A DNA stretch of 64,000 nt, taken from NCBI GenBank assembly GCA_038496445.1, contig JALMLS010000385.1, forward strand, positions 124,001 through 188,000, in the 5' to 3' direction. The notes beneath the pieces are model-generated. The model had not been told where the DNA came from. It did no database searches and saw only the letters and a list, made by a program, of their open reading frames with translations. The stretch comes from Trichosphaerium sp. ATCC 40318 (lineage: Eukaryota > Protista > Tubulinea). This document shows positions 1 through 64,000 of the stretch, in pieces. The position numbers and the translations under genes were made by a program. Position 1 is the stretch's first letter. The number at the start of each line of letters is the position of its first letter.

Positions 1-3000
1 GATGTTATGGCCTTATGCAGCATTTTATAAGAAAGATATGTCCAAGGAACCTAATTCTGCAATGACATCAAGTGGTGGACGAGAACTTGACGAAAAAATA
101 ATCCAAACCAAAGAGGCTGGAAAGATAACTTCAGCACAATAGTACAACGAAACAGTCAGGAAGAAGAAATAGTTACATAGTAGAGAGTAATGAAAGCGAT
201 ACTAGCGAAGCCAGCAACAGTAACCTTTTGAACTAATAAGACATGTAAGACCGTCCAAGTGTTTTGTGTTTTTCCAATGTAAATGGGGAACTCAACTGTA
301 GTTACAACCCAACTAGCAATAAGATTACAAATTTGATACTGGCATCCACAAGGTATTTCTTCACTATCTTGACTGATTACGATTGTTGAGTAGGTACAAC
401 TAGATTCACAGAGTGGTTTGTTAAATCACGTGCCAACAAGAAGCAATAAGTCTAAATTTAAGTTCAGATTGCAAAGGATGTATTGTAAGCCACAGAGCAC
501 ATGCTAATTTGTACGAGACAACACGTAATCTTTACAGTTTATTCGAAAAGGTAGTTTTTTTGAAAAGCCTTGAATTCTAAAAGTCTAAAAAAGTGAAGGT
601 GTTCAATAACTTTTCACATAACAGCACAGTGCTTACTTTTCAAGTAAGTGGAAAATATCACGTGATGTTATCACCAACGTAAATGCTCCAGTAAAAGATG
701 CGTGTAGGTCCAGGAGCACCTAGTTCTTATGACTCACAATCACGTGCAGAAAGGCTTTGACCGCCATTCCTAGTCAAGCATTTGGGTTTCACACCTTCAA
801 CAAAAATGCATCGTGCTCTTAATACATATCAAGATGAAGGACACGTGCGTTTTGGAGAAGAATCTTTCCAAACCGTCAGTATAGACAGATTAGCAATGTC
901 TTCGGACTTTCGAGACGGTCCTACGCCACCAGGTATATCTGAAGAACAGAGACGCGTCGAAGAAGCAAGGATTAAAACAGAAAAACTACAAAAAAAGCTG
1001 GCTTCTGTTGCTCGTCAATTACAAGAGGTTTGTGGCTTGTTATCAAGGAGTTTTTTGTTCAACGTTAGCTAATGATGTTTCCAAAGAGCGAAGATCAGTA
1101 CAAACAAGTGGAGGCTCAATATTCCGCTACTGTAGGTAGAAAGAGCATGCTTCGTAGTTCATCAAGTCCACATATAAGCCGTAAAGCTAGAAGACGTAGT
1201 TTATCAGCGGCAGTAAGACCAAAGGCCATACGAAGTAATATACCTGATTTCAGGCGTCGTTATGATCCAACAAATACGGCACCGCCTAATGCTATTAGTA
1301 CACCGCCTGTACGACGCCATTCTGCTTTCTATAACCGACAAAAAACTAAACGACCAAAAAAAAACCAAAAAAACCTCAACTTCTTTTCGTAACACGTGAT
1401 TAGGTCCCTCAATACGTTGATATCCAAGAAATACCTCCTCCTGTTTCTATACCATCTGATAACTATGAACCCGATTATTTACGCACTGGTATCGTAACAC
1501 TAAATATGCCACCGCCTCCACCACCGGTAAAACCTAAAAATAATCTTTTATGTTTGTTTTTGGGATTAATTTTTAAAATGGCGTCTCACACTTGTGTTAG
1601 GTTTTTAGATCGCCTTCTCTAGACGCTCTTAAAGATGAAGTAAAACACCACAGTAGCTATGGTAATATCCATATTGGTTATCCTCCCCCACGTGCACTTC
1701 AGGTACATTTGTAGAAAAAAACCCATTTATTAAAGATTGTCGCTTACCTCCAGAGCTCTAGTCAAATCTTCCTCCTGATAGGAATCTATACAGCTCTCCA
1801 ACAGAGATGAGTAGTAATCCAGACGAATTTAGAGGCAAAAGAGACTCAAAGGTGAATAATAACGAGAATAACCTCAACGTCATTCATTGACCTTTTTTTG
1901 TTTTTTAGCGAAATACTGTAGCACTCTCTGAATTGAGGAACAGGCGATATACCGTTAGTAATGCGCCTAAAGCAATATCGTATCAAACAATATCCCCTCC
2001 ACCAGAGCATAGCGGCGAATCTTCTTCTTCTCTTGCGTCAAAGGTACTAAATCGTTTCACCCATTTTATACATAAATTACCTCAACAGTTAAACACTTTG
2101 TTGTTAACACATAATCAGGCCAGTATATCATCAACTTTTAATGCAGAAACGGAAGCTTCGAACTTAAAGAGATGTCTAAAAGGTTGGCGGACTACAATAC
2201 GTAATGCCATTGATATTCTTGTTAATAGGTTAGTTTTTTTTTTTTCAAGAAATTAAAGGAAAAATGAAAAAAAACCAACTTAACTGTCGATTAGAGACCC
2301 AGAAGAGCTTCATGAATTGCAGGACGCTTTTTTATCAAAGTATAAGGTATCTGTTGAAAAATATATAAAAGGCAAGACAACTTCATCGCTACAAACTCTT
2401 GTAGTAGGCTTTGGTAAGTTTTTATTGATAGCGAAAGAAACTGTGTACAAGTTTTTCTTCCTCTTTTTGTTCTCACCAATGGTTTCCGTTTATAGTACAA
2501 TCACGATCAATGATGTGTGCAACGTACTTTCATAAGTGTTTGGATGAACAAAATGCCAAAGGTATGACGACAAAAAGACCATAAAAAGAGGATTCTTAAC
2601 TTAACAGCAAAAACATAGGGATTGTTGATGTCCTTACTCAAAACACAAATCTTCAACTTCGGAGGATATGTGATGCTTATAACGAGAAATATGCTGATGG
2701 TAAAGGCGCTGAGCAAATAAAAAGGTACACAAATAGTCGATCTTTTTAACACCATTGTTTTTTTTTTTAACTTTGTGTTCGTTTAGAGATGTCCGAAGTA
2801 AAACACAGAAAGGGTTCCTCAGATTCGCCTTACAATTATTGAGTTGTAATCGAGAAGAAGAAGTTGTAAAAAAGGAAGTAGATGCTGACTGTAGAACTCT
2901 ATACAAATGCGTAAGTCAGTTTCAAGCGCTCACTTACAAAAACGTGTTCATTTCTTAGAACTTACGTTCCTTTTCTAGTCTGTTATAGACCCTGATCCTA

Positions 3001-3519
3001 AAACTATCATTGATTTATTTGCTACACGGTCAAGAATACATCTAAGAGCAGTTAATCATAAATACAAAAAATGGTACCCAATCAACCTAAACACCATAAA
3101 AAGTCACTAACAAAAAATTTTTCTAACGAAAGGTACTTTAAAAACCTTGACACTGTAGCTTCTGAATCTATGAAGTCAAAAACAGGCTGTAAATTCGCTT
3201 TACAAGCACTATGTACGTTTTTGAAAATAACCTATCCAAATACTTTGTCACGTGATTTTAATTTGAAGTCTGACATGTTCTATTAATAGTACATAACAAG
3301 ATAGACTATTATGTTCGTCGTCTTCATAAAAGTTCGGATAGTAGTTCAATAACACATGCTCTTTTAAGTTGTTCAGCTCCAGAGAGGTTAGCACTTGATA
3401 AAGAATATAAGCGTGTTTATGGTAAATCACTTCATGATTTTATAAAGTCTAATACATCCGGACACTATCGATATGGTTTATTCAAACTTATGGACTATAA
3501 TTCTGCAAACGATTTGTAA
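1..3519 (+). CDS. Annexin-family protein with a very long Ser/Pro-rich N-terminal extension; multi-exon, 5' end not resolved
   Basis: Spliced exons give four annexin-like repeats: FNAETEASNLKRCLKGWRTTIRNAIDILVNR, LTQNTNLQLRRICDAYNEKY, IIDLFATRSRIHLRAVNHKY and YKRVYGKSLHDFIKSNTSGHYRYGL. Stop TAA ends at 3519. Upstream exons carry a coiled coil and PPPPP tracts. Confidence 0.8.
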
Positions 3520-4684
3520 ACCAGGTGTGCCACCAGACACAAAAAAAAAAAAAGAAAAGGAAAAAGCTCTATCCCCAAAAGACCTACCAACTCCAAGTTA
3601 GTTGACCAAACTGATTGTTTCGATGACATGATTATGGAGCTCCTATTGTAAATAATATGTAAAAATAAAATTGAATGAAATAGAGTGAAGATCGCATTGC
3701 GTCTAAACGATAGCAGCTACCAATTTAGCCAATTCTGCCTCCTGCTTGAGTTGAAACTGTGACGACTCTTCAGGTTCATTAGTACTTGCACTCTTAGAAC
3801 TAGCACTATCAAGCAATTGAACTTTTCCCTGTATGGCAAGAAAGATGTGAGTTGAGGACTGTTTTGATGTGAGATAAGGCACAGCCCGGATTTCTGCAAG
3901 TTCTCAGAGTTGGTCATAGTAATACTCATTGTTGTCAGCAGTTGATGCTTCTATGCTGAACTCTGGTGGATGATCATACCTGATTAAGAAAAAAGTTTAA
4001 AAAAAAGATTTAGATATTTATTGTTTGAACATACACTTATGTTTTAAGCATTTTTATACATTAAAAACACCTAATGCACCTACATCAAACATAACTTGTC
4101 CTGTCTTAGTACGCAACTTTTCAGTGACGGAATGCAATAAACATTGGGTACATGGCTCGAAAGGCGCAGGTCAAAGATGTGTTTGGGACGAAGGAACAAA
4201 TAGCTGTAACGAGAAAGGACCTATGTGATGGTAATGCTGGTCTGGAGAATATAAATGTAACAGGTAATACATAAAGAATTCGACAATCGAATGTTTCAAC
4301 TTGAGCTAACTTTCGCTGTTAATAGAAAGGATGGGGCACGTGAAACAAATTGCGCTATACTTCAGTTTTACGCATACTCAAGAGCCTCAGATAAATATCG
4401 TTTCACGGATTAAGAAATAACGAAGGTGCAGAGTTTGTGAAAGCAGGTTAAAGCTTCTGACTGAAAAAGATGCACATTTCAGCCGGTGAACAGAACAGGC
4501 GATCGTCAGCAAGCAATCAACAACTACTATAGCAAATAGAACTGAGTTTCTTTATATTACTTTCATACAAATTGCTTTCATTTCCATCATATGCTTGCTC
4601 TGAGTTTGAACTATCTATTAGGATAAATGTGTTTCTTTCTTACCAAGAGTCTTTGTTGCGTATTGGTGGTTCAAACGTATTGGT

Positions 4685-6486
4685 CTAAATATTAACAAAA
4701 TGTACACCAGAAAGAACTTTCAACCCTTCAGGTGTAACCCTTGTGTTAGCCAGATAGATCTTTTTTACACCAACAATTTCTTTTAACCCTTTATCTGTAA
4801 TGTACCAACAATATGACAGAGATAAGGTATGGACGCCAACAAGTGCTTTTAGCCCTTCATCTGTAACAGATGTGTTCTTTAGAAAGATTGAATGAACGCC
4901 GGAAAGTGCTTTTAATCCTTCATCTGTAACTGAGGTATTAGATAGATGGATAGTATGAACACCAGAAAGTGCTGTTAATCCTTCATCTGTAACTGAGGTA
5001 TTAGATAGATGGATGGTATGTACACCAGAAAGTGCTTTCAATCCTTCATTTGTAACTGATGTATTATTAAGAAAAATAGTATGAACACCAGAAAGTGCTT
5101 TCAATCCTTCATCTGTAATTGAGGTATCATTAAGAGAAATGGTATGTGCGCCAGAAAGTGCTTTTAATCCTTCATCTGTAACCGAGGTATTAGGTAGATA
5201 GATTTTATGTACACCAGAAAGTGCTTTCAATCCTTCATCTGTAACAGATGTGCCACATAGATAGATTGTATGTACACCAGAAAGTGCTTTCAATCCTTCA
5301 TCTGTAACTGAGGTATTAGATAGACGGATTGTATGTACACCAGAAAGTGCTGTTAATCCTTCATCTGTAACTGAGGTATTAGATAGATAGATTGCGTGAA
5401 CGCCAGAAAGTGCTTTCAATCCTTCATCTGTAATTGAGGTATAATTAAGAGAAATGGTATGTACACCAGAAAGTGCTTTCAATCCTTCATCTGTAACAGG
5501 TGTGCGTGATAGAAAGATTGCATGAACGCCAGAAAGCGCTTTTATCCCTTTATCTGTTATATGTTCGCACCTATATAGCTGAACAGAATGAGCACCAGAA
5601 ATGAACTTTAATCCTATATCTGTAACCGAAGCGTAATTAAGAGAAATGGTATGTACGCCAGCAAGTGCCTTTAATCCTTCATCTGTAATTGAGGTATCAT
5701 TAAGAGAAATGGTATGTACGCCAGAAAGTGCTTTCAACCCTTCATCTGTAACTGAGGTAGCATTAAGAGAAATGGTATGTACACCAGAAAGTGCTTGCAA
5801 TCCTCCACCTGTAACCGAGGTAAAATCAAGAGAAATGGTATGTACACCAGAAAGTGCTTTTAATCCTTCATCTGTAACTGAGGTACCATCAAGAAAAATG
5901 GTATGAACACCAGAAAGAGCTTTCAACCCTTCATCTGCAATTGAGGTATCATTAAGAGAAATGGTATGTACACCAGAAAGTGCTTTCAACCCTTCATCTG
6001 TAACTGAGGTAGCATTAAGAGAAATGGTATGTGCGCCAGAAAGTGCTTTTAATCCTTCATCTGTAACCGAGGTAAAATCAAGAGAAATGGTATGTACACC
6101 AGAAAGTGCTTTTAATCCTTCATCAATTAAAGGCTGTCCACATGAGCTAAGAAAAATGTAACGAACACCAGCAAACGCCTTTATAACTTCATTAGATGTT
6201 GCTTTACCAGTAAGTTTGATGCGTGAGTGCTGGAGAGTACTTGAGTGTTTTAAAATTGCTTTTGCTTGGTCAACACTTGAAACGTAAATGCGACAGTATC
6301 CGATAATGTCGTGAATGATAGAGGAAAGGCGACGACAAGTTTGAGAAGCGGCAAAGCGAGATTTTGTTGTTTTACGTAAAATAAGAGCTAAAATCTCTGT
6401 GGGAAGGTCTAAAACGCTTTTCGTATGTTAGAACAGTTTAACAGCTAATTTTGCTCGCACTTTTTGGTTATGCTCTTTTCTGACAT
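4685..6486 (-). CDS. F-box + leucine-rich-repeat protein with about 23 21-aa repeats
   Basis: ATG at 6486, then a 44-nt GT-AG intron (6460-6417, with CTAAC branch motif), giving MSEKSITKNVLDLPTEILALILR (F-box). The frame is open into ORF 4685..5989. Repeat unit GVHTIxLxxTSVTDEGLKALS. Confidence 0.9.
4700..6125. repeat. Coding tandem repeat with 63-bp unit and a 252-bp higher-order duplication
   Basis: CCTTCATCTGTAA recurs at 63-bp spacing (e.g. 4918, 4981). GGTAAAATCAAGAGAAATGG occurs at 5819 and 6071. Confidence 0.95.
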
Positions 6487-7887
6487 CCCACCAAGCTTTA
6501 CAGCGCAAAAGTGTATGGATAATAACTATCAAGCAGAAGCACAAGAGGTCAAATCTTTTTTGTGTAAATTTATTGCGGAGTAGTTCAGAACAACATAGAG
6601 AAAAAACTTCTCATAATTTTCAAAAACACGTGCTCATCAGTGCTTTTTTTTTTGATTCTGAGATTTAGCACGAGTGTTGTTTTATTTCTCGTTCGTTAAG
6701 CACAGTGTAGCACTATGGCTTGTCCATTCTAAGGTGTTTATATTACTCGGTTAGCACACTTAGATTGCTTTATCGAAAGCTTTATAAATTTTTCGATTGG
6801 TTGCATATTCATGCTACAATTGAATAAGTCAAGTGCTCACTACAAATAGCTGTTTTTATTTGACCTCATGACGGTAAATTGTGGCCAATACTCTTTAGTA
6901 CCTACACCAATACCATATTTGTACTAGAGCAGCATAACACAATAATAATGGAAGAGTTAAGATGCTAGGAATAAAGATTCTGATTTGATTCCAACGTTGT
7001 TGGTTAACAATTCCTGCAACGAAAAAAATGAGAAAACAAAATAACTTAGTTGTACTATGCATACCTTGTAGTTCTTCGCAATTCCTCTTGTGCTTGCACA
7101 AGTGATTATTTATACATCCATACTTGGTCTTATCATAGCATATCTCGTGTCCAAGAGCTAAATTGTTGTTCAAGTAAGCAATCGTTTCGTAAAAGAAAAC
7201 AGAGTATGATTGATTGATTGATTTTAGAAGTAGCCGTACGCCCACAAACTATTTGATCTTTTTTACAAACTATACCACTACAGAAATGTGTTTTTCGGGA
7301 ATAGCATCGGGCGTAGGTATCCGCTAAGCATTGATTTAGTATAAAGATTACAACTCTGTATTCATACACCAACACAAAGCCTCTGTTAGTCCGCAATGAG
7401 AGTATCCACGGTAGCACCTTTGCTTTCTAGGATCATAGCACCTACCTTCGCCAGGGAAATACTTTGCTAGATTGTATACAGTGAACAAAAAGAACGATTA
7501 CTACAACAATGCTCTTGTTAAATTCAATTGTAAAACTGCTTAGGAGCACACGTACTTGGATGGCATTTTACAAGTCCATCTTCACATTCTAGAGTTATTA
7601 CCTCTTTAATAAAGAGCGAGACTAAAATTGGCAGGACATAATACCTTAGCATGATCAATTGGAAATAATAACGTCGAGTTTAAATCAATCAAAGTATTCA
7701 CTTAGCTAGACATTTGATAATTAAGTTTTGAATAGTCCCTGGCAAGACATAGGTACTCTTGTCGGGTTTTACATTATTCATAAAACATTACAATGTGGGT
7801 AATCAGATGAGTTCGTGCCAGAAGACACGAAAAGTACAGATAAAACAAACAAGATAACACTTTTTTTTATTTTGTACAAATCGGTTT

Positions 7888-10791
7888 TTACTTGGCTGGC
7901 TGCTTTCTCTTTGCATCAGCTAAGGCATGCCATGCAAGTGTACTCTTTGGTCTATTAGGAACTAAATATTTCTTTTCTAACTTAACAGCATAGCCATGAA
8001 ACTCAGTATCCTAAAAACAAAATCAGTGACTCGTTATTCAGAATTGAAAAAAAAACTGAACACAAGTAAAAAACTTTGCTCAAGAACACCCAATGTAATC
8101 TCAGTAAGTACACTAGTGTATCGAAATATGGGTTTTACAGGGTGAATTATTTAGTAGAGTAGCTGTGGATATAAAGAAAAGAAGAAAGGTATACAACAAG
8201 AACAAAAATAGTGTACCTTTGGATTATATTTTTTGCAATTCTCAACAACCAACTGTAGATCAGCAAAGAATATCTCTTCAGTAATATAAAAATTATTTTC
8301 AAGTCTGGTTCTAATTGTACCCAAATCTAAAGAACATAAGGATGAAAGAAACCTCAACAAAAACCGACAATAAAACAGCAAAAAGTGCAGATGAAAAACA
8401 TTTGAAAAAAAAAAATCAATTCCAAAAAAACAAGCAGCGAGAACAATTTTTTGGTCCCTCACTACAAATAAAATCCCTGTAGAACATATATCGGGTGCAG
8501 AGTATTCACTTATATCTTGATGAATTTTGGTAGGTGATAAGTCGAAAACAAACAAAATTAACAAACAAAATGTCAAAGGTTGTACCCATAGGATTATCAA
8601 TTTTTGATAAGTAGTCATCCACTACAGGCTGTGGTTGTGAGTTAGCTACTGGTTCAAGAAATGGCCAACTTAATGCATTATCTTTTACAATTTTCTAAAC
8701 GAAAAGTAAGTCAGAGGCATGAGATAAAGAAATTTTAAACGTACATCCAAAAGAGTCCTATTTTTAATCTTCAGCAATCGTTGGTTCTCAGGAGCCATCT
8801 GACGTTCATATTCTGTAGAATCCCATCCAGTAGAAACTAGAGTAACCAAGAGAGTTAAAACTTTAAACAAACTAAGAGATACTCACCAATAGAGCTTAAT
8901 CGTTCTGCTCGTATACAAGTATTCTTTAAGCCATTCTCTGTCAATTTCAAACCTAGAAAATTTTAAGAACACCACGTGATCATATTTACTTGTAAGAAAG
9001 AATATTTAGGTTTACTTACCTTGATAAATATTATGCTGTTGACAGTATTGCTTCAAGATATTATACAGTTTCTGAAAAAAAGAGACAATTAGAAACGAAA
9101 GTTTGTTAATCATATTTTTGAGACTTACCATTCGTTGATTCCTTACCCACCGAGGTGCTTCAAGGTAATCTATATTTTTAGCTAACTGACAGTGCATAAG
9201 TGTACTGTTCTCATAATCCTAAAGCGACCATGAGAAAACAAAGAAAAAGATAAACAAAGGTTTCGAAAAGATACAAACCTTAATCTTTCCCTTCCAGATC
9301 TTCTTATCAAGTCTAATCTCCTTTCTAAACCCTTGTTTCTTAAAATAACCAACAGCAAAATCATCAGCATATGTTAATATATGGCCAACATCCCTCTGCT
9401 TTAACTTCTCTTTCAACTGTGACATAGTACGTGTTCCGAAACCCTTACAAAAAATTAGTTAAATCTTTTTTAAGAAACAACTTCATCGTTGCAATAGTGT
9501 GATATCTAAATACCTTTTGACGACATTCTTGTGCTATAGCTAAGAATACAAGTTCACAAAACGGATGCCAAAGTCGGAAAGTACAACCTAATCGAATAAG
9601 AACTGAAAAAAACAAAACTTTTGAAAAACAAAGATGTTTATACATACCACCAATAACCGTTATGTCGTTCTTTAAAATAACCATAGAATGATGGTTTTTA
9701 TCATATATAATCCTTGCAATATAAGCCTTTGGCATATAAGGTAACAGTTTTCCAATAAGTGTCTTTAAATTAGATAACAGCTTAAGTTGTCTAGGCGATC
9801 CATCATTCGTAACAACTTCAAATACAATCTCTCCCGAGTCTTCCATCTCCTTTGCTTTTAAATCACGCTGAGCGAGCTTACTACCCCACTAATAAATGGT
9901 ATTAGATCAACAAAAAGAACAGAGATAAAAAAAAACCCCAATAGCTACACGTGATAACAACGTGACTACAAAACTCCAACAAAAAAAAAAAAAACATGAC
10001 TTCCGATAAACCTTTAAAAAAATAAAGCAAAAGGAAACGCAACGCCCACGAGGCGCCAAGTAATCTACAATTCAACTGACACTTTAAAAAAACGTACAAA
10101 GTCTTCCTTGACAATAGCACAGTCAATTTGCATTGCATCCTGCATGTTAGTATCCTGTACCTCCTCAAGCTCTGCGAATCCTAAGATACAAACAATAAAT
10201 ATCAGAGCAAGTTCGAAATGATGTTAAATGTAAAAATTCAGCCTCGGAGGCGTCGTAAATAATGTATTTGAGTAAACTATGCGGTTTTAACTGGTTTTAA
10301 TAAAGTTGTATGGAAATGCTGTTTACACGTGATTTTTAATGTGTATTTGTAAGCTCTTTGGAGCGTAACGTTAACAGCCAACGAAATTGTAGAGTAAAAT
10401 TAGCCGCTTTTTTTTTTTTTGGGTTGCAATCTACAAAACCCTGTTTATCACGCCTCCCTTACCGTTGAGGTCTCCATGAGCGCTACCAAGTGCAGAGGCT
10501 TCTATGTAGTTGCCTACAGGCAAAGCAAGATCTTTTGTTAAAAACTCACTGCTGTGGTGCTCACTCGAGGATAATTGGTCGTGATTTATAGGTTGGAGGT
10601 CAACCGTTTTGCGTTTGTTGCAAAAAAACTGGTGTTCAAAAGGAGCATCCATCAACGAAGGAGCATTCATTGTTATTGACTTTTTTTGTCGGTAAATACT
10701 TTTTTTTGACTTTTTCAACCGAAAAAAATTAAGGAGATTAATTACCTGAGGAAGGTTGCACTATTTCGCCGTTTGGTGAGTGCATAGCCAT
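7888..10791 (-). CDS. GCN5: GCN5/KAT2-type histone acetyltransferase (GNAT domain + bromodomain); multi-exon
   Basis: Motifs [39 protein letters not shown] and [12 protein letters not shown]. Bromodomain [45 protein letters not shown]. Confidence 0.9.
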
Positions 10792-11071
10792 GATGATTGG
10801 TTTTACTGAGTTTTTTTTGAAAAAGTTGTTTCAGTTTACGCTTTGAATTGAAGAAATGCAACTTCTACGAAGAAAAAAAAGTATCTAAGGCGTAGGAGAA
10901 GCTCTATATAATATAAATCAGCAATAAACGCCTAAACGTGTTGCAAACGATAATACACCGTACTGAAGTATGAATGAGATAAAATGCAAAGCTTGCACGC
11001 GCGTAATGGACTTAAAAATTGAATTTAAGCCAAAAGCCGTTTCCAGCTTAATTTTCAAATTTATTGACAAA

Positions 11072-13898
11072 ATGGTTGGATTAAAGCGCCTGGGCGTGCC
11101 CTTGACAATACTATTCACTTTGCTAGCGCAATTAAACGTTCTCCAGTTGTTATTATTCGTAATGCCAGCTGAGGGCGCTATGGTTTTTGATGTATACAGA
11201 ATGTTACAATACGATAAAGGGTCCGATCAATTTGGCCCTCAACGCGTCACAACAAATCTACTGGCAACAACATTGCAAGCATCATCAACGGGCTCTCTCC
11301 GCAGAAAGATAGTGGTAGCACCAATAGCGAACTTTACGCGTGATATCGCCGAGGACGTACGTTTCCATTGATACCTCTGCGTTGCAGCGTACACCGCAAC
11401 AAAATGACGCTCAGAAAAAATTTGAGAATACAAAACCCTCAAAACCTGTTGTTGATCACCAAAATCGCGCTGATATGCTTACGAGCAATCGTTTTGTTTA
11501 TTTATGCGTGACTCACTACTTTTTGAGACAGTCAGCGTGTTTCATTTAAAAAGAGCCTAATAATGTACCTAGATATTAGATACAAGGGAAGCAGATGGTC
11601 TATTAATTCTCCTGCCAAAGTCAAAACCTATCAACGAGGTAAGCAACGTGTTTCGCTCAAAACAACGCAAAACCATCATTTAATGTTACATCGCTCAATA
11701 TTATGTATTTTCCTAAAACCCAATGTAGTTTGACGCTCAATGGCAGCCAGTAGAGCAATACCTCCTTGAACAAAAGATTGTAGTACCTGTATTCTTCGCA
11801 TGGTATGATAGAATGTTATGAAAACGCAGTTGAACCCAAAAAAACCAGTTTTAGAATTTTTTTTTTGTTGATTTTCTGATTTGCAGATTTTCGCTTTTAT
11901 TGATTTATTGTGCAAAGGGAGAGTGCTTCAGATAACTTATATGAGAAGCTCATTACGAAAGAAAAGAGTGCTATTGATACAGATGATTATCGTCTTGTTG
12001 TATCTGCAGCAAACGCTAAACCTATTAAAAAGTTTACTATGAAAAATATTCAGGTACCCAATACACATTTTTATTTTTTTGGGTGCTGTGGTGCTTTTTT
12101 GATCAAAATGTTTTCCCACAGTATGACCTAGTCATTTGTCTATTAATTACAGACCCTGTTTGCGGATTAGCATTCCGCAGAATGGCGTATTTAATTTCTG
12201 TTATTGGATATTTTTTTAAAGTGTCATTACTTGTTTCTTGCTTACTTATTTATACCTGAAGGGTTGGCTTCCTGCATCACGAGCAAAAGCTAATACACCT
12301 ACTATAGCGATTGTTGCATCATACGATACTTTTGGTATTGCACCAGTACGAGATCTTTGTCTTTTTCAATCTCCAACTAAAAGAGACTGTCGTTGTTTTT
12401 GAACGTGAATTAACTGAATCCCAAGGATATGGCAAGTGGCGCCGACGATAACGCGAGCGGTGTTATAGCATTACTTGAATTATCAAGGTTGTTTGGACAA
12501 TTATATAGACAGTCAAGAACACATGGCAAATATCCTTTTCAACTTGTTGTTTTTTTTGCTTTCAGTAGTTTTCTCATAGTTAAACCACTTAACTCTTTGT
12601 TAAATACAATTTGCTCTTCCTTTTAACTACTGGAGACAAAATTAACTATATGGGATCTCGTAACTGGCTTGCTGGCGCTGATTCACAACTTCTAAAGAGC
12701 ATAGAGCTTGTACTCTGTCTTGACTCCATTGGCACTTCTGAAGGTCTAAAATTGCACGTTTCTAGACCAAACAAGGAAGCCAGCCCTCAAAGTGTATTAT
12801 ACGAGGTATGTAAATTGTATTCTATGTAGTACAAGCTAGCTTGTTCACGATAGCTATTTTCTTTCGTTTTTTTTAGATGCGTCACAGTTTTTCTTGTTTT
12901 TTTCGCTGAACACAGTCTCGAGAGAACAGACGTTTATTATTATTGTTTTCTGATTTCGAAATTTATGTTCTTTGTTTTGTTCGCATATTTTGTATCTTAT
13001 TTTAATTATTAGACGTTTGCATCTACTGCAAAGGAGATGAATATTCCTTTTGAGTTGTCTCATAAAAAAATTAAAGTAAGACAAGCTTCTCTTGGTTTTC
13101 AGCATGAGGCTTTCGCTCTTAAGCGTAAGTTCGCTGTAACACTATCACAAAAATCAGCTCCAGGAGTTGAAAGGAGTACAAACTTTTTTGACACGAGGTA
13201 CAAACGAAACACGTGAACTCCAATAAGAAAATTTTTTTGTGTTTTTTTCTTCGTGTTAACTGGCTCTGTAGGGATCGTGTTGATATGAAGGTATTATCAC
13301 GTAATATTAAGTTTATTGGTGAGACTTTAAGCAAAGTTATATACTCAGTAAAGAGAGATAGCGATTTTTCTGTATTTGAAGTACGCTTGGCCTTTTTTCT
13401 TCATTTTTTATTCTTTTTTGAGTGCTTTTGCCCTCTTTTGCTCACTGGTTTTAAGGGTTATTATGGACTCAATGAGGCCTTTATGTCTTCTTGGTTAGAT
13501 GTTTTAACTAAAAATACACGTATGGTACCATTCTATGATAGCGACAAACTAGCCGGTGGTCTTGAACAAGTATGTAGTAAAGTTCTTAAATTAATTTTGA
13601 AAAGTGCTTTTTGACACTATACTGATGCTCGAGTTTTTTCTAAAATTTTGTTGTAGGTACTTGAGAGTGTTGTTGTTGCTGTTAGTAATACTTCATTCTC
13701 ATTGAATGACGAGAAGACGTTTTATGATAAGACAACTCTCGAAATGTCAGTTTTTAGAAGCAAGTCTATTCTTTTTGATATTGCCTTTACACTATTGACT
13801 GTCACATATCTTATTGCCCTATTTTATGTTCTCAAGGTATGTTATATGATATTTAAATATCATATTCTAGTGTTATCAAACCATTACAGCTCAACTGA
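11072..13898 (+). CDS. NCLN: Nicalin (M28 peptidase-like ER membrane protein); multi-exon
   Basis: Signal peptide followed by FDVYRMLQYD, PTIAIVASYDTFGIAP, GADDNASGVIALLELSRLF, YNLLFLLT..NYMGSRNWL, VLCLDSIG..LKLHVSRP, and a C-terminal transmembrane segment. Confidence 0.9.
12530..12603 (+). other. U12-type (minor spliceosome) intron with AT-AA termini
   Basis: 5' ATATCCTTTT; branch-like CCACTTAAC about 10 nt before the 3' end. Removing these 74 nt restores RTHGKYNLLFLL. Confidence 0.8.
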
Positions 13899-14204
13899 GT
13901 GTTGCAATCAATGGATTGATTCTTTTTTTTGTTTTTGTTTCCTTGGTTGTTTGTTTTGGCGTCCATTTGGTTCTTTTTATACTTATAATCATTATAGGGT
14001 ACAAAACACACAATGAAACAAATCAAAAGCCTTTTTTCGTCCTCTCCAGAAGGCAGTTTTTCTCCACGAAGCAAAAAAGAAAGATAAAAAAAAACATGGA
14101 AAGTTTATCTACAAAATAAAAATTGAATAATAACAATACGTTTTTGTAACAACAACTTTATATTTTCTTTCAAAGAAAAGCAGTACTAGAACGTGTATCC
14201 AAGT

Positions 14205-14299
14205 CATCAAGTTCAGCGTTTCCTTGAATTGACATTAGGTATTGCCATGCTAGCAGTGATGTACCTTAAAAATACAAGGTCTTCTGTATCTCAACAGTG
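14205..14299 (-). pseudogene. Relic fragment of a paralog of the C-type lectin gene
   Basis: Aligns by eye with 20680-20773 (CATCAAG.TCAGCGTTTCCTTGAATTGA.ATTAG ... AGTGATGTACCT ... TCTTCTGTATCTCAACAGT). Confidence 0.7.
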
Positions 14300-14572
14300 G
14301 GAAAATGATGCGTCGAAAATTGTAAGCGATGATGAAAGAATGCTTTTCTATTTTTGTACAGTTCGAACCGATATTGGTGATTTTCAATTACCTGTTACCG
14401 CCTTTAATAGTAATACTTGGTCATAGGTACATATTGATGCTAGATGCAACGTATAAAACGTGTTTTATGAAACAACAAAAGTGCAGTTCGAAGTCAATAT
14501 CAGTCTGCTCCACTCAACTTGTTTAGTAACTGTCTTTAACAATACAGCCACAATACGTAATAATCACCATTT

Positions 14573-15358
14573 ATGAGCATAATGAAGCAGGTAACAAGCA
14601 ATGAAGAGAAATTAAGTGTAAAATGCGAGCCTTGCCATCTATTCCTCCTTCCAGTCGAGATTCAGCTTGATATTATCGATTTGGACTCATCAATCTATTT
14701 AAAATGGCCTATTCTTTCTAAACAGATGGCTATGACGACAAGGTTTGATAGTGAGATGAATAAGCATGGAAAATGGCAAAGGCGAGGAGGAAACAAAGTT
14801 GTTTCTGAGGAGCGTTGGAACCATGGTTTACAGCATGGAGAGAGTAAAGCTTGGTTTGAAAATGGCCAATTAAAGGTACAATGTAATTACATTGATGGTA
14901 AGCGAGAAGGAGAGTACAGGTACTGGTATAAAAGTGGTCAATTATGGCAACAAATCTTTTATGTCAATGGTATACGTGAAGGAGTGTACAAGAGTTGGTA
15001 CAGAGATGGACAATTGTGGATACAATATAATGTTGTTAATGGTAAACAAGAAGGAGAGTACAAACGTTGGCGTGAAAATGGACGCTTGTGGGTGCAATAC
15101 AGTTTTGTCAATAATAAACGAGAAGGTCAGTATAATTGCTGGTGTGATAATGGCGTATTGGAGGAGCAGTGTAGGTTTATCAATGACAAACGGGAAGGAG
15201 AGAGTAAACAATGGTATGATAATGGTCAATTGAAGTCAGAATGTAATTACATCAATGGTAAGCGAGAAGGAGAGTATCAGAGTTGGTATCGTGATGGCCA
15301 AGTACAGGAATATTGTAATTTTGTCAATGACAGACGAGAGAAGCCTGTAGATGTTTAA
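14573..15358 (+). CDS. F-box + MORN-variant (YwqK-like) repeat protein; intronless
   Basis: LFLLPVEIQLDIIDL F-box-like start, then about 8 repeats of GExKxWYxNGQLxxQxxYxNGKRE. Confidence 0.85.
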   Translation: MSIMKQVTSNEEKLSVKCEPCHLFLLPVEIQLDIIDLDSSIYLKWPILSKQMAMTTRFDSEMNKHGKWQRRGGNKVVSEERWNHGLQHGESKAWFENGQLKVQCNYIDGKREGEYRYWYKSGQLWQQIFYVNGIREGVYKSWYRDGQLWIQYNVVNGKQEGEYKRWRENGRLWVQYSFVNNKREGQYNCWCDNGVLEEQCRFINDKREGESKQWYDNGQLKSECNYINGKREGEYQSWYRDGQVQEYCNFVNDRREKPVDV

Positions 15359-16168
15359 TGAACGAGTTGATTTGTTGCACAGCTTGATACCAAACATTAT
15401 TTGTAATTATTGCTGATAGTAGTATTACTTGGATACTTTGTGTGACTGAGGTACTGTGATAAAAGGTGTTAATACATAAATACAAGGTTGAATATTGTTT
15501 ATTTAAACAATGTTACATGATAAATTACTTCGTAGGTAGCATTATTTTGAAGTGAAGTCAAACACTTAAATCAATTTTTTGTCAATGGAGATAGTTAGGA
15601 TTTGTAAGCATGTACATTCGTAGTATTACATCACCCCTTAAAGTTTATGTAAATTCTTGTGGTGTACTATTTATAAGCTCGGCGTTATTATCATCCCTAC
15701 TATTGTCTTTCATTGAAGAAATCACGTGGCACTTTATTGTTTACGTTTCAGATTTTGACTTTGATTCAAAAAATCACATATTGCACGGCATTGCGGGAAT
15801 TTTGTAACAATTTTTAGCAAAATTCTGAACCCTTTTTCAGACTCTATGTCCCTTTTGTAGAGCAACAAAAAAAGTGCTGTTGTACCTTTTCGTTAGAAAC
15901 AGCAAACTCATAAAATTTTGCAATTTTTGAAATTATCAGTTCTCCATAACATCTATGGATTTGAAGAATCTGGGAGTCTAGTGTATAGAATACCTATTCT
16001 GACAAAGTGCTCTAAAATTGTGTATTTATTTGGCTTTGTAGGTATTCATTAAATGAACATTCTCAACTTGGCGCACTCTTCAACGTTTTGAAAAATTCAG
16101 TGAAAATAGTTTATTGTTGACAGCTCATTATTAACAATCTACTCAACAATCCAAACACAACTATCCGA

Positions 16169-17164
16169 ATGAATACACAACAAACTACCAACCTTCTAGA
16201 GCTACCTACAGAACTCCTAGCAGCAATATTGCTAAACGTATCAAAAGAGCGTTTCACAACAGTTCAGACGTGTAAGCGTCTCGCTAGCATTGTTCATGAC
16301 GTTATCGGATACACAAGTATACGAATACACATAAGAGACTGCCAACGCGTTAGCGGTTACAGCGGTGTTCTCTTGCATACTGTAATAAACGTTAAAAATA
16401 GGCTAGACGTTAATAAAACCACATTGGAGATGAGAAGAAAAGATGCAGCTGAAATGATTCCTTACCTAGCTGGCTCAAAAGTTGTCAACCTCAAGCAATC
16501 AGATATCTCAGATGAAGATATCAAAGAGTTTAATGGCGTTCATACTTTGAATGTAGATCATACATCCATTGAAGGGACATATCTTCACTTGTTCAAAGGA
16601 TTTAGTAGTAGCTGGAGTTTTCTCGTTGATAAGAATCTTTCAGGGCTTGCTGGTGTTCATACAATTAATCTTCAATGTGCCAGGAATATTACAGATGAAG
16701 GCATAAAGTGTTTAGCAGGTGTTCATAGCATTGACCTATCAGGAACACGTGTCACAGATGAAGGAATAAAAGCTCTCGCAGGTGTACACAAGATTTATCT
16801 GACTTGTACAAAGGTCACAGATAGTGGTGTCAAGGCATTAGCGGGTGTTCATACGATTGACTTAGTTGGCACTAAGATAACTGATGAAGGTGTAAAGGCA
16901 TTAAGTGGAGTATATGATATAAGACTATGCTTCTGTACAAATGTGACAAACGAAGGTATTCAGGCACTTGATGATAACTTGAAGGTTATCGGACTTGGGC
17001 AATTGGGTGTAACCGAAGATGTAAAAGATACACTGCGAGAACGAGGAGTGTTTATACATGAACAAGAATACTATGAAGACGACTACCACGAAGGGTCTAC
17101 CTACTTTCACCGTGGTATGGTAACACCTAACCCCATAGGTTTAATGACACGTGATGATTTGTAG
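16169..17164 (+). CDS. F-box + LRR protein; intronless
   Basis: LLELPTELLAAIL..QTCKRL..IVHDVIGY, then GVHTIxL..T.VTDEG.KALA repeats. Confidence 0.9.
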   Translation: MNTQQTTNLLELPTELLAAILLNVSKERFTTVQTCKRLASIVHDVIGYTSIRIHIRDCQRVSGYSGVLLHTVINVKNRLDVNKTTLEMRRKDAAEMIPYLAGSKVVNLKQSDISDEDIKEFNGVHTLNVDHTSIEGTYLHLFKGFSSSWSFLVDKNLSGLAGVHTINLQCARNITDEGIKCLAGVHSIDLSGTRVTDEGIKALAGVHKIYLTCTKVTDSGVKALAGVHTIDLVGTKITDEGVKALSGVYDIRLCFCTNVTNEGIQALDDNLKVIGLGQLGVTEDVKDTLRERGVFIHEQEYYEDDYHEGSTYFHRGMVTPNPIGLMTRDDL

Positions 17165-17345
17165 TACAATAAAAAAAAAAAAGCTGCTAACAATATTGTG
17201 TTAACATCGTTTATTTTTTACAATATCTCTATTTTACTGCTTGTTTTGTTGCTTTTGATACTATTGTTAGGGTTTTAGGATGGCTATGGTACATTTTAAG
17301 GATAGACAAGTTTTAATCTTTCGGTTTCGAGTTCCATGTGATGTT

Positions 17346-18161
17346 CTAGTCGAGAACGATTGGAATTGCATTACACGTGTTTCTCTGAAATGTAGTCGTT
17401 TAGTATTTTGTCTCTTGGTTACTACGTACTGCTTTTATTTTTGGCAACATTCTACGGCGAGCGTTGATGAACCAGTTATTTATTTGAGCATGAGACATAC
17501 CGGTCTAGAGCGATGTTAGAAATACCCAAAACTTAACCAAAAAACCCAGTACCTTCTCGCACAGAGATGCCTTTTGTTCTTCATCAGGGTATGGGTGATC
17601 AACGTGATTTTCAATCCACTATCATTGTAAGTAAGTACATTTTGTATTTGGGGTGTTAGGGGACGTACGATGACAAGGGTGGATCGTACAGATCTGGAGA
17701 AATTTACTCTTTTTCTTTTTTTATTCGAAGGTAAAAGAGAAATCCTTCTTTTCTTTTGAACTGGTTCAACAATGTCATACCCACCCCAATGAATATCTGG
17801 GTGTCCATGACTATAGTCATGCGTATAAGAGAACCTTAGAAATGCACAGTATTGATCAACAAAGTCATCAGCGTTTCTAAAAAGCTCTTCTTGTTGATGA
17901 ACACCTTCTTGTACACAAAGAGATGCGTCCTCAGCAAAAGAAGCTTGTACAACAGGACAAGAGGTTACAAAACGCTCGAATTCCTACATTGGTTAAGAAC
18001 ACGTGATAGTAGAATGGCGTAAGGGTACATACGTTACGGCTTTGTCTACGGCGCTTTTTAGAAGTTTTTGAAGTAAACGACACTCCAGTTGTTGAACTCG
18101 TATGAATAGAAGTATAAAGTTTACGAGCTACTTCATCAGATGTATTAGCTGTTGTTGCCAT
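17346..18161 (-). CDS. TALE-class homeodomain transcription factor; multi-exon, homeodomain not visible in the ORF track
   Basis: Spliced translation KRKRVNFSRSVRSTLVI|WIENHVDHPYPDEEQKASLCEK|TGMSHAQINNWFINARRRMLPK contains the PYP loop extension and WFINARRR helix 3. The last exon is tentative. Confidence 0.88.
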
Positions 18162-18997
18162 GGTTGTAATGAGAAATAATGGTTGTTTTAAGTTTCCTTT
18201 TTGGGTTTTTTTTAAACAGGCCAAAAACGGACTTTTAAATACCAAGTCGAGTTCTGTTCGCGTAGGCTTTTACGAAAATAACGGCGAATACGAATACAGC
18301 ATTTTGTAATAAAAACGGTTTTTGTCAACTGTTTCGTTTTATCTCGCTTTCTATACCTATGGCGCATCAAAGGACAAAGTTTTCACCTCATTCGAGTACA
18401 ATCGATACCATATGCCTAATTTAGCAAAACCTCAACTTTGGCGTTAGTAAGCGTTGTAAAGTATCCAAACTATTGCCTTTATTGCCCTGCCTGGCCCATT
18501 GAGAAGGAACATAACAACGTTTTAATTTCAGTACCAGAATAAAAAATACCGGAATGTTATCCCGGCCGGTGGTTTGTAAAAATGTTTGTTCCGGGGGCCA
18601 TCCGAACGGTAAAGAAAAACACAGTTGGAAGAAAAAATTGTAAGTTTTACTAATACGTTTGTACTGATACCGTTTAATTAGGATCATTCCTTTTTGGGAC
18701 TACTTTTTAATTATTTCTTTCGCCGCTGTAGTGAGTTTGTGCTATGTTTGATATACCCTATCGCTGGCGTGCAGCTTACTCAACAATTATTAAGCCCTTA
18801 CACCACAACTAAAACCACGACAAACGCTGTAGTAGGTTAAGTAGTTAACCCTACAGCAAAACACTTGTTTACACGTGTTCAACAAAGTCATGCTTGGCAC
18901 ATCCTCATTTTTATTTGTCAAAGAAATAGTATGGTACACAGTATCTACATCAGTATATCAGAAGATGACTTCACATCTCAAAGGTCAAACTGAGAGA

Positions 18998-19858
18998 CTA
19001 ATATCTCTTTATCTCTGATGCACCAGTTAATGCCAATACTTCCCTGTCATCTGTTATTTCTCCAATAGACATGCGAATAGTATGTACGCCTGAAAGAGAC
19101 TGTAATCCTGCAGCCGTAATTGTTTTGCAACATATCAAGCTAATAGTATGTACACCCACTAATGATGCCAACCCGTTATCTGTTACCTTTGTATCTGATA
19201 AATTAATGTCATATACGCCCGCCAGCGCTTTGATTCCCTCATCTGTTATCATCTTACAGGCACAAAGTACAATTGTATGTACACCTGCCAACGCCTTCAA
19301 ACCTTCATCTGTTACTCTTGTACCAGATAAATCAATCTTATGTACACCTGCCAACGCCTTGATGCCCTTATCTGTAATTGCTTTGCAGGCACACAATACA
19401 ATAGTGTGCACACCAGCCAACACTTCCAACTCTTCATCTATTACATCTGTGTATTCTAAGTTTATCTCATGTACACCTGCCAATGTATTGATACCATTGG
19501 TTGTAATTGATTGATATCGCAGGTCAATTGTATGTACACCTTTAAGTAAATTCAAGTGGTTATCATTTGTTGTAAACCCGTTTTTAAAAGATATACACGT
19601 GTTCTGGAGTAACGGACTACCAGAGAGGAGCTGAATGTCATTCTCGCTCGAAACACAGATTTTACCATATCCAACATGGTTGCGAACAATATCTCGCAAC
19701 AGGTGGCATGTTTGGGCTGAAGGGAGTGTAGATTGCAAATGTTTTACGATGTGAACTATTAGTTCAACTGGAAGTTTAACAAGGTTGAACAAGTCTTGAT
19801 TATCTGTCATTACAATAATTAGTAGGTTTGTATTGTCGTTAGTTTTACAAGTCCACAC
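18998..19858 (-). CDS. F-box + LRR protein; intronless, ATG start probably near 19810
   Basis: LVKLPVELIVHIV..SAQTCHLLRDIV..VGY..LSGSPLLQNT, then GVHTIxL repeats. Confidence 0.9.
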   Translation of the reverse strand: MWTCKTNDNTNLLIIVMTDNQDLFNLVKLPVELIVHIVKHLQSTLPSAQTCHLLRDIVRNHVGYGKICVSSENDIQLLSGSPLLQNTCISFKNGFTTNDNHLNLLKGVHTIDLRYQSITTNGINTLAGVHEINLEYTDVIDEELEVLAGVHTIVLCACKAITDKGIKALAGVHKIDLSGTRVTDEGLKALAGVHTIVLCACKMITDEGIKALAGVYDINLSDTKVTDNGLASLVGVHTISLICCKTITAAGLQSLSGVHTIRMSIGEITDDREVLALTGASEIKRY

Positions 19859-20089
19859 TGTATATTTTTGTCGTAGTGCTTAACTCGTTGTTAATAGCAG
19901 TGTTGTATTGAAATTAGCATATTGTGTTGAGGCTAGCAAACTGTTATGTGAACAATATTCAGTTGCCTGTAAACTTTTCTCTTAACCGTTTTCCTTACTT
20001 TACGTATCCAAAGGGGAGTATAGAGTATATTTAAACTCGGTTTAAAACAGTGTAAAAATAAGAATTTGGTTAAGATCGGAAAGAAATTA

Positions 20090-22141
20090 AAAATACATTG
20101 AAGGACAAGCAGTTTGAAATTTGAAAGTTGTTTTTCTTTTTCTCACCACATGATCTTCCCTTCAGAACCAAGGCGGAAAAAGTAGGTGCTTCTCTACTCA
20201 TAAGGGTACTGTGTATTAAATACAATTCCGCTTGTAGCAGGCCAGCAGTTTGCTAAAAAAATGAGTATAAAAATCTATGTCACCGCGACCAGCTGTTGCT
20301 ATTGTTAAGTTTTCTTTATTTTACAGTATTATCATAGCAATTAAAGCTATTATTGGTAATATCCAAACACGCATAACCACATTTCCAGAGGAACTACAAC
20401 GATTGGAAAAAACATTCTTGAATGTAAATGCTGTTGCTTTTCTGAAAAACGCTTTTGATCTTTCAACACATTGCTCTGGTGGTACTACTACAATTGGTTC
20501 TATTTCATTACATGCCTTTTGTTGAGTTATTATTAGTTTAATCTCCTTAGGGCACCTGTAAGTCAAAACATCTAACTAACACAGCTGTACCTCATCTGTT
20601 TTAAAAGATATATCAAACGCTCCTTCAACACATCCTTGGACATCAATTACAGATGACTTTGATACATCTAGTACTGTGCCATCAAGCTCAGCGTTTCCTT
20701 GAATTGAAATTAGTGTTTGCCGTGATAGTAGTGATGTACCTGAAATATACAAGTTCTTCTGTATCTCAACAGTAGGAGTGTCGGCAACAAATGGTTCTAT
20801 AATAAATTGTAAGCTACTGATGATTGATAAGTTGTTTTCTATTTAGCACTAACCTGATGGTGTATTGTTAGTTTCAAACTCACAAACAAAGCGTGCTTTT
20901 GTATTACACAATACATCTGACCATCCATTAATACCCCTTTCAAGCTACGTAAGAAAACACAACTATTTGAATTGCATGACTTACATGCGAATACACCGTT
21001 CTTGTTCATATCTTTGAGGTTCAGTTTCGGCCCATGGGAACTCTCCAAATACAGAACCATATTCCCAAGGTTCTCCACTAACCTTTGAGTATACTGTAAG
21101 TGTTGCAAAGGCACAAAAAAAAAGTGTACCCAGCCAAACTCAAAATGAGTGCGAAACCCACTTGTCAATCCAATCCACACCCTGTTTCGTACAATAATAG
21201 TTCGCAAAAAATCTTGCTCTTCAGATGAAGTCAATGTAGCCACATACCCACCTTGTTTCATACATATACCTACGCAGTACAGTCAGTACAAACAATCCAG
21301 AAAATAGCCATAAAAAAAAGGCAATAAAGCGAAATTACATTTTCCAGTATTCTGAAAACAATAGATAATTATTTGTTGTACTACCTTGAGCAACGGTGAA
21401 ATGTACGCCATCCTTGAGGTAGGCATTATAACAATGGCCTATTAGCAATTAGCCAACACATATTGTTTAATTTTGTGTTTTTTCAGAAAACTGCCAAGAA
21501 CTTACCAGCAAACGAGTTTTGACATGTTATATTAGCGTCAGCAGTATTAATACAAGGTGTAGGTGAATTCAATGAGTTCTGTTGTATGCCAGATTCGCAT
21601 ACAAAGTGTTCAGCAAGCGAACAATTTTCTCTAATAAGCTTTAAAAAAGTTAGCCTAACTTCCAGTAAACTGACAACGGCGTACTCCTTCGGCGTATGCA
21701 ACACAATTTGTCACATTGTCAAGATCTACGAAATCGTCTGCTATTAGTATTTCCGAAATAGTTGTATTATCACTCCATAGAAGCCTAGAGTCATTCCTTC
21801 GAACCGACAACTGAAGACCCTAGTTTATATTGCGTCAGCATCAACCTAAACACAAAACTCTTCCGTAACTTTTTCTGAAAAAACAATAAACGTACGGGGA
21901 ACGTAGATATGAACGATGCCTCTATAATCGTATCAAAAACAAGCGGTTTTGTTCCTTACAAAATAAATTAGTTCGGAGTTGCACAACGAGTCTGTTTACC
22001 GTCAGCACAAGTGTTCTCTACGCCTTCTACGACGTTATGAAGATGGTACACATTATTTTGCCTTGTGCACGACGATGAAAGAACTAGCGGTATTATATAT
22101 AATACCAGTGCTATGAAGGTACGCAATAAATATACTGGCAT
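20090..22141 (-). CDS. C-type lectin domain membrane protein; multi-exon, 3' end approximate
   Basis: Signal peptide MPVYLLRTFIALVLYII; lectin motif C.KQGGYVATLTSSEEQDFL...VWIGL; transmembrane segment WILPIIALIAMIIL. Confidence 0.65.
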
Positions 22142-23175
22142 TTGTACTGTGCAATTAAACAAATAACTACAGATTTGATGTTTATTGGTCTGACTTTGTT
22201 TTACTTCGAGCGAGTTTTCATTCATGAACGCTTAGATTTTTGATATTTCCGGCCTGCCGCCTTTTTCGGACGAACTGTTCATAGGTGCATGTTGCTGTTA
22301 GACATAAGTTGCAAAACATGCCTCTATCTCTTTGTCCTGAGTATGATTGTTTTCTAAATGGCGAATCAACTGTATTCCGTTCAGTCAAAACGGCAGTGCT
22401 AGAACTGAAAACAATAAATTAACAAAAACTCCTATTAATATGAGCATCAGAACAGTCATGATAAACTACAAAGTTTATAGCCGCAAACTTTACAACGCTT
22501 GTACTAATCAATAAATAGTGTTTTTTATGATTACTGTGAACAGTTCAGTTGTTGGCTAAGGCTGTAGGAAGTGGTTTAATGACGTGTAGGGCCCCGCCCA
22601 CTCTAGTAGCGAGTATGTTAATATTATTTTGGCTGGTTTATAGGTGTGATTTGGAACTAAGGTTTGACGCCATCCATCGCCTTTGACATTGGCTAACAAT
22701 GTCGTACAAACAACAAACCCAACTGAACAGGTATTTAAATGTTCGTTTGTTTAAATTGGATATTTTCAACCACGGAGTATTTCCCAACACCAATAGTCCG
22801 CATAGATAGTACCACAGTTGTTATAATAATAAAGGTGTAGGCGGGAGGAAGTGGGAGATTTGCTAACATGGCCAACAACGTGATTTTGTAGCTCTGTACC
22901 AGTTTTTAAACAGGTATGTATACAAGTTTGACATTACTGCAGTCCCAAAGGTACTCGTCGTACTGAAGCAGAGTATTCGGTGAGTACTTTTCGTGTACAA
23001 TTTTAATGATACTGTCGCGTGGAAACTTTCATACAGAAACGTTTGTATAAGGTACTCAGTGAGAGAAACGTGAGAAATAAATCACAATTCGGGATTGAAA
23101 AATAGCGAGTTTTCTTTGGTTTCTTTTAAGCCACGAGAATCACTTTTTTGTTTTTTTGTTAACTTGATACACACC

Positions 23176-24182
23176 ATGCACAAACTGACTGTCTTATTAT
23201 TAACTCTATACGCCTTTTCTACCGTATTATCGCAAGTACGTCACTTTTGGTTTTACTCTGACGTCGTTTTTACTCGTATAACGTTTATACTGTCTTAAAC
23301 GTTACCGAGTACTAGAAAAACACCCAGAATTTGATTTAAAACGATAATTAAACGAGAACCAAAAACACAAAAAAAAATGTTCCAGAAGTTTCTAGTACAA
23401 AAAAGATCGTCATGCTCATTTTGTTTCCTTTTTGGTGCTTTACAGACGTATTCGTCACTGCCCGTAACCGGTTTTTTTTGACCCAACTCATGTCCCTTGC
23501 CTAGAATGTTACTACGCCTCCTGATAGCATGTGCTGCTATAGATTACAAGGGCCACACTTACAGTCATTCATGATACCAGAAGACAGAGAACATGCAGAT
23601 TTAGCTGTAAATGAAGGAAACCCAATCAAGATGGCTAACGGTGATGACTTGGAGCAAGGTTGTAACGGTTTTGAAACAGAATATTGGCATCCTGATGGTT
23701 ACTGGACCAGTAATTATACTGACGTCGACGGAAACGAAAGGTAACAATATCACGTGATATTTTTTTTTTCGTTCGACAAAAGTTACTAACTGTTCTCAAG
23801 GACTGTTATTGATAACTTCTATGCTACTGCGCATGACATGATAAACATTCGCCGCTTACAGGTTTGGCAATATAACTTGGAGGATATACTCAGTGGTACA
23901 AGGAGTAGGCTTTGGATTACATGTAACAATGGTAAGTAGTTTGGAATTTAATTACGGTTTTTTTTAATTAAAAACCATTCACAAACGTATTGGACTGTGC
24001 CGCTTACTGATGGTCTTTTTGAAGGTCAAACATCGTGCCTTGAGTTTACAGTTAATGGAGATAATATCACTGATTTGGGTGCTTATGACGCGTCTTGTTT
24101 TACCAGCGGAGCTAATAGAAACTTCCAACTATTCTTTTCATGTCTATTGCTTGTAATTCTCGTAGTACTTTTCGTAATGTAA
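23176..24182 (+). CDS. Cys-containing cell-surface protein, probably GPI-anchored; unknown function
   Basis: Signal peptide MHKLTVLLLTLYAFSTVLS, GT-AG exons, and a C-terminal SGA followed by a hydrophobic tail. Confidence 0.65.
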
Positions 24183-24519
24183 GCTCATAACACAAAGTAG
24201 TTTATCAAATAAATTTGTTCCATGTTACATCGTGGTTGTAGTCGCAATACTGTTGGACGCAGTCAATTTATTCTGTCCATATATACATCGTACAATGTAA
24301 TGTGTGAAAAGGCCGAACTTAAGTCATTAATACCGCTTTAGTAGTATCACGAAGAAGAAATACTGTGTCACGATAATCTGCTCATGAACTTAAGATACAA
24401 CTTAGACGTACCTACAACTCATATCAACGCATTATCTGCTGTGTCGTAACGTACTGCAATACATAAAATACATTTTATTGCTACAAAAATTGAAAACAAT
24501 TCAACATTTAATCACTTTG

Positions 24520-26640
24520 AGCGAGCTGGAGCGAGTAATCTGCCACAGTTTTAAGTTTTTGGTGACTTTTTGGGACTAAGTTTTACTGTGTCTCCGTCCT
24601 CCTATATTTTTGAGTGCATTTAGAGCGTTCACACCCATTTAAAGTTTAAGTCATATCCACTTGGTAAATTAACAATATAACCAGCACTCGACGTAACAGT
24701 TGTTCTACTGAACTTTAATCCAAGGTAATGAATGCCATTTGTATCTCCTAAACAAAAATAAATAACACAAAAGATTGTATGTTAAAAACATTCCAAAAGC
24801 GCCATAAGTAGCTGTATGAAGAATGGTGTGACTGACCACCTCATATCTATAGAAAAGTGTGCATGTGTTGTCAGCACAATCAACTTTTAGAAGGAGGAAG
24901 TAAAAGAGGAGGAATAATTGAACAAAAGAAAAGTACTCAATAGGGTTTTCTGAAAAACGACTTTCGGTGGTTGGGACGTACTGCAAAATACAACAACATG
25001 AATATGTGCCCATGATTTGTTTGAACGGATAATCATTAATAGGTTATCTGCAGCTAAGTCCCCACCATCACCTTAACGGTATCTGTTTGTGATTATCCTA
25101 AGTTTCTTCAAACTACAAAATCCAATGAACTTGTTAAGCCACGCAAACAGTTCTTAAACAGTTCTTGAGAAGATGTCATTTGAATCACCTACAGCCATTT
25201 AATTAAGACAAGATAATATGGGTCCTGTGCATAGAATATACTTATACAAAGAAGTTGTTTGTGGTGCTTACTTTTGTTTCTTTTTCATGTTTTTCAAGCA
25301 TTGAGAGGAGTTCTTTGTTTTCTTTTGATAGCTTATCATCAACCCAGAGTATTAAACACTTTGCATCTCTCCAGCTAAGATTGAATTCTGATGCATCTGA
25401 TATATTTGTCCTCTTGTAGTATACAAGATATCTATACAAAAGAAAAAAAGTTAAAAAAAACTTAGTTTTTTTAGATTCTTTTACTTGGTTTTTAGAGAAC
25501 ACAATAATTTCGTCAGCATCTGGTTTCTCGTCTATTGGGCATGGAAAGAATGCGTTTATGGTACTCTTTTGTTATACAACAGCATAATGAGAGTCATAAC
25601 CGGGCTTGAAATAGATTCAATAAAGCATGAATATATAAAACATACCTTGTATTGCTTTCCCAGAAGACTATTGAAGGATTAGGATCTTCTGATACCGGAT
25701 ATGCTTTTCCCATCATAACCCACGATATCAACATACAATTCTCACCAAGCGTCTCTTGGAGTTCAGCATACAAAGAACCTAAAGCGTCAAATAAATATTC
25801 AGTAGAAAGAAGCAAGACTTGATAGCAAAAGTTTTACATATGACGGGTACTGAGTGAAGTATATGCCCTTTCCTACGATTCTGTTGGTTAAATATAACCT
25901 TTAGATAATAAATTGAAGTTACCAAAATACCCAGGATAAGTTTGGTTAGTAAGTTCATGCGGTTCCAAAAAATTATTTGAAGCAATCTTAAAGCTAGCTT
26001 CCTTGACAAAACACGTTATTAGTAGTCAATAAATTACTAATCAGTCTTACCTCAAAAGTACCATGAAATCCAGCTATGAGGTTTATACCTTCATTTCCAG
26101 ATACTCTCATAACGTAATTCTGTAAATGCCACCGGACCCCTTTTTTAAGTTAACAATGTGACTTAACTTATTTATTTATTTTCTTTAAGTACCATTGCTT
26201 GTACGGTGTATCATCTAAAGATGTTATTTTAAGGATGACTTACATTGAAACTTACTTTGTTTATCTTTGTCATCGCGGGTGAGGTTTCGGCTGATAGTTT
26301 TTTCAACGAGTTTTCATAGCAGTGCTTTAAAGTCGTTTTGTAGTTGTTGATTTTCAAAAAAGACTATCTTAGATAACGTAAAGTATGACTCTTTATCAGC
26401 TCCAACAAAGTTATAAAATAAATTTCTAGCGCGTATATACTCCTTAGCACGTTCCTAAATAATAAGTGACGTATTCCACTGAACTGTAGATACGCACAGG
26501 TACAACTTCATTTTTTAGCAATGTTGTGAAACGAACATTGCCTCTTTCCTCCCACTTTCCGTTACTGTAAAAAGATGCACCTGAAACGCTATTCCAGGTA
26601 TCCATACAAGTTCCAAGTAATACAGGACACCCCTTTTCAA
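24520..26640 (-). pseudogene. PARP-like ADP-ribosyltransferase pseudogene
   Basis: Motifs AGFHGT, PGYFGKGIYFTQYPSY, MGKAYPVSEDP, LLGK..PGYDSHYA, DEIIVFSKNQ, then LILWVDD. Disabled by an in-frame TGA near 26315, frameshifts and an out-of-phase donor near 25837. Ends approximate. Confidence 0.75.
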
Positions 26641-26923
26641 TGCACTCATTGGTAACAATGAATCCTAAAACAGCCTTTTACAAAAAAGCTCCAAACTTCA
26701 ATACTCAAAGAAAAGTTTATCATGCATTGTAAGATGAAGTTCTCTGTACGTGCTAACAGATTTGAAGCTCAAAAAAAAACCACGTGAGACAATTGCAAGT
26801 GCGTAAAGAAACGGTGTGTACAAGTGAATTGTCGCGTTCTCACGTTTAGTTTTGACTTGCCGCTGAATTTAGGCGGCAAATCTCCGATTGGCGCTAAAAC
26901 CGTTCAAACAATTATAGTACAAC

Positions 26924-29330
26924 ATGGGAAGAGAGTTAATTACACTACAAGTAGGTCAATGCGGCAATCAAGGTATGTGTCCCAAAATTTAAAAAATTAT
27001 AAAGCCAATTGACGCTCAATTTACGCTATACGTAGTTGGATCTGAGTTTTGGGGCAGATTATGCTCAGAACATGGTATAAAACGAGATGGTAGTCTAGAG
27101 GAGTATGCAACAGACAATGCAGGCGACAGGAAGGATGTATTCTTCTATCAAGTTCGTTAGGCTCGCAAATTTATTTAAACTCACCAAATCATAGGCAGAT
27201 GATAACCACTACACGCCACGAGCGTGTTTAATTGATTTAGAGCCTGGCGTAGTCAATAAAGTCAGAACGAACTACAAAGGCTTATTCAATCCCGAAAACA
27301 TATTTGTATCAAAGGACGGATCTGGTGCGGGTAATAACTGGGCAAAAGGTAACAAAAAACTTTCTGCGTCAAATGGCAAATAACGTGTTTCCACAAGGTT
27401 ACCATCAAGGAGAAATGCTATCAGAAGAGCTTATGGAAATGATAGATAGAGAGGCTGATAATTGCGATAGTTTAGAGGCACGGCATACCTAATTAATTTG
27501 CAAATAGCTTTTTATTGGAGCTACAACGTATTTCTTTCTGGTTTGAGCGAAATCAAGCGTCAAAACAATCAAACAAGCACATAAAACTCGTTTTAGAAAT
27601 TTCTATTAAAATCAAAAAAAATCAATGTTAGCTCTGTTGTTCCTTGTTGTATTATCAGTATAATTATACTTATAATATCCTGTAGGGCTTTGTTTTATGT
27701 CACTCAATCGCAGGCGGTACTGGATCTGGGCTAGGATCGTTTATTCTTGAGCAATTGAATGACAGGTACGAAGAAAACGTTTTACATTGCGAAAAAAAAA
27801 CAAACTCACGTGCTTCGCACCCTCCCATGCTAATTTTCCTTTTAGATACCCCGATAAATTAATACAAACATATTCAGTGTTCCCTACAAATAACGATGGT
27901 GTTGTAGTACAACCATACAACTCAGTATTGACATTAAAACGTTTGACACTGAACGCTGATTGTGTTGTATGTTTCGTTGGTTTTTTTTTTGCTTTTATTT
28001 ATGCTTATGCTGTAATATAGGTTGTAGTAGATAATCAAGCACTATCTAGAATCGCAGAGAACTCATTACAGATATCTAAACCAACTATACAACAAACCAA
28101 CGCCTTAATTTCAACAGTAAGTTTTTAAAGTTTTTAGCAAACAGTAGGAAGGTTTGTTCATAGTTTTAACCTTTTCTTTAAGACAATGGCTGCGTCAACA
28201 TCTACTTTGAGATACCCTGGATATATGAACAATGATATGGTTGGATTACTTGCTTCTCTAGTACCTACACCAAGGTACCGAATATACATAGTTGATTTTC
28301 TTTTGTTCTTCTTTACTGTTATTTTTTCTTCTGACTTCTGAGTCTTAGATGTCACTTCCTAATGACAGGATATACACCATTAACTATACATAAACAAGTG
28401 AGTATATATACCCCATCTTGTGATAAAAAAAACGAGTCTGTGTCCTACACTCAAACTACTCACAAATTTGTGCTTCTGTAATCTGTTTTTAATTTCTACT
28501 TCAGGCTCAAAATGTCAAGAAAACATCCGTACTTGATGTCATGACACGTCTTTTACAACCTAAAAATCATATGGTATCTTGCTCTACAAAAGTAGGAGCA
28601 TATCTGAGCGTTTTGAATATAATCCAAGGCGCTGCAGATCCTTCTCAAGTACAGAAAAGTCTACAAAAAATTCGACAGAAAAAGCTTGTTAACTTTATCC
28701 CATGGAGTCCTGCCGGTATTCAGGTATGTTTATAACTTTCAATTATTACTATTTGCCGACATGTACACGAATAAGCTTGTTTGTTAATACACAGATAAGA
28801 GCGTTCGTATTTTTTTGCAAAAAAGCATCAAAGGAATTCTGTTTCTCAGTTCTTCGTTTTAGGTCGTTCTATCAAAGAAGTCACCTTATGTTCAAAGTTC
28901 TCATCGTGTTTCTGGTCTCTTACTAGCTAATCACACTTCTATACATCACGTGAGTAATAGTAATAGAAGCACAAACCTGTCTCTTTATTGTTTTGACGTT
29001 TTGAAGTTTTTTACTTACCCTTTTACTCCTTAGTTATTCCAAAACCAAGCACGTCAATATGATAGGCTTATTAAGCGTGGTGCTTTTGTACAAAACTACA
29101 GAGATGCTGGACACATGTTTGAAGATAATCTAGATGAATTTAAGAACTCAAGGTACGTTGTGAATAAAGTTAGAAAAAAAAAGTATTTTCTGCCTGTTTT
29201 TTTGATATCTACTTTGTTACTTACTTGCGTATTTAGAGAGGTAGTACAGTCCCTTATTGATGAGTATAAGGAATGTACAAAGAAGGACTATTTGAACTAT
29301 GGTAGCATTGCAGCTGATAATGTAAAATAA
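26924..29330 (+). CDS. TUBG1: Gamma-tubulin; multi-exon
   Basis: [89 protein letters not shown]. Contains a GC-AG intron at 27478-27685. Confidence 0.97.
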
Positions 29331-29543
29331 ATAAAATCTGTTTTCGTGTGATTTTTTCTACATTGCACTTAACTAAGTTACAATGATCTCCCATGATAGA
29401 TCACCTTCTAGACCCTACATTAGATCTGCTTAGACAACATATTTACATTTTCAGGTTCACCCTTGTGTTTTATAGTACAGACACTGTTAATGAGTTGGAA
29501 GAGAAAAATTTCTTGGCAGCGCTTTTATTTTAACGTTACACAA

Positions 29544-30665
29544 CTATTTTTTCGTTGACCAGTATAACAAAGAAGTATTAAAGATGCTGGTAAAGTATCT
29601 GTACCAAGCACTAAAAATACTTCCCATCACATTCAAAGGAAATAAACCAGAGCTATTAGAAGTGAAGTCTATTAATCCAAAATGGTTCTCTCCATTGTTA
29701 TGTTGTACTACGACATGTGCCCCAAACCATTCACTCACCTCATCATCTACTCCACTGTTAACAAAATCTTTCGGTTCTCCGTTCTCATGCCACTCTTGAA
29801 GCTCACCAACTTGTGTGTGATTAAGCCATGTGCTTTTTCTCTTCAGCTGTCCATTCTCATACCATTCGTTACATTCACCATTTATTTCACCTTTAACCCA
29901 CGTGCTTTGTTCCATTATCTGCCCGTTTTCATGCCAAACTTTACAATAACCGTTTTGTTTACCGTTTCGCCACATACTCTCTGCCTCAAGTTGTCCACTT
30001 TGATACCATTCTTTTTGTACACCATCTCGTTTTCCATTGACCTTCATGCCTTGTTGTTTAATTTGTCCGTTCTTAAACCACTCTTTATATTCACCATTCG
30101 CTTTATCATCAGCCCACATACTATACACCTTAAGTTGTCCACTCTCATACCATACTTTACAATCACCACTTTGTTTGCCATTTACAAACATGGCTTTCCT
30201 CATTAGTTTTCCGCTCTCATACCATTCTAAACATTCACCATTGTGTTTGTTATGAAGTAATGTTGACTTTGATTTAAGCATACCACTTTCATACCATACC
30301 TTATACTGTCCATCTTGTTTACCATTAACAAACATACCTTGTAATTTAAGCTCTCCATTCTCATGCCATTGCTTAAACTCACCATGTCGTTTACAATTAA
30401 CAAACATACTTTTTGATCTGATTTGACCACTCTTGTACCATGTTATTCTTGGCCCATTCTTTGCGTATTGATGAGAACAAACTGTTCCATTTTTATACCA
30501 TCTTATCCACTTTCCAGAACGCTCAAGGTTTTCATCAAAATGAGTGTTTAATGCTGCTCTCTTTGATAGTGTATGATATTTTGTGAATACTTCAACATTG
30601 AATGTGCAAATATACTGTTGTATTTCACGTGGGATATCCAACAGAGTCAAACATGATAATGACAT
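29544..30665 (-). CDS. F-box + MORN-variant repeat protein; intronless
   Basis: LLDIPREIQQYI..LSKRAALNTHFDE..SGKWIRW, then about 10 GExxxWYESGQL repeats. Confidence 0.88.
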   Translation of the reverse strand: MSLSCLTLLDIPREIQQYICTFNVEVFTKYHTLSKRAALNTHFDENLERSGKWIRWYKNGTVCSHQYAKNGPRITWYKSGQIRSKSMFVNCKRHGEFKQWHENGELKLQGMFVNGKQDGQYKVWYESGMLKSKSTLLHNKHNGECLEWYESGKLMRKAMFVNGKQSGDCKVWYESGQLKVYSMWADDKANGEYKEWFKNGQIKQQGMKVNGKRDGVQKEWYQSGQLEAESMWRNGKQNGYCKVWHENGQIMEQSTWVKGEINGECNEWYENGQLKRKSTWLNHTQVGELQEWHENGEPKDFVNSGVDDEVSEWFGAHVVVQHNNGENHFGLIDFTSNSSGLFPLNVMGSIFSAWYRYFTSIFNTSLLYWSTKK

Positions 30666-31854
30666 TGAATTATGTTCCTAAATTGCTCCTATAACAGATT
30701 GTTAATTCAAAGCGGTTTGACAAAAGATTGTGGGCTAGGTTTTTCGACTGAAACGTTTTTTTTCTTTAACAATCATGTTTGTGATAACACGCTGCTGCCG
30801 CATTAATTTGTATGTTCTTGAGCTAATTTACCACCATCAGGCATGTACATACACGTTGAGGCATAAACAAGTACTTACAGGCGTTCGTGTTTATTATACG
30901 TACTTTTGTACCCTAGTTGTTTGTTGTACACGTTACTTCATTGATATCTTGTATTTTTCAGTTAGGAAGCGCTGCAAAGCTGTTTTTATAAAGTGCCTTA
31001 AGTTGCTTAAATGGAACTGAGCTTAAATTACACGCTTTTAAAATAAAACCAATTTCTTCATTTTGCCCAACTAGAACCGAGTTTACCTGTTGTTTGTGAA
31101 TCTTAGAGAAAACTCATACAGTGTTAGATGTCATTGTTTACAAAGAAAACTCGCACTGTTTTAGGCTCTTGAATTTCAAACCATAGTGATCAGTTAAATA
31201 GTTGTAACTGGCTCTTACACAAAGGCTGCAAAAGGCGTACAAGTTTAAGTTGCTGACATTCACTATTGTGCAAAATGATAGCTGATACCTATAACGAAGT
31301 CTAGCGTACAGCTACGCCAAAAGTCGGTCAACACCACTTCCCTATAGACCGTGTAGCACAGTTTATGTTATTGGAAATTGTCATGTGTCTTGACAAAGAA
31401 ATTTTCTAATAGAAGAATGTCAAAGTGACATGGGGTAAAAAACCATAATACTAAAAAGGAGTTAAACCAAAATTAACATAAACTCAGAGGCGCAATTATT
31501 TCTCATACAGTCAGTTTACATATTTGTCTCTTATTTACGCTTCAACTCGTTAAAACGTACTTTAATAGCTGATAGATTACAAAACACGTGATAATTCAAT
31601 TTGTCAAAAAAGACACAGAAAAAAAACCGAAAAACTCAGAATTTTTCTAGTTCTGCTTAACTGAAAGAGATAACCAAACTGAAAACGTTCAGTTTAGTTT
31701 CTTCTCTGTCAATGATTTCGATGCTATAGAACCTGAAAACTATGAAAGTTTATGCTAACCAAAGTTGAGATTGCTACTGTAATGGTTCAGTTAAATTTCA
31801 GCTCTGTTTTTAGCTTCAATAATAACAAAAAATCAGATAATTATTACTCTTCAA

Positions 31855-32865
31855 ATGACAGCTACATCTGCTCAATGGTTCGATTACTTAGGCATTGAAT
31901 GCTATTACGATGATGACTACATTTCAGACTCTGATTCTGACGTTTTCGAGTCAGAAGAAGCGCACAACAGTTTAAAACAACCTCGTAAAGAAAAACAGCT
32001 CTTCGACGAAGAACCTCATTTATGTATTCCAAAGGACAGCTGTTTGTGTAAGGAATGTATCATATGTATGGAGACTCCTACAGAAAACTATACTACAATA
32101 ACATGTGGACATACCTTTTGCTACACGTGTTTGACAGATTATTGCCGATTTAAACTCGTACACGGTTTCAACCGACATCGATACCTTGAATCTTCCTTTA
32201 GGTACGTACTGCCATATGTAAACCTTATTTTCCCATTTATAAGAGTACTATCGACCTGATTACTTGTATTTAGGAACGAAGGAAAGTATGTGTGGGCAGT
32301 TGATTCAACTTTACATGAAGGAATAAAATGTCCTTACCAAAAATGCGGAGGCGCTATTGATATCAACAAGGTTTTCCTCCTTGATTCAACACTGGCTTCT
32401 AAGATGAAACAGAAGACAACCAAAGATAAGGCTTTCCGTGAACACATATCATTTGGCATATATGCTTCAAAGCATACGAGATGTTGCCCACGTTGTGGTA
32501 CAGCTATCGAAAAAAATGGCGGTTGCGAGCACATGTTCTGTCCTCGTTGTGAAAAGAAGTTTAACTGGCCAGATGCTACTAAATTCGGGAGTGGCAATAA
32601 CTGGTGGAGATGTGTTGATAAGAAATCGTTCAACGATATGAGAGGGCAATTTTGGAGGTCAAAATATGCAAAGATAAACAAAGAAAAAAGGTTGTTTATT
32701 GGTAAAAAAAGCAGACACAATAGAGCATCTCATAGCGCACAAAAAATATGGAGTGGAAGGTTAAAACACCAAAACACTGTTAAAAAAGTACTTGTAGCAT
32801 TACATCAAAAGACATATGCTCATCAAGCGACAAAACGTGATCATCAAGGATCAGAAAGTCAATAA
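31855..32865 (+). CDS. RBR/Ariadne-like E3 ubiquitin ligase (RING1 + Rcat); one intron
   Basis: Acidic N-terminus; RING1 CIICM..CGHTFCYTC...KCPYQKC; Rcat CPRCGTAIEKNGGCEHMFCPRC. Intron about 32202-32273. Confidence 0.85.
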
Positions 32866-33043
32866 AGATATCATATTCAGCAAGAAAATGTAACTGATTT
32901 TCCCTTTTACGTTCAAGAGCGGTACTAATTAATAATACTGACAGCTTTGGCGTGAGACTCAAATATCCATTATGTACCAACATTACACTAGGCGATCACA
33001 GCCTACTTACAACACAAAAACTTGATATTCTATTTATTTTGTT

Positions 33044-35028
33044 TCACTTTATGTTGGTTTCAATGGGTGTTGAGATAATCGCCTCATACAAGGAGCTCTA
33101 CCAAAAACAGGGGCCAATGAAAGATTGAAATTAAAAGCAGATAACACACTACTATCAGGTAATTCAGTGGCCAACACTGTTGTGTTAAAGGTTTCAATAT
33201 CAACAGAAAGGTATCTTCCATCGAGACAAGAAGCTACTAACGTGCTTGTTGATATTGACGTTAAACCTACACAGAAAATAATAAGAAAAAGGTGAACAAG
33301 GTAGGCACACTCATAAACTCACCACCAATTTCACAATCTAGTAGGTCAGGTGCTGAACGCGCTGGTGTACAATTACCAAATCTAAAATCAGGTGCAGCTG
33401 TCAAATCATCGTTACCAAAGTACAGAACACCGTTAACAATCTCACCTTTTATTGTAAAAGTAAATATCAATGGCGTTTATCAAATGTAAGGTTGTCACAT
33501 GCCTGAATTCGCTAATGTTGTTTGGTCACTACAATAAGTTGTAAACTTACAGTTTTCTAAATCTATCTCTAAAACAAATGGTCCTGGGCTCTCTCCAAAT
33601 ACCCTTCCTGTTTCTTTATCAACCATCAATCCAAAAATAGAAATACTGGTGACGCATACTTTTTCCTTAAATATTAGGTAAGGGAAGAGGTTGTAAATGA
33701 AGCAAAAAGCAGACGATTGTACAATTTCACATGTGTATGGATTAATGGTGAATAGCCTTCTGTTTTTGTTAATGTACAAAACTCTATCTAGTGTGACACT
33801 ATACTCCAATGCCATAGGATCGGTTTCTAACTCTGGAATATCACAGGCTACCAATTGAGTGAGGATACGGGGGAAAAAATGTAACTGATAGTTCGTACTT
33901 TTTACTATTTTGCTAATGTTTGAAATCAATCTATAGGCAAATCCAGGTAAAGGACTTTCCCTTACCGTTATAAGGACGTTTATTAAACCGCCTTGAGGAG
34001 CAATAGTTGGAGGTTGGGTGAGAATTTCCGGCACAGGAGGTATTGTTGTATCTGGAGGAGGCAATTGTCCTTCAAAAAACTGGGCGGATAGTCCTCCATT
34101 TCGAGGAGGCAATGAAGTGTCAAAAGAAGTTACAACCGAGTTCCCAATATCTATAGAAAAGTAGGATCGGGCCCTGTTATTACCAATAATTTGATTATCT
34201 GAAACTGCAGTAATATCTACATGAACAATTAATGAGCACGTCAATGACAAATTTCTGAAACTATCAAAAAATAAAAAAAAAATCCACAAAAAACGGTGTT
34301 GCTCTACCCGGGTAGAAGTGTACCTGTACTTCTAATAATTGAAGGATAGTCTAACACTTGGGTAACATTACAACGAGAAGCACCTGTCAAAGGTAGGATG
34401 GCGAGTGAATTAACTCGGGCAAGGAATACTGTATCTCCAATTATCTCAACTAGCCAACGCAATCAGCGCATAATCAACAGAGATGTAATGTTGATAAAAA
34501 CGTACGTCCAAAGACTTGGACACTGTTTCCTAGCTCTGCTTGACAAAAGTGACAAAAGGAGCAGTCTGTTGTATTGATCTGTGCAATGAAACCGCTTTCT
34601 ACAACACCATATAGTACCTCTGTCTCCCTATCAATGGCAATGTTCAAAACCGGAGCTCAACAGACAAGAACGCTATCGTTTGGTTAAAATAATTAAGAGC
34701 ACCTTGTGATGAACGTACTTTTACTACACACGTGCGTGGATCTACCTGCAACAGCTCGGTACTGGTAGTCACAAATAACGTATTTGTTGATGGTAAATAT
34801 GACATTGAAACTGGCGTATCTGTAAAACTTTGACATGCTAGATGGTAGATTAGAAAAGATACCATGGAAAATGTTTGTACTTTGTAAAACAAACGTTGGA
34901 TCTTGTATTGATCGGAGTTCGAAACCTCCACCACTTTCATTGTTAATAACATACGCATTACTTTCTTGAGCGATTGCAAAAGCAAGAAGCGAAAGGATAC
35001 CGAATAATATGGTAGATGTAGTGTCCAT
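33044..35028 (-). CDS. Secreted protein with two beta-rich repeat regions joined by a Pro/Thr linker; unknown function
   Basis: Signal peptide MDTTSTILFGILSLLAFAIA; repeated LxxxDPxTC motifs; linker PPPDTTIPPVPEILTQPP. Confidence 0.65.
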
Positions 35029-35799
35029 TCTTGTTGTAACCAGCGTACAATAAAAACAAAATCACAAAAACGTTTTGTTGAGAAAACGTCATGCTACGTT
35101 TTTTCTTTACAATTCACGTAACTATCTAATGCCTAAAATCTACCTTTCTCCCAATAGATTAAATATCTGAGTTCTAAGCCTTTTATTTTCGCATCCAGTG
35201 TTGGCTAATATTGGAAAGTTCACCACTTTTCTCAAGATTTTAAATCTCAAATTCATTCTCTTGCTTACCTGTCAACATACATGATGACAGCAAAATGTAC
35301 ACTTATCTCCCACTTGTTGTTCACTTATTATTCAGTTAATGATGGTAATACCATACAGCAACATTTTATGCTCACTATATCAATTGATACAATCGTTTTA
35401 ATCATTTTAGCTATCCGAGAAAAAACGTGAAGAAAAGTTGTGAGTAAATATGTAGTTTTAATTATTTAGTAGGCAACCAAGGGGCCCTATTTTAAAAACT
35501 CCATAACTCGATCAAGAAAATATGTACAATTGAGGCCAGATGACCTTATACAACAAGAGTGAACTGAATAGTTCACAGAAAGTGATGTGCCTTTTCGTCA
35601 AGAAGTAAAAATCTCACGTGTAAGCTAAACAACGAGATTTGTTTAGATTCTGTAGTGACTGACGCAAAGTTGTTTATATACGTTGGTATTCATTTAGTTG
35701 TATTGGGGTTTAATGCCTTTAAATAAAGCAAATAGTTAGAGCTTACAACGTTAATGTAAAATCATATAAAACAATGCATAGCTCTACTCAAGCCAATAT

Positions 35800-38276
35800 A
35801 TTCGAGTACACAGCTTGTTTTCATTACATCTTTTGCAATGTATTCGTGTGGACATTGTTTTTCAATGCCGAACAGATCATCTAATTAATCTCCATTGAGA
35901 ACTAAAGGTTTTGTTTTACGTTGCCACCGAAATAGCATGAAACAACTTCTGTACATGTTTTCTGTACAAAAGTATATGCCTTGTGCAAGGAGGTAGTATA
36001 CTATATATATGCCGCACTGGTTTAGATTTTATAAGTGGCTTCTATTAGATCGTGAATCCCTTGACAAGCCATCGTGGTTTGATAATGTCACTGCTGTATA
36101 TGGATACTGATTCAGTTTCTTTCTCGTAAGCACAAATAAAATACTGATTTTTAAATACATCAAGTACATTACAATACCTGTGAACGGTCAGAAAACCAGC
36201 CATAATACCATGTGCTCACCCTTTTACATCAGGCGAAGGTAATGTATGAATACTTAATGAAATTCTATACTTAACCTAACATCATCTTCTTGTTGATCTT
36301 ATTATGCCTTCATCTGCGCGTAGAATCGTTCGTATTAGTGCTTTAAGTAGATAAAAGAACCTTTGAAGGGTACAACGTAAATACAAACAAGTTGGAGAGC
36401 TACACATATATACAAAGTCACAAAGAAGAATCGTTTTGGAAAAGCTCTTTTTATTGAAAGATGTGAGAAGAATTTTGTTATCCTGGTGTTGTTTACCAGA
36501 TATTCTTCGCCTTACATCATTGGTCGCATGCACGTGGCTGATATAATGTGACACACATGAGAATAAGGGACTGAATCGCCTTGTATACCAAATCCGGAGT
36601 TCCTTTTACGAAAAGATTAATTACTTACTCTGAAAGTATCTTACGTACGAAGGGGAACATATTATAGTATCGGGGCATGTAAAATGTAATGGTATTTCCT
36701 GGAATTCACTGCCTACAAAATTAGTAGTTGCACCAATGCAATTGCTTGTCAGTTCTATCAGTTTTTTCGTTACGCCCCTGTTACACGTGATTAACAAAAC
36801 AAACAGATTTTGATGTGAAACTTAAATGTTGACGTACGTTTTAGATGTAATCGGATACAATGTCCATTCGTATTTCTTTTCAAACATAGTTGCTGAAATG
36901 TAACCTTTTATACCAAGGATATAGTCCCCTACCAGGTGAAGAAAAGCTTCAGTTTGTGTTTCTTGTTCTTTGAAAGCATGCTCGATTAATCCTTTAAGTA
37001 GATTGCGTTGAGTTGTATTTGACTTGATGGTACTGGGTAAGTCGTGTTTCTTCCAGTAGGCATTCACATAGGACCATAGACCGTTCGTCAAGCCTTGATT
37101 AGCATCGGGGTAAGATAGAGCCTGTTCAAATATTAATCAAAAATAAAACAAAACGAAACGGAAAGAAACTGTTGATCACGTGCCTTCGTTGCTATGAAAT
37201 CTTCCCATGATATCTTACCAATAGAATTCTTTTCATCAGTATTTGTAGAAAGCGATATACCATCATTTATGAGGTCAAGAGCGAAAGAAACTTCTGGTCC
37301 AATTTCGGGTAACTTCTCGACCATTTTTAAGAATATTTTGAAAATGAGACTGAGGGGACTGGGAGGTGCTGGGTCTTCTTCGGCCATGATTGCTTGAAAC
37401 GCAATCAAATTAGCTACATCTTGCTTATACGCATCTTCAAAGGGCACCCTAAACGCATCAGTGATGTACAAGCTTACAAAAAGCGAGCAAAGAGCAATTG
37501 CGAAAATCTCTGGAAGAGAAAAAAGACCAGGAAAATAAATTTTATCACGTGCGTACATAAAAAAAGTATTGAAAAATGTAACAATATTAAACTCTGCCTC
37601 GGCTTGTAGTTCGCTCAATACACGTGTTAATGTATCATTCTTTAGTGTTAGTTCTTTTTTCATCATTGGAGTAATTTTAGGACAGTACACAGGCTCAGGA
37701 AAAAGAGGTTCGACTTTTTTAAGCGGTACTACGAAATGTCAATGGAATGTGGGATTTATTACTTTAACACGTGCCTGAACAATACAAAAATGGTATTAAA
37801 GCGACAATAAAGAGAAGCGAAGCTTTAAACATTATGAGACTTATTATAGAGTATTACTTCGGCTCTGTATTTCTTGTAAAGTAAATTGTGAAGTAATTAC
37901 TCGCAAGTACAAATGAATACCTCGTAGTAGAAATCTAACTCCAGAGGTGTTAACAAATCAACTTATACTTGTAACTACTTTTCAGACGTGTAACGGTATA
38001 CGGTTTAGACCGATACATCTCCATAATGGGACGAACTAGCTGTTGAAGAAGTTGAGATTGATTGCTCATATGGCATACCAGCTTTCTCTTGAAGGTACTA
38101 TGACCGAAGAAGAGAAACAGATTGACATAATAGAAGCTGAGATCGCAGCGCAGACAGCAATCGTGTAGATCCTCTTTTTGGAGGTTAACAAATAACAACA
38201 GCCAAGATAAGAAGATTTACTTGTGCTTTAGTTCAGCCCTTGAGCATCTCATTTTTTTGAGGGAAGAGAGCTCCAT
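35800..38276 (-). CDS. Hypothetical multi-exon protein; 5' part possibly degenerate, ends approximate
   Basis: ORFs 37133..37690 and 36822..37091 are bounded by GT/AG signals. No family recognised. Confidence 0.4.
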
Positions 38277-38707
38277 CTTTCTTGAAAATATACAAATTAA
38301 GTGATACCACTTATTAAGCGTTTTTTATCTTGAAACGCTAAACAAAGCTAAACAGTTCGCTGTAACCAGTAAGTGTTGCGGACTTCAAGTGCTGGGTATT
38401 TCTACTTGATTTAATAAACGTAAGATCCACTCGCGGTTCAATCGACGTTAGACGTAAACGATTATTTAGCTTTGAGCACAAACAAACAAAAAAAGGCGAT
38501 CAGAAAAGGAGTCTGAAAAGGTAACCTGTTTTGAATGATGAACGTACCTAAATAATTTCAAACACACTGTAATTCACCTGCCATGCGTAACACGAATTAG
38601 CTAACAGGATATTGAACGGTGATTTGGTTTGTTTGGGTTCCGTTTTTTACGTAGTCACGTGATAATTTCGAGGAGTTTTGTTAACTGGTCTAGTAGGTTT
38701 TGAATAA

Positions 38708-40315
38708 ATGGGTAACCAATTATACAATGTTATCTATCCTAATGGAGTTCATAATGGTAAGGGAGAGGTCACATGGGCAAATGGAAATAGATATGAAGGT
38801 GAATATAAAGATGACAAAAGAAATGGCAAAGGAGTGTTCACATGGGCAAATGGAGATAGATATGAAGGTGAATATAAAGATGACAAAAGAAATGGCAAAG
38901 GAGTGTACACACGGGCAAATGGAGATAGATATGAAGGTGAATATAAAGATGGCAAAAGAAACGGCAAAGGAGTGCTCACATGGGCAATTGGAGACAGATA
39001 TGAAGGTGAATTCAAAGATGGCTTATTCAACGGCAAAGGAGAACACACATCAGAAGATGGAGATAGATATGAAGGTGAATATAAAGATGGCAAAAAAAAC
39101 GGCAAAGGAGTGCTCACATTGGCAAATGGACAAAGATTTGATGGCGAATTCAAAGATGACAATGTTAGTTTTGCGACTTTGTATTTACTTGATGGTACTG
39201 CATTGGAAAGTACTTGGGTTTCAAACGCATCAAACGAGAATGTCAGGATTATACCAGGCGAGAATGTCAGTATCACATTTCCTGGAGAGAAGACCATAGA
39301 GGCAAGATGGTTACAAAATGAAATGAAGTTGACAACCTTCCTTGATGAGTATAATGTTAATATAGACCCTGTATCTCTCACATATTCTGGTAAAAATAAA
39401 ACAGTGGCGCCTTCCACTTGGACATGCGATCAAGTATTGTATGTTCTTCATAGGATTGAACCACAGCTTGTTGACTTGTTAAAAGATCACAAATTAACGT
39501 ACGTATTGATATTCTCTGACTTCAATAAACACTTACCCTTTTCTTTTACAACAGTGGTCAAGACTTTATGGGATTGGACCTTAAAGTGATGCTATTACTC
39601 AAAATACCCCTGGGATATGCAAATAAAATACTAAGATACATCGAGAACTTGAAAAAAGGTAGTTGTTTCAAACCCTAAGGATATGCGGTTATGACTTTTC
39701 TTTAACTAGGTGAATCAGAACATCTACCAACTCCTTTGGAACAAGGTATGTTTCTTATAGATATCCGTATCCATCTTTTCGATGTACTTAAATCTTAAAC
39801 AGACACTGATGCGGAAACTGAAGATGGAACTGATCAGAATAATTTAGAAGAGATGCGATCAAAATTGAAAGCAGACCCAAAAGACAAGTACTTGTCAAAA
39901 GCCTTGAATGATCCAGAACACAAATACACAAAGTTTGGAGGTGCTGTAGAAGATTTAAAGTTTCTCCGAGACGCTGCTGAGGCCCTTAAAAAACTTGAAG
40001 AAGCTCGCCTTGTTGAGGTACTATTAATACAATAATATTTCTTACAAAGTTTGTAAAAAGGGCGAGTATTCCAATGAAACACGTGGTAATCTACCTGGTG
40101 ACAAAAGCGAAAGAAAAGATGAACCGCCTCCACCTATTGCCACTCATGACGTGATATCCCATAAGCCATGGAGCGATAAACCCAATGCTTCCATTGATGC
40201 CGAGGTACTGTAGCGTATTTTAAAATCTTGTTTAATCCGAGACTCACTAAACCTACAGAACAATCTATCAATTGATCTCAATCTGGCAGCAAGTGAACGT
40301 GAAGATAATAAATAG
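38708..40315 (+). CDS. MORN-repeat + SAM-like domain protein
   Basis: Starts MGN; six RYEGEYKDGKRNGKGVxTWANGD repeats (69-bp units); PSTWTCDQV...KLTGQDFMGL..IPLGYANKILRYIENLK is SAM-like. Confidence 0.8.
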
Positions 40316-40500
40316 TTTAGGTTTGACACTAGGAGTACTGATGGCATTGATGACAGTCTATACCTTCAACTGCTTCATCAAGACATATTACTTTGGTCTA
40401 AAGGGATGCAAAACAAAAGGAACTACAGGAACTGTGACCAATAGATTTTACATTGATGTGTCAGTAAAAATTATTTTGCTTTAAGGACGTCCTCGAATGG

Positions 40501-40754
40501 ATTACTTTCATTGACCATTGAATGCGTACCTCATAACATGTACCACCTGAACATGATCAAATTCTGAATTCATGTGAATTATACTAAATCACGTGAATAG
40601 CATGTAGCAATTACTTTCGTTGACCATTGGCAGCGAGTGTAATTACACTTACTTTATTAAATCATGTGAATAGTGTGTTGTAAATAAGAAATGAGCAATA
40701 GGCCCTTGAAGCAATTACTTTCGTTGACCATTGGCAGCGAGTGTAATTACACTT
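40501..40754. repeat. Local direct duplication: 45-bp identical copies plus a degenerate third copy
   Basis: AGCAATTACTTTCGTTGACCATTGGCAGCGAGTGTAATTACACTT at 40606 and 40710; partial copy at 40501. Confidence 0.9.
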
Positions 40755-41114
40755 TTATTGTGATTAATTCTTACCTAATATTACCTTACCTAGCCTAGTA
40801 AACTGTGATCTGGTATCGCAGTTTGGGTCTATTGAGGGATCTTTGGTTCTCCTATAATTCATATGAACTAATAGTTTAAGTAAAACAAGTTCAAAGAATT
40901 GTATTGAGTGGGAAGATGAATTACGATTAAATTACTACCTATGGCTCTGGCACGTGGCCCGGTTTTAACTTGAATTTTATTGTTGTTGCACTTTTCTTTT
41001 TCATTTTCTTTCCTTATGGTTTAATTAAGTTCTATCATGGTACGACGCTGGCACGTGGCCCTCCAATATTTGTGGGAACAAATTTCGGACTGATCGGACA
41101 AGCTTGGATTTTAT

Positions 41115-41153
41115 AAACGTGATCATCAAAGATCAGAAAGTCAATAAAGATAT
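41115..41153 (+). repeat. Dispersed 39-bp repeat shared with 32833-32871
   Basis: AAACGTGATCATCAA(A/G)GATCAGAAAGTCAATAAAGATAT with one mismatch; both copies are followed by AAGAAAATGTAAC. Confidence 0.85.
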
Positions 41154-41551
41154 GTTCATGTATAAAATTCCACTTTCTGTTGGGAAGAAAATGTAACCTA
41201 GTTGTTGGATCTATCACCTGATAAAGCAAAGAATACATCTCCAGTACTTAGAAGTATGTGCTCTAACAATTTATGTGCCACACAAGAGAAGCAGTTTGTG
41301 TACAGGAAAAGTTGTGTACAATAAGTAGATGAACATCTTTATTTGTTAACATACCAGATACTGATCCGAGAGATAGGACATTTTATGAACCAGCTGATCA
41401 CGTAGTACTGTTAACACAAGGAAGGCTGTAAAAATCAATTCAGAAAATGAAAAAAAAGAAGAAAATCCAGCGTTACATTGTGCGCTGTGTAGGGATTATT
41501 GAGTAGATATGTTGTGTACTTTAACAAAAAGATATGATCTCCTGTCAATGA

Positions 41552-41775
41552 CCCATTGTCTAAGTGCCACTCTTCGGCTTCACCGTGCTTCTCACCGTGT
41601 TGCCACTGTACACTTTGGTTTCGAACCATATCTGGTCCTTTTTGTATATATCGCAGCTAGTTACCGTGCTTAGCAAATTGCTCATCAAAGCGCTCATTTG
41701 TTGAACAAAAGAGATGGAAAATCTTGTACCAGTAAGTCAAATAAAGTAAAACCAGCACGTTTCTTGGTTCTTCTT
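41552..41775 (-). pseudogene. F-box + MORN-variant pseudogene fragment
   Basis: RFDEQFAKHGN*LRY...WQHGEKHGEAEEWHLDNG matches RFDSEMNKHGKW...WNHGLQHGESKAWFENG of the 14573 gene. The conserved Trp codon is TAG here. Confidence 0.75.
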
Positions 41776-42236
41776 TTTATGCAAACAAATAAGCCTGTGC
41801 CATACCTAGATACTATCGTATGAGTAGAACACAAGTGTTTAGCATACCAGGCATTATATTGGATTGATCTGTAATGCTCTGAGCATCGCTTTTGAGACAG
41901 TTTCAAAATTCCGACATTTTACTTTTAAAAAATTACTTTAACTGTCGGTACATTTCCTCGGCACAGCATAAACGAATCGTAAAATGGCTTTTACTCCTAT
42001 AATAAAGGAAACCGGAAATATCTATTATAACTGTATAATTACTATCACGTGCAAATAAACTTCAGTGTTTTTATAGGCGAGCGGAGCAAAGGATTCATCT
42101 AAACCTTTATTGTTTGGTTATACAGTTGGTGAGCTTTGTTTTAACCCTTGTGGGTTTGCACATGTGTTGTTTTTAGTTTGTGATAATAAACAATCAGTTG
42201 ATTGTTATTGCTTCAAAAGACACATACGTCTGCTTA

Positions 42237-43196
42237 TCACCAATATAGTACTGTTGTGCCCTCATCTTGGAGTAATTTTATACCTCTAGATATATGTTTA
42301 CAACCATATAGTTTTAGCACTTTAACACTACCACCAGATAGATGAAAAATCCATTTACTTGTAGCTTTTGTAAGTGATAAATCAATTTCATGTGCACTTG
42401 CAATATATTCCATGCATGCTATTGTTATATGAGAACATTGTGCAAGGTTAATTGTATGTACACCAACCAAGGCTGAAACACCTTTATCTGTAACTGACGT
42501 TTTCTTCAGGGATATACTATGTACACCTGCCAATGCTGAAATGCCCCTATCTGTTATATGCCTATTCTCATCGAGATTGATAGTATGTACTCCTGATAAA
42601 GAACATAATACATAATCTGTAGTCTTATGCGATTTAGGTAAACTAATGTTTGGTATTCCAGCAAGCGCCTTCAAACCCATCTCAGTCACTCCATAAACAT
42701 TGTACAAACTAATAGACTTGAGATTCTTCACAAGCGGTTTTAAACCTGCATCTGTTATTGAACAACACTGTATTTCCAAGTGACGAACACCACTAATAGA
42801 CTTCATTCCTGAGTCTGTTATACAAAAATTTGTGTAAAGTTGAAGAGATTGTACTCCAGAAAGAAGAGCAAGATCTTTATCTGTTGCACCTCTGAATCTA
42901 CTTAACGAAATTCTTGTGTTTTTCAGAAGTGGGCTACCAGAAAGATAAGAACAAGATTCAGTTGATCGAGGATAAATAAAGTCGTATCCAATGTGATAAT
43001 GAATGACATTTAATAGTCGTTTACAGCTCTCAGAAACAGAAAATCTATCATAACGTCCAACCAGTTTGAGTAAATGAGCCAATATCTCTGTAGGTATATC
43101 CAATAGCTCTGTAGTACTAATTTTGTGCGTATCGCACTCAATTAGAGCCAATCGTTTGAAATTATGTTCTTTATTGGAGTCACGTGTTGAAAACAT
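42237..43196 (-). CDS. F-box + LRR protein; intronless
   Basis: LLDIPTEILAHLL..SESCKRL..IHYHIGY..LSGSPLLKNTRISL, then GVHxIxL repeats. Confidence 0.9.
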   Translation of the reverse strand: MFSTRDSNKEHNFKRLALIECDTHKISTTELLDIPTEILAHLLKLVGRYDRFSVSESCKRLLNVIHYHIGYDFIYPRSTESCSYLSGSPLLKNTRISLSRFRGATDKDLALLSGVQSLQLYTNFCITDSGMKSISGVRHLEIQCCSITDAGLKPLVKNLKSISLYNVYGVTEMGLKALAGIPNISLPKSHKTTDYVLCSLSGVHTINLDENRHITDRGISALAGVHSISLKKTSVTDKGVSALVGVHTINLAQCSHITIACMEYIASAHEIDLSLTKATSKWIFHLSGGSVKVLKLYGCKHISRGIKLLQDEGTTVLYW

Positions 43197-43619
43197 AAGA
43201 AACGAAACAATTTTGCGTAAATTGGAGTTTTTATGTTTAAAACACCAAGTTGAAATGCTTGGACTGTTTTAGTACTCAAACACCTAATTGTCTCCCTTCT
43301 CAGAGGGTTAGTTAACCCTCTTTTGGCGACTAAAGATATGCAGAGACTATGTGCTTCCTTTGACACAATTCATTGGAATACAAAAAAATACAAGCAAGAT
43401 GCTTTACTTGAAACGTAGGTTTAATGAATGATACACTACAATCACAAGATAGATACCAAAGAGATTTTGTTAATAACAACAACCACAAATTCCTATCAAA
43501 AGAAAGGAGGAACCTGTGGAGTTGGAGAAATACGGAATTAGAAAGAGAGGAGAAGAAATCCGCTTTTCTTTCTTTTGTTTTCTTCTTCACTCAAATAAAA
43601 ATCGTTTCCTTTTGTTGAT

Positions 43620-44999
43620 TTACCACAACCATCCTTTCTTCTCTTCTTTTGCGAGTTCTTGGAGGTATGCTTGCTTCTCTTGCCACAATTTCCTGGCTTT
43701 ATCAGAACGGTAGTTACCCCATCCAGCGAAACCAGTTACGTTAGGATAGATCCATGGGAAAATTTGCCAACCCTGAGATGAAGTTAGTACAAGTAAACAA
43801 TGCATCGTAGTGTGATAAAATATCGTTCAGTATTTTGGTGTGGAACAAAAAAATCCAAAAAGGTTAAGAGGGCCCGATCGGATTTGAACCGACGACCGAT
43901 CGGACTGCAGCCGACTGCTCTACCGCTGAGCTACAGACCCTTCATTGGGAATTACAGCGTTAACTGCGCGCCCTGGCCATAGTGGAGAGCACAAGCTATA
44001 CTAGCGAATCAACTAGCTTTGAAAAAATGTGTTGGAAAAACTTTTTTTCAATTTTCTTCAAAACGAAATTTTCAAACAACAAAATTCTTAACGCTCTTGA
44101 TTTAACAACCGTTTGTTTTACCCGCAAATGAGTACGGTACGATTTAGAGTATCAAAAGCAAACAATAGAGGTGTAATGGAATAGGACAACACCCAAAACA
44201 ACAGCGTAGAAGTAAAAAAGAAAGGTTGTTCAAAAAAACTTGTCGGATGGTGTTACGTACAGTGGTAATTTGAATATCTTCGTATATGTTGATACAAATA
44301 CCCCAAATCAACATAACAGCGACGTAAGGTATACCAAGCATAAAACTGCGTTGATAGGTGTAGTTCATGTATCCATGTTTCTCACCGTGTGCCCAAGCTT
44401 CTTCGTTAGTCCTGTAAAAGCAGTTAAATCAGAGCGCCTGTCGAGAGGAACAGGAAAATGCTGCGTGCGCAGAAGGATTTATCGCTAACTGTAACGTTTT
44501 TATACTAGTTTTTCAGCGGTAAAAATCGTTTTGGCGTTGTTATTAGTGTTAGTGGCGTTTACCTTGGTTCGAACTCCCAGTGCCTATATTATGTTAGATT
44601 CAGGTATTTTATGTAATAATTAGAACGGCAAGCGGCTTTTGCAGAGTTAATTGGTTTTTTGAAGCAAATTTTTAATTGCCAGCGGTAAGAATGATAAAAT
44701 TAAGCGCAATAAGGTAAATAGAGGTAGCACGTACTGTCTGTATTTGCCTTTGCTTGATGGTACGGTAATAATATTGTTAGTGTGGTACGTCAATTGCGTT
44801 GGCTTGGCGACTTGTTTGTCTTGTTTCGCCTCTTTTTTGGCCGCTTGTTGGGAACTCTTTTGCCTTTTGATAATATGTGGGTTCAAGCGTCTAATTACGG
44901 ACTATTGTACCTGGTCTGCATTGTGGTGGAACCTTGCTTTGTGATATTCAATACCATGTTAGGGCCAAGTGTAGCGATCTTACCAGCGTAGCGCAACAT
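43620..44999 (-). CDS. Small single-pass membrane protein with a mitochondrial presequence-like N-terminus; multi-exon
   Basis: Spliced MLRYAGKIATLGPNMVLNITKQGSTTMQTR...HWEFEPRTNEEAWAHGEKHGYMNYTYQRSFMLGIPYVAVMLIWGICINIYEDIQITT|GWQIFPW...KKGWLW. All junctions are GT-AG and in phase. Confidence 0.7.
43869..43940 (-). tRNA. tRNA-Cys (GCA), copy 1, intronic
   Basis: GGGTCTGTAGCTCAGCGGTAGAGCAGTCGGCT-GCA-GTCCGAT..GGTTCAAATCC..GGGCCCT folds as a cloverleaf; oligo-T terminator follows. Confidence 0.95.
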
Positions 45000-45086
45000 G
45001 TGGTTCAATGCTTTTGTTGAGTTTCTCGCTACAATTTGCTTAACACGTACTTTAAGCACAGAATACGAAATTCGCTTGTTGTCACA

Positions 45087-46883
45087 ATGAGGTCTGCAAT
45101 ATGTTTACTCGCCTTGGTGGTATTATGTATTGCCACAAAACCGATTACTTTGGATTTGGTCCGCATGGCTCCTAAACACACTGAATTAAGTGCCACGCCC
45201 AGAGATTACCGCACAAAATTACAAGGAGGCCACACAGTGCCAATAGGCGGATCAATTTTGTGGAAACCAACAGTATGTCAATAACGACCTTGGCTCTTTC
45301 AATGTACAACTCGTTTTAATGGCTCCACCACTTTAGGGCGCATACTATGCAAATGTCACTGTTGGGTCACCACCACAAGCAGTTTTAGCGTTATTAGATA
45401 GTGGGTGCGCTAGTCTTACACCTGAAAGAGAAATGTTATTTTAACGCTTGTACATAGAAGTTCTGACTTACTAGTAACCACAAAGATGTGCGAGGGCTGT
45501 AACAAGAACAAAGCCATAGAATTTGAGCCAAAAGACTCCAGCAGCATAAAGAATGTTGCTTGTAATGATCCTGATATTAGATGTCAAAAATGTGGATCAG
45601 AGGGTTGCGAGTTTATGAATGCGTACTTGACCTGTGCACCTGGTACGTCCCGTGAACTCCTTTTTTTTTTTTGCTAGTTTTTTTTTGTTTTTACAAGAAA
45701 GCATATTGGATGCGTTTGTATTCTCTTTTATTCGCGATTTGATAATGCTTATTATTCCGTTAAGATCCAAATCAAGTTTGTATTATGAAAGGACCAATTT
45801 ACAGAGATGTATTCGGCGTTGAGGGTACAAATCTTGGTACTCCTGTGAATTTTGGCGCTATATCTTTTATGAATATCACGTTTCCTGGAGGATTAAACGG
45901 GATTTCGGCTATTTGGGGATTATCATACAGGTACTTACTTACTTGTGGCGCCACCTTTTTGTTTTCAAGCGTTTGATTGTGCCATAATTTAACATTTTTT
46001 CTCAATAGAGGCACAACCAGTTACAATGAAGTACCTGCTTTCCAAGCTCTTGTAGATGCTCACCAGTTAGATAACGTATTTTCAATGTGTTTACATGAAC
46101 GTGGCGGTAAAATAACACTTGTACGTTGACGATAATACTCGTTATTCTTTCGTGAATCTTATGCCATTAATTTAAGGGAGGAATTGATGAAAGCTTATAC
46201 ACAGGAGATATCTCTTACACTCCAGTTACTTCTGATTATTACTACAGTATGCGTATGTTAGACCTAGAGGTTGGTGGTGAATCATTGGGATTTGATCCTA
46301 CCTTTTGGAATGCCAACGGAGGGTCTGTACTTGATAGCGGCACTTATTCTGTAAGCATTAGATTTTTTATTCACACTTAACATAATTTAGTTGTATGTAC
46401 CAGACAAAGCTTACAAGCAAATATTTAAAGCGCTGACATTACTTTGTGATAAACAGACATTAACAGGCATATGTGGTCTATCATTCCAAGATTCACTATT
46501 CGGTGGTAAGCGACTCGTAATTAACAAAAAAATCTTGTTCAATTATCTTATTTTTTTCTTTTTAGGTAAATGTTTTTCCTTGACTTCTGATCAACTGGAT
46601 GCTTTTCCAAACCTTACTGTTGTTCTTGATGGTGTAAAACTCACTGTAGAACCTGTTTACTATTTATTGAACTATGGGAGCCAAACTAACAGCAGTTACT
46701 GCTTGGGTATCCGTAAGTGTTAAACTTTTTTTTATGAATGTCATCATTAACAAATTAACAGAAAATGGCGGTCCTGGATCACTTACAATCCATGGTGATG
46801 TAGTAATGCTTGGTTACTATACAATATTCGATAGAGCGAATAAACAGATTGGATTTGCTAAGCGTAACACAGCCAACTGCTGA
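45087..46883 (+). CDS. Pepsin-family (A1) aspartic protease, secreted; multi-exon
   Basis: Signal peptide; YYANVTVGSPPQ..LLDSG; second catalytic motif SVLDSGT; YYTIFDRANKQIGFA. Confidence 0.92.
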
Positions 46884-47181
46884 TCGAAATACAAAACTCG
46901 TAAACAATAAAAAATATGTCGGAAAAACCTTTCGTTTTCAGTCAAACACGCTCTGTTAGTTAGAGCAAAGGCTGCTCGCCTGCTAATTGATAATTTTAGA
47001 CGTAGTGGGATAGTTTGCCTGCTGCAGTGCGCTTTTAGCTTGCCATGCAGGAAAATGGCGGGAATATAGCTCGTTATATTGGGCTGTCAAACGTGTACTA
47101 GGTCAAAAACAAGCTGATTTTAATGCTGAAAGCATTTTTTTTTGATTGTTTCGTGTAGTTTTGTATCTACTTCTCAATGAA

Positions 47182-47253
47182 GGGTCTGTAGCTCAGCGGT
47201 AGAGCAGTCGGCTGCAGTCCGATCGGTCGTCGGTTCAAATCCGATCGGGCCCT
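47182..47253 (+). tRNA. tRNA-Cys (GCA), copy 2
   Basis: Exact reverse complement of 43869-43940; TTTTT terminator. Confidence 0.95.
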
Positions 47254-47435
47254 CTTAACCTTTTTGGATTTTTTCAACTTATGTTTTGTCAATGTCCTTT
47301 TCTTTCTTCCTAATTAAGACAATTTTTAACAGTCGGAATCAGTTTTTGCGCACGCGTAGTTGCAGGTGGCTACGCCAGGCTTAGTCTCACAATTGCGTGC
47401 CACTTAAAAAAACTGAATAAGTAAGATTAATTAGC

Positions 47436-50222
47436 ATGAGAGGGCTTTATCTTCTCGCATTATTAATTACCCTGTGTATTGCTTTCTCTCCTGGAGATTA
47501 TGACCACAGGCAGGAACTACAATTAGATAGATTTGAAGTTTTCTGGAAAGTAGACTTTAAAAATGAAGAAATAAACATGGCAGTGAGGGCTCATGAAGAA
47601 GACGCGTGGGTTGGATTTGGTGAGAACTTTGTGGTGTTATACGTACACAAACTAACTTCTCTTAGGCGTTGCTGAGTTCACCACGGGCGCTATGCCAGGC
47701 ACGTGACTATACAAAACAGAAATAGGCCACCTTGTAATTTTGCGAATACGAAAAAGACTTATGCGGTGCTTTAGGCGCTGACATCATTATGCTTAACTTT
47801 GGACCAAACGGAGAACCTCAAATAACTGATAGACATGCGTTAACGTTTTCTGAGCCTGTGATAGACAAGTGCCAAGACTGGGAGCTCGTAGGAGGCGAAC
47901 AGTACGCTGTCACAAAATTGTCCTTTGTTGTTTGAATTTAACACGTATTTTTTCTGAAAGAGGTGACGGTTACACTACCTTTCATGTCAAGCGTAAATTT
48001 GATACAGGCGATACACAAGATAGACAGATTATTGAAGGAGAAAACAGGTTTGTCACAAAAAAATCACGTGATTTTACGTGGGTGAGCTAACTTTTGTTGT
48101 TCGAAACGAAAAGAGTTATTTGGGGTATAGGGCCTTCAAATGATATTCGCTATAAGCATCCTTCTGATTCTGATCATCGTGGATCTACTGTTGTTGCTTT
48201 CTGGGGAGAACCTACACCTTGGAATGATACAGATCCTCTTGTATCAACATACGAGATGACCATGCCTGGTATAACTATTCCAAGCGATAGAGTAACAACG
48301 TACATGTGTCAGTCACTTGTTCTTCCAGGTAATAACCTATAACCTATAACGCCCTCAAACGGTTATTTGCTTATATCATATTAGAGGTATCAGAGGCGCA
48401 TATTATCAGGATTGATCCTATCGTAGAAAAGGTAACAAAGTATTTGTAAAAGAATAGAATAAGTGATTTTTTGTTTACTTTTTTTTATAGTCTTCTGAAG
48501 GGGTTGTACATCACTTCTTGGTGCACTTGTGTGAGCCAACTAGTTACTGGCAAAAGTACACAAAAGCGCAAAGATGCAGTTCACCTCTAGGTGATCTTGA
48601 TTCAGGTTGCACTCAACTTCTGTTTGCATGGGCAGTTGGCGGAGTAAAGACAATGATTAAGTCGATCTATCTCATTTCTTTAGGGTTCACTTTATGTACC
48701 AGAAGAGGCTGGTTTCTTGATGGGTACAAAAGATCCTCATGCAGCTACACACGTGATAGTTGAGGTATATTAGCGTCAGTTTTCGGAACTGTTTATCAAG
48801 GGGTTTTAATACTCGTACTGTTGAGATTGACCTGATTTGTTAACCTCTACCATTAGGTTCATTACGATAATAGAAAGTTGACACCAAATATGATTGATAA
48901 TTCAGGTGTGAAAATACATTATACGCCAGAAAAGCGTAAATACGACGCAGGTATGAGTATCAAAAGTTCAACTTTATTTTTTTCATAAATTTGACACCAA
49001 AATTAGCAATGATTACACTTGGTGACTTTGCCGCTTCCTTGCCATCAATACCACCAAAGCAACAGTATATTGAGTATGAGCTCGATTGTCCTTCAGAATG
49101 TACAAAGAACTGGCCTCATGATATTCACGTGTTTGCTGATGGTTTGGTAAGTCACAAAAGAAAAATCTAAACTCCTTGTTTTTAACTAATTTTTTTCCCA
49201 ACGCTTACAGCACATGCATGAAGGTAACATCAAGTTCTTTGGTTTTTTCTATTAGTCCTTACCTTTGTGTACTAACATTATATCTAGTTGGATCTCAGAT
49301 GTGGAGTACACATCACCGTGGTGATGAATACCTTGGAATATTTAACCGAGGTCCTTTTTTTTTAATGTTAGTAAAGTACGCGATTGATTTGTTTTAGCTG
49401 ATTTCTACGAATTCGATTGGCAACAACTTGCAACACTTGATAAGATTATAAAACCTGGTGATAGAATTAACACGCACTGTGCCTATAACACAATGTGTAC
49501 GCTAATCTTTTTTTTGAGTCGCAAAAAAGCAGAACGTTGAGTACCAACATTCTTCTCCTTCAGCAGATTTACTGTCTTCTAATTTTACTTTAAGCGCGTT
49601 CAACGCCTACAAAGTTTGGTATAGACTCGACAGATGAGATGTGTATGGAGTTTATCAGCTACTATCCTGCAATGAAGAACGGTAAGTAAAATTAACCGAA
49701 AAGTACACGTGATCGCTACGAATAAGTTTGAAAGTCCACGTCAAAGCTATACATCCACCTAATATTGCTTCAATAGATAAAACTGAACCAATTGTATGGT
49801 GTGGATACCTTAAAACTGGAGCTTCATCGAATGGAACAATGTACAAACAAGATCTAAGTATACAAGTGAAATCTTATTGCTTATTGTTTAGCTGTGGCAC
49901 AATTAATGATGTAATTGCAGATCATAATCCTACAAAGAAAGATGTCCCTGGAACAGGATACTACGATTTTGGAGAACCGTGTATCACAACAAAGACAGTC
50001 ACACTTCCACCTTCGTCAGAGGAATGGTACAGGAAATCTGGAATGGAGGTACTGTTTTTTTTTGTTTTTTTTCAGATCTTCAAATGATTTACTTGCGGTT
50101 TGATTTAGGGCGCTTTAATAGCTATTATTGTCATCTTCGTTCTTACTACAATTGCGTTGGTTGTTGTTACAGTTATTAAGATTAGACGTAACTCACTTGG
50201 TAATCAATACAACCAACTTTAA
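47436..50222 (+). CDS. DOMON + copper type II monooxygenase (DBH/MOXD1-like) with C-terminal transmembrane segment
   Basis: DOMON WVGFG..MPGADI; copper ligands VHHF, EVHYDN, HMH and DEMC; FAWAVGG; GD.I.T.C.Y; transmembrane segment and terminal YNQL. GC-AG intron at 47699-47774. Confidence 0.92.
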
Positions 50223-50733
50223 TACACATGTGTTGAAACCACACGTTCTTTTAATTGAGTATTTTGATGCCAAGTCATATGAGTAGTATAAGTAAAAACA
50301 ACACTTTCTTGTGTACGAAAGAGTGCCTGTGGAAAAGCACGTGAAAAACCGTGGCTTATTTCCTTTTTATAAACTAGGTTGGTAAAAGTAAATTTGATAG
50401 TCCAGCGATTTTACTGATTGCAACTTGTTATAAATAAGCGCTGTTTGCAATACTAACTATTTCTCTGAAGCGACTTCTGCTGTTGTCAGTACACACATAC
50501 TTGATTTCTTCCGTTATGTTGTCCGGCAGGTAGCGGAATTTCCAGAGTATATATATAGAGTACGTTCAGATAAGAGTTGTTCAGTTTATTATTGTAAAAG
50601 TGAATACTGTGGATTCTAATAATAGAAAATAAGTTCTGGTCAGCAAGGTTCTTTTAAGCCTGGACTACAAAAAGGGACACAAAGCTTTGCGTACAAGAAC
50701 AAACTAACGATATACTTCGGCGGGTACTAGTAA

Positions 50734-51465
50734 ATGAAAAGTAAACGCACCAGTCAGCATACAGTCGATCTTAATAAGCTCCCAGTTGAAACAATAGTTC
50801 ATATTCTCAAACAAGCAAAGTTTACGCTTCTTTTGGCGCAAACATGCCATCTCATGCATAATATTGTCCATAACAAGGTAGGATATGGACATATCCACCT
50901 TCGAAACGAGTCTGAATTGAAAATCCTTTCTGGTAGTCCCTTACTTCAGAATACACGCATTACCCTCGCAACTGATTTTGATGTAAAAGACTATCACTTG
51001 CGCTTACTTGCAGGTGTACACACCATAAATTTGGAGTTTTGCTTTGACATAACCAACAGGGGACTAGCAGCATTGAAGGGTGTACATGAAATCCATTTGA
51101 TAGGTTGTGAAGAGATAACAGATTTATCAGCACTTGCTGGAGTACACACAATTTATTTGACTCAAATGACTGTATTTGATGAAGATTTGGAATCTTTGGC
51201 AGGTGTACACACTATCGACTTGGCTTGTAGTGTTCAAGATATAACAGATGAGGGTATAGAGGAATTGGCAGGTGTACATACCATAAATTTAGAAGATTCT
51301 AGAGTAACAGATCAAGGCCTGATGGCCTTGGCTGGTGTACATACTATTTATTTAGATGATTGTGGACTTGCTTCCTCTCGCAAATTAAAAAGCAGCTGCA
51401 CTCCGATCAGATGTAATACATCAACAGACGCAAGGTCACATCGTTCTCTTACATGCCATAAATAA
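50734..51465 (+). CDS. F-box + LRR protein; intronless, C-terminus possibly truncated
   Basis: LNKLPVETIVHIL..AQTCHLM..VGY..LSGSPLLQNTRI, then GVHTIxL repeats that end abruptly. Confidence 0.85.
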   Translation: MKSKRTSQHTVDLNKLPVETIVHILKQAKFTLLLAQTCHLMHNIVHNKVGYGHIHLRNESELKILSGSPLLQNTRITLATDFDVKDYHLRLLAGVHTINLEFCFDITNRGLAALKGVHEIHLIGCEEITDLSALAGVHTIYLTQMTVFDEDLESLAGVHTIDLACSVQDITDEGIEELAGVHTINLEDSRVTDQGLMALAGVHTIYLDDCGLASSRKLKSSCTPIRCNTSTDARSHRSLTCHK

Positions 51466-51762
51466 AAACGACACTGTTCATTTACAACTGAATTGTTATT
51501 TGATATTTCACCGGATAAACAAAATGTACACGTGACTTAAAAATAACGTTTTCTTTTACCGGTTGTAATGTAGTTGTAAGTGGATTTATGGCGGTAGAAG
51601 TTAAGGCATTGGTGGTGCCGGAAAATCCGCGGAAACCGGCCTTACCTTTCGCTAAGGTAGGTTAGTAAATCTTGACTTATTCTAAAAAATCCCTCGGAAT
51701 ACGCGAGTACGGTGGTTCTTTTTAAGGAACCAAAAAATCATATCTACGAGGATTTCTCATCA

Positions 51763-52617
51763 ATGGCAACACTCTACTACTTGCCAGTCTCAGGTCCAAG
51801 CCGCATTGCTCATATGGCAGCATTAGCTACGAAAGCAAAAGTAAAACTCCACGTGCGCTAAATCACTTGTGATTTTCGAAAGTTAATTGTTCTAAGATTG
51901 TTGATTTGGTTAATAAAGCCAATAAAGAACCAGAGTACCTAGCAATAAATCCACTGAGTAAGATACCTGCTATGAAAAATGAAGATGGTACAATTGTTTG
52001 CGACTCAGCTGCAATAGCAAGGTAAAACATAGTTGTAGTGTAATGCCAGTAACCCTTTTTTACAGATACCTGTCTATTAAATACTCGTCTTCTCTCTATC
52101 CTGTTAGTGATCTTGCAGCGCTTGCAAAGGTACAAACTACTTACCTCGTCAAATGAATCATATTAACTATACTCCTTTTCAGGTTGACAGTGTCTTCGAA
52201 TCAGTTAGAAATGATGTGTTTCAAACGTGTTTGCAATATGGCTTGCATAAAATTGTTCTACCGGATATCCTTAAACACGGTCCTCGAGATGATGCCAAGG
52301 TAGCAGCGCTTGATGCTCAAGTAACCTCGGAAGTAAGCACCCTATATGGCACAAGGCAAAACACTAACTTGTTACAATAGCTTGAGTTCTACAACAAGAA
52401 CTACTTCAAGGAATCTCATTGGCTTGTTGGAAAGAATATGACAATCGCTGATATCGTACTGTCTGTAGGGTTATCACAGCTCTTGGTATTTGGAAAATAC
52501 GAAAAAGATCTGCCTGACAAGGTAGCACAATTCTATGAAGCTGTTCAACAAGAGCCTACATTCGTAGCTGCTCATGAACCTTTCCATGACGTGCTCAAGA
52601 AAATGGGTTTAGCTTAA
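51763..52617 (+). CDS. Glutathione S-transferase (theta-like); multi-exon
   Basis: MATLYYLPVSGPSR, EYLAINPLSKIPAM, CDSAAIARYL, WLVGKNMTIADI. Confidence 0.92.
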
Positions 52618-52853
52618 ACCTCAACTGTGTTCTCAAGATACAATGCAACTAAATAAACATCTTCAATCTCGTACTATTACTTGACGTGTAAAATTATTAC
52701 ATCTTTTTAAAACGTTAAGCGTGACTTGGGAGAAGTAACTATCGTGAGCTGCATTAACAAAAAACAATGTTGGTGTTTAACATCGCGTTCCAAACAACCT
52801 CACAAAATCTGAAATTGTAACCTCTTTATTGGATGCTTACATTACTTTTTTGA

Positions 52854-53619
52854 CTAGTCTTTCTTTGTTCAAGGATACTATCAGGGTAGCATAGTCTTGG
52901 AACCTAAAAATTCGGGGTAAGTAAAAAAATTACACGTGATTTGACGCAAGCATGTGTGTACCTTGAAATCACTTTTTCTTGGTCCAAAGAATTGATTTTT
53001 AATTGAATACGACCTTGTGATAACACTGTCATCCATTTTGTTTTCATATTCGTAAGACTCAAGCTTTCCGCTATCAGAGACAGTAGCAGTTATGGTTATA
53101 TTCGTAGGGAAACCAGGTGAAGGTGCACATGCTAGAGTATACTTGTTTCCGCTTACACTTGGTTCATCACATCTAAGACCATATTGACCTTCGAAGCTTG
53201 AACAATAAGGCCAAGAAACAGCATAAGGATAGACGCAGAAATCTATGTCGTGTGGACCCTTTTTTGGTTATTAGATTGTTTCAACAGTTGTATCGTGAAC
53301 GCTTATGCGTTTGACATACCTTAGGCGGTGCTTGATAGTAAATAAAGTGCTCTCCTGAATCTTCTTCCTCAAAATGCTCCCAGCTCACTGTTCTGTTCTT
53401 TTCTGGCTCTCTTATGTACATATAATGACCTTTACGCGATGATACGCTTGATTTGCCTGTTTTTATGTCTAGAATTGTAGTCTTTTCCGTGTAGCGTATA
53501 TTAGAGGTTTCAATGGCTGTCACAGGGTCCAAATGAAAGGTTGGCGTAAATTGTTGGTAGAACGCATTAGCGCATGCAACTGCCAGCACGAAAGTGAAAG
53601 TAAAGAGTAGCTTTGTCAT
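52854..53619 (-). CDS. Secreted beta-rich protein, possibly ependymin-related; three exons
   Basis: Signal peptide, in-phase GT-AG introns, and a C-terminal DFKVP..C. The family assignment is tentative. Confidence 0.55.
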
Positions 53620-54164
53620 CAGGTCTGGCGCGCAACTTTGAGCCTCTTTTAGTAAAAGTGGCCTTTTTCAGGAAAAGTACTCCTTTTCTATTGAAATTTT
53701 CCGTTTTCGATAAATAAGGTTAGTTGTTATCCATATTTTGATCTCGATTTCTTGTTCATTACTTTGAGTATGTCGTTCTTATGGCATCAACCAGTACATA
53801 GCGTCCTTATATGTGAAAAAGAGGTAGTGGTTGGAAAGAAACTAAAACTGATGTAGTTCGAACGACTTACACAAAAACGGAAGACTGAGATTACGGTCGA
53901 ACGACTTCAGTTTTTTCGCTTGACTCGTTTTGAAAAAATTACGCAAAATTCACCTGAGAACCTAGAAAATAAGTAGAGAGTTTGTACCCAGCGGACTAAA
54001 ACTATTTTTTATTGAAAGACAATTTTGACATGAATCAGCATTTAAGCGAACGTTGTCAAACTGCTACTTTACCATCAATCCAAATTGCAACAAGCTTTCA
54101 TGCACAGCGCTTATAAAGAACATTTAAACCAGAGTTTTGAATATGTTATACCTCTTGAAGTATT

Positions 54165-54908
54165 CTACTGTACTAATGTACCATCTCTACGCCAAAACTT
54201 ATTCTCCCCCTTTTGTATTCCGTTTACAAAGTTTTTCTCTCTCTTCATATTACCTTTTCTATACCACTGTCGAAAGGTTCCATGTAGTTTACCTTTATAA
54301 TAATGACTTTTCTCATACACTGAACCAACAACATCTTTATATCCTTTAAACCACTCTGTGACCTCTCCTTCAAGTTCATTGTTTAAAAAGTAACATTGTT
54401 GACTTATGGAACCATTACTATAATATCTCTTTCTTTCTCCTTGCTTGGCACCATTAACATAGTTACAAACCTCTTTTGGTTTACCACTACTATGCCATAA
54501 GTTAAACTCTCCATGTCGTTTACCACTTACATAACAACATGTCTCACGCAATTGTCCATCAACCCACATATTATACTCTCCTTCTTGTTTACCATCAGCG
54601 TAGTGATACTGTTCCCTTTGTTGACCATTACTATACCAACAGTTTCGTTCTCCATCAAGTTTACCATGTGTATAAGTACATTGTTCTGTTATTTGACCTG
54701 TTTTGCTTTGTTTAATCCATTTACCGTGCCTTTTCATGTCTACGTCAAACTTCGTTGTTGTTGCTGTGTGTTTAGATAGGAGAGACCATTTTGTTTTAAC
54801 GTTGTAGTCTAGATCGATAATATCAAGGTGTAATTCCAATGGGAGGTTTAGGATTAGCGCGGGAAGCTGTGTTTCAGAGGAACAAGTTTGTTTTAATGTA
54901 GTCATCAC
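54165..54908 (-). CDS. F-box + MORN-variant repeat protein; intronless
   Basis: ILNLPLELHLDIIDL..KWSLLSK..TKFD..MKRHGKW, then GExxxWYSNG repeats. Confidence 0.88.
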   Translation of the reverse strand: MMTTLKQTCSSETQLPALILNLPLELHLDIIDLDYNVKTKWSLLSKHTATTTKFDVDMKRHGKWIKQSKTGQITEQCTYTHGKLDGERNCWYSNGQQREQYHYADGKQEGEYNMWVDGQLRETCCYVSGKRHGEFNLWHSSGKPKEVCNYVNGAKQGERKRYYSNGSISQQCYFLNNELEGEVTEWFKGYKDVVGSVYEKSHYYKGKLHGTFRQWYRKGNMKREKNFVNGIQKGENKFWRRDGTLVQ

Positions 54909-55449
54909 GAAACAATGGAGTTACGTAGCCCACGCGCGTAGTGCTTCAGTAAAAACGTTAACCGAGACCGAACTGGTGGTAATTAATGAGATATGCTTGT
55001 AAATACGATACTCCTACTCTTGTGTTCCTAGAGAAACGGTTTAGCTACCTACAAATAAAAAATAACAATTTCTTGCTGTTCGGCATTCGGTTTTATTTCA
55101 TAGCGCTTACGTTTAAAAACACGGCAGTGTCTATGTATTATTTCTCTTTTATTTGTATCGTTATTAGCTCGCGTGATTACGTGAAGAAATGGTTAACAAA
55201 AAAAAAAGAAAAACGCGGACTTAGTGCTGGAAATCACGCTGAAGAAACGATTTCCTTCTTATCAGCTTCTACACAAACCGACGTGACTCATTGTATGCCT
55301 AAAAACGAGTTAGTGTGCTCCCTTTTTGTAACAGTATCTATTTTGTTTTTGATCAAAGCTGTGAACTATTTTGATTTCAAAAACGAATTAAAAACGCTTT
55401 GTCGGGCAGGTTAAATACACAAAACGCATGTAAACGAAGCAAAACTGAT

Positions 55450-55531
55450 CGACAGATGCGAGATTTGAACTCGCGCGTGACTAGCACATCCGGTTAGCAG
55501 CCGAACCCCTTAACCACTCGGGCAACCTGTC
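55450..55531 (-). tRNA. tRNA-Ser (GCT)
   Basis: GACAGGTTGCCCGAGTGGTTAAGGGGTTCGGCT-GCT-AACCGGA, long variable arm, GTTCAAATC, G discriminator, TTTT terminator. Confidence 0.93.
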
Positions 55532-55804
55532 TTGTTCTTGTCAAATAAACACCAAGAAAATAATCCGCTCAACAAGGCTATAACGCAGGCCGTTGTAACC
55601 ACTCACAAACCATAGCAGAAGCCTCATAGATACACTAAGAAACGTTTCAAAAAAAATACGTACAAGATTTTATGCGGTTTGTGTAAGATTCAGTCTTCCA
55701 GGTTTGTACGGAAATTTATATCACCGAAAACATGCGCTTTCAGCTCGTGCAGTTCATGTAGAAATAATTAAGGTCATTTTGGAGGGTATCAATGAGATTT
55801 AGGT

Positions 55805-57083
55805 TTATAAACACTTGTTTGTCAAATCTCTAATTTCTCTATTTTTTCTGCTATTTTATCTGGGTTTTCGATAATGTTACCCATACTATCTAGTACTACT
55901 TCTTCCTCAGATTCAAACTCATCACTGAGGTCATCGAGGCTATATTGTAGAAGATATTTAGTAACTCGCTTTATATTTTTGAACCTTTAAAAGGATGCGT
56001 ACCTGTCATAGTTGGGATTTCCATTGGTTTCCCACATATTTTCGTCATTCATTGCTTCTCGTTCTTCATCTTCTTTTCTTAATTGCTCTAGCCAGTCTGT
56101 TTGTACTTTTATAACTCCCGCACTATCTTCACAATCTGCATAGGCGTCAAGTAAGGCTCTAGAGTTTAAGTAAGTAAGCAGAGCCATTTGTTAAAATTAT
56201 GAAAAAACATTCAAAAATAATGTAATAAAGAAGCTCCAAAATACATGCTTGACGGTCAGTAATGTTTATATTAACGTATAAAACAATGTAATGGCATTAA
56301 GGGTTTAATCAAAAGAAAAACCAGACATAGTAGTGAACTACAATCGCAGTAATGCTAAAATGTCACGTACCCATTAAGTGTGTAAAATGCATGTCCCCAT
56401 TTGAATGTATCTAATAGTTGTATTGCCTCTTCTTTAAGACCAACAATCCATAGAGTAGCAGCAAAAGCTTCAACACATGATAGTTTCATTGGTTTTCCAT
56501 AATTAACTGTATTGGCAGCGATGAGAAACGGCACTACAAGGAAGTGCTGTAAGCGCATTTATGTCGTTGGTTTTTTTTTTTTTGAATTTGTGACACGTAC
56601 GCAATCTCTCGTCGCCTCTGCACTTCTTCAAGCTAGTATCTGTGACTAGGTTCCAAGAGCAGTCTATAACCGCAATTCCTCGCTCCTGAACGAGTTCTAA
56701 ATCTTGTGGCGAAACTGTTTTTTTACCCTTTGGGCTGTAGTTTCTCGTTAGTGTCGAGGCGTAGTAGACCATTTTTACCTAAGAATAAGACCAGGAAACG
56801 TAGTATTTAGCGAAATTGATTTACAATAGCCTCCACGACAGAGTTTACGCCCAGTACATCGTTTAATGTCGCATTGTTTAAAATCCTGTGTACAATTAAA
56901 AAAAAGGCGAGAAATGTAACAATTACATACCCACATCGCAAGCCGTATTGGAAATTTAGCCTTTTCGTGCGCGTCGCGATCTCTAAAAGACATTTTAGAA
57001 ATGAGGCGTCAATTGACATTGTACTTGTTCCTACGACCACGGCCTTTAGGTTGCCTTCCCATTCGTGTATTTTTATACGCCAT
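55805..57083 (-). CDS. TSR3: 18S rRNA aminocarboxypropyltransferase; multi-exon
   Basis: [64 protein letters not shown]. Confidence 0.95.
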
Positions 57084-57403
57084 CGTGCCAGTATCAGAAG
57101 TGTAATTACAGAACCTACCTTAAGAAAATACTAGACTGCCTTTTAACTACTGTGTACTCATTTCCGTCACGTAGCAGCCTTGTGACACAGGTATAGGCTA
57201 TGGTAAGCTACTTCTTACAAGGCTGTATCCCTCGTGCGTGATTACTAAACACGTGAATAGAGAGTGCGTTAAAGACGCCAACACGTGCCATGTGAGCAAA
57301 TACGCCTAGTGCCGTATTTGGCTGCAAAAATTGTTTGGCTTGGAATTAGCGCTGAGAAAAACTAACCTATTTATTGTGACAAACATGTAACGTTTAAGCA
57401 GCA

Positions 57404-60400
57404 CTACTTTGAGAGAACCAACACATATTTTGGTAAAGCTTGTGTTTCTTGAAAGATGACAAGCTCATCATATACTTCTCCATCATATCCCGAGCGTATA
57501 GGCATACCAAAGTCAGAACGAGATCCTTTCACTTAAACAAGGGATTATGATTGGTTAAAAAAACAAGAGCATTACCCAAGGTGTAATGACTCTGATAACC
57601 GGGTTGACAAGGCTTCCCCAGTAGTGATCCATTCTTTGTAGGGTTTTCTACCACAGGGTACACGTTTCCAGGTATCACAAAGCTTTAAACAGTTGTTAGA
57701 AACTGATGGAGTACTATGTTACATACCTGAGAATGAGATAAATGTTGCCATTCGAGTTCGGTTTGCAGTAGCTCTTTACATACTAACAATCAACAGTTAC
57801 AGCGAAAAACCATTATTATATTTTGTACCTTTACTGAGGATGAAAAGTACATACCCATCCCTTCATGAGTGTTAGTGTTAAAAAAATACATGTGGGGAAA
57901 AAAGAAGATAACACTTTTTACCATAGTATCCTTTATCACGTTTGGCAACTGTTGAGAATCCTAGGTAATGTTGTTAACTATAACTTCTTAATCCATAGCT
58001 GATATGATGTCACCTGTTTGTACAATCTTCCATACATCAGATGAGTTTGTTCCATGAACAAGCGGGACAGTGGGTACCTGTAAAAAAACTTGATTAGACA
58101 CTAGATCAAGAAAAAAAAACTCATACAATAGAAGTATCATTAAACAGAAAAGTCTTGACATAGGCATTGAATCTATACATTGTATCTGCACGTTCTCGTT
58201 GAAATATTGGTTTATCTTTCCAATCAGCAACATTAAACGTGGATGGATTGGATCTCCATTGTTCAAACAGTTTATCTAAATATGAACACATTACTTCATT
58301 ATTGCCTTTTTGCTCAGCCTACCTCTGTAGAACTGAAAAGAATTTTGATGAGGTGTTTTGAATGCCGTAGATCTTGACAATATCTGAAACTGAACCACCA
58401 AGCTTTGAGAAGAGCTGCTCTGCCTTTTTGTATTCCGCTAAAAAAAAAGTTACTGCTTATGCTCTTGACACTTGCTGTACACATTGTTGGAACAAGTGAT
58501 ATTGAAGAGTATGGTGCAACTGCAGTTCCTTGAAGTTTCCACAACGGATCAGAAATGAACGATGAAGGAAAAGCCCATGGCTTGATGTGAGTGAAGGTAT
58601 CTTGAGGTGATTGAATATCTGAAAGTACAACTTTAAACTTTGGTTTAGGGGGTAAACTAAACTAATTAGAATCAACAGAAAACGTGATCTAAAGAGCATA
58701 CGTGTTGATAGAAGAAAACGCAATGTACTCTGAAAATTCATAGTCCCATGATGTAACACTCAAAGCACACTGCAGTTGAAGCCTCTTTTGAAGTGCCAAA
58801 ATGAGATCATCTTTTGTTGTCACAAAAGCATCCATCTTTTCTTTTTTGCCATTGAAGTCATAAACAAATGTTAAATCAATTGGGTCTCTTTTGGGGATGT
58901 GAAGCGTTGCCTTCCATGTCACAATATCTATTTTAAAACATTCTCCGTCATGAGTCTTGAAAACAAGACCATTGTTTGTCCAATTAGGAACGGTGGCAAA
59001 GTCATGCCAGTACCCTTTCTTTTTGATTGATCCATTGGTTATTACAGCACTACTGTATTTACCTTTGTATCCATTACCATTAGATAGAAGAACTTCACAC
59101 TCGGCAGTTGTTATTCTTGATAGGAAGCTCAAACTGAGGCTTTCCAAATTCATGCGAACAGTTTCCTGTTTGATGAGTTACTAACACCCAAAGTTAATAC
59201 ATGCTTACCTATAAATTTGTCCCCATTAGCACGTGTAAGCTCTTTGAATTCTTTTCCATGTTGCGAGGTGACTAAAGTACAATTAGGCCATTGCAAGAAA
59301 TAACTGAAACAACCTTTCAGCACATCTCCGTTGTTATATGAAAAAACATATAAGCTATTAAATAGCGTGTCATCTACCCATTCTCCTTCAGTCTTTCCTC
59401 CATTCTTATGATCTATAGTTCCTTTCCCGTGTTTGCAAGATCCTTTCATCGTACCTGTATATACTAAACTTAAGGTATGTTAACATCGATGTAAAGAGCA
59501 TACCCTTGTACACATCACCATTGCCATACGATACACAACCAGTGCCTTCAGTAAATACATCATCGTGCCATATTCCATCAATTCTATTGCCGGTTGAAGA
59601 CACAAGGACACCTTTGCCGCATCTGAACTGTCCATGTATCTCACCTTTTTAATGTTAACAGCCATACAAAGCAATCAGTTACCTGTGTACACAGCAGTAC
59701 CACCTGTGTAAATGAACAAACTACCATCCGTTTGAGACTTATCACCATAGTATGATATTCTGCCAGTGCCAGAAACAAACTTCCCTTTTTCCCACTGACC
59801 TTCTTGTCTGTCTCCATTTTTGAAGATAAGCACACCTTTCCCATGCTCCTTGTAATTTGCGATTTCTCCTTAATGAGTACTAAGCATTCATAAAGTAATA
59901 AGACTTTTTTCTTTTCCAAAAAAATATTTGATTATCAGTGTAGACAGCATGAGAATAAGGGATTACACCTTTGCCCGATATGAACTTATCATATTCCCAT
60001 GAACCGTCTAATATTTTACCGTCTTCTCCTTTAAATACGCCATACCCATGCCTACTGTCACTGAGTAGGTCTCCTTTCAAAAAGTGAATGCGACATTCTA
60101 CAAGTCTAAATACAAACATACCATTGTATTCTCCAAAAGCTGTTTTTCTGTATCTTTTCTCAAATGCATGGCGTTTACCAGAATGAAAGCGTATGAGCCC
60201 TCTTTCAGGCTCTCCATTATGATGATCAGAACGAAAATAGTGACATTCCCCATCTTTGACAGTAACTTAAACAAATACATTAGCTCCTCACAAACAATCT
60301 ATAATCTTACAAGAACTTCCAAAGATATCAAATTTAACAGTGCCATCACAATTGTAAAGAATATCGTTTCTCCATTCTCCTTGTATTTCAACACGTGGTT

Positions 60401-61491
60401 TGTATACAGTAAATTTCCCAAATCCATGCTTTGAGAAGAGAGAGTTGTATTCTCTAAATTCTCCTACGGAAAAGAATAAGATAGATTTTAACTTTTTAAT
60501 TGTGTCGTGAGTACCTTCATATCTCCCATATTCTCCTTCTCTTACGCCTTTGTAAACTATGTCTTTACCCTCATATCTATCAAATACGATTGTATTTTCT
60601 CTATCGGTGAAAAATTCTCCTTGCTGGATATCAGGCATTCCATCTTTATAAACTCCTATTTCAAATATTTAAAAAACATAATTCAAGTTGCCGACAGTAC
60701 ACACCACAAAAAGTAGTTCCATAAATTTCAAACAACCCTTTTCCTTCCCATAAGTTACCTTCCCTCCATACACCGACACATTGCCTTCCATCTTTAAGTA
60801 GAAGAGTTCCTTTGCCATGAAACTTCCCATCCTTAAATTCTCCTTTACAAAAAAGTTAGTCACAAATATTTGTCACGGACTATATGCATACCTGTATAAC
60901 TTACTCGATCAATATTTTGGCATTCATTGCATCCTTTCTTATTACATCTTGTCCATTTTCCTGCTCTGAAGGTCTTGCTATCACCAAATACATTATGTTG
61001 ATAAACTAGTATGCTGTTTCCATTGAAATCTAGACCTGAGAGTTCACCAGTGTACACTGAGTTTGCATCAAGTACAGTTGCTTCCTTGCAATGACCCTCA
61101 ATCCATTCACCTTCATAAGATGTTGGGTATTTATCCGAATCATTTCTAAATAGTACCAGGTAACCCTTTCCACGTTGAAGGGCAACGGTCGTTACCGTTA
61201 GAAAACTCGCCTTTGAACGAGGTTTGAGAGTTGATAGAAAGTTCCCCGTGACCGTGCAGTTTTCCATGATCAAAAGAACCCTTGTACCGTATGCGTACAC
61301 GCTTAAAGCAGCTGTATTTATACATACCCAGCCCATGAGCGTATTTCTGTATGATGGTTGAATCACGTTTTTTTTCTTCGTAAACGGGACCAAAATACGA
61401 TCCACCGTACAAATCACTCACCACAGACCTAAGTGGCTGTTATCGCAAAAATTTAATGCTAAAACATGCCGATTTACCCCTTGTTTCCCAT
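57404..61491 (-). pseudogene. MORN-repeat + PARP-like ADP-ribosyltransferase gene, probably recently disabled
   Basis: Starts MGNKGS; many MORN repeats; C-terminal LVHGT..GFSTVAKRDKGYYGMGMYF..PGNVYPV..PGYQSHY..YDELVIFQETQALPKY (H-Y-E). Lesions: 10-nt insertion at 61184-61193, AT donor at 59935, and a probable frameshift near 59105. Confidence 0.75.
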
Positions 61492-62062
61492 AGTAGCTTG
61501 GTTGATCCTCCTTCCAGTGATGTTATTAAATAATTAATTTACACTATACTTTGGCTTCTCAAGCAGTGTACTTGACTTCTCAACAAATACTCACTAACTC
61601 TAAAGTGAGCATTACTTAACGGTAACTGAGTTCCTGCAGTTAAGGCGGATTTCAATTTAGCCAGAATCTATGAGTACACTTTTAGTCTCAGCGTATTTTG
61701 TGCCGCTTACGACAACGCAAAAATTAGTACTTGATTTCTCCTTTTGGCAATGGCTAACGAAAAGGACAAGGATAAGGCCACGCAGTAATTATCGAGCACC
61801 AGTGTAAAAATGTATGTTGTAACTGCCTCTACTACGGCACAAGAAAGAACATAGAGCTTCAATGTCCTTTATTTTAATAACTCATTCCATAGTCGCTAGG
61901 AACGAGCTTTTAACTCATACCAAATATTTAGCATGATAAAAACAGGATTAATATTTTCAAAGTTTATTCGTTTTTTGTGTACAAACAAAACACGTGAGCA
62001 TCACGTGTGGTAAGTAATAATTCAATATGATATTTAAAAGTAGGAGCGTTATCCATGATAGT

Positions 62063-63154
62063 CTAAAACATAGGCTTTCCCTTCCAAGCGCGGAAAACAG
62101 CAACAACGTGGATTTTTTTAATCTTCCAAAAGTAAGTCTCATCAGCCAACCAGTTTATATACTTGAACCTCGTAGCAGCTTTTAAATCAGGTTTAGGTAC
62201 TGGTTTTAATAAACCAAATAGCCTTATTGATTTTCTGCCTATAGAAGTCTTTGCAGCTAATTCTGCAGCTCTCTGTGCAACTCCGCCAAAAACTCTTTGT
62301 GCAGCGTTTCCCGCTGCTTGTCCTCTTGATGCAGCGTTGCCTATGGCTGTTACAGCCTTGCTTGGCATGGCTGCTTTGATCATAGCGAATCTAGTCCCTG
62401 GTGGGACACGTATCATCTGAATCATTATATCCTTCATCCTGATAGCTCCCCCAAACAACGCTCGCGCTTGTGTGAGCACTATTTGAGCATTTTTTGGCAA
62501 CTTGGAGAAAAAGTATACACCGGCTTTTCCAAGTCCTGTTACAGCGATACGAAAGAATACTCTCGATACTGCTGCAATTACAGTACCCATAATTTTGATC
62601 GGAACTTTGAGCAATTGACCCAAAAAGCCGAGAATAGGCTTCGCAATAGGAGCAGCGATTGCTTTAATACCTGCTGTAAGACCAATTCTAGCAGCAACGC
62701 GGAGAACAGGCAGCACACCCATTGTCATAGCCGTTTCCGCTATAAGCTCTGATACATGATCTCTAGGCGCCTCTCCAGTCCATTTGCATGTGCATTGGCT
62801 GTTCGTGCACAATAGAATTTGATACTTCGCGCAACGCGGTTTGCACAAGTTCTTACCGCATTGAACTGCTTTGTTGTTGTTTTTACCAGCAGCAGTTATA
62901 CAGCTTGTTAATTTAGGTCTAGAGCATACAGAGGAGTACCCTGTTACTAGGTAACGCTTACAGTACACTTGAATACAAGAAGCCTGGTTGTTGCGTCCCT
63001 GAAACTTCATTTTCTTCAAGCAATACATAAAGTCTTGCGGTTCGCATGTAATGTAGTCTTCGTGGTATCTAAACGCTTGGACTTCTTCTCCTGCTTCTGC
63101 TACTGTAATGTATAGTAACGCAATGCATGCTACGAGTAGCAACAAATGTTGCAT
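62063..63154 (-). CDS. Secreted protein: Cys-rich N-terminal domain + long cationic amphipathic region; intronless
   Basis: 363-aa ORF with a signal peptide, 12 Cys in the first about 125 residues, then an Ala/Gly/Lys/Arg/Ile-rich region almost free of acidic residues. Confidence 0.8.
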   Translation of the reverse strand: MQHLLLLVACIALLYITVAEAGEEVQAFRYHEDYITCEPQDFMYCLKKMKFQGRNNQASCIQVYCKRYLVTGYSSVCSRPKLTSCITAAGKNNNKAVQCGKNLCKPRCAKYQILLCTNSQCTCKWTGEAPRDHVSELIAETAMTMGVLPVLRVAARIGLTAGIKAIAAPIAKPILGFLGQLLKVPIKIMGTVIAAVSRVFFRIAVTGLGKAGVYFFSKLPKNAQIVLTQARALFGGAIRMKDIMIQMIRVPPGTRFAMIKAAMPSKAVTAIGNAASRGQAAGNAAQRVFGGVAQRAAELAAKTSIGRKSIRLFGLLKPVPKPDLKAATRFKYINWLADETYFWKIKKIHVVAVFRAWKGKPMF

Positions 63155-64000
63155 GTAGACTGAGCTGGTTGTGGTTCAAATGCTGTTTAATACTTTATGA
63201 ACCTTTTTTGGAAGTTATCGACTATTTGGTAAAGAACAGTCAAACCAGCTAACAGCTGTAGTTCTGTTACCAGTGATAGAGAAACGTAGGTACAACACCT
63301 TGAGAAGTACACTATGAAAACGACACGTCAACAGCTTTCCGATGGAGAGAAACGCCTTTTCTCCTCTCCAACGAAAGCATCATATACGCGTAGTGTTCAT
63401 AAATGAAAAGAAAATCTACAGGACAACGTGGTACAGAAGTTTTGGACAGTGACCGTAAGAAAGATCAACAGTGTTAGTTAGTTGTTAACGACATCAATTA
63501 GAACAAGAACGAGTCATAAACAGGTTTGAACGGGGTAATAATACAGTTAATTTTTCTTTTGCCGTACGCTTCTTCCTACACATATCCCTACGCGTAAAAA
63601 CATATTCTAGGCCGTTTTTGCGCTTCTAGCTATTTTACTAGCAGCAGGAAAATTATACAGCATATATGACCTGGTAAAAACCTATACTATGCTTGAATAA
63701 AGCGTTTACAAATTATTCTAGGTGACAGGTAAGTTTGACAACACGTACACCCTTTACCTAACAAACGCTATGTCAACGAACGTACGTGTACGCCTCGGCA
63801 TTCAAAAAAATAACAGGCCGCTTGTAAGTTATTTTATGCGTGCTTATTGTTTGTAGCTGGTTGTACTTTCTGAAAGCTTGTCAAGCGCTTCTTTTATACT
63901 TGCAGCTATTTATACAATGCAAGTGAGCATTTCAGGATGTAAATGGGCAACAAACAGGATGATGCAAGCTCTTATTCTGGTAAATGTTATTCCTATTATT

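What the first reader, a model, noticed from the sequence alone, without database searches (positions are those of the whole stretch)
4685..54908. Dispersed, nearly intronless F-box repertoire with two interchangeable repeat scaffolds (nine loci in 64 kb)
Seen: five F-box+LRR genes (4685, 16169, 18998, 42237, 50734), three F-box+MORN-variant genes (14573, 29544, 54165) and one dead copy (41552). They sit singly, on both strands, between intron-rich housekeeping genes. Only one short 5' intron occurs among them. Each family has its own linker (xTCxxLxxIxxxxxGY, often followed by LSGSPLLxNT; LSK..TxFD..HGKW) and a different repeat number per copy. An A12 run follows the 17164 stop. Established: F-box proteins are SCF substrate adaptors, and F-box fused to repeat domains is common in amoeba-infecting giant viruses and intracellular bacteria. 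Inference: this is a birth-and-death repertoire of ubiquitin-targeting receptors, spread by retroposition or acquired from viruses, and possibly a cell-autonomous defence system.
Basis: partly seen in the sequence, partly recalled or inferred. Interest (0 to 1): 0.8.

Follow-up and report, generated by a model that had tools for sequence, protein, structure and literature searches.

The report
Amoeba's huge F-box receptor gene families
Eight intact genes and one faint remnant here belong to two gene families, each probably about a thousand strong, in what is very probably the marine amoeba Trichosphaerium; each joins a ubiquitin-ligase docking head to a variable repeat array, so they are probably target-recognition proteins, but the expansion is partly published and nothing here shows an immune role.

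Summary
The eight open reading frames are real. Five are F-box + LRR genes and three have an F-box-like head + MORN_2 repeats. The ninth locus is only a weak remnant.

The genome matches the published Trichosphaerium sp. draft. That paper already names F-box and MORN as the commonest domains among about 1,570 "giant-virus-derived" genes. This scan has also reported the same families on other pieces of this genome.

New here:
- **Two different heads.** The LRR head matches Pfam F-box-like in 23 of 23 paralogs. The MORN head matches no F-box model, but its confident AlphaFold model hits almost only F-box domains from Skp1 complexes, at low Z. The scaffolds are therefore not interchangeable.
- **MORN head restricted.** It was found in only 51 cluster representatives among 1.84 billion. 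The ten I traced were nine MMETSP transcripts and one JGI contig. It was not found in viral contigs.
- **Family size.** Each head has about 1,100-1,200 candidate sites genome-wide.
- **Selection.** Heads are under purifying selection (dN/dS 0.25-0.33). A few repeat positions are hypervariable.
- **Not retroposition.** Young copies share upstream flanks, a third of sampled MORN paralogs keep one 5' intron position, and the A12 run is within chance.

Viral origin is unresolved and a defence role is untested.

The parts
4685..6486 (-). F-box + LRR gene. Main exon 4685-6416, with 22 LRR anchors (the largest array in the window) and the F-box starting at about 6406. Putative 44-nt intron 6417-6460. 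Putative first exon 6461-6486 carrying the ATG.
   Evidence: LRR_6 scores 144.7 bits. There is no in-frame ATG upstream of the F-box. The splice model is read from the sequence only; the exons were not joined.
14573..15358 (+). F-box-like head + MORN_2 repeat gene, 261 aa, 8 repeat anchors, single exon.
   Evidence: (MORN_2 100.7 bits).
16169..17164 (+). F-box + LRR gene, 331 aa, 6 LRR anchors, with an irregular middle and an acidic tail. An A12 run follows the stop.
   Evidence: (LRR_6 58.3 bits; F-box-like E 0.0038).
18998..19810 (-). F-box + LRR gene, 270 aa counted from the ATG at 19810, 8 LRR anchors, with the LSGSPLLQNT motif.
   Evidence: (head scores 23.4 bits to PF12937, cut-off 24.3).
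29544..30665 (-). Divergent F-box-like head + MORN_2 gene, 373 aa, 11 repeat anchors, with a non-repeat C-terminal tail.
   Evidence: (MORN_2 134 bits).
41435..41760 (-). Decayed remnant of a MORN-family gene: the head's C-terminal half plus one MORN-like unit, interrupted by a stop. No helix 1 is left.
   Evidence: 10.9 bits to the head HMM. tblastn does not detect it. Weak.
42237..43196 (-). F-box + LRR gene, 319 aa, belonging to a separate subfamily with irregular repeats.
   Evidence: F-box 20.1 bits, cut-off 20.5; 87 paralog matches at E <= 1e-40, 41-62% identical, 83 without internal stops; groups with transcripts P0122 and P0126.
50734..51465 (+). F-box + LRR gene, 243 aa, 6 LRR anchors, with a non-repeat C-terminal tail that may be degenerate.
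   Evidence: (LRR_6 21.5 bits, just under the 23.4 cut-off).
54165..54905 (-). F-box-like head + MORN_2 gene, 246 aa counted from the ATG at 54905, 4 regular repeat anchors.
   Evidence: MORN_2 52.6 bits; identical to library protein P0203.

Best explanation
The window holds ordinary members of two separate, lineage-specific, massively expanded gene families of an amoeba that is very probably Trichosphaerium sp.

Each protein has a small N-terminal helical head. In the LRR family this is a recognisable F-box. In the MORN_2 family it is a cryptic F-box-like fold. I infer that the head docks on Skp1 in an SCF ubiquitin ligase.

Behind the head is a repeat array: LRR units of 21 or 22 residues, or MORN_2 units of 24 residues. 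Copy number varies between genes, and a few exposed positions per unit are hypervariable. I infer that the array binds the protein to be ubiquitinated.

The families grew by DNA-level duplication, both segmental and local. Flanks and, where present, a 5' intron were copied along. Divergence, truncation and decay followed.

Shown here: domain content, family size (as first-look candidates, 150 scored per family), constraint on the heads, variability of the repeats, shared flanks and the conserved intron position. Inferred: Skp1 binding, ubiquitination of targets, and any biological role.
For: - **Genome identity.** 70.28 Mb in 642 contigs, with windows at 35-39% GC, against the published 70.87 Mb, 710 scaffolds and 37.69% GC. 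One homolog is labelled MMETSP0405 'Tricho...'.
- **Repeats.** LRR_6 and MORN_2 are above or at Pfam's cut-off.
- **LRR head.** 23 of 23 paralog heads hit PF12937 F-box-like (best E 6.6e-8) and 16 of 23 hit PF00646.
- **MORN head.** The AlphaFold2 model has pLDDT 84.3. Against 48,161 PDB representatives, 11 of the top 12 hits and about half of all 36 hits are F-box domains in Skp1 complexes: Cdc4, Fbw7, FBXL17, cyclin F, FBXL5, Legionella AnkB, FBXL2 and others, at Z 3.0-3.6 over 40-52 aligned residues. A low-confidence helical model of similar size gave no such enrichment.
- **Skp1.** Skp1 genes are present in the genome.
- **Family size.** 1,200 and 1,118 first-look candidates for the two heads. 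All 150 scored in each reach E <= 1e-17. PF12937 itself gives 1,809 candidates.
- **Constraint on the heads.** Median pairwise dN/dS is 0.25 (LRR) and 0.33 (MORN) at dS of about 0.9. Nearly all listed LRR paralogs at 41-65% identity keep open frames.
- **Variable surfaces.** LRR positions 4, 6, 8, 9, 11 (and 12 in the 22-mer) have 2.3-3.4 bits of entropy in at least one of the two unit types, and pN/pS 0.4-2.0, against below 0.3 for most scaffold positions. MORN_2 shows a similar but weaker pattern.
- **DNA duplication.** L043 and L054 are 91.6% identical over 2,372 bp, including about 1.3 kb upstream of the ATG. Other pairs share 220-350 bp upstream. At least 10 of 30 MORN paralog loci share a short first exon and a GTA...TAG intron at one position.
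- **Transcription.** Nine of the ten MORN-head representatives I traced are MMETSP transcripts.
Against: - No sequence model sees an F-box in the MORN head: 0 of 26 and 1 of 46 members. Profile searches against PDB sequences gave nothing.
- The fold matches are at Z of only 3.0-3.6, and Foldseek found none.
- The window's own LRR genes are all below Pfam's F-box cut-offs.
- Skp1 binding could not be tested. The complex job gave no verdict.
- Family sizes rest on unscored first-look candidates; only 150 per family were scored.
- The per-position pN/pS compares non-orthologous, partly saturated repeat units, so it is crude.
- No expression data were available for these particular genes.
Confidence: 0.6

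Rival explanations
1. The genes came from giant viruses by lateral transfer and then multiplied in the host. This is the published reading. It concerns origin and is compatible with the receptor function.
For: - PMC10521059 lists F-box and MORN as the commonest domains among about 1,570 gene models with giant-virus best hits. Its tables name Indivirus 'F-box domain protein', Harvfovirus, Hyperionvirus and Pacmanvirus 'MORN repeat protein'.
- The non-amoebal repeat relatives I traced lie on giant-virus-like contigs. P0127 sits beside Rpb2 and Rpb5. P0003 sits in a DUF5758-MORN_2 triplet with Evr1_Alr.
Against: - Only the repeats are shared. The MORN head was found in 51 of 1.84 billion representatives; the ten traced were nine MMETSP transcripts and one JGI contig.
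- Neither head was found in IMG/VR by pattern scan.
- The viral DUF5758 head gave no match in this genome, though that search's controls did not ring either.
- In a rough tree, the one LRR protein from a verified viral-type contig falls outside the amoebal clade, with bacterial-type LRRs.
- Hundreds to thousands of host copies against a few per virus fit host-to-virus capture equally well.
- Best-hit methods cannot give direction.
Confidence: 0.3
2. The MORN-family head is not an F-box but a family-specific helical domain with another job, such as membrane or partner tethering. On this reading the MORN family has nothing to do with ubiquitination.
For: - No F-box model or profile matches it.
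- hhalign against the LRR-family F-box aligns only 16 columns.
- Structural Z scores are low.
- The complex test gave no verdict.
Against: - The hit list of a confident model is dominated by F-box domains aligned exactly at their Skp1-binding region, out of 48,161 chains.
- The head keeps the LPxE-I helix-1 signature and an LL(S/C)K motif where F-boxes carry VCK.
- It is N-terminal and followed by a repeat array, which is the canonical F-box protein layout.
Confidence: 0.3
3. The copies were spread by retroposition: processed mRNA copies inserted around the genome.
For: The eight window genes are single-exon or nearly so, and are scattered on both strands among intron-split genes. One A12 run follows a stop codon.
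Against: - The A12 begins 7 nt after the stop. It is the only such run among 8 genes, and the window has 9 comparable homopolymer runs.
- Young duplicates share upstream non-coding flanks of up to 1.3 kb.
- At least 10 of 30 MORN paralogs keep a 5' intron at one position.
- The published table lists F-box models with 1-6 introns.
- Some members lie in local clusters on single contigs, such as C183, C200 and C120.
Confidence: 0.05
4. The repertoire is a cell-autonomous defence system that tags proteins of giant viruses or intracellular bacteria for degradation.
For: - The families are large, with conserved heads and hypervariable repeat positions.
- Related repeats occur in giant viruses.
- From my own knowledge, not checked here: the same idea has been proposed for the expanded F-box families of nematodes and plants.
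Against: - There are no data on targets, on induction by infection, or on association with other defence genes.
- The same pattern fits any diversified housekeeping receptor set, or relaxed constraint.
- Subfamilies are shared with the MMETSP transcripts, so turnover is not extreme.
Confidence: 0.1

Closest known systems
FBXL-type F-box/LRR proteins (Skp2, FBXL2, FBXL5, FBXL17, yeast Grr1)
   Same: An N-terminal F-box is followed by short LRR units carrying an (I/V)TDxG(L/I)xxL motif. Pfam LRR_6 matches, and library homologs carry precomputed LRR_FBXL15 hits. Variable residues flank the beta-strand.
   Different: The units are 21 or 22 residues with a GVHT(I)xL core. The F-box is divergent and below Pfam cut-offs in the window copies. 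Copy number is in the hundreds to about a thousand, against tens in animals and fungi (the comparison figure is from my own knowledge).
Expanded F-box superfamilies of nematodes and plants, described as birth-and-death evolution with a conserved F-box and fast-evolving substrate domains (from my own knowledge, not read here)
   Same: A very large family with a conserved head, variable target-binding part, fragments and pseudogenes.
   Different: A different lineage (Amoebozoa) and different substrate domains. MORN_2 in particular I did not find described as an F-box partner in one keyword search.
Giant-virus repeat proteins: DUF5758-MORN_2 proteins and F-box or LRR proteins of Mimiviridae/Klosneuvirinae
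   Same: MORN_2 and ITDEG-type LRR units are 35-45% identical to the amoebal ones. They are the published best hits.
   Different: Viral MORN_2 proteins carry a DUF5758 head, which gave no match in this genome. The amoebal heads were not found in viral contigs.
F-box/BTB expansions in amoeba-associated Parachlamydiaceae (PMC4209131, listed, not read) and the Legionella effector AnkB
   Same: An F-box fused to repeat domains in organisms living with amoebae. The AnkB F-box is among the structural hits and the weak sequence hits.
   Different: Those are bacterial effectors that hijack the host SCF. These are nuclear genes of the amoeba itself, some with spliceosomal introns.

Membership tests
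F-box proteins (SCF substrate receptors): LRR family | An F-box domain recognised by curated sequence models | tested here: met
   23 of 23 paralog heads hit PF12937 (best E 6.6e-8) and 16 of 23 hit PF00646. The five window copies are individually just under the cut-offs, for example 20.1 bits against 20.5 and 23.4 against 24.3.
F-box proteins (SCF substrate receptors): MORN_2 family | An F-box domain recognised by curated sequence models | tested here: not met
   0 of 26 and 1 of 46 heads match any Pfam F-box model. Profile searches against PDB sequences found none. hhalign against the LRR-family head aligns helix 1 only.
F-box proteins (SCF substrate receptors): MORN_2 family | The F-box fold: a small helical cluster as seen bound to Skp1 | tested here: inconclusive
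   The model has pLDDT 84.3. 11 of the top 12 and about half of all 36 VIA hits are F-box domains in Skp1 complexes, but at Z of only 3.0-3.6. Foldseek found none.
F-box proteins (both families) | Binds Skp1 | not testable with these tools
   Skp1 is present but split by introns. Its exons were supplied as separate chains and the complex job returned no verdict.
F-box proteins (both families) | N-terminal head followed by a protein-interaction repeat domain | tested here: met
Processed retrocopies | A 3' poly(A) remnant, similarity ending at the transcript ends, and loss of the parent gene's introns | tested here: not met
   no tails; shared upstream flanks; conserved 5' intron in at least 10 of 30 paralogs. 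Target-site duplications were not searched for.
Giant-virus MORN_2 proteins | A DUF5758 (PF19062) N-terminal domain preceding MORN_2 repeats | tested here: not met
   The window genes have a different head. PF19062 gave no match in the genome, but that search's controls did not ring either, so absence is not proven.
Diversifying receptor repertoires | A conserved scaffold with a few hypervariable, solvent-exposed positions and variable repeat number | tested here: met
   entropy and crude pN/pS per repeat position; conserved heads. This shows a pattern only. It does not show function or positive selection in the strict sense.

The most novel reading that the evidence does not exclude
The amoeba runs roughly two thousand germline-encoded SCF receptors, on LRR and MORN_2 scaffolds, as an intracellular immune repertoire against giant viruses and bacterial symbionts. 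The related viral repeat proteins would be captured host copies used as decoys. This would be a ubiquitin-based counterpart of animal and plant LRR immunity in Amoebozoa.
Probability: 0.1. Interest if true: 0.85.

Novelty: new variant of a known kind. Interest (0 to 1): 0.4.

Why it matters
If both heads dock on Skp1, this amoeba may carry one of the largest F-box receptor sets known. It would also use MORN_2 repeats as a substrate-binding scaffold, which I did not find described.

The result also bears on a published claim. About 1,570 Trichosphaerium genes were counted as transfers from giant viruses, mostly F-box and MORN proteins. Here only the repeats resemble the viral proteins I traced. 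The MORN head was not found outside MMETSP and JGI records, and the copies multiply as host DNA. So much of that 'unprecedented gene trafficking' could be one or a few old events followed by host expansion, or host-to-virus capture.

For this window alone the finding is ordinary. It samples a genome-wide background that this scan has reported several times.

Tried and rejected
- **Complex prediction** (Skp1 middle exon, Skp1 C-terminal exon and the MORN head as three chains): no verdict, score 0.01 against a mark of 0.34, and the alignment was not used. It counts neither for nor against binding.
- **Foldseek** of the MORN-head model against PDB: no match.
- **Profile searches of both heads against PDB sequences:** only non-significant hits. 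For the LRR head the top hits were the FBXO31 F-box (E 0.23) and, third, the AnkB F-box (E 1.2). For the MORN head there were only spurious brazzein hits.
- **hhalign between the two heads:** helix 1 only.
- **AlphaFold model of the LRR head:** low confidence (pLDDT 67.4), and its structural hits were random helical proteins. I used it only as a contrast.
- **IMG/VR scans** with head alignments and with whole proteins: no relatives. These scans are pattern-based, so absence is weak evidence.
- **Third homolog search**, restricted to the LRR head: only 3 word-sharing candidates and none significant. This reflects the word index, not absence.
- **Contexts of P0128 and P0123:** the contigs are too short to say what organism they come from.
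- **Quick tree of LRR proteins:** the careful search did not finish, branches are long and composition is biased, so the direction of any transfer stays unresolved.
- **P0122 as a one-to-one ortholog of the 42237 gene:** rejected. That gene has 87 in-genome paralog matches at E <= 1e-40, many of them equally or more similar.
- **A fixed MORN-LRR two-gene cassette:** the three adjacencies in the window have three different orientations. In a genome sample only 3 of 29 MORN loci and 1 of 30 LRR loci had the other family within about 1.5 kb.

Spliced products were not assembled. Exons 1 and 2 of the 4685 gene and the three Skp1 exons were handled exon by exon, by reference.


Full report
**What is in the window**

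The window is eukaryotic. GC is 35-39%, only 19 ORFs reach 150 aa in 64 kb, and recognisable genes appear as short ORF pieces. Examples are a bromodomain gene, a RING-IBR ligase and a canonical MORN protein.

Pfam gives:
- LRR_6 above its cut-off in four of the five LRR genes, and just below in 50734.
- MORN_2 above its cut-off in all three MORN genes.
- F-box models only below cut-off in the LRR genes, at E 6e-4 to 0.05.
- No F-box match at all in the MORN genes.

The 4685 gene has no in-frame ATG before its F-box. An ATG at 6486, followed by a 44-nt GT...AG stretch (6460-6417), would supply one.

The 'dead copy' is a faint remnant at about 41435-41760(-). It scores 10.9 bits to a family HMM and is missed by tblastn.

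**Which genome**

The assembly has 70.28 Mb in 642 contigs. The published Trichosphaerium sp. draft has 70.87 Mb, 710 scaffolds and 37.69% GC (PMC10521059). One homolog is labelled MMETSP0405 'Tricho...'.

Earlier notes of this scan gave me this lead. I checked it against the paper. That paper already reports F-box and MORN as the commonest domains among about 1,570 gene models assigned to giant-virus transfer. Its tables list best hits such as 'F-box domain protein [Indivirus ILV1]' and 'MORN repeat protein [Pacmanvirus]', some with 1-6 introns and some marked as expressed.

The scan has also reported these families on other pieces of this genome.

**Family size**

I searched the genome with the heads alone:
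- The 70-aa MORN-family head gives 1,200 first-look candidates.
- The 75-aa LRR-family head gives 1,118.
- All 150 scored in each case reach E <= 1e-17.
- PF12937 itself gives 1,809 candidates, and all 150 scored are over its cut-off.

So 150 per family is a firm lower bound, and about a thousand each is plausible. At that density about two copies are expected per 64 kb. Eight is a moderate excess, not a special locus.

The window's copies are only 29-49% identical to each other. Their best paralogs elsewhere are 56-65% identical. They are old, dispersed members and not a local burst.

**Are the heads F-boxes?**

For the LRR family the answer is yes at family level. 23 of 23 paralog heads hit PF12937 (best E 6.6e-8) and 16 of 23 hit PF00646.

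For the MORN family sequence methods fail:
- 0 of 26 paralog heads match any F-box model.
- 1 of 46 heads matches in a more diverse set that includes transcripts.
- Profile searches against PDB sequences gave nothing.
- hhalign against the LRR head aligns only helix 1 (16 columns, probability 39%).

An AlphaFold2 model built from the 46-sequence alignment is confident, at pLDDT 84.3 with four short helices. Foldseek found nothing.

An exhaustive VIA-align pass over 48,161 PDB representatives returned 36 chains at Z >= 2. Eleven of the top twelve, and about half overall, are F-box proteins aligned at their F-box in Skp1 complexes. They include Cdc4, Fbw7, FBXL17, cyclin F, FBXL5, AnkB, FBXL2, FBH1, FBXL10, FBXO3 and beta-TrCP, at Z 3.0-3.6.

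The Z values are low in absolute terms. A comparable small helical model, the low-confidence LRR head, gave only unrelated helical proteins. The enrichment is therefore meaningful. I read the MORN head as a cryptic F-box-like fold, with about 65% confidence.

Skp1 genes exist but are intron-split. A complex job with two Skp1 exons as separate chains gave no verdict.

The two heads are distinct families. The 'two interchangeable scaffolds on one F-box' picture is not supported.

**Distribution outside the genome**

An exhaustive HMM search with the MORN head in 1.84 billion cluster representatives found 51 proteins. Nearly all carry the head near the N-terminus, followed by MORN_2-type repeats. 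Of the ten I traced, nine are MMETSP transcripts and one is a JGI contig.

Whole-protein searches find many bacterial and viral MORN_2 proteins, but these share only the repeats. The virus-type ones carry a DUF5758 head, which gave no match in this genome.

The closest non-amoebal repeat relatives I traced sit on giant-virus-like contigs. One lies next to Rpb2 and Rpb5. The other lies in a DUF5758-MORN_2 triplet with Evr1_Alr.

Neither amoebal head was found in IMG/VR, though that scan is pattern-based.

A rough tree puts the amoebal LRR genes and the MMETSP transcripts together, with subfamilies shared between them. For example, 42237 groups with P0122 and P0126 at 99% support. The one LRR protein from a verified viral-type contig falls outside, with bacterial-type LRRs. 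The direction of any transfer is unresolved.

**How the copies spread**

Only one of the eight genes has an A-run of 7 or more within 300 nt after its stop. That A12 starts 7 nt after the stop, and the window has nine homopolymer runs of 11 or more.

Younger paralogs elsewhere share non-coding flanks. L043 and L054 are 91.6% identical over 2,372 bp, including about 1.3 kb upstream of the ATG. Other pairs share 220-350 bp upstream.

At least 10 of 30 sampled MORN paralogs have the same layout: a short first exon of about 8-24 codons (most often about 10), a GTA...TAG intron of about 50 nt, then the head.

Several members cluster on single contigs. This is DNA-level duplication, not retroposition.

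**Selection**

Pairwise dN/dS over the heads has a median of 0.25 (LRR) and 0.33 (MORN) at dS of about 0.9. Nearly all listed LRR paralogs at 41-65% identity keep open frames.

Within repeats:
- The LRR unit is 21 or 22 residues. Most scaffold positions have pN/pS below 0.3. Positions 4, 6, 8, 9, 11 (and 12 in the 22-mer) have 2.3-3.4 bits of entropy in at least one unit type, and pN/pS 0.4-2.0.
- The MORN_2 unit is 24 residues and shows a weaker version of the same pattern.

These ratios compare non-orthologous units and are crude. They fit a conserved docking head with a diversified binding surface.

**Verdict**

The 'ubiquitin-receptor repertoire with birth and death' reading is the best supported. 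Retroposition is rejected, viral origin is open, and defence is speculation. The families are partly published and have been seen repeatedly in this scan. What goes beyond the literature I could find is the cryptic F-box-like head on MORN_2 arrays and its restriction to MMETSP and JGI records.

Noticed in passing
window 14573-19858; 41435-43196; 50734-54908: MORN-family and LRR-family genes lie next to each other three times, in three different orientations: tandem with MORN first, tandem with LRR first, and convergent. In a genome sample, only 3 of 29 MORN loci and 1 of 30 LRR loci had the other family within about 1.5 kb. This is mild co-clustering, not a fixed cassette.
   Followed up: partly
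L009, L010, L011, L012, L013, L016, L021, L028, L030, L034 (about 1400-1560 in each locus): About a third of sampled MORN-family paralogs share a short first exon (often M-L-x-S-P-N-x-I-x-Y-K) and a GTA...TAG intron of about 50 nt immediately before the head. The rest start with an ATG in the same exon as the head. This implies intron gain or loss within the family.
   Followed up: partly
window 38708-39589 (+): A canonical MORN protein (PF02493, 144 bits) with a non-repeat C-terminal part. It belongs to a different family from the MORN_2 genes. Further MORN-like ORF pieces lie at 59150-61424 (-).
   Followed up: partly
window 31855-32865 (+): A RING plus IBR (RBR-type) E3 ubiquitin ligase split into at least two ORF pieces, lying among the F-box genes.
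   Followed up: no
window 8151-9846 (-): An intron-split gene with a bromodomain. By eye, an acetyltransferase-like piece lies upstream, but Pfam found nothing in it at E <= 0.001. It may be GCN5-like.
   Followed up: no
window 62063-63154 (-): A 363-aa ORF with a signal-peptide-like start, a Cys-rich N-terminal third and a long A/G/I/K-rich region. It has no Pfam match.
   Followed up: no
window 19071-19514 (+), 29682-30206 (+), 38749-39417 (-): Long antisense ORFs run inside the repeat arrays. They are most likely by-products of repeat composition, not genes.
   Followed up: no
L014/L015, L039/L040, L046/L047/L048 (other contigs of G000): Several paralog loci on different contigs encode identical proteins. 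They could be uncollapsed haplotypes or very recent duplications. Either way they inflate raw copy counts.
   Followed up: no
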